From Mobula hypostoma (Eukaryota): a stretch of 64,000 nt of DNA. The position numbers were made by a program, and so were the translations under genes. The notes below the pieces were generated by a model, which made no database searches, was not told where the DNA came from, and worked only from the letters and a program-made list of their open reading frames with translations. The stretch lies in contig NC_086108.1 in the NCBI RefSeq assembly GCF_963921235.1, positions 80,044,001 to 80,108,000 of the forward strand, in the 5' to 3' direction. Below are positions 1-64,000 of this stretch, piece by piece. Within the stretch, counting starts at the first letter, position 1, and the number at the start of each line of letters is the position of its first letter.

Positions 1-809
1 TATTCTGTCCATTTGCTTCTGAGCATTTTTATCACTCTTCGTCTTTTTTTTGGTCATCTTTGCTTCCCGTCAACTCTGGACATACGTAGATTGGCGGCAC
101 TCTAAAATTGTCAAGCTCCGCTTTACATCTGCTCCGTCTCTGCAAACTCCTCTCTCATTCGCCTCTCCCACCTTCCCCGACACACACTCCGTCACATATT
201 CTGCGACGAGTTATCTCCATGTAGTTCAGTTAAAGAAAACCTGACACCCTTCCCTGGTTTCGACTTCAGCGATCACGGTGCCAAATTTCTAGTTAAAAAG
301 CTCCCTGGACCCGCAACATCCCAACATCCCGGGTCAGTGGCACACTCAGGGATAACGGCGTGCTGAGGGCGCAGAAGAACACACCTGTGTACACCTTCTC
401 ACTCGTATATCGTGTCCACACATACCACAGAGGTAGGCACAAACACATTGCGCGCACTAAACGTACCACCATCTCGTAAACCCCAGGCGGGGTATTCACC
501 AACATCTGTATGGACTGTTATACCGGAGACATGCTTTATCAATGTTCTATGAAGAGAGTTTTTGAAAATATTGACAACTACTGTTATTCTTAAAGCATCG
601 CACCACAATTCTTTCGGCTGGGAAACGTGCAGTTTCTAAATTAAAGACAACAATCTAGCATTAAACAAACGTCCGACTCAGAAACACCCCCAGCTCTTAT
701 TAATACAGCAATTTCAAAAACAACTTCCAGAAGTCCTGCCGACTTCCTGGTGTTATCACGGGAGGAGAGAGTTAACAAGCACAATATTCTTTTTTTTCTC
801 TTTTTGCAC
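1..809 (-). other. PTCH2: PTCH2 intron 1 (5' part, CpG-retaining, repeat-free)
   Basis: Begins at the GT donor 809-808. No exon-2 peptide (GKAxGQKAPLWLR-like) was found in 1-809. Confidence 0.8.
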
Positions 810-950
810 CTTAGAGATCTGTTTCAATGCGAAAGCAGCGTGGCAGTAACTGGGTCTCCGCAGCAGATCCGAGCAAGCGGCCGGGGCTCGATGACTGTAC
901 CTCGGGGGCAGTGCTCCACCGTCCCGGGCAAGGTTAGAAACCGAAGCCAT
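810..950 (-). CDS. PTCH2: Patched-2 (Hedgehog receptor), first coding exon, 47 codons; rest of gene lies left of the window
   Basis: Translation is MASVSNLARDGGALPPRYSHRAPAACSDLLRRPSYCHAAFALKQISK. DLLRRPSYCHAAFALKQISK matches my recall of the fish Ptch2 N-terminus (Ptch1 has LHRPSYCDAAFALEQISK). Strong Kozak context (GACATGG). Phase-0 GT donor AAG|gtgcaa at 810/809, where Patched exon 1 ends before GKA. Confidence 0.93.
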
Positions 951-1410
951 GTCGCTGGAAACCAGTCGCGGATCGTTTGGTTCAACAACAACAACAGTAA
1001 TAATTCCCCAAAAGTGACAAGAATAACAGCTGGAGAGTCCCTAGTCTCTTCCTGAGCGAAAGCCTGATATTTCCATCCCAACATTTCGCGCAGAAATCCT
1101 CAAGGATCTTGACTCTACATCCACGTGTAGTTTTCTCCCTCTCGCTCGCTCGCTCGCTCCTTTTACTCGTCCCTCTAACACCATGGAATAAAAAAAACTC
1201 TTTCAGCTCAATCTTTACTTCTGTCCCCGATCTCAGGCATCCAACATTTGGAGAGAAAAACCCGCCTCCAGCCCATCAAAAAGAGTTGATGGAAAGTCCT
1301 CTCGACCGGATTCCCATTGGCTAAGGAAGAAGCAAATTACTTAGCAAACATCTACTATTATTAGCTGCTAAGCAACAGCTCACCAAAGTGGACGGACCAC
1401 CCAGACTGCT
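951..1410 (-). promoter_or_regulatory. PTCH2 5'UTR and proximal promoter: GC box (1261-1269), NF-Y CCAAT box (1316-1320)
   Basis: Minus strand reads AGCCAATGG and GGAGGCGGG. CpG-rich, (CTCG)n tract at about 1141-1160, no TE. The TSS itself is not visible. Confidence 0.7.
1395..1403 (+). promoter_or_regulatory. Consensus GLI binding site GACCACCCA
   Basis: Exact 9/9 match, 445 bp upstream of the PTCH2 ATG. Patched genes are direct GLI targets. Confidence 0.85.
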
Positions 1411-1647
1411 GAAGCATCAATGGGAGGTAGCAAAAACTGCATACAAGATCTCTGCGGATCTTTCCAAACCCTTGAATATTTTTTGTAAAAAAAAACAAGT
1501 TTCCCAACTGATACACGAAGTTGACAGCTAAATAGGACCATATATAGTTTAGATATATGTACACATAATGGTTTTTGTCCTGGCAAATACAGTTTGTTAA
1601 ATAGTTTTTTTCAAACTTTAAAATTGAAAGTAGTGGGAACGGCAGTT

Positions 1648-1735
1648 CTCGCTCTCTCTCACACGCACACGCACACACAGAGCCACACATAGGTCTGTGT
1701 ATGTGTATTTATATTAGGTATGTATGCATGTATAT
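1648..1735. repeat. (CT)n/(CA)n/(TG,TA)n low-complexity microsatellite-like tract
   Basis: ctctctctcacacgcacacgcacacac ... gtgtatgtgtat. Confidence 0.6.
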
Positions 1736-3222
1736 AAAACGTCGTGAATTGCCTCGTGAGGTACCCGGGCCCCTTTAGCCCAACAAACGCAGGGGAGGTC
1801 CCAGATGAATTCTGGAGACTGCATAAATAAACCAAGGGCAACTAGATCTGAATAAATGTTCTGCAGAAATCTGGCATTGCTAATGCTGGTAATAAAGTGG
1901 AGTGAAATGAATGAGGTAAACGTGTAGTGAAACTGCATCCAAACATTAACAAGGCTGGGGAGCTAAATATTTTATAACCTGGGGAATAAGAAGATGATAA
2001 TGTGGAGGGGAAAGAACAAGTGACCTTAATCATTTGCAGTAATGCAATTAAAACAAGTAAACAACATATGCAAATATAGGTCGCTTTCTTTTGAGACTCT
2101 ATTATAATTCATAAATATCAGTCCCCCATAGCATTATCCAACCCGGCTATCAGATTGCGTAAATAAAGCTCGCATAGGGAGTGCAAATTAAAAAGGCGTT
2201 AAAGATTCCCAAATCAGTTGGCATTTTTGACTTGCGGCTTTATAATTAGGCTTACACGAGTGTGTACGCTTATATAGTTTTACATAAATGTGTGCGTTGT
2301 GACTTCAGAAAATGTTGTTTTCGTTGCAGCCAGCAGCTGCAGCGTGTTTTTCCTTCCCTGAAGGTTGTTTACCAAGCGGCTAAAATCCTGTGGAAACCCT
2401 GACTGCCTCCTTCGACAAAAGCATGTGTATATGTTAACATTACTAGTGTCCTACATTACCTTAAAGGACACGCAGCGTGCCACCCACCAGCACTGATAGG
2501 ATTAATTATGATAATTTATTTCTTTTCCCCTTTGTCGATCTAATGAATAGTCTTCTTTAAGATTTTTAACGTCTTTTGTTTGTCTTTTAAGGATGCATTG
2601 TAGGATTGCAGATAGCAGGTGGTTATTCCAATCCCGCCTTTGTCTCTATTGGAGGCTTGACGGAGCTTCGGCCGGACGTGGGTTTACTCCTAACTTGCTT
2701 CAGCACAATCCACAGCCGTGTTAAAATGTAGCTGCAGAAGGAGCAGTATTGTAAAATCTTGTCCTCCGTGAGTCGGTTTCGCACACCCTGTTAAATGTTG
2801 TCCATTTCTTACCCCCAACCTGTGTAACCAGTCAGCGAAATGTTTTACAATGCGAGATATGTGTAACAATCTTTTCAATATTCCTAGATATTTCACGACT
2901 CTTCACCCCTATGTTTGCAGCCTTCTTGAAAAGCGCCGCTTTAAACAGCGTATAATCCTGAGCTGCTTCTATGATTCCAATAAAACCTAAAATACAGCAA
3001 CCCGTTTCCTTTTTTTTAACCATATTTTTCTTTTAGATCACAAGCTACATTATATTAAAGAAAGCTGTAGGCAGCTACAGGTTTAACAGAGACATATAAA
3101 CTACACGCGTTGCCCCGCTCCGAATGGTGTCCAATTAACCTTTATAATAAATGTGAGACCCAGACTGAGTTCAACCGCACAGTCGCCCGTTTGTGTGGCT
3201 GAGGGGCCCTGATTCGGCTATA

Positions 3223-3240
3223 CGGCGCCCTCTGCGGGGC
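3223..3240 (-). promoter_or_regulatory. CTCF-like motif
   Basis: Minus strand GCCCCGCAGAGGGCGCCG fits the CTCF core CCNGCAGAGGGCGC. It sits in a CpG-retaining patch at the edge of the repeat-free zone. Confidence 0.65.
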
Positions 3241-3549
3241 ATTGCCTGAGACGAGCGAGACAAGGTATCCACGGCCCAGGGATGGTCCCAGCGGATCAGG
3301 GGCAGCTAGGAATTCCCGAAACTACAGATGTTACATGGTAATTTGCAGACTTTAAATTGCTGGTGGAATATCAGATTGAATTGGCGTGGAGTGAAATTAG
3401 GTTATGAGGTTACTTGGCGGAATCCTTGCAAGAGGAGATCGAGGCTGGTGCGAAGTGGCGTTTGGTACGAACGCTGGAATTTACTGGGGCAAATATTGTT
3501 AGCCAAGTACATAAGGGAAGTCGAATATAAGTCACAGAGTAATAAAGGC

Positions 3550-3640
3550 CTGATAAAGGGTTTCGGTCTGAAACGTCGACTGCTTATTCCTCTCCATAGG
3601 TGCTGCCTGGCTTGCTAAGATCCTCCAGCCTTTTGTGTAC
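3550..3640 (+). mobile_element. Penelope-like element terminus with degenerate hammerhead
   Basis: CTGATAAAGGGTTTCGGTCTGAAACGTCGACT (core CUGAUAA, mutated) followed by the family 3' sequence. Confidence 0.7.
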
Positions 3641-3651
3641 ACTGTACAGTA

Positions 3652-4330
3652 TATCGCAATGGAAACAGGCTTTTCGGCCCAACTCGTCTATGCTGACTAC
3701 GAAGCCTACTTAGCTAATTCAGTTTGCCCTCATTTGGCCCATATCCCAGTCTAAACCTCTCCTATCCATGTACTGCTGTTATTGTACCTGCCTCAACCAC
3801 TTCCTCTGGCAGCTTGTTTCAAACACACACTACACTCTACATTAAACATGTGTCCCTCAGGGTCTAAATCTCACCTTAAATAGACAGTTTTTAGTTCCCC
3901 TTCCATGGGAACAAAGACCATGCATGTTTACTTGACCTATGACTCACATGTTTTTGTTCACCATGATAACTTCACCCATCAATCTCTTACATTCTGCAGA
4001 ATGAAGTCATAGTTTGTTCGAGCTATCCCTATAACTCGCGTTCAAGTCCTGGCAGGATCCTTGTGAAACTTCTCTGGACTCTTTCCAGTTTAAGATTGTC
4101 TTTTCCTATAACAGGGTGACCAAAACTGTACACAGTACACCAAGCGCAGCACACCTATGTCTGTACAACTTCAATGTAATGTCACATCACAGTGCTCGGA
4201 TTAACAAAGGGCAATTTGCCCAAAGCCGCCGTCACCTCTCTGCCCAATTGGGATGCTGCTTCAGGCGAACTATGTGCTTGCTCTTCAAGGTTTCTGTGTT
4301 CCAAGACATTCCAAGGGATTGGCCGTTCAC
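3652..4330 (-). mobile_element. CR1-clade LINE 3' fragment
   Basis: Reverse complement of the CR1 RT C-terminus and 3' tail seen on + at 5900-6500. Confidence 0.75.
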
Positions 4331-6500
4331 TGTATTAATGGGAGATTTTAATTTCCTTGGTATTGACTGGACCATCCAGAGTGCTAAAGGCTTGAATGGG
4401 GTGGAATTTGTGAAATGTTTCCTGAGTCAATATATAGAGGGCCATACTGAGGAAGATTCGGTACTAGACCTCTTTTTGGAAAACCAGGCAGGGAAATTTA
4501 CAGAAGATGCAGTCAGGGAGCATTCTGGCCTTAGAAACCATAACCCTATTAGTTTTAAAATGGTGAAAGAAGAGGATAGGACAGGTCCACTGGTTAGGGT
4601 CCTAAACAGAAGCAGGGCTAATTTTGGTGAAATTAGACAGGATCTAGCAGAGGTCTATTGGGTGAACCTGTTTAAAAAGAAAGCAAGTGGGAAACTTTTG
4701 AGAGTGTGATATCAAGTGTTCAGGGGCAGCCTGTTCCTGTTATGGTGAAGGGTAAACCTGGCAAGTTTAGTGAACCTTGGAAATATCAAGGCTCTAGTCA
4801 AGAAAAAGAAAGAAGCATACATTGGGTTTAGGAGATAGGATCAAATGAATCCCTTGATGGGCAAAGAGAGGGTATGAGATGGATATGGCAGGTGAGGTTA
4901 AGGAAAATCCCACAATGTTCTGGAGCCATATTAGGAGTAAAAGGGCAGCTAGGAAGAGAATAAGTTCCTTAGAGAGCAGCAGTGCTGCCTGTGTCTTGAA
5001 CCACAGGAGATGGCTGGGATTTTTGATGAAACTTCTCTTTGGTATTTATTGAGTAGAACATCATGATTGCTGAAGACATGTTTGCACCGTCGTTAGCCAC
5101 TGGAGGAATTCCTGAAGACTGGGAGGTGGCTAATGCTATTTTGTTTAAGAAGGGTAGCAGGACAAACCAGGGAGCTACAACCTGGTCGGCCTGTATTAGT
5201 GGTGGGGAAGTTACTGGAGAGAGTTTGGATAGACAATCTAATTAGAAGGAGTCACCATAGCTTTGTGCATGGAAAGTTGTGCTTGAAAAATCTCCTAGAG
5301 GTTTTGGAAGTAATCAAAAATATAGATGGAGGGAGGGCAGTGGATATTGTCTATTTGGACCTGAACAAAGCCTTTAACAAGGTCTTGCATGGCAGGCCAG
5401 CTTGCAAGTTACATCCCATGGACTCCATAGGGAGATAGTTTGGTGGATTCAAAATTGGCTTGGAGGACGGAAGCAGAGAATGGTTGTGGAAGCTTGTTTC
5501 TTGGAATGGAGACCAGTGACGAGTGGTGTGCTGCAGGGGTCAATGTTGGAATTCCTGTTATTCGCTATTTATAGAAATAAGGTGGACCCAAATGCACAAG
5601 GCTTGATCAGTAAGTTTGTCGATGACATAAAATTAGTGATAGTGAAGAAGATTATTGTAGATTACAATGGGATCTTGAATAGTTAGGGAAGTGGGATGAG
5701 GATTGGCAAATGGATTTCAATATAGATAAGTGTGAGGTGATGCATATTGGAAAGTCAAAGGAGCATAGGAGTGGTAGAGTACTAGAGAGTTTAAAGAAAC
5801 AGAGGAACTCACCAATACAAATGCACAATTTGTTGAAAGTGGCATCACAGGTAGACAGAGAGGTGAAAATGGTGTGTAGTATGCTGGCCTTTATCAGTCA
5901 GAGCAATGAGTATCAGTGATGGGACATTAGGTTGCAGTTGTATAAGTTGTTTCTGAGGCTGTTTCTGGATGTGGTACAGTTCCGGTCACCCTATTATAGG
6001 AAAGATGTGATTAAACTGGAAAAAAGTGCCAAAAAGCTTTATGAGGATGTGTGCCAGGACCAGAGAGCCTGGTGTGAAGAGTTTGGCTGGGCTAGGTCTT
6101 TATTCCTTGGGGAATGAGCAGTGACTTTACAGAAATGTTTTAAGATTATGAGAGGCATAGGTAAGGTAGATGGTAACAGTCTTCTCTGCAGGATGGCAGT
6201 CCAAAACTAGGGGACAAAGGATTAAGGTGAGAGGGGAAATATTTAAAGTGGACCTGAATGGCAACTTCTGCACGCAGAGTGTGGTGAGACTATGGAATGA
6301 GCTGCGAGAGGAACTCGCTGAGTGAAGTGCAATGGTATAATTTTAGAAGCACTTGGCGAGGTACATGGAGAGGTGGAGCTTCGGAGATATGGGCTAAATG
6401 CCAAAAGTCGATTCTAGCTGGAATGGCATCATGTTCAGTATGGACTCACTGGACCGAAAGGCCTGTATCCATGCTATATTGCTCTTTGACCTTACGACTC
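4331..6500 (+). mobile_element. CR1-clade LINE, 5'-truncated and degenerate (APE remnant + RT + 3' tail)
   Basis: MGDFNFLGIDW, VLDLFL, PEDWEVAN, VDIVYLDLNKAFNKV, SGVLQGSML, KFVDD, FNIDKCEVMHIG; many frameshifts. Confidence 0.9.
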
Positions 6501-6599
6501 TAAATCCTACATCAGCAGGATTATTATAGAGTATTATTATGATAGCGGGGTTCAATTAGTGTATTCAGTGAGGTTTTATTTTTCCTTTTCTCGATTTAG

Positions 6600-6818
6600 A
6601 GTTTCAGCATGGTCATTGGCACTTCCAGCTCAAGGAGTGTGCGCCACCCATCTACACCCATGTGACTAATTAACCTAGTAACCCCTACTTCTTTGGAATG
6701 TGGGAGGAAACAGGAGTGCCCAGGGGAAACCCATGAGGTCATGGGGAGAACGTACAAACTCCTTACAGACAGTGGTGGAAGTGTGTTATACTAACCATTA
6801 TGCTGTCATGTTGCCCCC
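6600..6818 (-). mobile_element. tRNA-derived V-SINE (HE1-like)
   Basis: Reverse complement contains the V-domain GTTTGTACGTTCTCCCC...GGTTTCC...TTTCCTCCCACATTCCAAAG. Confidence 0.75.
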
Positions 6819-9679
6819 AAGTAACCCATTTACATTTTAACAGAGACATACACCCTAAATACATTGCCACGATAAGGCTGGCAGAGTTAATGGAAGACTT
6901 ACCAGGGTAGAGTATATGAATCTTTGGAAATGCATGGAGCTTCCCATGCAAAAACAATGTGGGAGCTCCTTCACCGAAAGGAATAACGCTGTACAAGGAG
7001 GTAGCTCATCACCAATGTTCCCTCTGTAATGACCGGTGTGCACAAAAATCTTCTGCTGTGCCATTTTTTGCCCAGTGACAACAACATGTGTGCACTGAAT
7101 TTTATATATGGAGGTATTCATTTTAACAGCTCCAAAATACTGTCGACAAGAACTTTGTTCTCCTCTGGGTTTGATTGTTTTTTGCTCTCGTTCATCTGCA
7201 CTCTCATAAAACATATGTAGCAAGCCTGTAGTGGGTAAGGATTTTCTCGCCGGAGCTGTTGCACACTGTCCGTATGTGATTGGTTTGCTTAATGATACTT
7301 TAAAAAATCAAGTTTCAAAATATCACTCCACTTCTTCCCACTGGCAAATTCTCCAGCAACTTTGCTATCGCGACAATACACGTAGGTAACTCTGGTTTCT
7401 GTATTGTACACAAATATATCTCATAGCTGCATGCTCCTGACCTCATGAGCTTTCAGTGCAGCAGTTTCTACTGTTTCATTTGGCCGTTCCAATTTAAATG
7501 AACTCGCTGTTCTTTTGCACTTCATGCCTTTTGCTTCTTTGGAATTTGACATAGTGAATCAATAACTTCTTCAATAAAAATAGTATTAATAAGGCAGTTC
7601 TAAAATCTGCAGACAAATCATTGCAAGTTCCACGGTGTCAACACTGTCCACATCAGAAACCGGAAAACGAAATGTAATTGTGTACGATTGTGAAATGTAC
7701 TTAACATGCCAATGAGGTAGAGGGTGACAACCTTTTGTACACAGAAGCAAAAGGTTTGCGTGAATGCACATGTGCACATCTTCGAGGGAACATTGCTCAT
7801 CACCATCTTCGTAAAGGCAGTTAGGAATAGACTGTAAATTAAAGAATATAAGAAATGGTTGTTTGGGCACAGATGGTGGGGTTTGTCAGTCAAGGCAGGA
7901 CTGTGCACTGTTTGAAAGGTTTAGGAGAGCACTAACCTGCAAATGTCAAGGCAGAATTGTTGACTGGATCTTTAATGGGATGGTACCCTACATTCTTCAG
8001 AAGAGATCTAGATATTACAAGCTCCTGCTTCACGAGAAGTTTTGGAGACTTGTCAAGCCTCATTTATTACAATTAACAATGACTTAAATTGTTTAAAAAT
8101 CTAATCTATTTCGAATTATGCCTTTCTAACAAATAAGCAGTTCCATATGTTTTAATATGTTTGCAATCTGCTCGTTCTTACTAATCAAACTCTGTTCCTT
8201 CCTGACACTTAAAGTTAAAGCCCGAACAAATGGATGAAATAGAAACCCAGATCAAGGTAATAAGTGATGACATTCAAAAAGCAATCTACAAGTAGCATAA
8301 AACTAGGTTTTTAAAAATAATTTACATAACATAATTATGTATTTTTAAAACTGCAGGGATTTTTGATTAAACAGACTGTGTTACCTCACCAAAATACCAA
8401 ATGGTATGATACGGTGCATTGCAATAATGTGTAAACTTTATTGAATTTACTCTACTAGTTTAAAATGGAAAGAGTCATTGCTAACAGATCTATCCCTGAA
8501 CTATGTTCTCAATGACCAACCCGCAGGAATTTATCTGGCCTTGATCTCTCATGACATGGATGGATGGTCCTAAACCACTTCCGGACAGGCATCGGCCAGG
8601 ATGGGGATATTGCAACAATGTGCAAATATGGGATGATTCAGACTTTGTTCCTTAACATAGTATTGCCCTTCCATTTGCTCACACAACTATGCTCCACTGC
8701 CACTTCTCCACCCACCCTGCAAATGTGAAAAATAGTAACTGTGTAGTTTGGATTGCTGGAGAATAATTCCAGAATACAAAATTATTTTCATTGAAGACTT
8801 GATTGAATTTGTCCTTCTCCTTTAAGTACACTTAGCTGCACAATTATTATTAGTATTCCCTTATTTCCTCAAAAGTCTTTGTATCGTCTTCAGAATTGTA
8901 ACCACAGTGGCATTTGTAGTTCACTGTTTCTGTAGGTTCAGTAGCATTATGGTTCTCTTCCAGCAGATAAATCATCTCCTGTGGGTTCTGAGGTGACTGA
9001 TGAGGTCCATGTGGTACCTGCAGCCTCTGCCACAGGTGAGCAGGTGCTCAGCAGGGTGGATGGATGGAGGTAGCACATTCCTTTCCATTTTTGCAAGGCT
9101 TCCTTTTGCTCCAAAAGGGACTCAAGGTCCTCAGAGGTATCCAACACACTCCTTCTCCAGTTGGATTGATGTTGGATGCAGGGATTTCTACAAGTGCTAC
9201 ATTTTCAGGCTGATATCATCCCTGAATTGTTTCCTCTGTCCTCCTCTTGTTATGATCTCTTCAGTCCTCACCTCTGTGGTGTTTTTTATAGGTGATTGCA
9301 AATGCCAATTTGTACCTCTTTATTTTTCAAGTATTTTGCTCTGTGGTTGTACTGTATGCTTTGGCTATGATCCTATTAGGTGAAACTTAAATATTCCAAG
9401 TCGAAGGCAACCAACCTTAAGGTAAATGCAACATTAAGCAAATACTTTTAATCCATCACTGAGAAAGCCAACTTTCATTAATTACACAATGTAGTGTTCT
9501 TGTGCCTCTGATTAGAATCAAAAGTCTCATCAGAAAGTTTAATAGCTCTTAAATTTGTATGAAGGAGTTTCACCATTGACTAAAATGTGCTTTAGTCCCA
9601 ACTAAACAAATATTAAAGATGATGGTATCACCTGTCAGGTATATGGGCATAGCTATTTTTTAAATATACCTCATAAAAT

Positions 9680-10370
9680 CACAGACTTGTACAGTGCAGA
9701 AATAGGCTCTTTCAGTCCTATTCGTCCATGCTGAGCAAGATGTCTGTCATGGCTGCATTAGGCCTGCGTTTATCTGCTCCTATCCTATCTGGCCAAACAT
9801 TTGGAAAGCATACTAATAGTGTTGCCTCCATCACCTCTGGCAGCTAATTCCAGATATTCACCACCCCCCAAAAACTCACTCTAAAGGTCTCTTCTAAATT
9901 TCTCCCCTCTTACTTTAAACGTGCCCTCTAGTTCTAGATTCCCCTGCCCTGGGAAAAAGATTCTTAACATATACTTGATCTACCCATTTCATAAACTTCC
10001 ATAAGGTCACCCATAAGCCTCCAGTAAGAAAAAAACCAGCCTTGCAAAATATGCAATATTATTTCATAACTACAGCCCTCCATTCCAGGCAACATACTGG
10101 TGAATTTTCTGGACTCTGTGTGGCTACCACATTCTTCCTGTAGTATGGCAACCAGAACTATGCACAGTGCTCATAAAATGCCGGAGGAACTCAGCAGGCC
10201 AGGCAACATCTGTGGAAAAGAGTACAGTCAACGTTTCGGACCGAGACTCTTCAGCATTTCCTCCAGCATTTTGTGCATGTTGCTTGGATTTCCAGCATCT
10301 GCAGATTTCCTCTTGTCTATGCGCAGTGCTCCAAGTTTGGTCTAACCAATGTTTTGTACAGCTACACATG
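9680..10370 (-). mobile_element. CR1 LINE 3' fragment, interrupted at 10173-10316
   Basis: CR1 tail and RT C-terminal homology to other copies in the window. Confidence 0.7.
10173..10316. mobile_element. Mini inverted Penelope-like terminus insertion with 15-bp TSD
   Basis: Minus-strand arm with partial hammerhead (GAAACGTTGACT) is joined to a plus-strand arm with tail. Flanked by CTATGCACAGTGCTC (10158-10172) and CTATGCGCAGTGCTC (10317-10331). Confidence 0.8.
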
Positions 10371-11719
10371 AGTGAATGTCACTCCAAATAAATGGCAAAT
10401 TGTGACCAAATGTAATTCTTCTTATTGATTCTAACTACATTTTGGGAATTCAGTGCATTTTATAAATGCAAAGTTTCTTCCTGTTTGCTGCAACTGAAGT
10501 TCTGGAGCTGCAGCAGGGTTAGTATGGCGTAACTTCCACTCATTCTGCCTCTGTTAAGAACGAGCAGAGATATAAAAGAATTTGATTAAGTACAGAGTAA
10601 TGCATATGTGGGAGTGATTACAAGGCTGAAGGCTTAAGGAAATGTTTTTATTCTTTGAGTTTCATGCTGTCTGGAAGGGGTCAATTCCGTTAATAATTTT
10701 CAACCAAAGCCTCAAAGGAATATTCCCTACAGTGCCAGTGTGATAGTTCTATTTCCCACATCTGTCATTCTTGTGGCTTCACTGAGTAACACTGGTAATT
10801 GATGCCAAATAGAGCTTAACTATGGGCATTTAGGTCTATGGACCTGTGCCTACTAGGATTGAAACTACTACAGACTCATTTAGCTAACAATCACTTACAG
10901 GCCGCAAAGATTATCATCCGTCAGTCTGGGGTCGATTATAACCCAAACCCTAGAGATGAAAGAACAATTTTTTAAAAAGTACTTTAAAAAGAAACATCAA
11001 GAAGAAAATTAATAGTAACTCCTGCAAAGTGAAATGTGGCTTTTTGTAGATGGAAACATGAAAACCTTATGGTAAATTAAGCTTTAAATAAACACTATCA
11101 ATCCAACACTGACAAATGTTCCCTTAAGATCCCATTTTCAGTAATTACACGAAAAATACACGCTGCATTGTTACATCATAAAAGAATAATTAAGCACAAT
11201 ACTTTTTAAATGTTATAATTCTCTCATGTTAAATTTATCTTCATCTGCCTAGATACTCTCCCATTATCACAGTGAGATGAATAGGTTTTTGATGCAGCTG
11301 TTGAGTTAATCTTGGGCTGGTGGTGCATCTTTATCAGACTCTTCTCTATTCTTGCCTCTGAGGAAATGTTGTTTGTTTACTCTGTGCTATACTGACAACT
11401 AATATCAGAGAAATGATCACTTTGAATTTGCATGTTAATACCATCCTAGGGATTTCTTTGAGACATTAATATGTCCTTTCCCTGCATCACCAGTCTTGTA
11501 CTGAAATATTTTAGAAATTAACTAGAGCTATTTATTCTTGTAATTGGAGGCTGACTCACTCTTAGTTGTAACATGCTAATTAAAGTCAGAACACTACTCA
11601 AACTCGATTGTATTATAAATGATAACGCCAGAAATGTTGCCTACAAAAAAAAACTCAAATAAGGCAATTGCAAAATCAACATTACAGGAATATAAGAATA
11701 AAAATAAACAAATTAACGC

Positions 11720-12000
11720 CTTGTTCCAACTTTCAATGACATCATGGCTAATTCATGACAGCTCCATTTTTAACCCATATTCCTTAATATCTTTGATTAG
11801 CAATAATCCATCAATCTCAGATTTAAAATCAACATTTGACCTGAAGCAAGTTCCAGACTTCTGCAAAACGCTGTGAGTGGAAGTGTTTCATACTTCATTC
11901 CTAAAAGACCTGTCTATAATTTTTAGACTAGGCCCACTAGTCCTAAACTTTTGAAATAGTGGAACTATTTTTTCTCTCACTATTTAATTGTTCCTCTTTA
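11720..12000 (-). mobile_element. Old CR1 3' tail fragment
   Basis: Degenerate similarity to the CR1 tails at 14095 and 17485. Confidence 0.45.
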
Positions 12001-12714
12001 TACAGTATCTTGAAAATTGAATAGTTGTTGTCCAAACACATATTGCAGGATGTAATCTATTAATCCAGTCTGTAGAGTACATACCAATTATTTGCATTCC
12101 CTTCCTCTGTTCTGCCAATTGCATAATCTGGTCAATAATTTGCCTTCAGTTTCAAGACCAGCGTCTTTAGCCATCACGCTAAATTTTTCTGCTTGAAGAA
12201 TAAAAGATTATCACCCAGAAATGTTTTACTCTATGTAATACTCAGGCCAAAAGAGAGTCCTAGAGTGGTGCAATTTCCCTCCTGTGGGTTGCCATGACTT
12301 TAGATGTGTTCTCTGAATAGGTTAATTGTTTAATTAACCTATTGTTTAACAGGTCACTAGCAAACATTATCAAAATTCGGATGTGAAGAATGAAAATTTG
12401 AGTAAATTTTCAGGAAGCTACTCACTCTTATGGAATAATACAGCAAAAGAGCTTTGGTAGGTGTGTGGTAATCTCCACAAAGAATTTGATCTGTCAAGAT
12501 TTCTGAAGAATGTCAAAAGCTACAGGTAGATATGTACATACTGGTAAGTGTAATTCAATAGTTCAAAACTCAATGCTCTGTAAATTTCTGATCTTCCTCT
12601 CCGGTTTAAGATGGTATTGGTGAGGCCCAGCTCACTGGCGGCAAACAAAATGAAAAGTACAACTATATAACACATTTTCCTGTAAAATTTATGGTAAATG
12701 ATCACTGTAAACAA

Positions 12715-13460
12715 TGGTGAGGTGAGCAAAGGCAAGGCTGAGTTGAAGGTCGAAGCGTACGAGTGCGAGGTGAAGTCAAGACGCGGTTGAGGCACGGTTG
12801 AGGAACGTTCAAGGCGAAGTCGGGATGAGGCGAACAGAGTAAATTCAGAACGGAGGAGAGGCAGATTTGAGCCCTGTCTATCTAAGCCAAGAGCGAGATT
12901 TGATTGATCTAAATGCCAGGCCGATTTGGAAAGGTCGGGTAAGGGCTGAAATGTGGCAGCAGGTTCCAAACCCAAAGCGTATAGAGTCTACATGACTTGG
13001 GTCCTAGTGTGAGAAATTACCTGATGTCTGGATGATTTAAATGCCAGGCCAGATGGATTGAAAAGGCAGGGTGTTGGGACAAGAGGCAAGGGTCGGGCTG
13101 GTTTTGCTCACTACTCTGCATCGTTTATTTGGTTCTGCGCTAAACTGATGCTGAGCCTGTGGCCTGGCCCAGCCACTCTGGACTTCGTGTCTGAGGGCTC
13201 CATAACGTTTACTCGGCTCTGCGCTGAACTGAGGCTGAGGTTGCGGCCTGTTCCGGGCTTCATGTCTATGGACTCACTTTTGTTCTGAATGCTATTTGCT
13301 TACTTTTGTTTGCTCAATTTTTTTTCTCTCACTGCACATTGGGTGTTTTGATGGATTTTTTTTAAAATGGGTTCTTTTAGGTTTCTTTGTTTTGTGGCTG
13401 TCTGTAAAGAGATGACTCGCAAGGTTGTATAATGTATACATACTTTGATACTGTACTTTT
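12715..13460 (+). mobile_element. Non-coding retroelement (SINE or non-autonomous LINE derivative) with Rex1-like 3' tail
   Basis: GC/CpG-rich 5' part. The 3' end ...GGTTGTATAATGTATACATACTTTGATA is shared with 16105, 36069 and 50220-50455. Confidence 0.55.
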
Positions 13461-14095
13461 ATCTTACTGAAAATAAGTCTGGAATACAATTTTGCTCCTA
13501 GTTCTAGCGCAGATATATATGGTATAGTTTGAAGATATTATTTTGTAAATTGATGGCTTATATCGACTGAGAGTTGCATACCACTGCATTGGAAAGAGTG
13601 CAAGTTGTGGAGTGGTCCATGGTACCCCAACGTTTGAAACTGCCATAATGTATGATGTTAAATCTTTCAGCAGATTTAGACTAAGTCCTTAGCATATGAA
13701 ACATTTTTAAGTACCTTGTTGAACATTCTGGAAGGGTTCTACTGGATTTCCAATATCATTCTACAAGCGATTAGCCAATCATTCAAAGGAATTGAAAATA
13801 GCAGTTTCCTGATGTCCAGATCTTCTCCACCAGTTCTATGTTGTGCAAGGAACACTGATCATTTATATGCTGGCTTGATAATCGCTTTTTTCAGAGGCAG
13901 GTTCTTTGGACTACTTAACATAAGGCTTTTCTTTTATTGAGTTATTTACTTAGTTCCACACTTGCGCTCTTTAATTAAAGCCTGACTTTCCCTCTGCTTT
14001 TTCCAAGTATTTATCCAATTACTTTTGACAGCTATTGTTGATGTTTGGATCACCAAGTAATGAATTCGAAATAAAATTTTTGGATACTGTCCAGT

Positions 14096-14470
14096 TAAGA
14101 CCATAAGACATAGGAGCAGAAATAGGCCATTTGGCCCATCAAGTCTGCTCCCAAATTTGATCGTAGATTGAGAGACTTATTTCCCGTTCAACCCCTTTCT
14201 TCCGCCTTCTTCCCAAAACCTTTGACACCCTTATTAATCAAGAACCTGTTTTAAATATGCCCAGAAAAAGATCTTCACTTTAAATATACCCAATGACTTC
14301 ACCTCCACAGCCGTTTGTGGTAGTGAATTCCACAGATTCACCCTACCTTTTGGTTAAAGAAATTCCTGCTCATCTCTATTCTAAACAGGTGTTCTTTTAT
14401 TCTGAGGTGATACTCGAATTTATTCAATAACTCTGCCTCCATAGCTCTACAGCTGTCTGGGATAAATTCA
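14096..14470 (-). mobile_element. CR1 3' tail fragment
   Basis: TAAGACCATAAGACATAGGAGCAGAAATAGGCCATTTGGCCC, same tail as 29540. Confidence 0.75.
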
Positions 14471-15199
14471 CACCAGACTACTAGGGGTGTTGTTTCCCCT
14501 CTTTGTTTAATTACCAATGCAGATTTACTGAGTAACTTCACATCCTCACCACCTTTCATTGCCCATTATCACAGAGCTTGAGGCCAAGTCCCTGCTGATT
14601 CCTCAACAGCTGATGCAGAGATTGTTGGACCCTGATATTTTTGCAACCAAAAGGTTTTTCAGAAGTCAAGAATAAGGCCTGAACTGTTTTGCTAATGACT
14701 GGTTTGTTAATTATTACAAGAGCAAAGAATAAGCAAGGTATGAGACAAAGAAAAGAAAAAAGTTTAAAAGTAGTGTGGTCTTCTCATACTGGACTATTGA
14801 TAACAGAAATTCTATTAATAACCATTAACCAATGAGATAGCCAGTTTCAAATAATATGACACCAGCCACTGGAACCAAGAAGTTTCCAGAGAAATACAGA
14901 GGGAACTGTAACCACTGGAAAACTCAGTGAACAATTACATATATATAGGTGATTATATAAAAATACAAACAAGCATAACAAAGTTAAACTAAAAGAAAAT
15001 AACAATTCTACACTCCAATCCAACAAGGTCCAGTGACACTGGCCTTCTGCATCCAGGTACCCAGGGTGAGTGTGATAAGGGACCAGGCCCAGCATGGTCG
15101 ATCGATTAATTTCTAATTTCATCCTATTGATAACAGTTACACAGAATTTCAATAAATGCAGCCGTTTGCACTGATTTAACTTCCGTGAACGGTAAACGT

Positions 15200-16030
15200 A
15201 AGAAAGTGTGCAGATGCTGGAAATCCAAAGCAACACACACAAAATGCTGGATGAACTCAGCTGGTCAGGCTGCATCCATGGAAGTGAACAGCTGGTCAAT
15301 GTTTCAGGCCGAGACCCCTTCTTCAGGACTGAGAAGGAAAGGGGAAGATGCCAGAATAAAAAGTTGGAGGGGGGGGGGGTTGAGGAGGCTAGCTGGAAGG
15401 TGATAGTTGCAGCCAGGTGGGTGGGAAAAGCCAAGGGCTGGAGAAGATAGGTCAGGAGTGGACCATAAGAGAACAGGAAGGATGAGACCCAGAGAGAATA
15501 GGAAGGTGAGAAGAGGTAAAAGGTCAGAGTGGGGAATAGAAGAGGGGGGGGGAATTTGTTTACCAAAACGAGAAATCAATATTCATGCCATCAGGTTGGA
15601 GGCTAAGCAGATGAAATATGAGGTGTTGCCCCTCCACCCTGAGGGTGGCTTCATCTTGGCACAAGAGGAGGCCATTAACTGAGATGTTGGAACGGGAATG
15701 GGAATTGGAATTAAAAGGATTGGTCACCGGGAAGTTCTGCTTGTTGCGGATGGTGTGGAGGTGCTCGACAAAGTGGTCCCCCAGTTTATGATGGGTCTCA
15801 CCAATGTAGAGGAGGCTGCATCAGTAGCACTGGACACAATAGACAACCCCAGAAGATTCGCAGGTGAAGTGTTGCCTCACTTGGAAGGTCTGTTTGGGGC
15901 CTGAATGGAGGTGAGGGGGGAGGTGTATGGGCAGGTGTAGCACTTGGGTGGCTTTCAGGGATAAATGCCAGGAGGGAGATTAATGAGGAGGGACAAATGG
16001 ACAAGGGAATCACAGAGCAAGTGATAACTG
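15200..16030 (-). mobile_element. Penelope-like element 3' part: GIY-YIG endonuclease remnant + pLTR with degenerate hammerhead (15294-15330)
   Basis: Minus frame TFQVRQHFTCESSGVVYCVQCY*CSLLYIGETHHKLG...LQPDGMNIDF. Hammerhead AGTC-CTGAAGA-AGGGGTCTCGGCCT-GAAACATT-GACC. Confidence 0.88.
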
Positions 16031-16104
16031 AAACAATCCTTCCCAGGCAACATCTGATTAAACTCCTTGCATCTTCTCCAGTGAATTCACATTTTTTCAA
16101 AAAA

Positions 16105-17240
16105 CTTCAAAGTAACTTCATTATTGAAGTATGTTTATCTCACCATATACTACTCTGACATTCATTTTCTTGCAGACATTCGCAGTAGAACAAAGAAATA
16201 CAATAGGATCAATGAAAAACTACACACAATCAATGAATAACAAATGACCAATGTGCAAGAGAAGACAAACTGCAAATTCAAAAAAAAAAGAGTAATAATA
16301 CAGTGGCTTCTGGTTAACTGGGCCATCAGTTAATTAGGCAGCCGCTTATTTGAGACAACTCTTACTTGAGAAGAAAAACTGATCGAGAAAATAACTGGGA
16401 TTCTCTGTGTTTATTTTGGACACTATACCTCTTAATTGGGCCAGGAGACCGTTGCCGAACAGTTTCTAACTAGTGTCAGTTGTATATTTGTGTTCAAAAA
16501 GCAGTGATTTTTGCCACTAATAGTTGGTGAGAAATAAACAGTAGGACAATTCAGAACTGTTTTGCTCACTGCAGTTTCAAGCATTCAGACTTGGAGAAGC
16601 CAGAAACAGCTGGGAGTGAAAATGAAACAATTTGACTACTTCAAAAGTTAGGAACTACAAAGAATTTGAAGGTATTGGTAATTACCTTGAATGTTACAAT
16701 GAAAATGAAGATTTGAAGGATGCAATCAGCGAAAACATTGTATGAAGGCAGTTCATTATCTGCATTAGGAATCTATACTGATTTTGTTCATTTATAGTCA
16801 ATCAAAAGAACACGGCAGTGTATACTGGGTGAATTCCTTCACTGATAACTTTTATAACTAATACACTATTTTATAGTACTGTAGTAGTGTTCTAATGTGC
16901 TCTGTATTTTATTTAAGTATACAGTTCATGACTGAGTAAACGGTATTGTCTTTTTTATACCTTTTTAACTGTTTCCATGAAACTTTGGCTATTTGGGACA
17001 GTTGCTTCATTGGACAAACTGTACTGGTCCAGATGTGTCTCAATTAACCAGAATACACAGCAATAATAAATAAATAAATAATACTGAGAACACGAGTTGC
17101 AGAGTCATTGAAAGTGAGTCCAAAGGTTGAGGAATCAGTTCAGTGATGAGATGAGTGAAGTTGTCCATGCTATTTCAGGAGCCTGATTGTTGAAAAGTAA
17201 TAACTGTTCCTGAACCTGATGGTGTGGGACCCAAGGCTGC
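16105..17240 (-). mobile_element. Rex1-like LINE/SINE 3' end, split by a Tigger MITE
   Basis: Tail homology to 13300-13460. After the MITE it resumes with CTGTTCCTGAACCTGATGGTGTGGG (Rex1 RT C-terminus). Confidence 0.6.
16301..17060 (+). mobile_element. Tigger/pogo-type non-autonomous DNA transposon
   Basis: TA + CAGTGGCTTCTGGTTAACTGGG ... CTCAATTAACCAGAATACACAG imperfect TIRs. Internal TIQNCFAHCSF transposase C-terminal remnant. Confidence 0.8.
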
Positions 17241-17244
17241 TCGG

Positions 17245-18770
17245 TAGTGTCGCAACCCAGAGTGACACACCCTACTCCAACTATGGCCTAACCAATGTTA
17301 TATAAAGTTTCAGTATAACTTTTCTGCTCCCAGATTCTATCCCTCAACTAAGAAGGCAAGTATACCCTATTCTTATCTACCTGTGAAGCCATTCTTTACT
17401 GTATATCTTGGTCCTTCAGTTCCTCCATACCTTCTCTAGAGTACCATTTGCCCTATCATTTTATGTGCATGTCCTGGCGTTATTAGACCATAACATATAA
17501 GAGCACAATTAGGCCATTTGGCCCATCAAGTCTTCTCTGCCATTCCATCATGGCTGATCCATTTCCCTCTCAGCCCCAATCTCCTGCCTTCTCCCCATAT
17601 CCCTTCATGCTCTGTCTAGTCAAGAATCTATCAACCTCTCCCTTAAATATACCTAATGACTTGGCCTCCACAGCTGCCTGTGACAAGTTTCACAGATTCA
17701 CCACTCTCTGGCTAAAAAAATTCTTCCTCGTCTCCGTTCTAAAAGGTCGCCCCTATATTCTGAGGCTGTCTCCTCTGATCTTTGACTCCCCCCACCATTG
17801 AAAATATCCTCTCCACATCCACAGTATTGAGTCCTTTCAACATTTGATAGGCTTCGATAAGGTCATCCCACATTCTTTGAATTCTGGTCAGTAGATGCCT
17901 AAAGCCATTAAATGCTCTTCATATGATAAGCCTTTCAATCCTGGAATCATTTTAATGAACCTCCTTTGAACCCTCTCCAATATCAGCACACCCTTACTTA
18001 GATAAGTGGCCCAAAACTGCTCACGACTCCAAATGAGGCCTCACCAGTGCTTTATAAAGCCTCAACATTACATCTTTGCTTTTATATTCTAGTCCTCTTG
18101 AAACGAATGCTAACATCACATTTGCCTTCTTCATGATGAAGGGTCTCGACCTGAAACGTCGACTGTTTACTCCTTTCAATACATTTTGTTATCTCAAAAA
18201 AAAATCATCACCTCACAAAACAATTCTGACTATCATTGATTACTCTTTGTTCCTCAGAATTTTTTTTAATCAAGTAAAATCCCTAATACTGATGTTATAA
18301 GCCTTATAACTACCTGGCCTATCCCTCCTTTCTTTTTTGATTAAGGTTAACACATTTGCTGTCCTTCAGTCATCCAACACCTATATCAAATATTTCAGAG
18401 AGATCAAACCTGTACAAATCTTCTAGGTGAAGTCTCACCATGGTCTTATTTCATTAAAGCATCTTGAGACTTATACTCAAACACTCTGCAATAAAGGCCA
18501 ACATGTTATTTACCTTCCCAACATTTGCATTTCCTGAATATTAGTTTTCTACACTAAGAAAATAGTGAATCTTTGGAATTACCTGTACAAAGCTATTGAG
18601 GCTTAGGTACTGGGCTTCTTCAAAACAGACATGTGAATAGGATATGGTGTCGGTACAGGAAAATAGCACTGATCAGCTATGATCTATGGATTCCATAGGC
18701 AGCTGAGAAGGACCAAATGGCTTAGCCCTGCTTCCTTTCCTTGTGTTCTTATTTCCCTGTAATTGGAGGA
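17245..18770 (-). mobile_element. Cluster of CR1 fragments (youngest 17487-18130 on minus; plus-strand tail 18560-18755)
   Basis: Close similarity to 29540-30200. Confidence 0.75.
18133..18180 (+). mobile_element. Penelope-like hammerhead fragment
   Basis: aTGATGAAGGGTCTCGACCTGAAACGTCGACTGTTTACTCC; 5'-truncated at C3. Confidence 0.7.
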
Positions 18771-18784
18771 GTAGGAAAACTACA

Positions 18785-19276
18785 TACACTCAGTGGCCAC
18801 GTTATTAGCTGCAAATATCTAATCTGCCAATCATGTGGCAGCAACTTAACGCATAAAAGCATGTATACATGGTCAAGAGGTTCAGCTGTTGTTCAGACCA
18901 AACATCAGAATGGTGACTTTGACTGTGAAAATGCTTTTTGGTGTCAGAAGAGGTGGTTTGAGTATCTCAGAAACTGCTGATTTCCTGGAATTTTCACACA
19001 AAAAAAACATCTAGTAGGTGGCAGTTCTGTGGGTGAAAATACCTTGTTTATGAGCGAGGTCAGAAGAAAATGGCCAGGCTGATTCAAGCTAACAGGAAGG
19101 TGATAGTGACTCAAATAACCATGCATTACAACAGTGGTGTGCAGATGAGCATCTCTGAATGCACAATACATCAAGCCTTGAAGTGGAGGGGCTACAGCAG
19201 CAGATGACCATGAATGTACACTCAGTGGCCACTTTATTAGGTACGGGCAGTACCTAATAAAGTGCCCACTGAGTGT
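18785..19276 (+). mobile_element. Tc1-family non-autonomous transposon
   Basis: TIR TACACTCAGTGGCCAC(T/G)TTATTAG. Transposase HTH remnant (RKVIVTQIT...SISECT...GYSSR). Terminal TIR-TIR hairpin at 19217-19276. Confidence 0.85.
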
Positions 19277-19559
19277 GCTTGATGTTCTGAGTACACAAGG
19301 ACACCAGGTCTCTTTGAATGCCAAGCTCTCACCATTTAAAAAAAGATTGCATGTTCTTGTTTAGTTGATAAATTGAATAAATTCTTAAATACTTGAGTGA
19401 AACTGTGTCCCAACAAGACTGTTAGGATTCTGCTTATCACCTATCATAAATCTAGTGAGAGACTGGTAGAGTTCCCATGGAAGTTGTGTAAACATCTGAA
19501 AATGGTCACTGGTACTTTCCCTGGGGATTGCATTAAGTCATCTGCCAAAACTGTTGCGA

Positions 19560-19880
19560 GAGATTGGCAGAACCCACTCAGAACTTCAGTACTTAATAAA
19601 AGTTAGTAGGAGAATTCAGTGAAGCTGATGGTGAAATTTTAGAATATGTTACCACTAAAAAGGAGGTATGAAAAGGCTGGGTGGGCTTAAAAGTGGATAA
19701 ATCCTCAGGACCTGATCAGACGTATCCCAGGCTGCAATCTGAGGCAAGCAAGGGATTGCTAGGCCACTGGCATCGATTTTCAAATGTTCACTTGCCATCT
19801 AAGCCGAGGGTTATCGTCACAAAATAAGGACTGAGGTGAATAAAAAGTCCTTCATCCAGAAGACAGTGAATTCTTCTCTC
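19560..19880 (+). mobile_element. Degenerate CR1 fragment
   Basis: LKVDKSSGPDQTYPR-like segment. Confidence 0.5.
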
Positions 19881-19889
19881 TATGTCAAC

Positions 19890-20495
19890 AAGACAAATGA
19901 GCTTCAAGTTCCTACGAGAGGACATCACCAGCAGCCTGTCCTGGACCAATCACAGTGAAGCCAAGAAAGCTCACCAGTGCCTCTGCTTCCTCAGGAGGGT
20001 AAACAATTTGACATGTCCCCTTTAATCTCCATTAGTGTTTATCAATGCAGCAGAGAAAGCATCCTATCTGAATGCATTGCAGCTTGGTTCTGCAAATCGT
20101 CTGCCCCTGGTAGCAAGAAGCCACAGAGTTGTGGACACAATGCAGCACGTCACTGAAGCTAGCCTCCCTTCCATGGAATTGTCGACATTTCTCTCACTGT
20201 CTCAGTAAAGCAGCAAGCATAATCAAAGACCTCATCTATCCCGGTCATTCTCCCTTCTTCCACCCACCCCCACCCCCATGGGCAGAAAACACAAAAAAAT
20301 ACAAAAGCCTGAAAGCATGTACCATCAGACTCACAGACAGCTTCCATCCGGCTCTTTCGAGACTACTGAATAGTTCCCAAGTAAGATAAATTCACAGTCC
20401 ACCTCGTTATGAGCTTGAATCTTACTGTTTACCTACACTCAACTCTCTTTATAACTGTAACAGTTTATTCTGCACTCTGTTATTGTTTTACCTTG
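19890..20495 (+). mobile_element. Rex1-Babar LINE 3' fragment
   Basis: CLSKAASIIKDLIYPGHSPF...YKSLKACTIRLTDSFHP; homologous to 21472-21900. Confidence 0.75.
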
Positions 20496-20499
20496 TACT

Positions 20500-21072
20500 T
20501 AGTGAGACTCCATTGATCATAGTTGTCCATGGATATTGCATCCTATCTGTCTAGATATACAAGCCTGGGCAGTACGATATGGAGAGCAAGATGTTGCCCC
20601 ATACAGCAAGTTTCTCCTCTCCATGCATCTGATGAAACCAAAGGAACACCAGAGACTGATACAGTTTGGTACCAGAAGCATCGCAGGAGTTGCCAGTCAG
20701 CAATGAACTCAACGTAAGACTGCCTAGGTGACTCCAGCTCCAGAATTTTCCCTCCTGAAGCCTTCCCCATGAGCGGGTTTAGCTGCAAGGCAATGGAGGT
20801 CACGGTTTGAGATCAGAGTTTTCTTCTCCTTGATGAGGTGCCAATGGTGGCTGATGAGCCCCATTTGTCTAAAGTGACTGGTTTTAAGGCAGCAGTAACC
20901 TGCCTTTGCCTCTTCTGTCAGTAGATACACTGGGCTTAGTAGCTAAGCCACACATGAAGGCCAGAAGCTGAATTTGTTTGTCAGAGGCTATTTGAGGCGC
21001 ATGCCATTGGGAGCATTTAATAGATCGTAGGAGCTCATCCCATTGCCACCCCAGCTATAACAACCTTAAGGA
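20500..21072 (-). mobile_element. Non-autonomous RTE-related element
   Basis: 3' end homologous to the tail of the SINE at 49681-49990. Possible 8-bp TSD ACCTTGTA (20490-20497 / 21077-21084). Confidence 0.55.
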
Positions 21073-21247
21073 ATCAACCTTGTAAGTAAAATTACTCACC
21101 TTTTACTACCTTAATCCTTATTGTAAGGAATCATAAGACCATAAAACCTAAATCATACTAAATCAGCAGGTACATTGGCTCATGTAGCCCTTCCATTTAA
21201 ATGTCAGGTCATCAGGTAGAAAATTCAATATAGTCAATTTAGCGATC

Positions 21248-22425
21248 TTTACTTTACTCTATTGTCACCAAACAATTGATACGAAAATGTACAATCATCA
21301 CAGCGATATTTGATTCTGCACTTCCCGCTCCCTGGATTACAAATCGATAGTAAATATTAAAAATTTAAATTATGAATCATAAATAGAAAATAGAAAAGGG
21401 AAAGTAAGGTAGTGCAAAAAAAAAATTGAGATGCAGGTCCGGATATTTGGAGGGTACGGCCCAGATCCGGATCAGGATCCATTCAGCAGTCTTATCACAG
21501 TTGGAAAGAAACTGTTCCCAAATCTAGCTGTATGAGTCTTCAAGCTCCTGAGCCTTCTCCTGGAGGGAAGAGGGACGAAAAGTGTGTTGGCTGGGTGGAT
21601 GGTGTCCTTGATTATCCTGGCAGCACTGCTCTGACAGCGTGCGGTGTAAAGTGAGTCCAAGGACGGAAGATTGGTTTGTGTGATGTGCTGCACCGTGTTC
21701 ATGATCTTCTGCAGCTTCTTCAGGTCTTGGACAGGACAACTTCCATACCAGGTTGTGATGCACCCTAGAAGAATGCTTTCTACAGTGCATCTATAAAAAT
21801 TAGTGAGGGTTTTAGGGGACAGGCCAAATTTCTTTAGATTTCTCAGGAAGTAAAGGCACTGGTGGGCCTTCTTGGCAGTGGACTCTGCTTGGTTGGACCA
21901 AGTCAGGTCATTTGTGATATTGACCCCGAGGAACTTAAAGCTTTTGACCTGTTCCACTTGCGCACCACCGATGTAAATTGGGTTGTGCGGTCCATTACTC
22001 CTTCTGAAATCAACAACCAATTCTTTCGTCTTGCTGACATTGAGGGATAAGTTATTGTCTTCGCACCATGTCACCAGGTTCTTAATTTCCTCTCTGTACG
22101 CAAAGTCATCATTACCCGAGATACGGCCTACAATTGTTGTGTCATCAGCAAACTTATATATTGAGTTCGATGGAAACTTGGCTACAAAATCATGGGGGTA
22201 CAGTGAGTACAGCAGGGGGCTGAGTACACAGCCTTGTGGGGCACCAGTGCTCAGAGTGATTGTAGAGGAGAGCTTGTCCCCTATTTTTACAGCCTTGGTC
22301 CTGTCTGTGAGGAAGTTGAAGATCCAGCTGCAGATCTGAGTGCTAAGGCCCAGGTTCCGGAGCTTAGGAATCAGTTTATTTGGAACGATGGTATTAAAGG
22401 CAGAGCTGTAGCCAATGAAAAGGAT
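21248..22425 (-). mobile_element. Rex1-Babar LINE, 5'-truncated, open RT frame (ORF 21472..22452)
   Basis: [64 protein letters not shown]; uninterrupted for more than 300 aa. Confidence 0.92.
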
Positions 22426-22652
22426 CTGTGTGACAAATTGATGAATTAGCATATTATACTTATCTTATTGAAGAGGAATGAGTTCAGCAGTTAACTTCCA
22501 TTGACCAGAAGTATCTGCCAATCAGTGTCTTTAACTCTACTGACTAGTTTATACTTTGTGTAATGATCTACCTGTCTGACCAATAGCCTTACAAACGTAA
22601 TTGTAGATGTGAGTGTGCAGAGTCAGCTAATCAGCCAATAGTCTTGTTGGGA

Positions 22653-22923
22653 AACACACAAAATGCTTTAGGAACTCAGCAAGTCAGGTGGTATCTTTGG
22701 AGGGCAGTAGATAGTCGACGTTTTGAGCTGAGCCACTTCAATAAGACTGGAAAGAAAGGGGGAAGAAGCCAGAACCTCTTTCCTTTCTAATCCTAATGAA
22801 GGGTCTTGGTCCAGGACATTGACAATTTGTTCCTCTCCAAAGATGCTGCAGACCTGCTGAGTTTCTTCAGCATTTTTTGTGAGTTACTCAAGATTTCCAG
22901 CATCTGTAGGATCTCTTGTGTTT
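22653..22923. mobile_element. Old inverted pair of Penelope-like termini (two degenerate hammerheads)
   Basis: Minus arm 22653-22774 and plus arm 22775-22923 (CCTAATGAAGGGTCTTGGTCCAGGACATTGAC + tail). Confidence 0.7.
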
Positions 22924-23539
22924 ATAATCCCACTGGGAAGCCCTGCACTTTGAGGCCAGACCACAAAAGCATAGAGCAGGTCATTGAAAAGGAATGCCTC
23001 AGGTCTGCGTGCATCTTCAAAACACACTTAAAGCATAGATCCAGATCTTACTCGTGTGACAAAAGCTTGTAAATGCAGCATACAGCTACCCAAGAGAAAA
23101 TACCCTTTCTGTGTGTAGAAATGCACATGGAAAAAGATAAAAGATAATAAGAGTAGGCTACATTTGACCCGAGTGGAAAGGAGGACTATACAAACAAATT
23201 AAACAATGTGTAAAGTGATGTATTAATAATCACAGAAGAATTAAATTACATTAAAATTAAATCTATAGGAAATAGATAAAGGAAATAGGAAAAGAATAAC
23301 ATATTCAGAGCTCATATCTAACTGAGTGTATAAAAACTGCGACCAGGGAGGATTCACTACGGGATTGAACAAGGAATGAATAGATAAGAGAAGCAATGGT
23401 AAAGTTGTACTCAGGCGACAATGACCAAAACAACATAAGCACTTAAAAATCAGAGTAACAAATTGTTAAGAAGCTTACTTGAAGATTGAAGAACAAGGGT
23501 GCTGTGAAACATAGTTTATAACTAATTTAAGAAGGGAAA

Positions 23540-24081
23540 TACACTCTGTGGCCACTTTATTAGGTTAACTTGTACATCTGCTCATTAATGCAAATATCTA
23601 ATTAGTCAATCATGTGGCAACAACTCAATACATTAAAAAAACATGCAGTCATGGTAAACAGTTTCAGTTGTTGTTCAGACCAAGCATGAAAATGGGGAAG
23701 AAATGTGATCTAAGTGACTTTGACCATGAAATGATTGTTGTTGCCAGATGGGGTGATCTGAGTATCTCAGAAACTTGCTGATTTCCTGCACACCAGTCTC
23801 TAGAATTTACAGAGAATGGTGCAAAAAACAAAACAAATCATCCAGTGAACAGCAGTTCTATGGTCGAAAAAGCCCTGTTAATGAGAGAAATCAGAGGAGA
23901 ACGGCAAGACTGGTTTCAAGCTGACAGGAAGGTGACAGTAACTCAAGTGACCACCTGTTACAGCAGTGATTGCAGAAGAACATCTCTGAATGCACAACAA
24001 GTCGAACCTTAAAATAGATGGTCTAGAGCAGCAGAAGACCACTAACATAAAGAAATACACTCAGTGGCCACTTTATTAGGT
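23540..24081 (+). mobile_element. Tc1-family non-autonomous transposon, right end interrupted by an LTR
   Basis: Same family as 18785 and 51490; TIR copies at 23540 and 24056. Confidence 0.85.
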
Positions 24082-24322
24082 GTTGTGATTTTAATATTTC
24101 AGTAATATTTGATTAATATTGTAAATATATTGTTTGAATAAGCATCCTTTGTTGTTAACGTGTTATATGTGAAAGTAGGTGAAAGGCGTATGTCATTATG
24201 TCGCCACGTTATAAGTGCGCACCTCACTAAGGTAAAAAGTGAGACAAACACGAGTTACCCTGGGCTCCGTGTGCTTCTTTCAATTAATTTCTGGAATTAC
24301 AAAACATAACAGTGGCAACGAG
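24081..24322 (+). mobile_element. Gypsy-like 5' LTR (24081-24311) followed by PBS-like TGGCAACGAG
   Basis: TGTTGTG...CATAACA termini. gTGGCAACGAG resembles the TGGCGACGAG PBS of Gypsy elements. Confidence 0.65.
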
Positions 24323-24454
24323 TAAATTTTGAAATGAACTTGAGATGTCCACCTACCAGTTGAAGTGCAGCACATTTTTTACCTTCTCAAGGGGAGAGAG
24401 GGAGAAATGTTCAAGTTAAAAAAAAGCACAGCACAGTTTTTCTTTGATGGGGAG

Positions 24455-25125
24455 CTACACTGAAGCACAGAGGGGTGAGAACCTGTCAACCCAGCATTTT
24501 ATTAGCAAATGTTCAGTCTGAGGACCTGAGTGTAAGATTATTGTATTGGAGGGAAATCAGAAATTGTTGTGTTCTATGTTTGAACAAGACATGGCTTACT
24601 CCCAGCATGGCAGATACAGCAATCAGACCCATAGGCTTCTCGATTCACAGGATGGACCAAACTGCTGATTCAGAAAAAGCCAAAGGTGGAAGTTTGTGTT
24701 TCATGATAAATTCTCAGTGGTGCTCTGATGTAACGGTTTTGTCAAATGCGTGTTCCTCCAACCTTGAACACGTTATGGTTAAATACCGTCCGTTCTATTT
24801 ACCTAGGGAGCTCCCCTCCATAAACCTGACTGTTGTTAGCTGACTATAATCAAGCACTTGAGGTACTGCATGTTGTCATCTCCAAATAGGAAACAGTCCA
24901 TCCCATCCTGATGCAATTCAAGTCATAGTCAGGGACTTCAACCAGGTTTGATTTGAAGTAAACCCTGCCTAATTACTATCAGACTGCGTTTTGGTAAATC
25001 TGACCTTCTCCTCCCTGCATATAGGCAGAGGCTAAAGAGCAAACTAGGAGCCCTGGATGAACCATAAGATCTACAATCTGCTGAGGGTCAGATCAGAGGC
25101 TTTCAAGTCTGGTGACCAAGAATCT
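24455..25125 (+). mobile_element. Rex1-Babar LINE APE-endonuclease fragment
   Basis: PSILLANVQS, CCVLCLNKTWL, GGSLCFMINSQWC, RPFYLPRE, then GDFN-like. Confidence 0.8.
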
Positions 25126-25745
25126 CATTAAGGTCAACCCTCAACCCTTGCTCCAGAGAAAAAGTCTCAGCTTATCCAGTCTCTCCTTAAAGCAGGCTTG
25201 TTCTCAGCACCTCTCTGGTTGAATCACATCTTTCTTACAGTGTGGCTATGAGAATATTCCAGGTGTGGTCTCACCAATGTCTGTCACAATACATCCCAAC
25301 TTTTGTACTCAATGTCCCAATTGATGCGGGTAACTGTGCTATCTGTCAGTCACCCTGTCGACATGTGTCATGCTTTCAGGGAACTATGAACTTGTACCCT
25401 TTGGCCTCTGTTCTACAGCAATTCCCAGGGCCCTTTCATGTACTGCATATATCTTGCCCGGTTTAACTTCACTTTTCTGAGTCAAATTCCACCTGCCATT
25501 CCTTTGCCCACTTCCACAGTTGATCTAGATCCTGTTGTAATCGTAAAGAATCTTCTTCACTGTTCACTACACTCTCAGTTTCAATATCCTCCACAATGTT
25601 ACTCATCATGCCACCTACATTCTTATCCAAATCATTGGTATACATGGCAGACAACAGGAGACCAATCATCGATCCCTGTGGCACATCACTGGTCACACGT
25701 GCCCAATATGAGAGGTAAAAACATTCTCCATTGCCATCCGTTGGC
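25126..25745 (-). mobile_element. CR1 RT fragment
   Basis: VTSDVPQGSMIG, LQQDLDQLWKWAKEWQVEF. Confidence 0.8.
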
Positions 25746-26240
25746 AATTCTCAGACATCTGCGGTGTTTGTAGAGCACATAATCCAGAACCCAGAATATA
25801 CACGATTCTACTGGCTGCAGTTTAACTCGCTCTTTTCATTTAAGCAAAGTGAGACCTCTGCTACAAACCTAAATTGATGAGGGAGAAATCAATTAAAGGT
25901 CCATTAAATCAGCAATAATTAATATGAGAACCTAATTGTATGTCACCAGCAATATAAAAAGCTATTTTCATTGAAAAGTAAATTGGCAGCATGCATCAAA
26001 AAGTTTCTAATTTAATAATCCTGCAGCATTACAACACCATTTTTTAAACATGTACCTCTAACCATCTTAAAACACTCTATGAGAGTGGAATCAGACACAA
26101 TCTGATTCCAAGCTGCAATAACACATATCAGGCAAGTGTTCAAATGCTGGAGCATCAAATTATGTTTTAAGGAATTACTTTAAGGACAGGCTGTTTAATC
26201 AACTGGAACTACAGATGTTCACTATGACAGCAACAATAAT

Positions 26241-26389
26241 GACTCTTCCTTCAGTTAGTCCTGACGAAGGGTCTCGGCCTGAAACGTCGACTGCGCCTCT
26301 TCCTATAGATGCTGCTTGGCCTGCTGCGTTCACCAGCAACTTTGATGTATGTTGCTTGAATTTCCAGCATCTGCAGAATTCCTGTTGTT
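26241..26389 (+). mobile_element. 149-bp Penelope-like terminus insertion with 9-bp TSD
   Basis: Near-identical to 62292-62439. TSD AACAATAAT at 26232-26240 and 26390-26398. Confidence 0.9.
26257..26292 (+). ncRNA. Minimal type-I hammerhead ribozyme (intact core)
   Basis: AGTC-CTGACGA-AGGgtctcggCCT-GAAAC-GTC-GACT; predicted cleavage after 26288. Confidence 0.8.
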
Positions 26390-27278
26390 AACAATAATTT
26401 CTAAGTTATTTCTTCTATCCATTTACTTCAACATAATTATGAATACTTACAAAATGTTGTTAAAAAGTCATAAGTGTTTGGAACCAAGGATACAGTCTAA
26501 AATAAAAATAAGACATTTTTTGTACCCTTCAAAGGCTGATATTTTAGCTATTTGCATGTGAGGAAATTGGCTGAACAACTGAGTTTCTTAGTTTCAAACA
26601 TTATGCCAGCCTTGCTAGTTCCCAGTCACAAAGTTTGAACTTAAAGAAAACAAGTTCTGAACACACCCTTACCTCTATCCCATGCATTAGGTAGTAAGGG
26701 TATGTTCTGAACGGTGAAAATGTTCAGCATTTGTTACCTGCCAAGAAAAATCACGACCAAATTAGTCAGATCAAAACCTGAGGAGCATTCTACATATGCC
26801 TGTCATTAAGCTGCATTGAGGTGCACCCAGCTACAATCACTTTTACACCAGTCAGTCTCTTAGAAGCAAGTCACAGAAGGTTTATTTACAATGCAATCTG
26901 CTGAAAAGGTTGTACTGCATGAGGAAACAAGGAACTTTTACCCCAGGTCTGATATTGCCTGAAGTGCACACCAAGGTCCTCCATCAACTGGATCGTAGAA
27001 CAACTGCGCAGGTGCGTGGACATCAGCGAGTTAGACCAGCAGGAAGAGTATAAAAGGCGATCATTTTTCCTTTGGCAGTTTGATCGAGGAATGACTGTGC
27101 AGGCACATGGACAACAGCAAGTTAGACCGGCAGGAAGAATTTAAAAAGAAGAAGACAGCTTTACAGAGTGGGCGACTGAGTAGAGGTAGACAGAATAGGA
27201 GGGCTTTGGCTTAACAGGGCTTCGGTGATAGCGGGTTGAGGCAAGGTGGGTTACCTGTGAAGAATAGAAACAGGAAGC

Positions 27279-28209
27279 ATGTCTGTGAGACCGGTGTTCT
27301 GTACTGGGTGTAAGATGTGGGAAGTCCAGGAGACTCCCAGCCTCCCAGAAGGCCACATCTGCGCCAGGTGCATTGAGCTGCAGCTCCTTAGGGATCACGT
27401 TAGGGAACTGGAGATGCAGCTCGATGACCTTCGTCTGGTCAGGGAAAGTGAGGAGGTGATAGAGAGGAGCTACAGGCAAGTAGTCACACCAGGGCCTCGG
27501 GAGACAGATAAGTGGGTAACGGTCAGGAGATGGGAGGGGCAAGAGTCAAATACTAGAGAATACCCCTGTGATTGTCCTCTTAACAATAAGTACGCCTGTT
27601 TGAGTACTGTTGGGGGGGGCTACCTGGGGGGAGCAACAGTGGCCGCGCCTCTGGCACAGAGTCTGGCCCTGTGGCTCAGAAGGGTAGGGAAAGGAAGAGG
27701 AATGCAGCAGTAATAGGGCACTGTCTTGTCAGGGGGTCAGACAGGCGATTCTGTGACGCAGGAAAGAAACACAGATGGTTGTTTGCCTCCCAGGTGCCAG
27801 GATCCGGGATGTTTCTGATCGCATCCACAATATCCTGAAGTGGGAAGGTGAACAGCCAGAGGCCATAGTACATGTTGGTACCAACGACATAGGTAGGGAA
27901 AGGGAGGAGTTCCTGAAAACAGGCTACAGGGAATTAGGAAGGAAGTTGAGAAGCAGGACCCCAAAAGTAGTGATCTTGGGATTACTGCCTGTGCCACACG
28001 GCAGTGAGTATAGGAATAGAGTGAGGTGGAGAATAAATGCGTGGCTGAGGGATTGGAGCAGGGGGCAGGGATTCAGATTTCTGGATCACTGGGACCTCTT
28101 TTGGGGCAGGCGTGACCTGTACAAAAAGGACAGGTTGAACTTGATTCCGAGGGGGACCCGTATCCTGGCAGAGAGGTTTGCTAAGCCTGTTGGGGAGAGT
28201 TTAAACTAG
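27279..28209 (+). pseudogene. CR1 ORF1 (Zn finger/leucine zipper + SGNH esterase), frameshifted
   Basis: ORFs 27279..27713 and 27775..28209. Confidence 0.85.
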
Positions 28210-29536
28210 AATTGCTGGGGGGTGGGAACCGAACTGAAGAGACAGAGAAAGTGCCTGTTGGCTCACAAATAGAGAAAGCTTGGAGACAGTGCGAGAGGGA
28301 GGTTAGGCAGGTGATAGAGAAGGAATGTGCTCAGACCGATGGTTTGAGATGCGCCTATTTTAATGCAAGAAGCATCATGAACAAAGCAGATGAGCTTAGA
28401 ACGTGGATCAATACTTCGAGCTCTGACGCTGTGGACATTACAGAGATTTGGATGGCTCAGGGGCAGGAATGGTTACTTAGAATGCCAGGCTTTAGATGTT
28501 TCAGAAAGGACAGGGAGGGAGGTATAAGAGGTGGGGGCATGGCACTGTTGATCAGAGATAGTGTTACGGCTGCAGAAAAGGAGAAGTCATGGAGGGATTG
28601 TCTACTGAATCTCTGTGGGTGTAAGTTTGAAACAGGAAGGGGTCAATAACTCTACTGTGTGTTTTTTATAGACCACCCAACAGTAACAGGAACATCGAGG
28701 AGCAGATAGGGAGACAGATTCTGGAAAGGTGTAATAATAACAGGGTTGTCGTGGTGGGAGATTTTAATTTCCCAAATATTGATTGGTGTCTCCCTGGAGC
28801 AAGGGGTTTAGATGGGGTGGAGTTGGTTAGGTGTGTTCAGGAAGGTCTCCTGACACAGTATGTGGCTAAGCCTACAAGAGGAGAGGCTGTACTTGATCTG
28901 GTATTGGGAAGTGAGCCTGGTCAGGTGTCAGGTCTCTCAGTGGGAGAGCATTTTGGAGATAGTGATTACAATTCTATTTCCTTTACCATCCCACTGGAGA
29001 GCGATAGGAACAGACAAGATAGGAAAGTGTTTAATTTTAGTAAGGGGAAACATAAAGCTATCAGGCAGGAACTTGGAAGCATAAATTGGGAACAGATTTT
29101 CTCAGAGAAACGTACGGAAGGAATGTGGTAAATTTTCAGGGGATATTTACGTGGACTTCTGCATAGGTATGTTCCAATGAGACAGGGAAAGGATGGTAGG
29201 GTACAGGAACTGTGGTGTACAAAGGATGTTGAAAATCTAATCAAGAAGAAAAGAAAAGCTTACGAAAGGTTCAAAAAACTAGATAATGATAGAGATCTAG
29301 AAGGTTATAACGCTCGCAGGAATGAGTTTAAGAATGAAATTAGGAGAGCCAGAAGGGGTCATGGGAAGGCCTTGGTGAACAGGATTAAGGAAAACCCCAA
29401 GGCATTTTACAAGTATCTGAAGAGCAAGAGGATAAGATGTGAGAGAATAGGACCAATCAAGTGTGACAGTGGAAAGTGTGTATGGAACGGGAGGAGACAG
29501 CAGAGAAACTTAATGAACACTTTGCTTCAGTCTTTC

Positions 29537-31592
29537 GACCATAAGACCATAAGACCATAAGACAAAGGAACAGAAGTCAGTTCTTCGGCCCATCGAGCCT
29601 GCTCCACCATTTTATCATGAGTTGATCCATTCTCCCATTTAGTCCCACTCCCCCGCCTTCTCACCATAACCTTTGATGCCCTGGCTACTCAGATACCTAT
29701 CAATCTCTGCTTTAAATAAACCCAATGATTTGGCCTCCACACTGCCCGTGGCAACAAATTCCATAGATTCACCACCCTCTGACTAAAAAAATTTCTTCAC
29801 ATTTCTGTTCTGAATGGGCACCCTTCAATCCTTAAGTCATGCCCTCTCGTACTAGACTCCCCCATCATGGGAAACAACTTTGTCACATCCACTCTGTCCA
29901 CGCCTTTCAATATTCGAAATGTTTCTATGAGGTCTCCCCTCATTCTTCTAAACTCCAAGGAATACAGTCCAAGAGCGGACAAACGTTCCTCATATGTTAA
30001 CCCTCTCATTCCCGGAATCATTCTAGTGAATCTTCTCCGTACCCTCTCCAACGTCAGCACACCCTTTCTTAAATAAGGAGACCAAAACTGCCCACAGTAC
30101 TCTGTGAGGTCTCACCAGCACCTTATAGAGCCTTAAAATCACATCCCTGCTCCTAAATTCTATTCCTCTAGAAATGAATGCCAACATTGCATTCGCCTTC
30201 TTCACCACCGACTCAACCTGGAGGTTAACCTTAAGGGTATCCTGTACGAGGACACCCAAGTCCCGTTGCATCTCAGAACTTTGAATTCTTTCCCCATTTA
30301 AATAATAGTCTGCCCATTTATTTCTTCTGCCAAAGTGCATAACCATACACTTTCCAACATTGTATTTCATTTGCCACTTCTTTGCCCATTCTTCCAATCT
30401 ATCCAAGTCTCTCTGCAGACTCTCTGTTTCCTCAGCACTACCGGCCCCTCCACCTATCTTCATAGCATCAGCAAACTTAGTCACAAAGCCATCTATTCCA
30501 TAATCCAAATCATTGATGCATAATGTAAAAAAGCGGCCCCAACACGGACCCCTGTGGAACACCACTGGTAACCGGCAGCCAACCAGAATAGGATTCCTTT
30601 ATTCCCACGCTCTGTTTCCTGCCAATCAGCCAATGCTCTATCCACGTATGTAACTTTCCCGTAATTCCACGGGCTCTTATCTTGTTAAGTAGCCTCATGT
30701 GTGGCACCTTGTCAAAGGCCTTCTGAAAATCCAAATATACAACATCCACTGCATCTCCCTTGTCTAGCCTACTTGTAATTTCCCCAAAAAATTGTAATAG
30801 GTTTGTCAGGCAGGATTTTCCTTTAAGGAATCCATGCTGAGTTCTGCCTATCTTGTCATATGCCTCCAGGTACTCTGTAACCTCATCCTTGACAATCGAC
30901 TCCAACAACTTTCCAACCACTGATGTCAAGCTAACAGATCTATAATTTTCTTTTTGCTTCCTTGCCCCCTTCTTAAATAGCGGAGTGACATTTGCACTCT
31001 TCCAGTCCTCCGGAACCATGCCAGAATCTATCGACTTTTGAAAGATCATCGCTAATGCCTCCGCAATCTCCACAGCTACTTCCTTCAGAACACGAGGGTG
31101 CATTCCATCTGGTCCGGGAGATCTATCTACCTTTAGACTATTCAGCTTCCTGAGTACTTTCTCTGTCGTAATTGTGACTGCGCACACTTCTCTTCCCTGC
31201 CACCCTCGAGTGTCCGATATACTGCTGATGTCTTCCTCATTGAAGACTGATGCAAAATACTCATTCAGTTCCTCCGCCATCTCCTTATCTCCCATTACAA
31301 TTTCTCCAGCATCATTTTCTATCGGTCCTATATCTACTCTCACCTGTCTTTTACTCTTTATATACTTGAAAAAGCTTTTAGTATCCTCTTTGATATTATT
31401 TGCTAGCTTCCTTTCATGGTTAATCTTTTCCCTCTTAATGACCTTCTTAGTTTCCTTTTGTAAGCTTTTAAAAACTTCCCAATCCTCTTTCTTCCCACTA
31501 ATTTTTGCTTCCTTGTATGCCCTCTCATTTGCTTTATCTTTGGCTTTGACTTCTATGCCCTCTCCTTTGCTTTAACTTTGGCTTTGCCTTCT
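29537..31592 (-). mobile_element. Younger 5'-truncated CR1 nested antisense in the full-length CR1
   Basis: (CATAAGAC)n tail. RT ORFs 30510..31343 and 30023..30565 (YLDFQKAFDKVPH, SGVPQGSVLGP). Host ORF2 resumes at FTTEKD. Confidence 0.95.
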
Positions 31593-33739
31593 TTTACTAC
31601 AGAAAAGGATCTTGTTGATTGTAGGGATGACTTACAGTGGATTGAAAAACTTGGGCATATAGACATTAAGAAAGAGGATGTACTGGAGCTTTTGGAAAGC
31701 ATCAAGTTGGATAAGTCTCCGGGCCTGGATGAGATGTACTGCAGGCTACTGTGGGAAGCAAGGGAGGACATTGCTGAGCCTCTGGCAATGATTTTTGTAT
31801 CAGCAATTGGGACGGGAGAGGTTCCAGAGGATTGGAGGGTTGCAGATGTTGTTCCCTTATTCAAGAAAGGGGGTAGAGATAGCCCAGGAAATTATAGACC
31901 AGTGAGTCTTACTTCAATGGTTGGTAGGTTGATAGAAAAGATCCTGAGAGGCAGGGTTTGTGAACATTTTGAGAGGCATAATATGATTAGGAATAGTCAG
32001 CATGGCTTTGTCAAAGGCTTTGAATTTTTTGAGGATGTGACTAAGCACGTTGATGAAGGTAGAGCAGTCGATGTAGTGTATATGGATTTCAGCAAGGCAT
32101 TTGATAAGGTAACCAATGCAAGGCTTATTGAGAAAGTAAGGAGGCATGGGATCCAAGGGGACATTACTTTGTGGATCCAGGATCGGCTTGCTCACAGAAA
32201 GCAAAGAGTGGTTGTCGACAGGTCATGGAGGTCAGTCACCAGTGATGTGCCTCAGGGGTCTGTTCTGGGACCCCCTACTCCGTGATTTTTATAAATGACC
32301 TGGATGAGGAAGTGGAGGGATGGGTTAGTAAATTTGCTGATGACACAAAGGTTGGGGGTGTTGTGGATAGTGTGGAGGGCTGTCAGAGGTTACAGCAGGA
32401 CATTGATAGGATGCAAAACTGGGCTGAGAAGTGGCAGATGGAGTTCAACCCAGATAAGTGTGAGGTGGTTCATTTTGGTAGGTCAAATATGATGGCAGAA
32501 TATAGTACTAATGGTAAGACACTTGGCAGTGTGGAGGATCAGAGTCCATATGACACTCAAAGCTGCTGTGCAGGTTGACTCTGTGGTTAAGAAGGCATAC
32601 GGTGTATTGGCCTTCATCAACTGCGGGATTGAGTTTAAGAGCCGAGAGGTAATGTTACAGCTATATAGGACCCTGGTCAGACCCCACTTGGAGTACTGTG
32701 CTCAGTTCTGGTCACCTCACTACAGGAAGGATGTGGAAACTTTAGAAAGGGTGTAGAAGAGATTTACAAGGATGTTGCCTGAATTGGGGAGCATGCCTTA
32801 TGAGAATAGGTTGAGTGAACTCAGCCTTTTCTCCTTGGAGCAGCGGAGGATGAAAGGTGACCTGATAGAGGTGTATAAGATGATGAGAGACATTGATTGT
32901 GTTTATAGTCAAGATTTTTTCCCAGGGCTGAAATGGCTAGCACGAGAGGGCACAGTTTTAAGGTTCTTGGAAGTAGGTACAGAGGAGATGTCAGGGGTAA
33001 GATTTTTACGCAGAGGGTGGTGAATGCATGGAATGGGTTGCCGGCAATGGTGGTGGAGGCAAATACAATAGGGTCTTTTAAGAGACTGCTGGTTAGGTAC
33101 ATGGAGCTTAGTAAAATAGAGGGCTCTGGATAACCCTCGGTAATTTCTAAAATAAGTACATGTTCGGCACAGCATTGTGGGCTGAAGGGCCTGATTTGTG
33201 CTGTAGGCTTTCTATGTTCTATGTTTCTAACTGGGAAAGCTTTCAGCAAGATATAGGAGTCATTGTACCATCAGAACAAAATAGTTCAGGCAATTGCACG
33301 ATATCTCAACAGCAACAAGGCTGTGCACGAAGCTTTCATTTTGACCAATTTAACATTGCCATTTAGAGCTACATCCAGAATATTATTTGATGGAGCAAGA
33401 TTTGTCTTTCCATAGTCCTATATTCTATTCATCAGAAGTTGAGTATCTTTCCATATTTTTCTTCCCTTTCTTAGTCTCTCAAATGCAACCATAAAAGTTA
33501 GTGAATCGATGATTATGCACTCCGGCAGCACTGCTCTGAACCACATGAGACAGAGCCAGAAGATAACTCACTCATCTGGCTTGGGCTGCTTGGGCTACAT
33601 TGTGTGATGTAGCTGTAATCAGCAATAGCAAAAAGAAAAATCTGTGTCTCACGGTTGTCAGATACCTCTCCAGCCATCTTGTAGACTTTGAGGGTGACGA
33701 TGAAACATATCCACTCCTGATTGAGAAGTGACTTGTATC

Positions 33740-34920
33740 CACTTTAATTTACAACAGGTCCACAGCAGATGTCATCTCATTGGCTCTTCACTCAAACCTG
33801 GAACATCTGGACAGCAAAATGCAGAATGCTCTTTGTCAATTATAGCTCGGCATTCAGTACTATTATCCCCTCAAAACTAATCAATGAACTTCAAACCCTC
33901 CCCACCACTGAGCACTTCCACACGGAGGACGTAAGTGCTACTGGATGATAGTCACTGGGGCAGGTTACCACGTTCTTCTTAGTCACCAGTATAGGTGAAG
34001 CTTGATTGAAGCAAGTGGTACCTGAGACTGTCAAAGTGAGAGGTTAAAGGTCTCAGTGAACACTGCAGCCAGTTGGTCAGCAGAGGTCTTTAGTACTTGG
34101 CCAGGTACCCTGTTTGGTCCAGATGCTTTCCGTAGGTTCACCTCCCTGAAGGTTGCCCGCACATCGGCCTCAGAGACTGAAATCACATTATCATCAGGGC
34201 TATGGGAGTTCGTGATGGTTTCTCCATGTTTTGATGTTCAAAGCGAGCACAAGATGCATTGAACTCATCTGGAAGTGAAGTCCTGTTGTCACCTATGTTG
34301 CTTGATGTAACTTTATACGGGGTGATAGCATTCAAGCTCTGCCAAAACTGTCGAGCATCCTTTGTTGATTGAAGTTTAGTCCAGAATTTTCACTTTGCCC
34401 GTGAGCAGGCTTTCCAGTGATCCTACCTGGTCCTCCTGTAACTTTCTTGTCATTGAACTTGAGTATCTCCGACCTATCCCTCAGCAGTTAGCGGATCTCA
34501 TGGTTCATCATGGGCTGACTCGGAATGGTTTTGTGGGGCTCACTTGTCTACAACTGTTTTAACTAACTCTCCCCACCACCACTACTTTATCTATAGTTTA
34601 CTCCTGGCCTGCTGAGTTCCTCCAGCATTTTGTGTGTGTTGCTTTGGATCTCCAGCATCTGTAGATTTTCTTGTGTTTGTGATACTGCTTTATCATTTCC
34701 TGTCACAGTCACCTTATGTACAAATACTTTTGTATCTAGAGTCACCTTATGTACATACAATCAATCGATGTACAGTATTTAAGCTAATCTTAAGTATTTA
34801 TATTTATTGTGTTCTTTATGCTTATTTTTATGCTGCATCAAAATAACAATAATTTTGTTCTCCTTTATACTGTGTACTGACCAATGACAATATATAATCT
34901 TGAAACTTGAATACTGAATC
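33740..34920. mobile_element. Rearranged Rex1-Babar fragments (plus 33740-33920, minus 33925-34560, plus tail to 34920) with a Penelope tail at 34600-34680
   Basis: Homology to 46100-47000 in both orientations. Confidence 0.65.
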
Positions 34921-35774
34921 TGAACCAAAAGAGAGTCTAAAACTACCTTTGGTATTTGAAGACTTTATCATCAACTAGACCCCCCCCCCCCCCCACCAAA
35001 TCAAAATCTGGGTTGACCAGTGATCAGAAATTCAACTCTACCAGTAACATAAATACCGTGGCCCGGAAAAGTCAGAGGCTTGGAAAGATGCAAGGAGTGA
35101 CTCACTTTCTGACACTCCAGTGCCTTCTCACCCCCTTTAGGAGAATACTGAAGTTCTCTGCACCTGACTGGATAAGTGCAGCTTCAACAGCACTCGAGAA
35201 GCTTAATTCCATTCAGGGAGAAGGATGCCACTGATTGCCACTCTATTCATCACCTAAAACTTCATCCTGCACACACTTCATGAAACACACTGCAATTACT
35301 CACCTCAATTACCCTGCAGCCTCACCAACCAAGATGGGCAAGGGCAACAGGCACATAAGCATACGACTATAAGAGCAGAATTAGTTTGGCGTTATACCAC
35401 CCAGTGTGTTCCCTTTCAAATCCTATATGAATAACTAGGAAATACATGCTATTTCTTTATCATCCATGAATTTGGAAGCAAGAAGCATTATGGGAGTTCA
35501 TTCTGCAAAAGGACCACATTGATTCAAGGAGGTGGCTCACCAGCACTGTCTCAAGAACAACAAGGGATGGGCAGTAAATGCTAGTCTTGCCAAATACACA
35601 ATTTGTGTGGATTGCTCAACATTTCCAGGATCTGAAGAATATCCTGTGTCTTTGAAACTTTTACCAAGTGAATTTTTACTTTAAAAATTCATGCTGGGAT
35701 TTCTCAGATTTGGCAATCACACATTGTAGATTCACTAAGTACAAGCAAATGCTGACCTTGAATACTTTTAATAA

Positions 35775-35975
35775 GAATCCTTGGAAGCAGTAGAGGCTAC
35801 CTCAAGAAATATACTTAAGACAGTTAGACTTTCACATTGCAGGGGAATTAAGGGTAATGAGGAAAAGGAACGAAGATGGAGATGAGTCCCTGGCCAGATC
35901 AGCCATGATCTTATTGAATGGTGAAGCAGGCTCGACAGGCCAGATGGTCTATTCCTGCTCACATTTCTTATGTTG
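35775..35975 (+). mobile_element. CR1 3' tail
   Basis: GATCAGCCATGATCTTATTGAATGG...GGCCAGATGGTCTATTCCTGCTC. Confidence 0.65.
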
Positions 35976-36067
35976 TTACATTCTTCTGCTTCACAAAAAG
36001 TTATAAATAAATGGAAGTGTCTGTGATTCTAATTATGGAATCTTAAATTTTTTTGGAATTGCTAATG

Positions 36068-36500
36068 ATTCAAAGATTCAAAGTACACTTACAAAGTATG
36101 TATACAGAATACAACGCTGAGATTCGCCCTCCCACAGGCAGCCACGAAACAAAGAAACACCATGGAACTTATTCAAGAAAACATCAAATGTCCAACATGC
36201 AAAAAAAAAACCGAATTATGCAAATGGAAAAAAGCCAGTGCAAAACAGAATATCAACATTCAATGAGGAGTCCAGGAGTTTCCAGTTTAATTCAGTCAAC
36301 TCCGCGCCACTAACACACTACAGTCCGCAGTGCCATTCATCACTGAGGCACCTCAGTCCGTACCGATCGCCCTGAAGCCTCACTGATCAATCCTTGCAAC
36401 TTGGAACACAAGACTGCTGCACAGTCCTCCAAAAGCAACTAGCGAGAGGGAGCGGGAGAGGAAGAGGACCGGTCAGACAATGAGACAAGAGACCTGGAAC
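36068..36500 (-). mobile_element. Non-autonomous retroelement, same family as 12715-13460
   Basis: TTCAAAGATTCAAAGTACA...GTATGTATACAG tail. Confidence 0.55.
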
Positions 36501-36660
36501 CTATGTGCCCTGTAAATTATTGTATATGATATAATTTGTTAAAATCATAAAAACTTGCAAAACAAAGACAGATCCATCTCATCAATGCGGACGATCATGC
36601 ATATCTACACTAGTGCCGTTTGCCTGCATTAGGCTTACATCCCTTTACAAATTTCCTATC

Positions 36661-37307
36661 TGTTGGATTGTGATATTTTTAATCCAATGTTCTTTTGGAA
36701 GTCAGGAAAAGGTACAAAGCTCGGTGCTTCACAACAATTTTATTAACCATTAATAGAACAAAGCAAGTTGAAAAATAGATAGTGATGGGGGCTAGTAGGA
36801 GAAGGGAGAGAAGAAGCAAAAGAAAGGTGGCACAGCATTGTGGTCAGCTCTTTTTATACCCCTTAGATAAGGAACATTCCATTGAAAGTTGCAGACATGA
36901 TCAGTCAATCAATTAGCCCTTATTCAAATAATGTAACACTAGAGAAGCTTCCAGAGCTTTCCAGAAAGAAAATGTGTTTTATTACATGACTGTTCTTTTT
37001 TTTTAAGTCCTTTCTCGTTATTTTGAGTGCACGGTTATGTTTTGGTACCTTGGCAGCAGAGGAAAACTATCTCATTCGGCTGTACCCATGTATGGTTTGA
37101 ATGACAATTAAACTTGATTTGATTTGATTTGATTTAAATCACACAAATGTAACCACTAGGGGACACACTGAACAAATGCATGCACATACTGTGGCCACTA
37201 GGAAACATACTAAACAGTTACATGTATGTAAGTAGTGATAAGAATACTAGCAGCTAATTAAATGTTAAGCTGCAAAGAAAATAACAATTAAACAGTCTAA
37301 CCCAACA
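36661..37307 (-). mobile_element. Solo LTR (with a SINE/LINE tail inserted at about 37000-37135)
   Basis: TGTTGG...CCCAACA termini; TATC/CATC 4-bp TSD-like flanks splitting a CR1 tail. Minus-strand TATAAAAAG (~36850-36859) upstream of AATAAA (~36739-36744). Confidence 0.6.
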
Positions 37308-38794
37308 CATCCAAGTATCTGTCCGAATGTATTTTATATGTTGTAAGTGCTGTAATTGTCTGTCATCTCTTCCTTATTGGGCTTGAAGTTTATTAGACTT
37401 TCCAAATAAAAGTTAGTAATGATATTTTTCTAACAAATCATGTTACTTTTAAACATTTTTTTTTCTCCACTGGTCTCTTTTCAGGTGCTGAACAAAAAAT
37501 GAAAAATGCCTTCAAAATATCTAAGTTGTTAATATTGTTAATTAAAAAAACACTTTAAAAATGCTCTGGGATTATTTATTGGATTCTGATCTTGCTGGTC
37601 TTAGCTCACAATGTTAAAATTAGTTCATGCCGTTCACGAGGTTGCAGAGTTGCTTCATGATATGAAATGCACGGTTCAGTAGTGTCAAGAATAGTCTGCA
37701 TTTTACCTACAAATATCCTCCCTTCTTTGATGTAGGTATCTAGCTTCCTGGCAGTGAAAAGCTCCAGACCAAGAAAATCACAAACACAAGTTGTCTGATT
37801 CAATGATGCAAGCTTACTTAGTCACTGGGATTTTTGACTATTGATCATTCCTTTCTAAGTCTGCTGTTAAACCTAAATCTACTTCAGTGACGAAATGGTT
37901 AACAAGAGTACATTTCTGGCATACCCATAATATGTAAATGTTTTTTTCAAACCTGACACATTCCACTGAACCTAAACTGAGCAATGCAGCACCAGATGGA
38001 TTCTAGTATAAATAGCTTGTTTCTTTTACTCGTTGTTTAGATTAGCTGCACTGAGTGCAGTCCCTGAAACATGCTTTATTTATTCTGTAGATGTACCAGG
38101 AAAGTCTGTTATCTGCAGTGCCCCTATGCACAAAATCTGCTTACTCTGGAATTACCATAATAATCTCTTCTGATGCTGATTACTCCATGGTTGTAAATTT
38201 AGATTCTTTATCATTCCTTTCATTTGAGAACTTGTCTTTCTTCTACCTTCCAGAGCAACCTTATTACAAAACTGCAGTAAAACTGTCACAGATTTCACAA
38301 GACATTTCCAATCCAATATGTGATCATTGGTGGTCTGCCAAATTTACTCGTGGGAGAGCATGAAGAGAATCAAAATCATCCCAGGATCAATTCCGTGGCT
38401 GTGTTCTCTGTGAAGTTATTCTTCATTGAAACATGTAATGAAATATTCTCACTCCATCTGATCCAAAAATTATGATCTTCACCATGAACATTTACTTTCC
38501 CTTCCACCTCCATTCCTATGATTCAGCGATGGTATCTGCCAATCTGGCAGGTATTTTGTTAGTCTTTGAACTTTTGTTTTACTATCAAACATCATGTACT
38601 CCAAAGCAGATTATATCACACTCATACCTGTCCTGTTCCTTCTCTAATACACTATACTGTGACAATCCTGACAGCCTGAACAGTTTCGGCATCACTGGCA
38701 TAAGAGTGTTTCACAAGCATGGCGCAGGCAGACTGCAGTGGCGGAACAGCAGCTTATTGTTTTGCATCTGAATCAAGCATTGTTTTATGAAAAT

Positions 38795-39245
38795 CAAAGA
38801 AAAAACAGCAGATGTTAGAAATCTAAAGTGTAGAAAAGAAAGCAGAAAATGCTGGAAATGCCCTGCAGATCAGGTTGCATCAGTGCGAAGACAAACAGCG
38901 TTTCAGTTCACAGACCCTTTGTCAGAGCTCAACAGATTGTTTTATCACTGCAGAGATAAAATAGGAGCAGAATTAGGCCATTCAGCCCACCAAGTCTGTT
39001 CCACCGTTTGATCATGGCTTTATTATCTCTCTTAACTGCATTCTCCTGCCTTCTCCCTGTAACCTTACTAATCCAGAACTTATTGACGTCTGCTTTAAAT
39101 ATACCCAATGACTTGGCCTCTACAGCTATCTGTAGTATGATTAAGATTTAAAATTGACAGAAAACTTTATAGAAGTACTCATCAACTGTGAAGAAGGAAA
39201 CAGAATGGATGTTTCAAATTGATGACCTTTCATCAGTATTGGGAG
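38795..39245 (-). mobile_element. Two older hammerhead-bearing Penelope-like termini flanking a CR1 tail (38955-39140)
   Basis: Minus CTGACAAAGGGTCTGTGAACTGAAACGC (38898-38925) and CTGATGAAAGGTCATCAATTTGAAACATC (39208-39236). Confidence 0.55.
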
Positions 39246-39869
39246 GACTAGAACTAAAATAAAAATGTTAGACCTGCCGCCTCACTATCCAACAAACTGT
39301 GGTCAATTCTGACATCATGTAGTGCGTAGACTTTACACCTCTCCCTATGACCATGTGCATCTTCTCCATTTTCTATGGCTTCTCCCATGTACTAAAGATG
39401 TGTTGGTTGGTAGGTTTGTTGACTGTCATAAATAATCCTTCACATAAGTAGGTGAGGAGGAGATAGAGAGAACAGGTTGTCATGAAATTAGATTGCTGAC
39501 ATTTCTTTCCAAGTTGGCATAGATTCAATGGGCTGAATAGCCTCCTTCGGTGTCATAAGGAGATATGAAATAATTTGCAGAAAAAGAAGGAGGGGGGCAG
39601 AGACAACGAAAGTGAAGGTCCCAGATAGGATGGAGATCGGATGCGACTGAATTACCCAAGTGGTGGAATTGCCTGAAAGAAGGTGCTGAAGGCTGGTGAT
39701 TCTCAATAGGCACACCTGGGTGAGATGTAAGTAGGAAGAGGTATCCTAAAGTCTGAATTATCAGAAAACAAGAGAGAAAGGAAAGAGCTGAATCCTGGTA
39801 GTGAGGGACACAAGGTCGGAATGGCTGATTATTTCAGAATCAGTTTTATTATCATTGACATATGGATAG

Positions 39870-41010
39870 AGGACTAATAGATGGCAGAGAATTGGGCTAA
39901 ATGGGTGTTTCTCTGGTTGGCAGAGTGGTGAATGGAGTGCCAAAGGGGTTGGTGCTGGGCTGCGACTGTTCACGATATACATTAACAATTTGGAAGAGTG
40001 TATCTGAATTTGCTGATGCCACTAAACTCACTGGAAAAGTAAATTAATCAGGGAGTCTGCAAAAGTTACGGATACTGTAGGTTAACTGAGTGGTCAAGGG
40101 TCTGGCAGATGGAATACTACATTGTAAATGTGAGCTCAGACTGTATTAGTCCATGCATAAATACCTTTGGTGTTATTAGGGAAATGCAATGTCAGCATTA
40201 ATTTTGAGAAGATCAGAAAATAAAAGCAATGATCCAATGCTGAAACTTTATAAGGCATTGGTCAGACCGTATTTGGAGTTACGTGACCAACTTTGGGTCC
40301 CAAATCTAAAAGAGGATGTACGGGCATTAAAGAAGGTCCAGAAGAGGTTTACGAGAATAATCACAGGAATGAGAGGGTTAGTGGACATGGCTCAGTACTT
40401 ACCGGAGATTGAAGAATGGTGTGGCAGGGGCGCAGATCTCATTGAAACCTTCTGAATATTGAAAGGCCTGAACAGAGTGGACATAGAAAGTCTATGATCA
40501 AAGAACACAGTGATGCACCATCGATAACTCCAAAAGACTGGAAGTAGAGTAAATACTGAAAGGCTTTTATTAGCAGTAAAATGTGACCTCCATCATGCTA
40601 AGTATCTGTCCCTGGACTGAGGAGGAGGGGCAATGGCACAATCGCCTTTATTCAGGGATCTGTGGGAGGAGCCACAGGAGCTGTCAGCAGAGGGGCATGT
40701 AACCCAGTTACAACATATATATATGGTTTACTACACACAACCTCAATATAGAAGGATGTCTATTTAGAGATGAGCAGGGCCTCCTTTAGCCAAAAGGTGG
40801 TGAATCTGTGGAATTCATTGCCACAGACAGCTGTGGAGACCAGGTCATTGTGTATATTCAGAGTGGAGGTTGATTGGTACTTAATTAGGAAGGGTGTCAA
40901 AGGTTATGTGGAGAAGCAGAGAGAATCAGGTTGAGAGGGAAAAAAAATCAGCCATGATCAATAGACCAAACGGCCTAAATCCACTCCTATGTGTTATAGT
41001 CTTATGGTCT
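39870..41010 (+). mobile_element. CR1 3' fragment interrupted by a solo LTR
   Basis: MLKLYKALVRPYLE, KVQKRFTRIITGM, DLIETF, tail. Confidence 0.8.
40511..40735 (-). mobile_element. Solo LTR, 225 bp
   Basis: TG...CA ends (TGATGC...CTACA). 5-bp TSD CACAG/CACAA restores the CR1 sequence. Minus-strand AATAAA. Confidence 0.65.
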
Positions 41011-41629
41011 ATCCACCTGCTTTTGAATCACAAATGTAAAGAACAATACAAAAATCATCTGCATTTATCCCTGCTTTTGACCGAATGATGGAACGAAGGT
41101 TGGAGATGGCGCAGCTGTAAATATTTGTGCTTAGGAGATTGCCCCGAGGAACTCCTACAGTGACAGCCTGGAGCCGGGATTTTTGAACCCTGACAATCAG
41201 AATGATTTTCCTTCTAGGTATAATTCCAACCATTAGATACTCTTGATATCTAAAGACTTCAGTTCTACCAGCACTCCTTGATGCTGTATTGACCTGATGG
41301 TCTGTTCTGCTGGTGAGGCAGAATGCAGCCAGGGATTGTGACATGAGAGGCTGACAAGATGTCCATAAGGATGAGTAAGCCAGGATTTTGCTGGACTCCT
41401 CTTGGGACAGACCTCTCAGTTTAGATACCAATCCCTAGATACTTCATTGCAAGGTCGATTGGACTAGGAGTGACTTTCCTGTGTCCAAGTTTGGTGCTTA
41501 GCTCAATAATTAATGGGCTGCCCAGCTTTATTCTTTCTCTGTTTCAATGTAGCAAAGTACAACTGAGTGGATTGCTAGGCCAATTCAGAAAACATGTGTG
41601 AATCAATCACACGTGAAAAATTGAGAAGA

Positions 41630-42080
41630 CCCTGCAGATGCTGCAAAGCTTAAATAAAAACAGAAAATGATGGAAACTCTCAAAGTGGGTTAGGCAGCAT
41701 TTGTGGAAAGAGAAATGATTAGAGTGTCAAGTCAGAGACCCTTGGTCAGACTTCTGCTGCATTTGGGCAAATCTGGAGTTGCCTTCTGATTATGCTCTTC
41801 TTCATGAGAGAAATATTGTTTCTGTTTCACTATCAAAGCCTTTCAACATTTCAATTCCATTTTTTGGCCATAAACACAAGAGATTCTGCAGATGCTGGAA
41901 ATCCAGAGCAACGCACTCAAGTTGCTAAAGGAACTCAGCAAGTCAGGCAGTATCTATGGAGAGGAATAAACTGTCAACAGGTGAGGTGTAAGTTAGGTGG
42001 GTGTGGGAGGGAGGGATGAAATAAGAAACTGGGTGAAGAAATTAAAGATTGAAGAAGAAGGAATCTGATAGGAAAGAACA
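41630..42080 (-). mobile_element. Two Penelope-like termini (41630-41752 old, degenerate hammerhead; 41871-42080 hammerhead deleted)
   Basis: CTGCAGATGCTGGAAATCC...GAACTCAGCAAGTCAGGCAG family signature. Confidence 0.65.
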
Positions 42081-42129
42081 GTATTATGTCCACTCTTTGG
42101 CCTTTGTTTCTTAAAGGAAGAGACACGGT

Positions 42130-42530
42130 CAGTTCATCCTTTCCTGGTGTGTATACCCTCACATTTCCAGCATTCTCCTTATAAATCTTCTCTGCATTCT
42201 TTCCACTGGTTTTTATAATATGGCAACCAGAACAGTGTGCAGCACTTTGAGTGTGGTCTAATGAAGGCTCGATACTTGTTTAACATAACTTCCCTAATTT
42301 TCAATTCCATCCTTCTAGAAACAAACCCTGGAGCTACAATTTGCTTATTTAAGGTCTTGAAAACCTGTGGTACAACTTTTAGTGATTAGTGTATTCCTTT
42401 GTTCCTTCGTTCCATCGAGACTTACATCTTCCAAGTAATCAGCGACCTCAGCATTCTTCCTACCAAAATGTGCTACCCATCATTTATTTATGTTGAATTT
42501 AACTTTCAATTATTTGCCCATTCCGCAAGT
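42130..42530 (-). mobile_element. CR1 RT fragment
   Basis: GGCAACCAGAACAGTGTGCAGCACTTTGAGTGTGGTCTAATG, the reverse complement of the LxRPHxxYCxxFW region. Confidence 0.6.
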
Positions 42531-42624
42531 TTTCAATTCTAAAATATTAACCATTAATGCATTGGTGGTGTCCCTAGCCTGACTATTGTGCAACATCAGT
42601 ACTCATCTTCTTCCACTGGAATAA

Positions 42625-43000
42625 CTGCTACTCTCTCAACCCTTCTGTTCTCCTCTCCTGCCTGACACTTTTCTCTGCTTCCCCTTCTTCCCTTTATTCC
42701 ATGGTCCACTGTTCTCTCTTATTAGATTCCACCTTTTTCATTCCTTTATCTCTTCCATCTATCACCTTACAGCTTCTTACATCATCTCTCCTCCCCCATC
42801 CACCCACCTATCCCTTCACCTGATCTCACCTATTACCTGCCAGCTTGTACTCCTTCCCTTTCCCCCACCTTTTTTATTTTAGCTTCTGCCCCCTTCCTTT
42901 CCAGTCCTGATGATGGTTCTCAGCCTGAAACGTCAACTGTTTATTCCCCTCCATAGATGCTGCCTGACCTGCTGGATTCCTTCAGCATTTATTTGTGTTA
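42625..43000 (+). mobile_element. Penelope-like pLTR with hammerhead (42903-42938)
   Basis: Pyrimidine-rich pLTR, then AGTC-CTGATGA-TGGTTCTCAGCCT-GAAACGTC-AACT. Core intact, stems mismatched. Confidence 0.8.
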
Positions 43001-43086
43001 CCTTTACTCCCACCTGGTTTCTACCTGGAAGGCAGCTCACAATCCAATCACCTGACTCTTCATTCTGACTTCATTCATCTATTATA

Positions 43087-43342
43087 GGGAGGGGAGGGGG
43101 AGGGAGGGAGGGGAGGCAGGGGGGCAGGAAATGTCGACTCAGACCATGAGAGGCCTGCGTCGGGCATTTTCATACCTTACAAAGCGCAGATTGGAAGTCT
43201 GTGTGGGGTGCCATTCCTCGCACAGACTAGAGCAATGTGTGATTAAGTGTCGCTCAAGGGCACAAAGACACTGCCACAGCTGAGGCTCGAACTAGCAACC
43301 TTGAGGTAACTAGACGAATGCCTTAACCACTTGGCCACGTGC
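43087..43342 (-). mobile_element. tRNA-derived SINE with TSD
   Basis: A box TGGCCAAGTGG, B box GTTCGAGCC, (CCCT)n tail. TSD TCTATTATA at 43078-43086 and 43344-43352. Confidence 0.8.
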
Positions 43343-43561
43343 TTCTATTATATTATAGGCTGCCAGTTATTTTGCATTTTCTGTTTTTATTTCACTGATT
43401 CAGCATCTGCAGTATTTGAATTTTAGCTGCGATTCGAGGCTTTCTATTAACTGATAGGCATCAGGAAAATAGGAAGATGGACAGCCACAGAAAACATAGA
43501 AAAATGTACATAAAATATATATGAATGAGGCATAAAGATTGGTATGTGTTTCACAAAAATA

Positions 43562-43824
43562 TTTTATTTATATTTATTTAAAGATGCAGCACAGTAACAA
43601 GCCCCTCCAGCCCATGAGCCCACGCCACACAACCACACTAATGTGCCCAATTAACTTACTAACTCGCATGCCTTTGGAATGTGGGAGGAAACCAGAGCAC
43701 AAGGAGGCAACCCACGCGGTCACGAGGAGAACATACAAACTCCTCACAGCCAGCGGCAGCAACCAAACCCGTGTCACTGGCACTGTAATAGAATTACGCT
43801 AACGCTATACTTCTGTGCCATCCC
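43562..43824 (-). mobile_element. V-SINE (HE1-like)
   Basis: V-domain as at 6600-6818. Confidence 0.8.
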
Positions 43825-44049
43825 ACAAAACACTAAATATCCAATCAAAAATCTTTTATTATAATCAAAGCCAATATCCCTCCGGGACGTTTTGCCACTA
43901 TGCTCGGATTACACATTTTGAAAATACCTCTACAGTTTTCTGGGATGGTGAATTAAAAAGAAGCATCTGAAATAAATTCCTCGTTATTCCACCTGAAATT
44001 GATGGCAGAATATTTAGTAGTCAGTACACACTTTCGGCACTGTGCACCA

Positions 44050-44750
44050 TTGTGGTGCGACTGAATGGTTGGAGTGATGTATGGGCTGTGAATCAGATGG
44101 GCTGCTTTGTCCTGGGAAGTGTTAAACTTCTTCAGTGTTGTTCAAACTGCATTTGTCAGACTATTCTTGTATATTCCCAGCTTCAGCCTTGCAGATGGTT
44201 GAAAGCCTTTGAAGCATCTGGAGATGAGTCACAGCCTCTGACCTGCTCTTGCAGTCAGGTTATTTATGTGGCTGGTCCCGCTGAGTTTCCGGTCAATGGT
44301 TACCTCCAGGATGCTGACAACGGTAACGCTAATGAATGTCCATGGTACTCTCACTCTTGGAGGTGACACTGCCTGCAGAAAGTGATATTTAACACTTGCC
44401 AGCCCAAGCATGAGTCTCGTCTAGGTATGACGACATTTGCCTAGGAGTTGCTAATGGCAAGAAAAACTGGGCAATCATCGGTGAATATTCTGACCCTATG
44501 ATGTAATAAAACTCATTGATGAAATAGATGAAAATAGCACGGGCCCTGAGAAACTTCTGTTGCGATGTCATGGGGCTGGGATGGTTGACCTCTGACAACT
44601 ACAACTGTCTTCCTTTGTGCAAGTTAACTTCTTCTTTACTTTGATGCCCATTGATTGAGGTTTTACAGGTGCAAGCCAAATGTTGGTTTGGTATCAAGGG
44701 CAGTCACTCACTTCATCGATGGAGTTCAACTTTTTGGTCTGTGTCTACTT
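44050..44750 (-). mobile_element. Old CR1/L2-like RT fragment
   Basis: LEVTIDRKLSGTSHINNL..AGQRL remnant. Confidence 0.5.
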
Positions 44751-45519
44751 ATGAGCTCTGAAGGACTGGTGGACCACCCTCAGTCTGGCCTCTTCCCTTT
44801 GACATGGGTGACTCTGCCAACCACCAAAGCATGAAGCCCTGAGACCAGCCAACATAGCTGTCCGGGTCATTGAGACATGCAAGCCTCCAAACATCCTCTT
44901 GGAGGTCCACTGGTCTTCCAGGTTTGGGGGTTCAGCTCACGGCTAACAGTCTAGACTGGAAAAACAAATTTTTTACGGAAACAGCAATAGAGAATCCTTC
45001 TACATCTGAGTGCAATGGTATTCCTGAGTCTCCACCTGGGACTTACATGTTTGATAGTAATGAAAACTGAGAGCAAGCTACTGACATGATGAAGGAAGCT
45101 CTGAACAGCACCAGAGATTGAGGAGCTTCATTGCTGCCCTAAATATCAATGACATAATAGGATTGACTTGCTTCTACTTATGAGCTCTGGAGCTGAGTGA
45201 CTCCAGAGTGAAACCTGCTCACTGATGGGGCCAGTTTGGGTTGTTAACAAATACATGCTGCTTGATAACACAAAGGGACAAAGAAGTTTAGATGTAAGGG
45301 AACTTTGTGCAATCCATTCCGACCCAATGTCCAAGCACTGTTCTGTAGAATGGGGAGTTAAATGAAAAAGTAAATGTGCAAATGGATTCATCCTCAACTG
45401 GTAAAATTTAGAAACTTTTATCTATGCAAACAATAAGTGCTTTACTGAGAGCAGCAGATGGAGAATATTGCCAACAATGAGAATACTCTGGGTATGAGTG
45501 ATGACCCATAATCCTGACC

Positions 45520-47810
45520 GCAGTTTACATACCACCAGTGGCCGACTATAATCAAGCACTTAAGATACTGCACGATGCCAAATCCAAACAAGAATCTTGA
45601 TGAATTTTAAATCATAGTTGGGGACTTCAACCAGGCTTGCTTGAAGAAAACCCTGCCTAATTACCATCAGCCTAAAACTGAAGAAGGCTCTCGACCTGAA
45701 ACAGCAACTGTTTATTCACTTGCATAGATGCTGTCTGATCTGCTGAGTTCCTCCAGCATTTTGTGCGTGTTGCTTTGGATTTCCAGTATGAGCAGAATTT
45801 CTCATGTTTAGCGTATAATCTGTGACACCAAAGGTCCCAACACACTAGGCCACTGTTATACTAAGGTATGGAATGCCATACCAGCCCGCACTTCGGTAAA
45901 TCTGATCACTTGGCTGTCCTTCTACCTGCATACAGGCAGAGGCTAAAGAGCAACACTCCAGAGATTAGGACAACAAAGGGGTGGTCATGGGAGGTAGAGG
46001 AGTGGCTACAGATTGTTTCGAGTCGGTGGACTGGGCTGTGTTCAAGGGCTCATCCGTGGATCTGAATGGATACTCCACAGTTGTTACGGATTTTATTAAA
46101 GCTGTTGTAGATGAGTGTGTCCCCACGTAATCATTCAGAGTCTACCCCAACCAGATGTCCTGGATGAACCATGAGATCCACAGTCTGCTGAGGGCCAGAT
46201 CACAGGCTTTCAACTCTGTGACCAGGAAAGTTACAAGAGGCCCAGGAACAATCTCCGGAAAGCCATCTTATGGGTGAAGTGGCAATTCTGGACTAAACTT
46301 GAAATCAATGAAGGATGGTTTACAGTTGTGCAGCTTTGAATGCAATCACCTCTTATAAAGTAAAAACAAGCAACATAGGCAACATGGGGCTTCACTTCCA
46401 GATGAGCTCAATGTCTTCTATGCTCACTTTTACTGTCAAAACATGAAGGAACCATCATGAACTTCCTTAGCCCTTGATGATCTAGTGATTTCAGTCTCTG
46501 AAGCCAATGTGCGAGCAGCCTTCAAGAAGGCAAACCCATGAAAAGCATCCGACCCAGATGGGGTACCCATCTAAGTACTAAAGACCTGTGCTGATCAACT
46601 GGCTGGAGTGTTCGCTCTGACCTTTAACCCCTCCCCCCTCGGTTTGGCCGTCTGAGATACCCACCTACTTCAAGCAGATTTCACTTAGATCGGTGCCTAA
46701 GAAAAACATGGTGACCTGCCTCAATGACTATCATCCAGTAGCACTTACATCCACAGTGATAACATTTTGAGTGACTGATGTTGAAACATATCAACTCCCG
46801 CCTGAGAAATGACTTGACTCCACTCCAATCTGCCTACTGAGCAACAGGCCCACAGCAGATGTCCTCTCATTTGACGCTTCACTCAACCCTGGAACATCTG
46901 GACAGCAAAGATACAAACATCAGGATGGTCTTTTTTGACTAGAGCTCAGCATTCAATAGCATCATCCCCTCAAAAGTAATCAATAGACTTCAAGTCCTTG
47001 GCCTCGATGCCTCCTTGTGCAATTGGATCCTTGATTTCCTCACTTGTAGACCCCAGTCAGTTTGGAACGGCAACAGCAACTCCGCCACAATCTCTATCAG
47101 CACAGATGCACCACAAGGCAGCTTGCGCATGTGGTTAGCCCCTTGCTCTACTCACTTTTACACTTACGACTATGTGGCTAAGCACAGCTCCAATGCCATA
47201 TTCAAATTTGCTAATGACATCCCTGTCATAGGCTGAATCAAAGGTGTTGATGAAGCAGCATATGTGTAGGAGGGAGACTGAAAATCTGGCTGAGTGGTGC
47301 ATTAACAACAACCTCTTACTCAATGTCAGCAAGACCAAGGAGCTCATTATTGACTTCAGGACGAGGATCCATGAGTCAGTCCTCATTGGAGGATCAGACG
47401 TGGAGAGGTTCAGCAACTTTAATTTCTTCAGTGTTAGAATTTTGGAGAACCTGTCCTGGGCCCAGAATTTAAGTGCAATTATGAAGGAAGTACAGCAGTG
47501 CCTTTATTTCCTTAGGAGTTTGTGAAGATTCAGCTTGACATTTAAAACTTTGACAAACTTTTATAGATGTGAGGTGGAGAGAATATTGACTGGTTGCATC
47601 ACGGAAAACACCGATGCCCTTGGATGGAGAATCCTACAAAAAGTAGTGGATGCAGCCCACCATTGAGTTCATCTACACAGAGCACCTTTGCAGGAATGCA
47701 GCATCCATCATCAAGGATGCCCACCACCCATGCCATGTTCTCTTTTCTGCTGCTGCCTCAGGAGGAAGGTGCAAGAGCCTCAGGACCCACAGTACCAGGT
47801 TCAGGAACAG
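45520..47810 (+). mobile_element. Rex1-Babar LINE, degenerate (APE end + RT)
   Basis: [66 protein letters not shown]. Confidence 0.88.
45678..45810 (+). mobile_element. Penelope-like terminus inserted in Rex1 (degenerate hammerhead)
   Basis: CTGAAGAAGGCTCTCGACCTGAAACAGCAACTG + tail. Confidence 0.75.
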
Positions 47811-50100
47811 TTGTGTGGATGAGTGTGTGCCTACGAAAACTTGCTGTACATTCCCAAACCAAAAGCCATAGATGAACCAGGAGGCACGATGTCTGCTGAC
47901 AGCTAGATCTGTGGCATTTTAAGTCTCGTGACCCAGGTCTGTACAAGAAAACCAGCTATGACTTTCAGAGGGCTACTTCAAGAGTGAAGAGACAATTCCA
48001 AGTAATGTTGGAGTCGACATCAGATGCACGTCAACTCTGGCAGGGCTTGCAAGACATTACTTCCCACAAAGCGAAACCCAATAGCATGAATGGCAGTGAT
48101 GCTTCACTACCAGGTGAGCTCAACACTTTCTATGCCAGCTTTGAAAGGGAGAATATAAGTACAGCTGTGAAGATCCCTGCTGCACCCGGTGACCCTGCGA
48201 TCTCTGTCTCGAAGGCTGATGTTAGGCTGGCTTTAAGGAGGATGAACCCTCCCAAGGTGGCAGGCCCCAATGGAATACCTGGTAAGGCTCTAAAAACTTG
48301 TGCCAACCAACTGGCTGGCATTTTCAAGGGCATTTTCTATCACTGCTTCAGTCAGAAGTTCCTACCTGTTTCAAAAAGGCAACAATTATATCAGTGTCTA
48401 AAAAAAGTAGGGTGAGCTGCCTTAATAACTATCACCCAGTAGTACTCACATCTACCATGATGAAATGCTTTGAGAGGTAGGTCATGGCTGGAATCAACTC
48501 CTGCCTCAGCAAGGACCCGGATCCACTGCAACTTGCCTGTTGTCACAATAGGTCTATGGCAGATGCAATCTCAATGGCTCTTCACACAGCCTTAGATCAC
48601 CTGGACAATATAAACACCTATGTCAGGATGCTGTTCATTGACTATAACTCAGTATTTAATACCATCATTCCCACAGTTCTGATCAATAGGCTACAGAACC
48701 TGGGCCTCTGTACCTCCCTCTGCAATTCGATCCTCCACTTCCTAACTGGAAGACCACAATTTGTGTGGATTGGTGATAATATCTCCTCCCCCCTGATGAC
48801 CAACACAAACACACCTCAAGGATGTGTTCCCAACCCACTGCTCTACTCCTTCTATACCCAGGACTGTGTGGCTAGGTATAGCTCAACTGCCATCTATAAA
48901 TTTGCTGATTATACAACCATTGTTGGTAGAATCTCAGATGGAGGTGAAAGGGTGTACAGGAGTGAGAAATGCCAATTACTGGAGCGGTGTCACAGCAACA
49001 ACATTGCACTTTATGTCACCAAGGCCAAAGAACTGATTGTGGACTTCAGGAGAGGCAAGGTGAGAGGACGCAAACTAATCCTCATAGAGGGATAAGAAGT
49101 GGAGAGAGTGAGAAATTTCAAGTCCTGGGTGTTAAGATCTCTGAGGATCTAACCTGGTTCCAAAATATTGATGCGGCTATAAAGAAGGCAAGACAGCGGC
49201 TATAATTCATCAGAATCTTGAAAAGATTTGTTTGTTACCTAAAACACTCAAAAACTTCAATAGATATACTGCTGAGAGCATTCTGACAGGCTGCATCACT
49301 GTCTGTAATGGGGTGGGGGGGATGGTTTGCTACTGCATAGGACTGAAAGTAAGTTATAAAATTAGTCAACTCCATCTTGGATACTAGCCTCTGTAGGATC
49401 TAAGATATCTTCAAGGAGTGGTGCCTCAGAAAGGCGACATCCATTATTAAGGACCTCCATCACCCAGGGCATGCCCTTTTCTTATTGAAGGAGGTATAAA
49501 AGCCTGAAGGCACACACTCAGCGACTCAGGAACAGCTTTTCTCCCTCAGCCATCCGATTCCTAAATGGACATTGAACCCGTGAACATTACCTCATTTTAA
49601 AAAATATATATTATTTCTATTTTTGCATTATTTTTAGTCTATTCAATATACATATATATGCTTACTGTAATTGACTTATTGGGCACGTGTCCAAGTGGTT
49701 AAGGCATTCGACTAGCAATCTGAAGGTCGTGAGTTCGAGCCCCAGCTGAGGCAGCGTGTTGTGTCCTTGAGCAAGGCACTTAATCACACATTGCTCTGCG
49801 ACGACACTGGTGCCAAGCTGTATGGGTCCTAATGCCCTTCCCTTGGACTACATTGGTGTCGTGGAGAGGGGAGATTTGCAGCATGGGCAACTGCTGGTCT
49901 TCTATACAACCTTGCCCAGGCCTGTGCCCTGGAGAGTGAAGACTTTCCAGGTGCAGATCCATGGTCTCACAAAACTAATGGATGTCTGAAAATTGACTTA
50001 TTTATTTATTTTTCTATATTATCATGTATTGCATCGTATTGCTGCTGCTAAGTTAGCACATTTCCAGACACATGCCGGTGATAATAAACCTGATTTTGAT
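47811..50100 (+). mobile_element. Second Rex1-Babar LINE in tandem, with 3' tail
   Basis: [45 protein letters not shown]; tail GATAATAAACCTGATT. Confidence 0.88.
49681..49990 (+). mobile_element. tRNA-derived SINE with RTE-like tail, 12-bp TSD
   Basis: A-box-like TGTCCAAGTGG, B box GTTCGAGCC, CORE-like GTGTCCTTGAGCAAGGCACTTAA. TSD AATTGACTTATT at 49669-49680 and 49991-50002. Confidence 0.88.
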
Positions 50101-50469
50101 TGTGAGTTATTACCTGTTAACCTTCAAGCTCTTGAATCAAAGGGGATAAATTTACTTGCTCTATCACTGAAATGCTCCCATAACTATGGAATCACTTTCA
50201 ATGATATTTCATCTCATTTTCCTCAATATTTATTGCTTATTTACAAACGTTTGTACTTTTATTATTATTTCTTTTCTTTTTGTATTTGCAGTTTGCTGTC
50301 TTTTTCACACTGGTTGGGCACTCAAGTTGGTGCGGTCTTTCACTGATTCTATTATCATTCTATTATGGATTTATTGAGGATGCCTACAAGGAAATGAATC
50401 TGAGGGTTGCAAATGGTGACATATGTGTACTTTGATAGTAAATTTACTTTGATTTATTGATTAGACAAG

Positions 50470-51310
50470 AGAACATAAGAAGTAGGATTAGGCTAATTAG
50501 CTTCTCAAGCCTGCTTTGCTGTTCAATATGCTCATGATTGATCTGTCCTAGGCCTCACTCATCAATCATGACTATATTTACCTACTTCCATTTTAAATAT
50601 TCCTAATGATATAGCCTTCATAATCATTGATTATGCAGCACTCCAGAGGTGTATCATCCTCTTTGGAAGTTCCAACATATATCAGTTTTAGATTACTGAA
50701 CCCTCGTACTAGACTGTTCCATAAACAGAAACATCTCAACATATAGGGAACAGCTTTAAGGTTAAAAGGAGACTTATAAAGAAAGTTGTTTTTTTTTTTA
50801 ACACAGAGAGAGTGGTAGTTGTCTGGAACATGTTGCCAAGGGAGGTGGTGGAAACAGACACAGTAGCAATGTTCGAGGTATATAGACAGGCACCTAACAG
50901 GCAGGCAGGGAATTGGCAGGCACAACACAGGCAGGGAATGTAGACTATGCACAGCAGCGTGCAGTTTAAAAAGGTTCCATTGTTGGCATGAATATCGTGG
51001 GCCGAAGAGCCTGTTCCTGTACTTTACTGTTTCATGATCTAATATAGATAAAAATACAGATGTAATTTCCTCAGCAGCTCATGATGGAACACCTCTTATC
51101 ACGGGAGTTATCCTCGTGAATCACTCTTGGACCGACTCCAATGCCAGTATTTCCTTTTGGAAATAAGGTAACTATAACTGTGCACAATACTCCAAGTGCT
51201 ACTTAACCAGTATATTGTTCAATTATAAGTATATTTCTGTCTCAGAACACCAACTCTTTAGCAATACAGGCCAATGTACCATTTGCCTTCCTGAGTTCCT
51301 GCTGCATCTA
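50470..51310. mobile_element. CR1 fragments (minus, with a plus-strand 3' end at 50745-51040)
   Basis: GGGCCGAAGAGCCTGTTCCTGTAC tail; ACACAGAGAGAGTGGTAG. Confidence 0.6.
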
Positions 51311-51489
51311 AGTTAGGGATTGTGAATGTGAATATGAGAGGAGGGAAGCGTGGTGAAGCTCCAGAGTATAGTGAGGAAGGAGAGTTTGCTGGGTGGCATG
51401 AAGGCTATGGTTTAGCTGTGAATAGAAAGCTGCAAGCAAACAAGCATAGAGCAGCATTCTTAATAGCTCGTGTCAGATCATTAATAACA

Positions 51490-52025
51490 TACGCTTGGTG
51501 GCCACACCTGTACACCTGCTTGTTAATGCAATCATCAGCTAATCATGTGGCAGTAATTCAATGTATAAAAGCATGCAGACATGGTCAGACTAAACATCAG
51601 AGTGGGCAAAAGATGTGATCTAAGTGAATTTGATTGTGGAATGACTGTTGGAACCAGGTGGGGTGGTTTGAGTATCTCAGAAACTGATGATCTCCTGAGG
51701 TTTTCACGTACAAGTTTCTCGAGTTTACAGAGAATGGTTCAAAAAACAAAAAAAGCATCCAGTGAGTGGTGGTTCTGTTTACAAAAACACTTCTTAATGA
51801 GAGAGGTCTGAGGAGAATGACCAGACTGGTTCGAGCTGACAGGAAGGAGATAGTAACTCAAATAATCATGTGTTACATTAGCAGAGTGCAGAAGAGCATC
51901 TCTGAATGCACAACATGTAAAACCTTGAAGTGGATGGGTACAGCAGCAAAAGACCATAAGCCATACACTCAGTGGCCACTTTATTAGGTGCAGCAGGTAC
52001 TTAATAAAGTGATTCACTGAGTGTA
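51490..52025 (+). mobile_element. Tc1-family non-autonomous transposon
   Basis: ADRKEIVTQII...QKSISECTTCKTLKWMG. Terminal TIR-TIR hairpin at 51964-52025 ending in TA. Confidence 0.85.
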
Positions 52026-54004
52026 CCTTATTGATGTCTACAGTTAAATGTCTAAATTAATCTCATGCCTCTTGAGTTAGTGGCCGACTGTGGTCTATAA
52101 CACATATGCAGTGTCTACCCCAGGGAGCCATACAGGTTTTTGACTCCACTATCCAGGAGGTCTCCTAAATCATCAGTATCAGGATTTGAAACACTTATCG
52201 GTATCAGATTAAAACTGCCCCACGAAGATCAGTCTTCTAAGCAAATACATGAGTATTAAGTTGTTATTCCTTTTTTTTTGCACTACTTATTTTTGTAATT
52301 CATGGTAATTTTTGTCTTTGCACTGTACTGCTGCTACAAAATAACAAATATCAACAACATTATATATGTCAGTGATAAGCTTGATTCTGAGATGTAATAT
52401 ATAATTAAAATCTAAATAAGTGATAGGGTAAATCGTACTTTGTCACTGGCCTCAAAGAAAGCTCTCACAAGTATCTAGTGACCTGTGTAAGGACTTCCCA
52501 TATTCTGTATTGGTTACTTCCACCCTGGTGATCCCTGGCATCCAGTAACAGTGATATGATCCAGATGGGTGAGCTACCAGCCACACTAAGGAATTCTTAC
52601 AGACAGCAAACTGGAAAATAAGAGGCAACATTTTCAAAAGATGATTAAAATAACGAAATATCACAGACACACTTGCAAAAATAAAACTGATTATTCATCT
52701 GAGGGAATTACAATCCATACATAAATTTAGTTTTGGAGGGCCCAATAATTCCTTCGGCAGTACTGCTTAGTTGGGCAATAATGTTTAGTAAATTATTTAA
52801 ACCATTACACTTTTTAAGAGTGTATGTAGCAATTTCAATGTTTTTCACATCATATGAAGCTTGCAGGTCCCTGGTTTTCATTACTTCACTGATTTAATAA
52901 GATTACTTTCAATGAGAAAAGCTGCAAAATGTCTTAAAGAGGAGCAAAAATCTCTGGCACTAATTTCTGAATTTCCCCATTTAACTTCACACATGCCTAC
53001 TCCATGGTTACGGCAGCCTTGCTGTCAAAGTCTAAGCCACTTAGTTTCGAAAGAGAGCTACTTGCAATAAATTATCCCCCAGAACAGCACAACATCAAGT
53101 TACCTCACCTCTCTGTTCTCCTGATACTGTAAAGTTATTTCCCCAACCAAAACAATATGCTCAGGTTATCAGTTTAATTCTTTAACAGCATCTTCAAAGA
53201 AAACTGCAAAAACACATCCAGAGCAGTCTCAGTCTTTGACCATCAATTGGAAAGGAGGAGCAGGAATACCTCAATCGGCCCTTCAAGCATTTCTGCCATT
53301 TAATACAATACTGGCTGATTCTTTATCGCAACACCATTATTAATCGTTCTTCCCCTATGCATTTTCTTAAATGTATTCAGCAACTTAGCCTCTACGGCCT
53401 TCTAGCTCTGAGCAAATAAATTTCACCAAGCAGTCATATTGTAAATTCCCCCACTAGCTAGCTGCACCATCTTCTCTGCATCCAGCCCTTTGAGCACTGT
53501 CAGAATCTCCTAAGTCTCAGTGAGATCTCCTTTCTTCTTTCAAAACTCCAGAGCTAATCTTATTGACAAAAGAAATAAGGCTCTGTCATTACCCCAGCAT
53601 TCTTTTCAGTTTTTTTAGTGTAACATTGTACCTTATCTCCAAAAAACCTCTTGCAGGAGTAGAGCTAATTTCCATAACTAATTGAAAGCTGTTTAAGTGA
53701 CAGAATCATTACTCCAGAATCAAGGCCACCCATATCTCAGTGGTCAAGTATCAGACTGCAGAGAACATTTACATTTATACATGTTCATGAAGCTTGTTGG
53801 CTTAATCCCAGCAGGGTGTGAAGATGTGCCTTAAATTTAATATGTAGAAGACAAAGGCCATCTACCAACCTGTACCTGCTGCACCATATTGACCCATGAC
53901 TATAAAAGTTCATGTTGAGATGATGGAAAACATGGATTATTTCCCATATCTTGGGAACCACCTCTCAACAAAGACAACATGAATGAGTTAACACACCACC
54001 ACCT

Positions 54005-56360
54005 TCAGAATCAGATTCAGAAATCAAGCTTATTATCACTGACATATGTTGTGAAATTTGTTCTTTTGCAGCAGTACTGCTCAATACATAAAAATTATAA
54101 ATTCCAGAAAGAATATGTAATAAATAAATACATTGTGGATAAAAAATGAGCAAAATATTGAGGTTGGGTTCATGGGTTCATGGAGTGTTCAGAAATCTGA
54201 TGGCAGAGAGAAAGAAGTTGTTCCTAAAACAGTGAGTGTGGGTCTTCAGGCTCCGATACCTCCTTAATGATGGTAATAATGAGAAAAGGGCATGTCCTGG
54301 ATGGTGAGGATGTTTCTTGGTGGATGCTACTTTCTTGAGGCATTGTCTATTAAAGATGTCTTCCATGATGGGGGTCTTGTGCCCATGATGAAGCTGGCTG
54401 AGTTTACGGTCCCTACAGCTTTTTCCAATCCTGTGCATTGGCATCTCCATGTTAGACGGTGATGCAACCAGTCAGGAATGCTCTGTATGGTACATCCGTA
54501 GAACTCTGCCCAAGTCTTCGGTCTTACCAAATCTTCCCAAATTCCTTATGAAATACAGCCAATGACATGCCTTCGTAACTGTGTCAGTATGTTGGGCCCA
54601 GGATAGATCTTCAGAGATGTTGACAGCCAAAAGCTTGAAACTACAGGTGTCCCCCGCTTTTTGAACGTTCACTTTACAAAGCCTCACTGTTATGAAAGAC
54701 CTACATTAGTACCCTGTTTTCGCTTTCAGAAGGTGTTTTCACTGTTATGAAGAAAGGCAGCGTGTGATAAAAAATCAGCGCGCGATAAAAGGCAGCGCGT
54801 GCCCCGAGCAGCCGCTCTGCCCCGGATTCGGAACGGCATTGCTTTAACACGTTGCATTGAGCAGCCGTTAGCAAGATGAGTTCTAAGGTGTCGGAAAAGC
54901 CTGAAAGAGTAAGGGTGTTGCACTTAGCGTAAAACTAGACATAATTAAGCGTTTCAATCGTGGTGAACGAAGTAAGGACAAAGTGAGTTTGGCTTGTGGA
55001 AGTTGACGAAGATGATGTTGAAGAGGTTTTGGCATCCCATGACCAAGAACTGATAGATGAAGAGCTGACGCAATTGGAAGAGGAAAGGATAACAATTGAA
55101 ACCGAATGCAACCGAATGCAGAAAGTGAAGCAACTGCGTGAGATTTTCACTGCAATGATAAAATAGGACTTTAATTTTGAAAGGGTACGTAGGTTTAGGG
55201 GATATTTGCAGGATGGTTTGAGTGCTTACAAACAACTGTATGATAGAAAAATGCACGAGGCTCAGCAGTCAAGCAAGCCTTCCATATCAGCCACAGCAGA
55301 TGACGAACCTCAACCTTCGACATCGAGGCGGGCAGTCATAGGAGAAGATGAGCTGCCTGCCCTGATCGATGATGAGATGACACCCCCGTGTCCCACCACC
55401 CCAACACCCAGGCCGCGGACAGATACTGTACCGATTCACGGAGAATGCAGCAGTAGCCGGGAGGCACACAGCACATCTTTAAGAAAAAAGCCGAAATAAA
55501 CATGCTAATTAATTAGGTGCTGCCTAGCATGTAATTGTCGGCCCAGATCAGAGGCGATGCAATCGGCAATCGCCTTTGATCTGTGCCGACATTTACGTGC
55601 CGGGCAGCACCTCATTAATTAGCATGTTTATTTCAGCTTTTTTTCTTAACGATGTGCTGTGTGCCTCCTGGCTACCCCTGCGTGCTTTGCAGCAATGTAT
55701 CGGGTCGGTGGCCCATAGGGTGGGGTCCACTGCACCACCCAGCCTGCGACGACTCAGTCTAACACACCATCATCAGTGTGCTCGGCGCTGTTTTCCCAAT
55801 TCTGGTAAGTGATACTACACTGTACATACATTATTTCTACTTTATATAGGCTGTGTATTTCTATGTGTTATCTGGTAGATTTGGCAGCTTCATAGTTTAA
55901 AGGTTACTGGAGAGCGCGTTTATGCCAACAGCGCTTGCGTGAGATTTTCTGCCGAGAGCGCTTGCATGAGATTTTCACTACGGAGATCTGCGCAGGCAAT
56001 CATTGTAGAGAAGTATTTCTACTTTATATAGGCTGTGTATTTATCATATCATTCCTGCTTTTACTACATGTTACTGTTATTTTAGGATTTATGTGTTATT
56101 TGGCATGATTTGGTAGGATATTTTTGGGTCTGCGAACACTCACAAAATTTTCCCATATAAATAAATGGTAATTGCTTCTTCGCTTTACGACATTTCGGCT
56201 TACAAACTATTTCATAGGAACGCTCTACCTTCGGATGGCAGGGGAAACCTGTACTCACATTTTCCAATGCTGACCTGTTGATGAGAAATGCTGTGTATTA
56301 CCCTGATTTTTCCTTCCCGAGTCCACAATCAAATCCATGGTCTTACTGACAGTAAGGTTG
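54005..56360 (-). mobile_element. Rex1-Babar 3' fragment split by a Tigger element
   Basis: ISEDLSWAQH, HHPGHALFSLLPS, FRNNFF..AIRFLN; continues at 56254. Confidence 0.8.
54644..56251 (+). mobile_element. Tigger/pogo DNA transposon, internally deleted
   Basis: TA-CAGGTGTCCCC...GGGGAAACCTG-TA. CENP-B-like N-terminus (KGVALSVKLDIIKRFNRGER) fused to acidic C-terminus (EVDEDDVEEVLASHDQELIDEEL); DDE domain absent. Confidence 0.88.
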
Positions 56361-56439
56361 TTCGGTGTGCCAACACAGGCTTTGGTTGACTGAAGAAAAG
56401 GGGTGTTTCAAGATCAAACTGATAGTGTTGGCACAAAGC

Positions 56440-56720
56440 GTATGGTCTAATGGGCATCAGTGATCCCTGCCCTGTGTGTCTGAGATCTTTAGTATCAACA
56501 GCAGACGCTTCAATGCACTAGGAACACACCAGCAACCCTGTCTCAACAAAATCCCTGAAATGCTGGATGAACAAATGAACATCAGTGTCTTCCTCCAAGT
56601 CAACATACACAGCATTAAGGCTCTAGTTACACTAATTTGGCAAACTAGAGGAGGAGCATTCAGGATGGTATTCCAAACCAAAGGACATGCATTAGGAGCA
56701 CACGGATGGAAGTTTGAGGT
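56440..56720 (+). mobile_element. Old RTE-clade RT C-terminal remnant
   Basis: HQQPCLNKI...NISVFLQVNIHSIKALVT resembles the RTE RT C-terminus (HxRCLRKI...TNxxVL..ANxxSI). Confidence 0.5.
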
Positions 56721-57499
56721 ACAGCCATCAGGATTCAATATTGAATTCAACAATAGCATGAATTTATTTTTCTGAAAGAACTGATCAGTCCCACTACAAG
56801 CAGAAGGATCACACCACCTCACGAACCATTCACCTTCCAGCCCATCAACCCTCTATGACAGAGTCTGCAGCTCCTTTGACACTTCAGAAGCCACAGAATT
56901 GAGTGAAAGTCAAAAGCCTTCTAAAAATTCAAATACACTACATAATTTTACTGCCACTCTGAATTATCTGCCTGTGGTTTTCTGCATTGTTCCAACAAGG
57001 TTCAATATAAGCTTGAGGAATAGTACTTAATCATTTGTAAAGCCTTGCGGACTCAATATTGAATTCAACATCATTACTTACCCCTTCAAAAAGAACTGAC
57101 CAGTTCTGCTGCAAGATTATCCACCTGCAATATTAATCCAGGCTTTATCTCTCCAAAGTCAGAGATTTCCCATATTCTCAGTTTGGTTCCTGGGCTCAGT
57201 AACAGCCCTGACCTGCACTTCACAGCTTTTATGGACCACTTTCTTTGTTTACGTGCTCTCTCACACTCTTTATCTCTAAGATGTCGGATCATTTGGATAT
57301 CCCTGGCCTCAGTTTAGCAGAGATTTTTTTTTTGTCTTACTCATCTCTCCCTAGTTCTCTTGGTAGCTTATAATTTGTTTTCTCTTTTTCCCAGTCTTCA
57401 CCCAGAAATGTTAACTCTGGGTCTTTTCACTGATGCCGGTTGACTTACTGATCTCCTCCAACACTTGTTTTTTTTTATTATTAATGCACCACATCCACT

Positions 57500-58100
57500 A
57501 TTTCTCCATTATCTTTTCAACCAGTTACATCTTGAAAAGTTGCAGTAATTTGTTAAAAATAATTTCCCTTTCCTGAATCCATGTCAACTTCAACTAACCT
57601 CTTTGAAGTGTCCTGCTATGACATTCTTTGTGACAGGTGCCTAATATTTTCCCTAACTTAACTGGTAATTCACCTTTCTCCTTCCTTCCTTTTTGAAATA
57701 ATGGGGTTACACTTGCCATTCTCCAGTTTGCAGTAATCATGCCACAATATACAGGATTTTGAAAGAGGAAAAGAAAACTACTGTTTGCAGGTGAATCCTT
57801 TTGGTAAGCCGGGATGCAGACAATTTAACCCTGGGGAATTATTGGCTTTCACTTCCATCAATTTTTTTAACATTATTTAGTTTTACTAATACAGAGTTCC
57901 TTTAATTCCTACTGCTTGTGAGAGTTTCGGTTGTTTAGCCTTTCGGTGAAGACAGAACCAAATGGTTTGTTTAATTGCTGTTGTTTTTTCATTCCATCTT
58001 AGCTGTCTATTAGAAACCTATATTTGTCTTCATTATTTTTCTTTTTATATTCTTGGAGGTTTTCAGTTTACTTTTAGGCCCTTTGCAAGTTTACTCTAGT
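57500..58100 (-). mobile_element. Old CR1 fragment
   Basis: Degenerate match to 30730-31480. Confidence 0.55.
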
Positions 58101-58159
58101 ACTTTAGATTGCTAAGACATACACTAATACAGATTATAATGAATTATTCTTCCTCTCTC

Positions 58160-58665
58160 AGAAACTGCACAGTGGTGGACAGGAAAGCTTTACAATGGGT
58201 AGTCAAAAAGGCCAGCACAACACTGGAACCAGCCTACCCTCATATGTACAGAAAGGTACTGGAAAAAGGTTAGGCAATATCATGAAGGATCCCACCCACC
58301 CTGCTCATGAACTATTTGTCACACTCCCATAAGGGACAAGGCTATGTAGCATCCATGCCAGGACTGCCAGACTCAAAAACAGTTACCTTCCCCAAGCAGT
58401 AAGGCTGATCAACACCTCCATCCACTAACCCATCCCACCACCACGTTATAATTTGCTGTCAGAGTTACCTTATGTACAGACACTCCGGTACCTAGCATCT
58501 CTTTATGTACAGTACATATAATCAATGTATATAAGATAACTTATGTATTTATATTTATCTTAATTTGTTTTTATATGCAGTAATGGATCCAGAGAACAAT
58601 TGCTTCGTTCTCCTTTACATTTGTTTATGAGAAACGACATTAAACAATCTTGAATCTTTAATCTC
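58160..58665 (+). mobile_element. Rex1-Babar 3' end
   Basis: IMKDPTHPAHELFVTLP...RLKNSYLPQAVRLIN + tail shared with 34690-34910. Confidence 0.75.
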
Positions 58666-60455
58666 TTGAAAGTATCTTTTTTCATACACTAGTTCTGTAG
58701 ATTGCTGTGACATAAATCTTTAATGGATTTCCATTCTCCTGCTGCATTATATCTAAATAACAGGAATAGTTTGCTTTAAAATGTGCCTGATAATTTTATT
58801 TTGTTTCTCCCCAAATGTGCCTTTATTAGTGTATGAGAGTTGGCGTCAGTGGCCCTTTAAGTATGAGTTTACAAAGGAAGTTTATTTATGAAACAGAATG
58901 TTCGAGACAAATTGGTAGAGAGCAGCATGAACTGCAGGAGTCAGCAGTTAGGCTTGACTGCTCTACGTGGGTGGGCTGCTGGTTCAACCACCCTGATTTC
59001 CCTGTGCATACTGAATGACCCTGACTTATTAATCTCCATGTCTTTAAGACTTGTCTATCTGGTGCAGTTCCTGCCCTAGCCCCCTCCTCCCAACACACAG
59101 CTCCAGATCCAGAAGCCCACTCTCACCTCCCAAACCAGTTTCATTACTTTTTATTTGTATCACTTTTGGCTTCACTGACCACCAGGATAACACAGAAACA
59201 CACTGTGTTCATTCTTTCACATTTCTCTGTGTGGATTCCAACAGTGGAGTCACATCAAAACAAATACATCCAAACAGAGAAGGAAATTAAAGGGAAATTG
59301 TAGTTACTAAAATCAGTCACTGTCACAGTGTTTATTGAATGGAATAAATTGATGCACAGCCCCTTTCAGTTATAATATTTTGTTTATATTTCATGACAAT
59401 TAATTTGCTGGTTAAAGGCAGATTGATCAAAGGTAATTATGTGGAACTCCTTATCGCAGTGATGCCGAGGCCTGAATTTTCCTCAGCGGTGAAGTCTGCA
59501 TTGGGTTTTCTGGTTGCTGCTTTAACCATGGCATATTGTTTTGTTCTGGTATTATTCCAGCAGTTTAGAGTGAGCTCCCAAAACTGAGTCCCATTGAGAA
59601 CCCAATCAGTCAAATCAATTTTAGATACAGATCCTTGAATGTTGAACTTTGCACTTGTTCTCCCACTGATGGCTAGATTCTGAAATGTACTGTTAAACCA
59701 GATGACCCCAGTGCTACGTTAACGGTTTCCTTGGGGCTGCAGAGACACATCATGGCTCATTGCTCTATTACTCATGAGTACTAGACTGGTTGATAAAGAT
59801 GTCAGCATGTTGCCACAATAGCACAATCGGCTTCCTTTTTTCAGTCCCCCTCTCCCATACATACACTGAAAATTTCATTTATCAATTCAACTTATCTTAC
59901 TTCTTATTTTGGTATCCCTTGCAAATGGATAAGCTATCCCTAGGAGTTGTAAAACGTAGAACAGTACAGCACAGTACAGGCCCTTCAGCCCATGATGTTG
60001 TGTCAACCTTTTAACCTACTCCAGGATCAATCTCACCTTTCCCTCTTACATATCCTTTCTTTTCATCCATGTGCCTATCCACCAGCCTCCTAAATGTCCT
60101 TAATGTATCCATCTCTACCACCAACTGTGGCAGCACATTCCATGCACCTACCAACCTCTGTGTTAAAAAAAACCTACCTGGCACCACCCCCCCCCCCAAA
60201 ACTGCTGCCCAATCACCTTAAAATAATGCCCACTGGCATTAACTGTCAACTCTACCAATGCCTCATATTATACATATGAATCAGGTCACCTGTCATCATC
60301 TCTTACTCCAAAGAGAAAAGCCTAGCTCACTCAACCTCTCCTCATAAGACACATTCTCTAATCCAGGCAAAGTTCTGATAAATCTCCTCAGCACTCTCTC
60401 TGAAGTTTCTACACTCTTATAATGAGGCAACAGAACCAAACAACGTACTCTAAGT

Positions 60456-60709
60456 CCTTCCTAGCGTGTCGCACCAGACAGCCAGCCATTCTTGTCTGGT
60501 GCGTAGTGTCAGGATTGGCCTCCTTTCGGATTAACCGGGTCACGATATGAACGTTCCAGACTCAACCCTTTTTTTCTGAGGCCGAGTGGCTAGCTCGACG
60601 CTCAACCCGGCATGGATGGAAAGCGTGCTTGGGGGGTGGCCTGACTTGGATTCGAACTCAGGAGCCTTCGCTCCGAAGTCCGGCGCTGATCCCACTGCGC
60701 CACCAGCCG
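60456..60709 (-). mobile_element. Young tRNA-derived SINE with 11-bp TSD
   Basis: A box TGGCGCAGTGG, B box GTTCGAATCC, GACTTCGGA anticodon-loop-like segment. TSD GTACTCTAAGT at 60445-60455 and 60710-60720. Confidence 0.88.
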
Positions 60710-61138
60710 GTACTCTAAGTGTGGTCTAACCATGGCTTTATAGAGCTGCAACATTTGCTCATAGCTCTTGAACTCAGTCTCCTAATAAAGGCCAACACAC
60801 CGTACACGTTCTCTACAACCCTCATCAACTTGTGTACCAACTTTGAAGGATAAATGGTAGTGAACTCCAAGATCTGTCTGTTCCTCCACCCTGCCATTAA
60901 CCCTGTATCAATTTCAACCTTCCAAGTGCATAACTTTAGATTTTTCCAGTTTGAACTCCATCTGCCACTTCTCAGCCCAGCTCCGATTCCTATCAATTCC
61001 TTAACCTACAACAACTTTCTACACTATCCGTAACATCACCAACCATTGTGCCATCTGAAAACTTACAACCCACCTTCCCACTTCCTCAAAGTTGCTGGTG
61101 AACGCAGCAGGCCAAGCAGCATCTATAGGAAGAGGTAC

Positions 61139-61174
61139 AGTCGACGTTTCAGGCCGAGACCCTTCGTCAGGACT
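61139..61174 (-). ncRNA. Minimal type-I hammerhead ribozyme (intact core)
   Basis: Exact reverse complement of 62307-62342. Confidence 0.8.
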
Positions 61175-62306
61175 AACTGAAGGAAGAGTGAGTAAGGGAT
61201 TTGAAAGCTGGAGGGGGAGGGGGAGATGCAAAATGATAGGAGAAGACAGGAGGGGGAGGGATGGAGCCGAGAGCTGGACAGGTGATAGGCAGAAGGGGAT
61301 ACGAGAGGATCATGGGACAGGAGGTCCGGGAAGAAAGACGGGGGGGGGTGACCCAGAGGATGGGCAAGAGGTATATTCAGAGGGACAGAGGGAGAAAAAG
61401 GAGAGCGAGAGAAAGAATGTGTGCATTAAAAAGAGTAACAGATGGGGTACGAGGGGGAGGTGGGGCCTAGCGGAAGTTAGAGAAGTCAATGTTCATGCCA
61501 TCAGGTTGGAGGCTACCCAGACGGAATATAAGGTGTTGTTCCTCCAACCTGAGTGTGGCTTCATCTTTACAGTAGAGGAGGCCGTGGATAGACATGTCAG
61601 AATGGGAATGGGATGTGGAATTAAAATGTGTGGCCACTGGGAGATCCTGCTTTCTCTGGCGGACAGAGCGTAGATGTTCAGCAAAGCGGTCTCCCAGTCT
61701 GCGTCGGGTCTCACCAATATATAAAAGGCCACGTCCGGTGCTCCCGATGTGGCCTTTTATATATTGGTGAGACCCGACGCAGACTGGGAGACCGCTTTGC
61801 TGAACATCTACGCTCTGTCCGCCAGAGAAAGCAGGATCTCCCAGTGGCCACACATTTTAATTCCACATCCCATTCCCATTCTGACATGTCTATCCACGGC
61901 CTCCTCTACTGTAAAGATGAAGCCACACTCAGGTTGGAGGAACAACACCTTATATTCTGTCTGGGTAGCCTCCAACCTGATGGCATGAACATTGACTTCT
62001 CTAACTTCCGCTAGGCCCCACCTCCCCCTCGTACCCCATCTGTTACTCTTTTTAATGCACACATTCTTTCTCTCGCTCTCCTTTTTCTCCCTCTGTCCCT
62101 CTGAATATACCTCTTGCCCATCCTCTGGGTCACCCCCCCCCGTCTTTCTTCCCGGACCTCCTGTCCCATGATCCTCTCGTATCCCCTTCTGCCTATCACC
62201 TGTCCAGCTCTCGGCTCCATCCCTCCCCCTCCTGTCTTCTCCTATCATTTTGCATCTCCCCCTCCCCCTCCAGCTTTCAAATCCCTTACTCACTCTTCCT
62301 TCAGTT

Positions 62307-62342
62307 AGTCCTGACGAAGGGTCTCGGCCTGAAACGTCGACT
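62307..62342 (+). ncRNA. Minimal type-I hammerhead ribozyme (intact core)
   Basis: AGTC-CTGACGA-AGGgtctcggCCT-GAAAC-GTC-GACT; predicted cleavage after 62338. Confidence 0.8.
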
Positions 62343-62891
62343 GTACCTCTTCCTATAGATGCTGCTTGGCCTGCTGCGTTCACCAGCAACTTTGATGTAT
62401 GTTGCTTGAATTTCCAGCATCTGCAGAATTCCTGTTGTTTCCCACTTCCTCATTGTCATTTATAAAAATCATTAGGAGCAAGGGTACCTGAACAAATCCC
62501 TGCAGAACACCTTTGGTCACTGACCTCTAGGCAGAAAAGTCTCCATCAATTATTGCACAAGCCACTTTTAGAATCCACGCAGCCATGCCTCTTGACTTTC
62601 TGAATTAACCTGCTACGGGGGACCTTGTTGAACGCCTTACTAAAATCCATACCCACATCCACTGCTCTACCTTCATCAATATGTTTTATGACTTCTTCAA
62701 AGAATTCAATCAGGCTCATGAGGCATGACCTACCCCTCACAAAGCAATGTTAACTATCCCTAATTAGACTTGCTTCTCCAAATGTTCGTAAAACCTGTCT
62801 CTAAGAATCCTCTTCAGAAGTTTGCCCATCAATGATGTAAGACTCACTAGTCTATAATTTCCAGGATTATCCCTATTACCTTTCTTAAACT

Positions 62892-63580
62892 AGGAGGATG
62901 GAGGAGGAGAAGATGGCGGCACGACAGCAGCGCAAGTGGCCACTTCGGTGGTGATGTCTGTTATCTGTCAAGTAGGGGACCGTGCACAATCCTGATTTGA
63001 TGGACACAGACGTGAGAGTGCGGAGGAACATCTGGAAAACTTCTGAAATGTTCGCTTTGCTGCTGCTGCTAATGTGCGGTAACCGGAATCTCCGGAGCAG
63101 AAGGCCCCGAAATCCTCGGCTTTGCGTGTTTCAGCGGCCAGGGCGAGGTCAAAGGCGCTTGGCAGAGGATGGCACTCGGGAGGCTGTATCGGAGAGGCTG
63201 GTTGGAAGCTTGAAGTTTTCGTACGGATGGACTCAGTGTTGGCTGTGGTCGGCTGCTTCCAAGGTATCGGCAAGTTGACGGTGCCTGGAGGTTTATGGCA
63301 GGGAGTTTCTCCCTTTTGCCACCGCTATCGGGGACTCAGGAGTCGATTGACTCGATGACTTTTGAGATTTTATTTACCGTGCCCATGGTTTGTTCTTCAA
63401 CAAATTATGGTACTGCTTTGCACTGCTGTAACTATATGTTATAATTATATGGTTCTGTCAGTCTTTGGTTTGTCCCGTTTTCTGTGATATCACTCCAGAG
63501 AAACATTGTATCATTTCTTAATCCATGTATGCATTTCTAAATGACAATAAAAGAGGACTGAGTGTTCTCATAATCTAAAC
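62892..63580 (+). mobile_element. Non-autonomous non-coding retroelement (LINE-like 5'UTR + LINE 3' tail)
   Basis: Begins GAGGAGGAGAAGATGGCGGC (YY1-like), has a CpG-rich body and ends AATGACAATAAA...TAATCTAAAC. It interrupts CR1 at TAAAC. Confidence 0.65.
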
Positions 63581-64000
63581 CTAAACAAAGGAATAACATT
63601 TTCCATCCTCCAATCATCTGGTATTACTCCTGTGGCCAGTGAGGATGCAAAGATCATTCCCAAACACGCAACAATCTCTTCCCTTGCTTCTCATTGTAAC
63701 ATAGATATTTCGCACCTGGCCAAGGAACTTATATATTTTAATGTTTTTCATTTGTTCCAAAAAAAATCCTCTTTTTTAATGTCGAAATGTTTTAGCATAT
63801 CAGCCTGTCTTATGCTGGTCTCACAGTTGTCACAAGTCCCTCTTCACCGGTGAATAATGAAATAAAATATTCATTAATGATTTCCTCTACCTCCTCTGAT
63901 TTCAGATTTCCTTTTCTATCCCTGATTGGTCCAACCCTCACTCTAGTCATCCTCCCGTTCCTCACATAGGTGTGGTGTTTTCCTTAACCCTATGCGCCTT

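Follow-up and report, generated by a model that had tools for sequence, protein, structure and literature searches.

The hammerhead-bearing repeats of the window, i.e. the whole 64,000-nucleotide stretch of Mobula hypostoma contig NC_086108.1 that was analysed, are very probably 5'-truncated copies of one recently amplified autonomous element, whose reverse transcriptase (RT) would have copied RNA with an uncut hammerhead. The family corresponds to the 3' end of a 3,515-bp Penelope-like element (PLE) of Neptune type. Two masters (L229 and L234) have the arrangement pLTR-ORF-pLTR; their hammerheads stand about 3.5 kb from each other, and their intact 1,042-aa ORF (RT, linker and GIY-YIG) contains YIDD, a C-x4-C-x2-C linker and the GIY-YIG motifs. 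These are the autonomous copies that a sequence-only reading of this DNA had proposed to look for, and they bear out its proposal of a Penelope-like element with a minimal type-I hammerhead in the pLTR. The linker and endonuclease residues (CKRNKCYTC, C-x2-C, H, H) agree with the CX2-5CxxC linker and the CCHH pattern. On the natural long copy L013, Pfam gave RVT_1 (E 2.7e-5) and GIY-YIG (E 1e-3), both below the curated cut-off. Protein homologues have the same domains as the element ORF, and none of the homologue matches is named to a clade. With a single ORF carrying RT and, at its C terminus, GIY-YIG, the element is an EN+ PLE; the putative Neptune assignment comes from motifs, not from a tree with named references, and the Cys linker is common to Nematis. 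Partial tandems forming pseudo-LTRs are present (e.g. L014). Head-to-tail junctions gave 504 matches in the genome, and 70 of 97 tandem junctions examined continue into the ORF.

Copies in the window and across the genome

All 14 motif positions listed by the sequence-only reading are matched by a profile built from natural copies and belong to one family, as it had proposed. This profile gave 19 window matches at E<=1e-3, and an earlier profile gave none on the reversed sequence. The 14 positions represent 12 insertions, in line with the dozen or so copies announced, since 22713/22792 and 61139/62307 are head-to-head pairs. The family and its coordinates stand, but the motif does not recur as written at every position: it is intact (core 14/14, stem I 4/4, stem II 4/4) at only 3 of 14, namely 26257, 61139 and 62307. 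At 42903 the core is full and each stem has 3/4 pairs; at 10226 every core letter can be read directly, stem II is shortened and the 5' arm of stem I is missing. The remaining nine carry 1-5 core changes each. GIY-YIG remnants do exist, with 59-69% identity to a natural long copy at 15569-16017, Cys linker included, and 99-100% at 61470-61730 and 61733-62011, but only 3 of the 14 motifs have such a remnant upstream. Further pieces, missing from that earlier list and most of them without hammerhead, lie at 34588, 41979, 57398, 10258(+) and, weakly, 35598. The copies are of several ages, as had been supposed (Table 1).

Table 1. Copies of the element and their parts, in window positions
Position	Strand	Feature	Parent feature
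3546..3640	+	Old terminus, core 13/14, starts at hammerhead 5' edge	
10169..10316	.	Old fold-back pair; core letters in minus arm 10258-10169, no hammerhead in plus arm 10258-10316	
15200..16030	-	Older 5'-truncated copy: Cys-linker and GIY-YIG remnant (15569-16017), 3' UTR, hammerhead	
18131..18183	+	Fragment with both ends truncated, core 13/14	
22652..22923	.	Old pair, head to head: minus copy 22753-22652 (core 10/14), plus copy 22782-22923 (core 9/14)	
26242..26389	+	Young solo terminus, start 47 nt upstream of cut site; intact hammerhead 26257-26292	
34588..34678	+	Terminus without hammerhead, absent from first list	
38802..38930	-	Very old terminus, core 11/14, stem II spacer 14 nt	
39180..39242	-	Very old terminus, core 13/14, spacer 14 nt	
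41627..41750	-	Very old terminus, core 10/14	
41872..41979	-	Terminus with its start about at the cut site; hammerhead core lacking, absent from first list	
42896..43002	+	Middle-aged terminus, core 14/14, stems 3/4 and 3/4, upstream 3' UTR pyrimidine-rich	
45675..45809	+	Middle-aged terminus, core 12/14, without stem I 5' arm	
57398..57465	+	Decayed terminus, absent from first list	
61086..62440	.	One young insertion, plus arm and inverted arm	
61738-61086	-	Inverted arm, 3' end 45 nt shorter than plus arm	young insertion 61086..62440
61139..61174	-	Intact minimal hammerhead, inverted arm; predicted cut after 61143	
61733-62440	+	Plus arm: GIY-YIG end, 3' UTR, hammerhead, full 3' end	young insertion 61086..62440
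61733..62011	+	GIY-YIG endonuclease, C-terminal 93 codons, 99% identical to natural long copy L013	
62307..62342	+	Intact minimal hammerhead; predicted cut after 62338	

The young insertion at 61086..62440 is flanked by the target duplication TTCCCACTTCCTCA (61075-61088 and 62439-62452), which overlaps the element by 2-3 nt at each end. Its 653-bp inverted repeat as an assembly artefact was ruled out by this duplication, three differences between the arms and many parallels. The young solo terminus has a 9-bp target duplication, AACAATAAT (26232-26240 and 26390-26398), with one additional G at 26241. In the 15200..16030 copy, C3 of the hammerhead lies at 15326 and the core is 13/14.

The window is typical of a genome that holds about 620,000 termini and 102,839 hammerhead cores, the latter against 1,243 in a reversed control (83-fold excess); 45,986 matches are exact in core and stems. 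Exact 31-mers number 16,094 for the terminus and 2,593 for the RT. Density is one copy per 3.4 kb in the window versus one per 5.6 kb (41 matches) over evenly spaced stretches that total 230 kb, which agrees with the earlier estimate of a very abundant family at about one copy per 5 kb. Our literature search met no account of this family in cartilaginous fishes, and it may be catalogued in Repbase or Dfam.

Ends of the copies and a proposed insertion pathway

The template was probably mostly uncut, since no more than about 1% of young copies have their start at the cut site, whereas 43 of 100 begin 25-51 nt upstream of it. The 5' ends pile up with a sharp upstream edge near -48: the stop rate per nt is 0.025 at -25..-51, 0.005 at 0..-24 and 0.0013 at -52..-199. 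Solo copies show the pile-up too (14 of 35 at risk). Two foreign bases precede the cut site in 83 of 16,094 terminus 31-mers, about 148 after correction, which is 7 times the number of starts at +4 (~21) and about twice that at -3 (~70, fold-backs excluded), so a small cleaved RNA fraction may exist. Of 30 loci starting at the cut site, 11 border on foreign DNA, while 15 come after an inverted arm, several via stem I microhomology. The 3' end takes two forms, one lying 102 nt and the other about 65-74 nt beyond the cut site. An upstream inverted partner accompanies 52 of 100 copies, and 17 of 18 inverted pairs combine one full arm with one 27-48 nt shorter, a tail described in PMC11167929 and PMC8557442. 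Short copies carry target duplications, both 3' ends and inverted partners, and of 11 solo copies whose target duplication was resolved, only 2 have an additional cap-like G at the 5' end. Contigs of four RNA runs, which hold no information on RNA starts or ends, include joints at the hammerhead 5' edge that lie off GT/AG; these contigs were given no weight in either direction.

By analogy with the published anole element, the protein would bind its RNA near the pLTR-ORF junction, the endonuclease would nick the target, and reverse transcription would begin at an internal position, either of two that lie about 35 nt from each other. From the ends counted here, synthesis would usually stop just past the hammerhead and leave termini of 90-155 bp; the stop point may be the RNA 5' end (an Inr-like TCACT lies at about -47) or a predicted hairpin spanning -47 to -17. 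Inverted pairs would come from a second priming or a fold-back, mini-tandems from a return jump to the ORF start. The hammerhead, likely kept functional only in the masters, would be dispensable for making these copies, and its cleavage would be weak, taking place as a dimer or aided by protein. Insertion was unchanged in hammerhead mutants of the anole element (PMC11167929), and dimeric cleavage was described by Lunse et al., as cited in PMC6765202.

This resembles what is described of PAc (Poseidon, Anolis carolinensis; Frangieh et al. 2024, PMC11167929), in which two RT start sites in the ORF start define the tail, the ORF start overlaps the terminus (here the first in-frame ATG is 61 nt past the cut) and uncut RNA is the main template. 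Unlike PAc, the element here has a Neptune/Nematis Cys linker; neither the 5' pile-up nor the mini-tandem junctions, both counted here, came up in the portions of the PAc account consulted. Neptune-clade EN+ PLEs, as presented by Craig et al. (2021, PMC8557442), likewise have a single ORF with RT, CX2-5CxxC linker and C-terminal GIY-YIG with CCHH, as well as partial tandems, inverted 5' copies and a 30-40-bp tail. In contrast to those elements, no microsatellite targeting was evident in the flanks viewed here.

The hammerhead and alternative origins of the repeats

The predicted ribozyme is the published zero-loop minimal type I form: the core CUGANGA / GAAA / NUH, stems I and II and a palindromic stem III without loop are all present. 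At 62307, stem I (AGUC/GACU) is followed by CUGACGA, a bulged A, a 4-bp stem II with a G-U closing pair and GAAAC-GUC, and loop III is absent. In metazoan PLE pLTRs, the minimal hammerhead of Cervera and de la Pena (2014, PMC4209133) is described, as here, as type I without loop III, with palindromic 15.2-16.2, one unpaired base before stem II, a 4-bp stem I and mostly single dispersed copies from truncated elements; stem II here differs in being short (4 bp) and, in the young master, closed by G-U. That paper reports such motifs in fish Xena, Poseidon and Neptune elements, and the one file of its supplement that was searched has no shark or skate entry. The exact cores, ~100,000 here, compare with ~4,000 in coelacanth and ~9,000 in Xenopus, counted there with different descriptors.

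Could the motif be a dead relic or a chance look-alike, non-functional even in the masters? An Rfam scan at E<=1 gave no hammerhead match, only inverted repeats; this check had been proposed with the sequence-only reading. The closing pair of stem II (G10.1-C11.1 position), usually G-C, is G-U in 21 of 30 cores (G-C in 8) and fixed as G-U in the young masters, and old copies decay neutrally, with 83% of core letters retained versus 82% of flanking ones. Between age classes, changes affect 0 of 14 core columns, 1 of 16 in stems and 10 of 85 in the flank (p 0.04-0.16), so conservation within the family supports function weakly. Against a relic stand the excess over the reversed control, variation in stem II length that is confined to its loop, and six other hammerhead sets of the same genome, with an identical core and unrelated yet paired stems. 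Stem II pairing across sets is 0.76 versus 0.42+/-0.04 when shuffled (30 loci), and stem I is AGUC/GACU in one family and UGCA/UGCA in another. The expected stem covariation is thus found across families, and within this family stem changes are one-sided only. A relic is very unlikely.

Cleavage could instead be central, the hammerhead cutting tandem transcripts to unit RNA and re-ligated circles serving as main template, with the cut site read seamlessly. A circular template was proposed in PMC4209133, and the conserved core across families would suit it. Read-through into the unit start, seen in 6 of the 40 copies, short or long, whose 3' end is full, is compatible with circles because a ligated cut leaves no scar. 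Its frequency in short and long copies (2/23 vs 4/17, p 0.37) lends no backing to an origin of short copies from the upstream and long copies from the downstream pLTR. However, a 3.5-kb circle gives no cause for half of the copies stopping 25-51 nt past the junction. With sequence from -47 included, the predicted probability of stems I and II is 0.00, and for the anole element the data considered from PMC11167929 show no RNA ends at the cut site. Circles are an unlikely main template. It is highly improbable that the short termini form a non-autonomous, ribozyme-bearing SINE or retrozyme of their own, with transcription from short copies and mobilisation in trans. Such derivatives are proposed in a 2026 preprint (10.64898/2026.07.22.740005), 55 of 100 young copies begin within 54 nt of the cut site, the pile-up has its sharp edge, and mini-tandems occur, one junction being common to L310 and L316. 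Yet 48 short and 37 long young copies, from one young subfamily on one contig, have equal allele frequencies at all 5 segregating sites (p 0.29-1.0), and short-copy 5' ends are scattered over 30 nt; by these two tests, short copies have no master of their own with a fixed 5' end and diagnostic alleles. Neither a distinct head nor a poly(A) tail was seen, one tested mini junction is confined to a single locus and another to two. The earlier statement that these termini behave like a ribozyme-containing SINE is not supported, given the shared alleles, the scattered 5' ends and the insertion signatures proper to the element. There may be small non-autonomous masters, as the allele test was narrow and L310 and L316 share a junction.

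Mini-arrays and significance

Mini-arrays account for 23 of the 97 tandem junctions, and none of the 23 lies within 3 nt of the cut site. A 343-bp mini-unit of L031 was rejected as a spreading family, being present at one locus only. A 310-nt unit with an identical GT/AG junction occurs at L218 (4 junctions) and L240 (2), which differ in contig, target duplication, start site and haplotype; because two independent loci carry this junction, it suggests a back-spliced circle. We tentatively propose, with somewhat less than even confidence, a joint reading in which retrozyme-like arrays are born without the ribozyme. The leader would have a real splice acceptor 2 nt before helix I, and the intron of Drosophila virilis Penelope ends there too. 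A GT lying 175 nt into the unit would be back-spliced to this acceptor, yielding a 310-nt hammerhead-bearing circle, which the element's RT would have rolled into the genome at least twice independently. Most other mini-arrays would stem from jumps of the RT at the 5' stop zone of the leader. Acceptor and upstream hairpin together may form a switch by which the hammerhead stays off as long as the leader is unspliced. Among the loci examined, no junction of linear splicing from any of four donor-like upstream sites occurs.

Non-LTR retrozymes (PMC7229834; 10.64898/2026.07.22.740005) are described, like the mini-arrays, as pLTR-derived mini-tandems of 170-430 bp, each unit holding one hammerhead. 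Unlike them, the window copies are monomers, none being a tandem of hammerhead-bearing units; the mini-arrays elsewhere are rare, mostly unique and of 2-4 units, with junctions that avoid the cut site and, in one type, fall on splice signals. The preprint's sample includes a single chondrichthyan genome, and this family may appear in the preprint's tables. The much larger axolotl genome has 126,247 canonical hammerheads, so the count here is no record, but the density here is higher. Genomic copies retaining a back-splice junction are also known as circRNA-derived pseudogenes (PMC4897178), which come from host genes; here the source would be the retroelement's own leader, in tandem and with a hammerhead.

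In kind the finding is ordinary, because element class, ribozyme variant and anatomy of insertion have all been published. Its scale is unusual: about 46,000 hammerheads are intact and 16,000 young termini exact, a large natural record of the products of reverse transcription. This record bears on the role of the hammerhead for Penelope elements, placing cleavage, in all probability, off the main path, and it marks a sharp stop just upstream of the ribozyme. Jumps and back-splicing would offer a testable route from pseudo-LTRs to retrozyme-like arrays.

Family members in the window and in the genome

A profile iterated from natural copies yielded 19 matches in the window. All 14 motif positions of the sequence-only reading are among them, in agreement with its proposal of a single family. 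These 14 positions correspond to 12 insertions. An earlier profile round gave 53 matches in 264 kb and none in the reversed sequence. The motif was said to recur at every position, and this holds in part: full core and both stems are present at 26257, 61139 and 62307 only, the core is complete with weaker stems at 42903, the core letters are present without stem I at 10226, and the nine others are decayed. The GIY-YIG remnants noted upstream were found upstream of three motifs (15294, 61139, 62307). An Rfam search of the window returned no hammerhead match, which is unsurprising because this minimal form has no stem III.

The family was predicted to be very abundant, and it is. The whole genome contains 102,839 exact hammerhead cores (1,243 for the reversed pattern), 45,986 exact cores with stems, 16,094 exact young termini, 2,593 exact RT 31-mers and 504 tandem junctions (≤1 mismatch). 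Extrapolation from 41 matches in 23 evenly spaced 10-kb stretches gives about 620,000 termini (445,000–840,000). The window is somewhat denser in termini than the genome and otherwise not special. A scan of 31 long window frames gave no evident host exon; other repeats are listed in the table, and the ends of the element with terminal inverted repeats form the hairpins that Rfam matched as mir-9256 at 19214 and 51961.

For the young window copy, 510 candidates gave 42 scored matches with 97–100% identity. At locus L014, a partial tandem in head-to-tail order has a unit of 3,515 bp. Sixteen junction loci were retrieved in full. In two of them, L229 and L234, an intact 1,042-aa ORF begins within a first pLTR and is followed by a second one. 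These two are the autonomous RT and GIY-YIG masters that had been sought, and they bear out the assignment to Penelope-like elements. In L221 and L232 the open frame exceeds 1,000 codons. The protein combines RT, a C-x4-C-x2-C linker and a CCHH GIY-YIG domain, the same layout as in Neptune/Nematis in the available text of PMC8557442. The clade is likely Neptune, given this layout and because only Neptune and Poseidon were found in vertebrates, according to the accessible part of a 2026 preprint (10.64898/2026.07.22.740005). Among named relatives, the nearest are proteins from sharks and rays (67–95% identity), which places the host among cartilaginous fishes. Directly upstream of another Penelope copy lies an open frame of 511 codons whose end is Cys-rich (L012:1-1533, +), probably another transposon.

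Location of tandem units, a fold-back insertion and other window repeats (G000, genome; C, contig)
Feature	Location
L218, 310-nt hammerhead-bearing tandem unit, 4 junctions	G000:C2:157815900-157818300
L240, 310-nt hammerhead-bearing tandem unit, 2 junctions	G000:C50:58410983-58414010
Perfect fold-back insertion (example)	G000:C1:69869164-69869221
Element with ~30-bp terminal inverted repeats, three copies, presumably Tc1/mariner-like	window 18781-19280, 23536-24103, 51640-52028
LINE remnants with GDSL-lipase ORF1, endonuclease and RT matches	window 27757-33270, 21475-22464, 48481-49092
Older LINE interrupted by the young insertion, inverted matches to RT region at 31747-33105	window 60066-61085, 62441-63698
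75-nt inverted repeat, 89% complementary, outside the hammerhead Penelope family	window 55484-55643

Conservation and predicted folding of the hammerhead

Intact copies match the minimal hammerhead of PMC4209133, in its available text, in the core, one bulged base and stem II. They share its GAAAC-GUC and its ACGU palindrome without a loop, owing to which stem III could form only between two molecules. Across three age classes the commonest letter is unchanged in 14/14 core columns and differs at 1/16 stem columns (G-C to G-U) and 10/85 flank columns. With p 0.04–0.16 for core and stems versus flanks, conservation within the family is weak evidence for a hammerhead.

Evidence across families is stronger. 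Of the cores whose spacers are longer, the first 30, a set that retains chance matches, have a stem II pairing of 0.76 versus 0.42±0.04 when shuffled, and some of their families have unrelated stems (e.g. stem I UGCA/UGCA). Two of these families (L199, L211) show weak GIY-YIG traces upstream (E 3e-4 and 0.15). On C1, L187–L214 include minimal hammerheads of at least five further families, each in low copy number, in which stem II has 6–8 bp and stem I differs.

Several points count against hammerhead function in the copies. Old copies retain 83% of non-CpG core letters versus 82% of flank letters, and in the young master the closing pair of stem II is G-U. The predicted folding would count against it too: with the leader included from -47 (relative to the predicted cut), a hairpin covers -47 to -17 and stems I and II have a probability of 0.00, versus 0.1–0.4 for RNA starting at -36 to -32.

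Ends of young copies and origin of the short termini

Both ends were mapped in the first 100 young matches on C1, the predicted cut being zero. The 3' ends lie at +102 or about 27–48 nt short of it, with one arm of each type in 17 of 18 inverted pairs. They correspond to the tail that PMC11167929, in its accessible text, traces to two internal start sites. Among the 5' ends, 12 fall at 0 to -24, 43 at -25 to -51, 8 at -52 to -199 and 37 farther upstream; the stop rate per base in the pile-up (-25 to -51) is 19 times that beyond it. Lesser pile-ups occur at about -330 and -820, close to the stop codon and within the ORF. Target duplications of 7–15 bp flank 15 of 42 unpartnered copies.

The short copies had been likened to a SINE, a view that the alleles do not support, since none of five segregating sites differs between 48 short and 37 long copies. 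Among the 16,094 young termini, about 148 start exactly at the predicted cut, versus about 21 at +4, 70 at -3 and 256 per position in the pile-up. An inverted arm precedes half of 30 inspected cut-site starts, some via stem I microhomology. Because starts at the cut are few and short and long alleles are alike, the template is mostly intact across the predicted cut site, and the short termini are very probably truncations, not a SINE. Self-cleavage of the predicted hammerhead would then not be needed to make these copies. The upstream edge of the pile-up coincides with an Inr-like TCACT and with the predicted hairpin, either of which may explain why synthesis stops there; an Inr-like motif is noted for a rotifer pLTR in the available text of PMC3846280. 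Eleven perfect fold-back insertions have their centre at the GTCGAC palindrome, where the predicted cut also falls.

Tandem junctions and a candidate circle

In the first 97 of the 504 tandem-junction matches, 70 run on into the ORF; in 23 the unit's first 34–330 nt are joined to a downstream part, and 4 end otherwise. Of these 23 mini-tandems, 12 rejoin at -25 to -56 and no junction comes within 3 nt of the predicted cut, positions consistent with a jump of the RT from the stop zone to the ORF start. L310 and L316 (C5, 159.0 and 227.5 Mb) share a junction from unit position 151 to -90 with 4-nt microhomology, which may reflect a jump that recurred or else a small master that is non-autonomous.

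One mini-tandem, L218, joins a GT donor to a pyrimidine-CAG acceptor at -34 without microhomology, and a genome search found the identical junction at one further locus, L240. These loci lie on different contigs, have distinct target duplications and start sites, and disagree at four haplotype positions; they are independent insertions from different haplotypes. One change is common to two L218 units, so this array may have doubled later. The chance of two identical splice-site junctions is roughly 1–2%, as estimated after the first case had been seen. The simplest reading of the junction is a candidate 310-nt back-spliced circle that was retrotransposed; it would equally result from linear splicing from one pLTR to the other and subsequent strand jumps. 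In Drosophila virilis, the available text of PMC4209133 has the Penelope intron end where helix I begins on its 5' side, a position 2 nt away from that of the acceptor here. Searches of the partly accessible literature found no report of back-spliced Penelope circles.

The sequence-only reading was right in kind: the element is Penelope-like and carries a minimal hammerhead, a kind already described and here extremely amplified.

What the first reader, a model, noticed from the sequence alone, without database searches (positions are those of the whole stretch)
26232..26398. Ribozyme-only 149-bp insertion with intact hammerhead and clean TSD
Seen: the insert is just the hammerhead plus tail, nearly identical to 62292-62439 (two adjacent substitutions), flanked by a perfect AACAATAAT duplication. 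Helix III is reduced to the palindrome ACGU with no loop. Established: such minimal PLE hammerheads are thought to cleave as dimers. Inference: a recently mobile subfamily, and the best minimal construct for testing activity. Either a heavily 5'-truncated PLE or a retrozyme-like non-autonomous unit.
Basis: partly seen in the sequence, partly recalled or inferred. Interest (0 to 1): 0.7.

Follow-up and report, generated by a model that had tools for sequence, protein, structure and literature searches.

The report
Young Penelope stub carrying minimal hammerhead
This 149-base insert is a real, recent insertion of the tail end of a very abundant Penelope-like jumping gene in what is likely a ray, and it is absent at the same spot in a close relative; its small hammerhead motif is of a known kind and is predicted to fold shut, and its first bases likely mark where the element's RNA begins.

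Summary
Observation confirmed. The insert is 26241-26389 with a 9-bp duplication, and a relative about 2% diverged has the exact empty site. It equals the last 148 bp of a longer copy (61733-62439) that carries the end of a GIY-YIG gene; relatives of that protein have an RT motif and the Neptune cysteine linker. So it is the pLTR-plus-tail end of a Neptune-type Penelope-like element (PLE). It is not a retrozyme: single, not tandem, and it spans the cut site.

The motif fits the published minimal hammerhead except for G·U at 10.1-11.1. The whole insert is predicted to bury the core in a competing hairpin, so it is a poor test construct. Cleavage is untested.

The 5' end sits on an initiator-like A with one extra G. 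I read this as likely run-off at a capped RNA start (about 0.55) rather than random truncation. No shared single-base 5' end appeared in a low-sensitivity test.

This scan has noted the same kind of stub, and the RNA-start idea, many times in this and other genomes. Known kind, low interest.

The parts
26232..26240 (+). Left copy of the 9-bp target-site duplication (8 of 9 bases A/T)
   Evidence: Sequence; single copy at the empty site in organism B
26241..26241 (+). One extra G, belonging neither to the target nor to the element (long copy has C here)
26242..26389 (+). Terminal 148 bp (pLTR end plus tail) of a young Neptune-type PLE; starts at an A whose context in the long copy fits YYANWYY
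   Evidence: 146 of 148 identical to 62292-62439; motif scan
26241..26273 (+). Predicted competing hairpin that pairs the 5' leader with the CUGA core and helix II 5' strand
   Evidence: MFE and pair probabilities; prediction only
26256..26293 (+). Minimal type I hammerhead motif: helix I 26256-26260/26289-26293, core 26261-26267, extra A 26268, helix II 26269-26272/26277-26280, GAAA 26281-26284, ACGU palindrome 26284-26287, predicted cut after C26288
   Evidence: Sequence; helices I and II form with probabilities 0.55-0.98 in the isolated 38-mer; compared with PMC4209133
26390..26398 (+). Right copy of the target-site duplication
61086..62439 (.). Sister insertion of the same young subfamily: 1310-bp palindrome (61086-62395) plus a one-sided 44-bp tail, same 3' end as the insert
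   Evidence: Self-BLAST and arm comparison, 4 mismatches in 655 bp
61742..62014 (+). C-terminal 90 codons of the PLE ORF (GIY-YIG endonuclease) and stop, about 280 bp upstream of the 148-bp segment in the same orientation
   Evidence: Translation; PF01541 E 0.013, below Pfam's cut-off; 96% identical to P0001
61075..61088 (+). Left copy of the sister insertion's duplication (14-bp maximal repeat with 62439-62452; 10-14 bp once ambiguous junction bases are allowed for)
15190..15950 (-). Older copy of the family with decayed hammerhead, broken GIY-YIG coding and a CxxC remnant; upstream limit approximate
   Evidence: BLAST and translation

Best explanation
This is a recent insertion of the last 148 bases of a Neptune-type Penelope-like retroelement plus one extra G, likely written into an A/T-rich site by the parent's endonuclease and reverse transcriptase from an uncut RNA, with the 5' end likely set by the enzyme running off the capped start of that RNA. 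Shown: boundaries, duplication, empty site in a relative, identity with the end of a coding copy, a 3' end shared with that copy. Inferred from published PLE work: staggered nicks give the 9-bp duplication, and reverse transcription starts internally at the tail. Inferred here: a transcript that starts in the upstream pLTR carries the tail site about 150 nt from its 5' end, so priming there gives a short complete cDNA; copying the cap would give the G. The copy spans the cut site, so its template had not self-cleaved (or had been re-joined). The copy is likely inert: no ORF, no partner hammerhead in tandem, core predicted to be sequestered. My odds: about 0.9 that it is a PLE end-piece and not a separate element, about 0.55 for the whole account including cap run-off.
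For: Empty site. 146 of 148 identity and same 3' end as the GIY-YIG-coding copy. Best relatives of that protein are from rays and carry the RT YIDD motif and a CX4CxxC linker, the Neptune/Nematis mark in PMC8557442. Family 3' ends pile up at 26383 and 26389 in the runs (table 7). Internal RT initiation defining the tail, A/T-rich targets and no need for ribozyme cleavage were shown for the anole Poseidon element (PMC11167929). The start site lies in the pLTR in Penelope and Chlamys-3 (PMC2377424; PMC8557442). A26242 corresponds to one of 11 YYANWYY positions in 707 nt of the long copy, 4 of 161 in the local zone (consensus recalled). Untemplated 5' G is attributed to cap copying for L1 and SVA (PMC3287187, PMC4859970). 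6 of 14 arms in the window start within -20..+1 of the core. Summed depth rises across this zone in both runs.
Against: One junction only; the initiator and G observations are post hoc. The window clustering is weak once the zone is allowed to float: P 0.17, 0.014 or 0.0007 for mean lengths 95, 200 or 400 nt, and 0.45, 0.11 or 0.02 after removing this copy and the three short inverted arms (4 of 10 left). Starts of old copies come from BLAST and may reflect subfamily differences. Most clustered starts are at -4..0, not -19. A hairpin explains the same end and the same G (rival 2). No RNA start data were obtained. No RT coding sequence was found linked to these copies inside the window.
Confidence: 0.55

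Rival explanations
1. Ordinary random 5' truncation: reverse transcription from the 3' pLTR stopped after 148 nt by chance, and the G is an untemplated base or a later substitution.
For: 5' truncation is the norm for PLEs (PMC8557442). Window starts range from +71 to beyond -500. Depth upstream of 62292 is of the same order as downstream. About 400 different loose-end rows exist over 606 bp in two runs, none shown at 62292.
Against: Needs the end to fall on an initiator-like A (4 of 161 local positions) and to gain a G by chance. 6 of 14 window arms start in one 22-nt zone.
Confidence: 0.23
2. Structure-set end or aborted fold-back: the cDNA ended at the base of the 26242-26272 hairpin, folded back and copied one base (C26273, giving G26241) before joining the target. 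This would be the one-base version of what made the 61086-62395 palindrome.
For: The end is the exact base of a predicted RNA hairpin, and G26241 is complementary to C26273. The sister palindrome turns at an imperfect native inverted repeat at 61733-61748. Self-priming is proposed for PLE palindromes (PMC3846280).
Against: With DNA parameters the cDNA's last three bases are not paired (-3.6 kcal/mol), 62292 is not among the 53 of 647 points with a paired 3' end, and neither is 61733. One base of match has about a 1 in 3 chance.
Confidence: 0.15
3. A discrete non-autonomous unit (SINE-like or retrozyme-like) of about 149 nt that is transcribed and mobilised on its own.
For: Very high summed depth over the 149 bp. 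Non-autonomous PLE derivatives exist (PMC8557442; bioRxiv 10.64898/2026.07.22.740005). Go-back joints in organism B suggest some head-to-tail short units (table 5c).
Against: Monomer. No sequence of its own beyond one G. Contigs ending at 26242/26243 mostly continue into PLE upstream sequence (table 7). No depth step of large size at 62292. The unit does not begin or end at the cut site.
Confidence: 0.05

Closest known systems
Endonuclease-positive Penelope-like elements, Neptune clade (PMC8557442; PMC3846280)
   Same: C-terminal GIY-YIG, CX2-5CxxC linker in relatives, hammerhead in the terminal repeat, short or 5'-truncated copies, inverted copy with one-sided tail, 8-10 bp duplications, solo pLTRs
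   Different: This copy holds only the end module; tail in the sister copy is 44 bp against 30-40 bp described; clade assigned by motif, not by an RT tree
Minimal hammerheads (min-HHR) of metazoan PLEs (PMC4209133)
   Same: Type I, no helix III, palindromic 15.2-16.2, short helix I, extra base between 9 and 10.1, mostly single dispersed motifs from truncated PLEs
   Different: G·U instead of the conserved G10.1-C11.1; helix II only 4 bp with two wobbles; a leader hairpin is predicted to mask the core
Poseidon element PAc of Anolis carolinensis (PMC11167929)
   Same: Defined 3' ends (tail), A/T-rich target, insertion of uncut RNA
   Different: Other clade; ORF start overlaps the hammerhead in PAc and was not located here; 5' run-off products were not described in the parts read
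Non-LTR retrozymes (PMC7229834; bioRxiv 10.64898/2026.07.22.740005)
   Same: Short, non-coding, type I hammerhead, related to pLTRs
   Different: Retrozymes are tandem repeats, in PMC7229834 with canonical hammerheads and circular RNAs; this is a monomer with a minimal motif and is collinear with a coding PLE

Membership tests
EN+ Penelope-like element (Neptune type) | C-terminal GIY-YIG endonuclease linked to the repeat | tested here: met
   In the sister copy, not the insert: ORF 61742-62011, PF01541 E 0.013 (16.2 bits, below cut-off 22.6); relatives E 1.6e-5 to 0.002
EN+ Penelope-like element (Neptune type) | RT in the same ORF | tested here: inconclusive
   Not present in window copies examined; relatives show YIDD (P0001, 96% identical) and RVT_1 in P0035 (E 9.9e-5, below cut-off)
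EN+ Penelope-like element (Neptune type) | CX2-5CxxC linker before GIY-YIG (shared by Neptune and Nematis) | tested here: met
   CX4CxxC in 4 of 5 relatives read, first C lost in P0004; CxxC remnant in the old window copy; criterion from PMC8557442
EN+ Penelope-like element (Neptune type) | Placement in the Neptune clade by RT phylogeny | not tested
   No reference PLE set was held
EN+ Penelope-like element (Neptune type) | Insertion hallmarks: duplication, fixed 3' end, inverted copy with one-sided tail | tested here: met
Minimal type I hammerhead (min-HHR) | Core C3 U4 G5 A6 N7 G8 A9, G12 A13 A14 A15.1, U16.1 H17 | tested here: met
   Sequence
Minimal type I hammerhead (min-HHR) | Helices I and II, extra base after A9, palindromic 15.2-16.2 | tested here: met
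   Form in the isolated 38-mer, not in the whole insert
Minimal type I hammerhead (min-HHR) | Conserved G10.1-C11.1 pair | tested here: not met
   G·U here and in 8 of 10 distinct window copies; G-C in 2. Described as highly conserved, not obligatory
Minimal type I hammerhead (min-HHR) | Covariation in helices | tested here: inconclusive
   75.6% of cells paired vs 75.4% shuffled; covariation 0.193 vs 0.219; 10 distinct rows, mostly decayed, several cut inside helix I
Minimal type I hammerhead (min-HHR) | Self-cleavage, as a dimer | not testable with these tools
   Needs in vitro assay
Rfam hammerhead families | Match to a covariance model | tested here: not met
   0 hammerhead hits among 6 matches at E<=1 over the window
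Non-LTR retrozyme | Tandem units, at least two with hammerheads | tested here: not met
   Single unit between duplications; criterion
Non-LTR retrozyme | Unit separate from coding PLEs | tested here: not met
   Collinear with the end of a coding copy
Non-LTR retrozyme | Expressed as circular RNA | not tested
   No RNA run was laid

The most novel reading that the evidence does not exclude
Ray Neptune elements make short solo-pLTR copies by priming at the 5' tail site and running off the capped transcript end. The genome would then record the element's start sites and cap (A at 26242, G at 26241), and a leader hairpin starting at +1 would hold the hammerhead off in the RNA that gets copied. I did not find this stated for PLEs in searches, or in the paper parts read; earlier unchecked notes of this scan propose the run-off part.
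Probability: 0.4. Interest if true: 0.5.

Novelty: new member of a known kind. Interest (0 to 1): 0.25.

Why it matters
As a single locus it matters little: it is one of a very large number of PLE stubs. It is useful as a clean, dated record of PLE integration, with a verified empty site, exact duplication and fixed 3' end, and as a presence/absence marker between two close ray species. If the run-off reading holds genome-wide, it would explain why hammerhead-plus-tail stubs are so common, locate the Neptune promoter, and support the view that PLEs copy uncut RNA.

Tried and rejected
No whole genome is held for this window, so 5' ends could not be counted in the assembly. Rfam scan: no hammerhead hit. 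A 26-base pattern from the hammerhead found 0 matches in metagenome contigs and 0 in viral contigs. No RNA holder listed for the locus; no RNA run was laid, so expression is open. All laid runs are contigs: summed depth is not a copy number, and rare alleles are dropped. Organism A contigs cross the 5' and 3' junctions with 0 differences but with only 28 and 22 letters on the insert side, under the tool's 31-letter rule; that sample may be the assembly's source, so polymorphism within A is untested. Organism D contigs stop at 26231 and go on for 53 letters that are not shown, which fits an empty site but is not counted. Covariation test gave no support beyond shuffles. Two-copy cofold of the 38-mer gave a non-hammerhead duplex as its minimum; nearest-neighbour folding does not model the hammerhead core, so I draw nothing about activity from it. 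DNA fold-back test did not support pairing of the cDNA end. Duplication searches for the old single copies gave only 6-8 bp or distant matches, not relied on. Literature search for 'extra G' with four other terms found 0 papers. The dimer-cleavage paper PMC5785218 is not held; I saw only its citation and a review's summary. Look-ups of earlier findings by sequence and near this place were empty. No supplements were read; those of PMC4209133 and PMC11167929 may list fish or shark motifs and end maps bearing on novelty.

Full report
Observation. The insert runs 26241-26389 (149 bp) between two copies of AACAATAAT. It matches 62292-62439 at 146 of 148 places, and its first base, G26241, corresponds to C62291. 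Exact 9-mer repeats occurred in 167 of 12.7 million position-spacing pairs in this window.

Empty site. Public runs held the locus in organism A (word shares 0.85-0.94) and in a relative B (0.50-0.54). I laid 4 of the 24 listed runs on 25300-27300. In both B runs (one sample) a single contig joins 26231 to 26390, so B has one copy of the 9-mer and no insert. Flanks differ at 26 of 1353 and 13 of 681 letters, 1.9%. The duplication was therefore made on insertion, and the insertion is younger than the A/B split or polymorphic across it. At 26295 the share of summed depth not showing the common A is 34% in A against 2-4% in B and D; at 26349 the share not showing the common G is 21% against 1-4%. 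Summed depth is not a copy number, but the contrast suggests a subfamily burst in A.

What it is a piece of. The 62292 copy is the end of a 1354-bp insertion: a 1310-bp palindrome (61086-62395, 4 mismatches in 655 bp), a 44-bp tail on one side, and its own 10-14 bp duplication. Its sense arm has 90 open codons with a weak GIY-YIG match (E 0.013), then a 3' UTR, then the 148 bp. The best protein relatives are named from Mobula hypostoma (96%) and Hypanus sabinus (90%), so the host is likely a ray. Relatives show the RT YIDD motif and a CX4CxxC linker, which PMC8557442 gives as the Neptune/Nematis mark (passages). The same paper describes heavy 5' truncation, inverted copies and one-sided tails as typical. 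The window holds 14 arms of this family, old and young. In the runs, 3' ends pile up at 26383 and 26389, and contigs that stop matching at 26242/26243 mostly continue with PLE upstream sequence. Laid on 61745-62350 (2 runs), depth in A is 0.5-3.4 million upstream of 62291 and 2.0-4.6 million from there on: a rise, not the step that a dominant 149-bp family would give.

The ribozyme motif. It fits the min-HHR of PMC4209133 (parts 1-2 of 4 read): type I, no helix III, short helix I, extra base after A9, palindromic 15.2-16.2. It departs at 10.1-11.1, which is G·U in 8 of 10 distinct window copies. Rfam does not detect it and the small decayed alignment shows no covariation. That paper found no monomer cleavage and low dimer cleavage for a schistosome motif. 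In the Xenopus preprint 1 of 9 dimers cut (parts 1-3 of 5 read). The anole motif cut only with protein, and cutting was not needed for insertion (PMC11167929, parts 1-2 of 4 read). In folding predictions the whole insert pairs its first 33 nt with the core (0.96-1.0), and helices I and II have probability 0.00. They reach 0.83-0.94 only in 44-50-nt trimmed forms, where the core itself is predicted to mispair. The long copy forms the same hairpin (0.8-0.94). It starts 47 nt before the cut site, so its template was uncut or re-joined.

How the 5' end arose. After reading earlier scan notes that such copies begin just ahead of the hammerhead, I looked at the junction. A26242 is one of 11 YYANWYY positions in 707 nt (consensus recalled), and one extra G precedes it. 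For L1 and SVA such a G is attributed to copying the cap (PMC3287187 and PMC4859970, passages). Penelope and Chlamys-3 start transcription in the pLTR (PMC2377424 passages; PMC8557442 section 10), and PAc primes internally at the tail. Priming at the 5' tail site would give a short complete cDNA like this one. In the window 6 of 14 arms start within -20..+1 of the core, but the scan-corrected P runs from 0.17 to 0.0007 with the assumed length scale, and from 0.45 to 0.02 after dropping this copy and three short arms. No loose end at 62292 was among the rows shown. A weak hint of recurrence: the A contig ends at 26268 rather than 26271, which would follow if another place shares the G-containing junction 30-mer (my inference). 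A rival is an aborted fold-back at the hairpin base, but DNA folding does not pair the cDNA end (PMC3846280 passages and Discussion). I give run-off 0.55, random truncation 0.23, fold-back 0.15, separate element 0.05. Later look-ups showed that other notes on this genome reach the same run-off idea; they are unchecked and are not independent support.

Comparison and verdict. It works like, and by every insertion hallmark tested belongs to, the end-pieces of endonuclease-positive PLEs. It fails the retrozyme test of tandem units (PMC7229834 passages; preprint criterion). Dispersed single min-HHRs from truncated PLEs are already in print. Dimer cleavage I know from PMC4209133 and a review's passages (PMC6765202); the primary paper was not held. 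Novelty: new member of a known kind. Interest 0.25, mostly for the verified empty site and the testable 5' junction.

Noticed in passing
61086-62439: Young palindromic PLE insertion; the turn (61733-61748) lies at an imperfect inverted repeat native to the coding sequence, which suggests fold-back priming. Presence in organism B was not checked.
   Followed up: partly
10165-10331 and 22654-22924: Two older head-to-head hammerhead-tail insertions; the first has a candidate 8-bp duplication, and both turn near the front edge of the hammerhead.
   Followed up: partly
run X8, table 5c: Go-back joints such as 26367 to 26257 (depth 310, several times single-copy depth) suggest head-to-tail short hammerhead units in organism B, which could be retrozyme-like arrays.
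   Followed up: no
26385-26394: The 3' junction is self-complementary over 5 bp (element end TTGTT, target AACAA); the sister copy's junction is not.
   Followed up: no
26263-26266 with 26285-26288: With C at position 7 the core can form four Watson-Crick pairs with the cleavage-site strand, a predicted mispair in trimmed monomers.
   Followed up: partly
19214-19280, 51961-52028, 23536-24082, 18810-19276: A repeat family with a short terminal hairpin gives sub-threshold mir-9256 matches; likely a transposon end, not a microRNA.
   Followed up: no
55447-55681: A 235-bp imperfect palindrome (86% between arms), not matched to the PLE.
   Followed up: no
21475-22464, 27261-29557, 30026-31571: Long open frames that look like LINE (CR1/L2-type) ORF1, endonuclease and RT fragments (identity judged from recall).
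   Followed up: no

What the first reader, a model, noticed from the sequence alone, without database searches (positions are those of the whole stretch)
61075..62452. 1.3-kb near-perfect palindrome: GIY-YIG endonuclease ends back-to-back with a hammerhead on each strand
Seen: 647-bp arms (61086-61732 / 61749-62395), a 16-nt spacer and only one mismatch that I found (61523/61958). It has a perfect 14-bp TSD, a 3-nt microhomology (TCA) at the left junction, and two outward-facing intact hammerheads. Established: inverted pLTR structures and hammerheads typify Penelope-like elements. Inference: a very recent single insertion from a still-active family, made by fold-back or template switching. 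Read-through on either strand would give a long dsRNA (Dicer/ADAR substrate) that sequesters the ribozyme, and the DNA is cruciform-prone.
Basis: partly seen in the sequence, partly recalled or inferred. Interest (0 to 1): 0.8.

Follow-up and report, generated by a model that had tools for sequence, protein, structure and literature searches.

The report
Back-to-back Penelope retrotransposon insertion
This 1.3-kb mirror-image DNA is an already described kind of footprint of a very common Penelope-type jumping gene, likely in a ray genome: two dead back-to-back copies of the gene's rear end, likely laid down in one recent insertion when both cut strands of the target DNA copied the same RNA.

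Summary
The palindrome is in the assembly as described: 647-nt arms, one mismatch (a CpG change), a 14-bp target duplication, and a minimal hammerhead core in each arm. It is two 5'-truncated, head-to-head 3' ends of an abundant Neptune/Nematis-type Penelope-like element; the closest proteins are from rays. Inverted copy, one-sided tail, target duplication and opposed hammerheads are all in print (PMC3846280, PMC8557442, PMC4209133), and this scan noted the same layout many times on other DNA, this genome included. A contig from a related organism stops exactly at the end of the left duplication, as an empty site would. The centre join is not yet confirmed in reads. I favour priming from both cut strands over fold-back: the tail-less arm ends at the tail boundary, and a second insertion in this window has arms that each hold sequence the other lacks. 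The hammerheads are likely passengers; hairpin RNA is untested. Ordinary.

The parts
61075..61088 (+). Left copy of the 14-bp target-site duplication; last 3 bases shared with the left arm (microhomology)
   Evidence: organism B contig ends its match exactly at 61088 (record 19)
61086..61732 (-). Left arm: inverted, 5'-truncated, tail-less copy of the element's 3' end (equals right-arm 61749-62395)
61138..61175 (-). Minimal type I hammerhead motif, left arm, reading outward
   Evidence: mirror of 62306-62343
61467..61730 (-). GIY-YIG endonuclease C-terminal remnant in the left arm, to the stop codon; lacks the GIY half and the CxxC
   Evidence: 95% to P0001 residues 283-368
61733..61748 (+). 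16-nt 'spacer': native coding sequence by which the right arm reaches further 5'; with 61732 and 61749 it can form a weak hairpin (5 of 7 pairs)
61732..62438 (+). Right arm: 5'-truncated element 3' end with tail (707 nt; base 61732 is shared with the left arm)
61733..62014 (+). GIY-YIG endonuclease C-terminal 93 codons plus stop, with CxxC..H..H; no start, no RT, no GIY half
   Evidence: 96% to P0001
62306..62343 (+). Minimal type I hammerhead motif, right arm: core 62311-62317 and 62331-62338, stems I and II, no loop III; expected cut after 62338
   Evidence: type described in PMC4209133
62396..62438 (+). 43-nt one-sided tail (43-48 nt given the microhomologies)
62439..62452 (+). Right copy of the 14-bp target-site duplication

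Best explanation
The palindrome is two head-to-head, 5'-truncated 3' ends of a Penelope-like retrotransposon inside one 14-bp target duplication, likely made in a single recent insertion in which both cut target strands primed reverse transcription of the same source RNA and the two copies were then joined at the centre. Steps: (1) inferred: the element's GIY-YIG enzyme nicks both strands about 14 bp apart; (2) inferred: the bottom strand primes at the distal start site (62438, tail included) and the top strand at the proximal start site (about 62393-62395, helped by the 3-nt microhomology); (3) shown: both arms come from one template, since they share 26 of 27 family-variable sites; (4) inferred: both copies stop inside the endonuclease coding region, 17 nt apart, and their 3' ends anneal through the weak complementarity around 61732-61749; (5) inferred: one CpG mutated afterwards. 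The product is dead: no RT, half an endonuclease, and two minimal hammerheads that are likely passengers.
For: Identity: 96% to a Mobula hypostoma protein that holds RT motifs, a CX4CxxC linker and the GIY-YIG/CCHH domain. One event: perfect duplication; organism B contig matches 60954-61088 and then runs on unlike for 199 letters (record 19; the run-on letters are not shown). One template: 26 of 27 variable sites that I took, table 3, are shared, about 6.7 differences expected for a random family copy (sites not independent; 10 further rows of that table were not shown). Two primers: the tail-less arm ends at the tail boundary, about 1.6% chance within 5 nt if the end were uniform; the same long/short pattern in 3 of 3 inverted structures found in this window (tail-less ends at 62395, about 62397 and about 62403 equivalents; the third may be two events); in the insertion at 10158-10331 (15-bp duplication) each arm holds sequence that the other lacks, which copying one arm from the other cannot give. 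In print: the Anolis element cuts and extends both strands in vitro, is predicted to be a dimer, and starts at two sites that bound the tail (PMC11167929).
Against: The arms overlap by 647 nt, whereas L1 twin priming leaves 1-10 bp overlaps or gaps (PMC11702581 passages); the same RNA must be copied twice, or two RNAs from one source must stop 17 nt apart. The join has a terminal pair and 5 of 7 pairs, which only 91 of 15,888 random position/spacer pairs reach, as fold-back predicts (though annealing of two cDNA ends gives the same pairs). The insertion at 10158-10331 is older (84-88% to the young copy), so a later deletion could have removed part of its right arm. The two-start-site data come from a Poseidon-clade element, not this clade. 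Only three structures were examined, and no whole genome was held.
Confidence: 0.58

Rival explanations
1. Fold-back self-priming: one cDNA is primed at the right end, its 3' end snaps back on the weak hairpin at 61732-61749, it is extended on itself, and it is joined to the left target end by the 3-nt microhomology, perhaps after the endonuclease trims it at the tail boundary.
For: Explains at once the near-identical arms, the 17-nt offset and the micro-complementarity at the join. Self-priming was proposed from palindromes at inverted junctions (PMC3846280 passages). Three likely inversion joints of other copies seen in contigs also have the sense arm longer, by 344, 199 and 65 nt (table 5; the stretch laid could only show this polarity).
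Against: The hairpin is unstable (+0.5 kcal/mol) and 190 of 662 positions offer a fold-back at least as good. It does not by itself explain why the inverted arm ends at the tail boundary in 3 of 3 structures. It cannot make the insertion at 10158-10331 without a later deletion.
Confidence: 0.27
2. The insertion is real but the centre, or the whole mirror, is a library or assembly artefact (fold-back chimera, or a longer middle collapsed).
For: No positive evidence. The reading stays open because the centre join has not been confirmed in reads (see Tried and rejected), and inverted Penelope structures are known to trouble assemblies (PMC8557442 and PMC3846280 passages).
Against: A chimera would mirror the tail and the right flank too; instead the mirror stops at the tail boundary and joins a different flank through a perfect duplication. 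The arms differ by a CpG transition. Organism B's contig leaves exactly at the end of the left duplication. An independent older insertion has the same layout.
Confidence: 0.09
3. The present centre arose after insertion: a longer or perfect palindrome was broken at its axis and rejoined, or two separate insertions were homogenised by gene conversion.
For: Long palindromes are known to undergo central deletions (recalled, no call). The asymmetric 16-nt centre is compatible with it.
Against: One duplication frames the whole unit, which excludes two separate insertions at different sites. Nothing in the sequence requires a second event.
Confidence: 0.06

Closest known systems
Inverted-pLTR insertions of endonuclease-bearing Penelope-like elements (Pen2a_Av of Adineta vaga, PMC3846280; general scheme in PMC8557442)
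   Same: Inverted 5'-truncated copy at the 5' end, head-to-head palindromic junction, tail on one end only, short target duplication.
   Different: Both halves here are short remnants with no full ORF between them; tail 43-48 nt against 30-40 in print; duplication 14 bp against 8-10 in Adineta; host likely a ray.
Neptune/Nematis clades of EN+ PLEs (PMC8557442)
   Same: C-terminal GIY-YIG with CCHH; the 96%-identical relative P0001 has the CX2-5CxxC linker that Penelope/Poseidon lack.
   Different: The linker and RT are not in the insertion itself; no RT tree was built, so Neptune versus Nematis is open.
Minimal hammerheads of metazoan PLEs (PMC4209133)
   Same: Type I core, extra base before stem II, palindromic 15.2-16.2 with no loop III; pairs on opposite strands 100-700 bp apart were already reported in Schistosoma.
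   Different: Here the two motifs are about 1.2 kb apart; no cleavage test exists for this family.
PAc (Poseidon of Anolis) in vitro (PMC11167929)
   Same: Both strands cut and extended; two reverse-transcription starts that bound the tail.
   Different: Another clade; the paper does not show inverted products in the parts I read (parts 1-2 of 4).
L1 twin priming (PMC11702581)
   Same: Discrete 12-18 bp duplication, microhomology at the 5' junction, inverted segment.
   Different: L1 halves barely overlap (1-10 bp) and prime at variable places; here the overlap is 647 nt and the second primer sits at a recurring site.

Membership tests
EN+ Penelope-like element | C-terminal GIY-YIG endonuclease with CCHH motif | tested here: met
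   Right arm encodes CxxC..YIG..H..H to the stop; PF01541 E 0.006, below cut-off because truncated; 96% to P0001
EN+ Penelope-like element | Telomerase-related RT upstream in the same ORF | tested here: inconclusive
   Absent from the truncated insertion; P0001 carries the RT C-terminal part and aligns over 99% of its first 370 residues to full-length RT+GIY-YIG proteins at up to 52%
EN+ Penelope-like element | Hammerhead motif in the pseudo-LTR | tested here: met
   Core and stems I/II present; not found by Rfam
EN+ Penelope-like element | Inverted 5'-truncated copy, one-sided tail, target duplication | tested here: met
EN+ Penelope-like element | Hammerhead self-cleavage | not testable with these tools
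   Fold not favoured in silico; minimal motifs did not cleave as monomers in PMC4209133
Neptune/Nematis clades | CX2-5CxxC linker between RT and EN | tested here: met
   In the 96%-identical relative P0001 and in 10 of 26 relatives by my pattern, many of the rest being fragments or frameshifted; not in the insertion itself
Neptune clade proper | Placement in the RT phylogeny | not tested
   No labelled reference set was on hand
Non-LTR retrozyme | Non-coding, head-to-tail tandem hammerhead units | tested here: not met
   Arms are coding remnants in head-to-head order
MITE / fold-back DNA transposon | Symmetric terminal inverted repeats copied as one unit to many sites | tested here: not met
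   Ends are asymmetric (tail); family copies continue natively past 61732 and other copies have other joints
L1-type twin-primed inversion | Two halves with little or no overlap | tested here: not met
   647-nt overlap here; about 19 nt in the insertion at 10158-10331. It may still work like twin priming

The most novel reading that the evidence does not exclude
Inverted Penelope insertions are not fold-backs but the routine product of a two-armed integration: a dimeric enzyme cuts both strands, each end primes at its own fixed start site on the same source RNA, and the two cDNAs are joined head to head. Ray genomes, with very many young copies, would let this be counted and would give the in vivo counterpart of the two start sites seen in vitro; the resulting perfect hairpins could in turn feed small-RNA silencing of the family.
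Probability: 0.5. Interest if true: 0.4.

Novelty: new member of a known kind. Interest (0 to 1): 0.16.

Why it matters
As a single locus it matters little: a dead insertion of a described layout, noted many times by this scan. Its use is as one clean, young data point on an open question, how Penelope-like elements make inverted ends and one-sided tails, which PMC8557442 calls undefined. If priming from both strands is the rule, it links the in vitro two-start-site result to genomes, and it means that such families keep seeding long perfect palindromes, possible sources of small RNAs (shown for inverted Penelope copies in Drosophila, PMC3681739 passages) and of fragile sites.

Tried and rejected
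Centre join in reads: laying 61695-61775 on runs X1 and X3 (organism A, one sample), X5 (organism B) and X9 (RNA by guess) listed no contig across the join; the longest pieces shown were 44-45 letters of native sense sequence, whereas a bridging contig would be about 55-59 (32 pieces shown, 9,353 not shown). No X1 or X2 piece across the left junction was among those shown either. Contigs show presence, not absence: the sample may lack a polymorphic insertion, hairpin fragments may drop out (PMC4057610 abstract start, listing only), or a filter removed them; an artefact is not excluded by this test. Expression: no RNA holder on record was listed; nothing is concluded. Whole genome: none held, so no census. 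Rfam: 0 hits at gathering score, 8 weak matches at the locus, all hairpin-shaped microRNA or flavivirus models, rejected as chance. Hammerhead pattern in metagenome contigs: 0. Related loci in metagenomes: 29, all distant (40-63%); 10 of 29 scanned for inverted repeats, with short ones in 3, not followed up. Full-length master at high identity: none among 62 proteins of 740-2110 residues, best 52% (weak evidence). Host gene: Pfam on 31 of 41 window ORFs of 110 aa or more gave only RT, endonuclease, esterase and ALKBH8_N domains, which I read as LINE parts (recalled); short exons would be missed. tRNA scan: 0. Scan look-up by sequence: nothing. A symmetric TG-N16-CA target motif from note e1-9538048 is not seen at the 2 sites with clear duplications (read by eye). 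Rejected: retrozyme, MITE, microRNA precursor, functional nuclease. Literature searches that found no paper on this family or on twin priming in Penelope elements, judged from titles and abstract starts only: 4 papers; 3; 0.

Full report
Observation. Arms 61086-61732 and 61749-62395 differ at 1 of 647 positions, a C-to-T change at a CpG in the right arm; both states are common in the family (table 3). It is by far the longest of 6 inverted repeats of 30 nt or more, with arms within 3 kb, in the window. A 14-mer frames the unit exactly and occurs nowhere else in the window. Its last three bases also fit the left arm.

Anatomy corrected. The 16-nt spacer is native element sequence: the frame of the right arm reads through it, and family contigs match the right arm from 61732 and continue upstream into the GIY motif region (loose ends). 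So the right arm is 61732-62438 (707 nt) and the left arm is a shorter inverted copy. The right arm alone has a 43-nt extension, 62396-62438, which is the normal 3' end of the family: the 98.6%-identical copy at 26242-26388 and several older copies in the window end there.

Identity. The 93-codon remnant has 26 relatives at E 0.001 or better among 93 candidates; the best are 96% (Mobula hypostoma) and 77-90% (Hypanus sabinus), so the host is likely a ray (inference). The best relative holds RT motifs, a CX4CxxC linker and the GIY-YIG/CCHH domain; the linker marks Neptune and Nematis against Penelope/Poseidon (PMC8557442 passages). Full-length RT+GIY-YIG proteins were found only at up to 52%. 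The family is very abundant and young: 159,586 contig records of run X1 were laid on 60300-61775, 41,254 of them at least 99% alike (not a copy number). The insertion lacks RT, the GIY half of the nuclease and any start, so it is dead as a coding unit.

Hammerheads. Each arm has the full catalytic core, a 4-5 bp stem I, a 4-bp stem II with two G-U pairs, an extra base before stem II and no loop III: the minimal type described for metazoan Penelope-like elements, which did not cleave as a monomer and cleaved weakly as a dimer (PMC4209133, parts 1-2 of 4 read; review passages PMC6155905). Rfam does not detect it. The hammerhead pairs have a probability of about 0.002 in a short 3' RNA and 0 in a read-through RNA. 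A read-through RNA would be 99.5% paired, but no read-through is shown.

One young insertion. Organism A run X1 matches the left flank with 0 differences in 470 letters. Organism B run X5 differs at 13 of 590 flank letters, and its contig matches 60954-61088 and then runs on unlike the window for 199 letters (records 1, 2, 17-19): the stop falls exactly on the last base of the left duplication, as an empty site would give; the run-on letters were not shown. Against an artefact stand the duplication, the one-sided tail, the CpG difference and the independent second insertion.

How it formed. Both arms come from one template: 26 of 27 family-variable sites are shared, against about 6.7 differences expected. 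Two models fit that: fold-back of one cDNA, or priming from both target strands on the same source RNA. The join does not decide: a terminal pair and 5 of 7 pairs is rare for a given spacer (91 of 15,888), but the hairpin is unstable (+0.5 kcal/mol), 190 of 662 positions offer one as good, and two cDNA ends would anneal through the same pairs. Two things tilt to dual priming. First, the tail-less arm ends at the tail boundary, here and in the two other inverted structures found in this window (10158-10331, and 22652-22923, which has no clear duplication, has arms about 75% alike and may be two events). Second, in the insertion at 10158-10331, framed by a 15-bp duplication with one CpG change, the left arm covers equivalents of about 62312-62397 and the right arm about 62378-62438: each holds sequence that the other lacks. 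In vitro, the Anolis element extends both strands and starts at two sites that bound the tail (PMC11167929, parts 1-2 of 4 read). Against: L1 twin priming gives overlaps of only 1-10 bp (PMC11702581 passages), and the small insertion is old enough for a later deletion. I put dual priming at 0.58, fold-back at 0.27, artefact at 0.09, later rearrangement at 0.06. I wrote this idea down before seeing the scan's notes, which agree but are not independent evidence.

Comparison with what is known. An inverted 5'-truncated copy at the 5' end and a 30-40 bp tail at one end are given as typical of these elements (PMC8557442 passages). Head-to-head palindromic junctions, one-sided tails and 8-10 bp duplications were described in Adineta, with self-priming proposed (PMC3846280 passages). 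Opposed minimal hammerheads 100-700 bp apart were reported in Schistosoma. Small RNAs matching inverted Penelope regions were reported in transformed Drosophila (PMC3681739 passages). Penelope-derived retrozymes occur in a cartilaginous fish (bioRxiv 10.64898/2026.07.22.740005 passages), but this unit is not one. I read no supplements; they may hold shark or ray examples. Searches found no paper on this family or on twin priming in these elements (titles and abstract starts only). Three likely inversion joints of other copies appear among 15 of 259 joints shown (only 25-30 letters on the short side, so weak), and the scan's notes list several palindromes of this kind in the same genome.

Verdict. 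A real-looking, young, dead insertion of an abundant Neptune/Nematis-type Penelope-like family in a described layout: new member of a known kind, interest 0.16. Its value is as a data point on how such inverted ends form. The centre join still needs reads.

Noticed in passing
window 10158-10331: Older, small inverted Penelope insertion with a 15-bp duplication (1 CpG mismatch); tail-less arm starts at the hammerhead front edge and ends at the tail boundary, the other arm is little more than the tail.
   Followed up: yes
window 22652-22923: Old head-to-head pair of Penelope 3' ends, tail on the right arm only, arms about 75% alike, no duplication found.
   Followed up: partly
window 26232-26398: Young 147-nt 3' stub of the same family (98.6%) with tail and a 9-bp duplication, not inverted.
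   Followed up: partly
window 3546, 18131, 45678 and 10256 (minus strand): Four older stubs begin within a few bases of the hammerhead's front edge (equivalents of about 62307-62312), not at its cut site.
   Followed up: partly
window 15193-16017: Older, frameshifted Penelope copy on the minus strand with linker, endonuclease and 3' end, about 70% to P0001.
   Followed up: partly
joint 61671 to 61745: A likely inversion joint of another copy, with 9 extra letters, at about 6-8 times single-copy depth in organism A (119 in X1, 78 in X2) and not listed for organism B: possibly a rearranged copy that was copied again.
   Followed up: no
window about 60456-60710: About 255-nt insertion with an 11-bp duplication inside an older LINE-like repeat; looks like a tRNA-derived SINE on the minus strand (recalled resemblance; ARAGORN found 0 genes).
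   Followed up: partly
window 55442-55686: Unrelated imperfect palindrome of about 245 nt (arms 88-89% complementary, 10-nt centre), possibly a MITE.
   Followed up: no
window about 62890-63585: About 700-nt GC-richer insertion in a LINE-like repeat, ending in a short repeated motif; not identified.
   Followed up: no
window 27757-32285: LINE parts (esterase, endonuclease, RT), with two RT frames head to head at 30513-31571 (minus) and 31464-32282 (plus).
   Followed up: no
window 41627-41679 and 43375-43412: Tail-like segments in inverted order 1.7 kb apart, around two further Penelope 3' ends.
   Followed up: no
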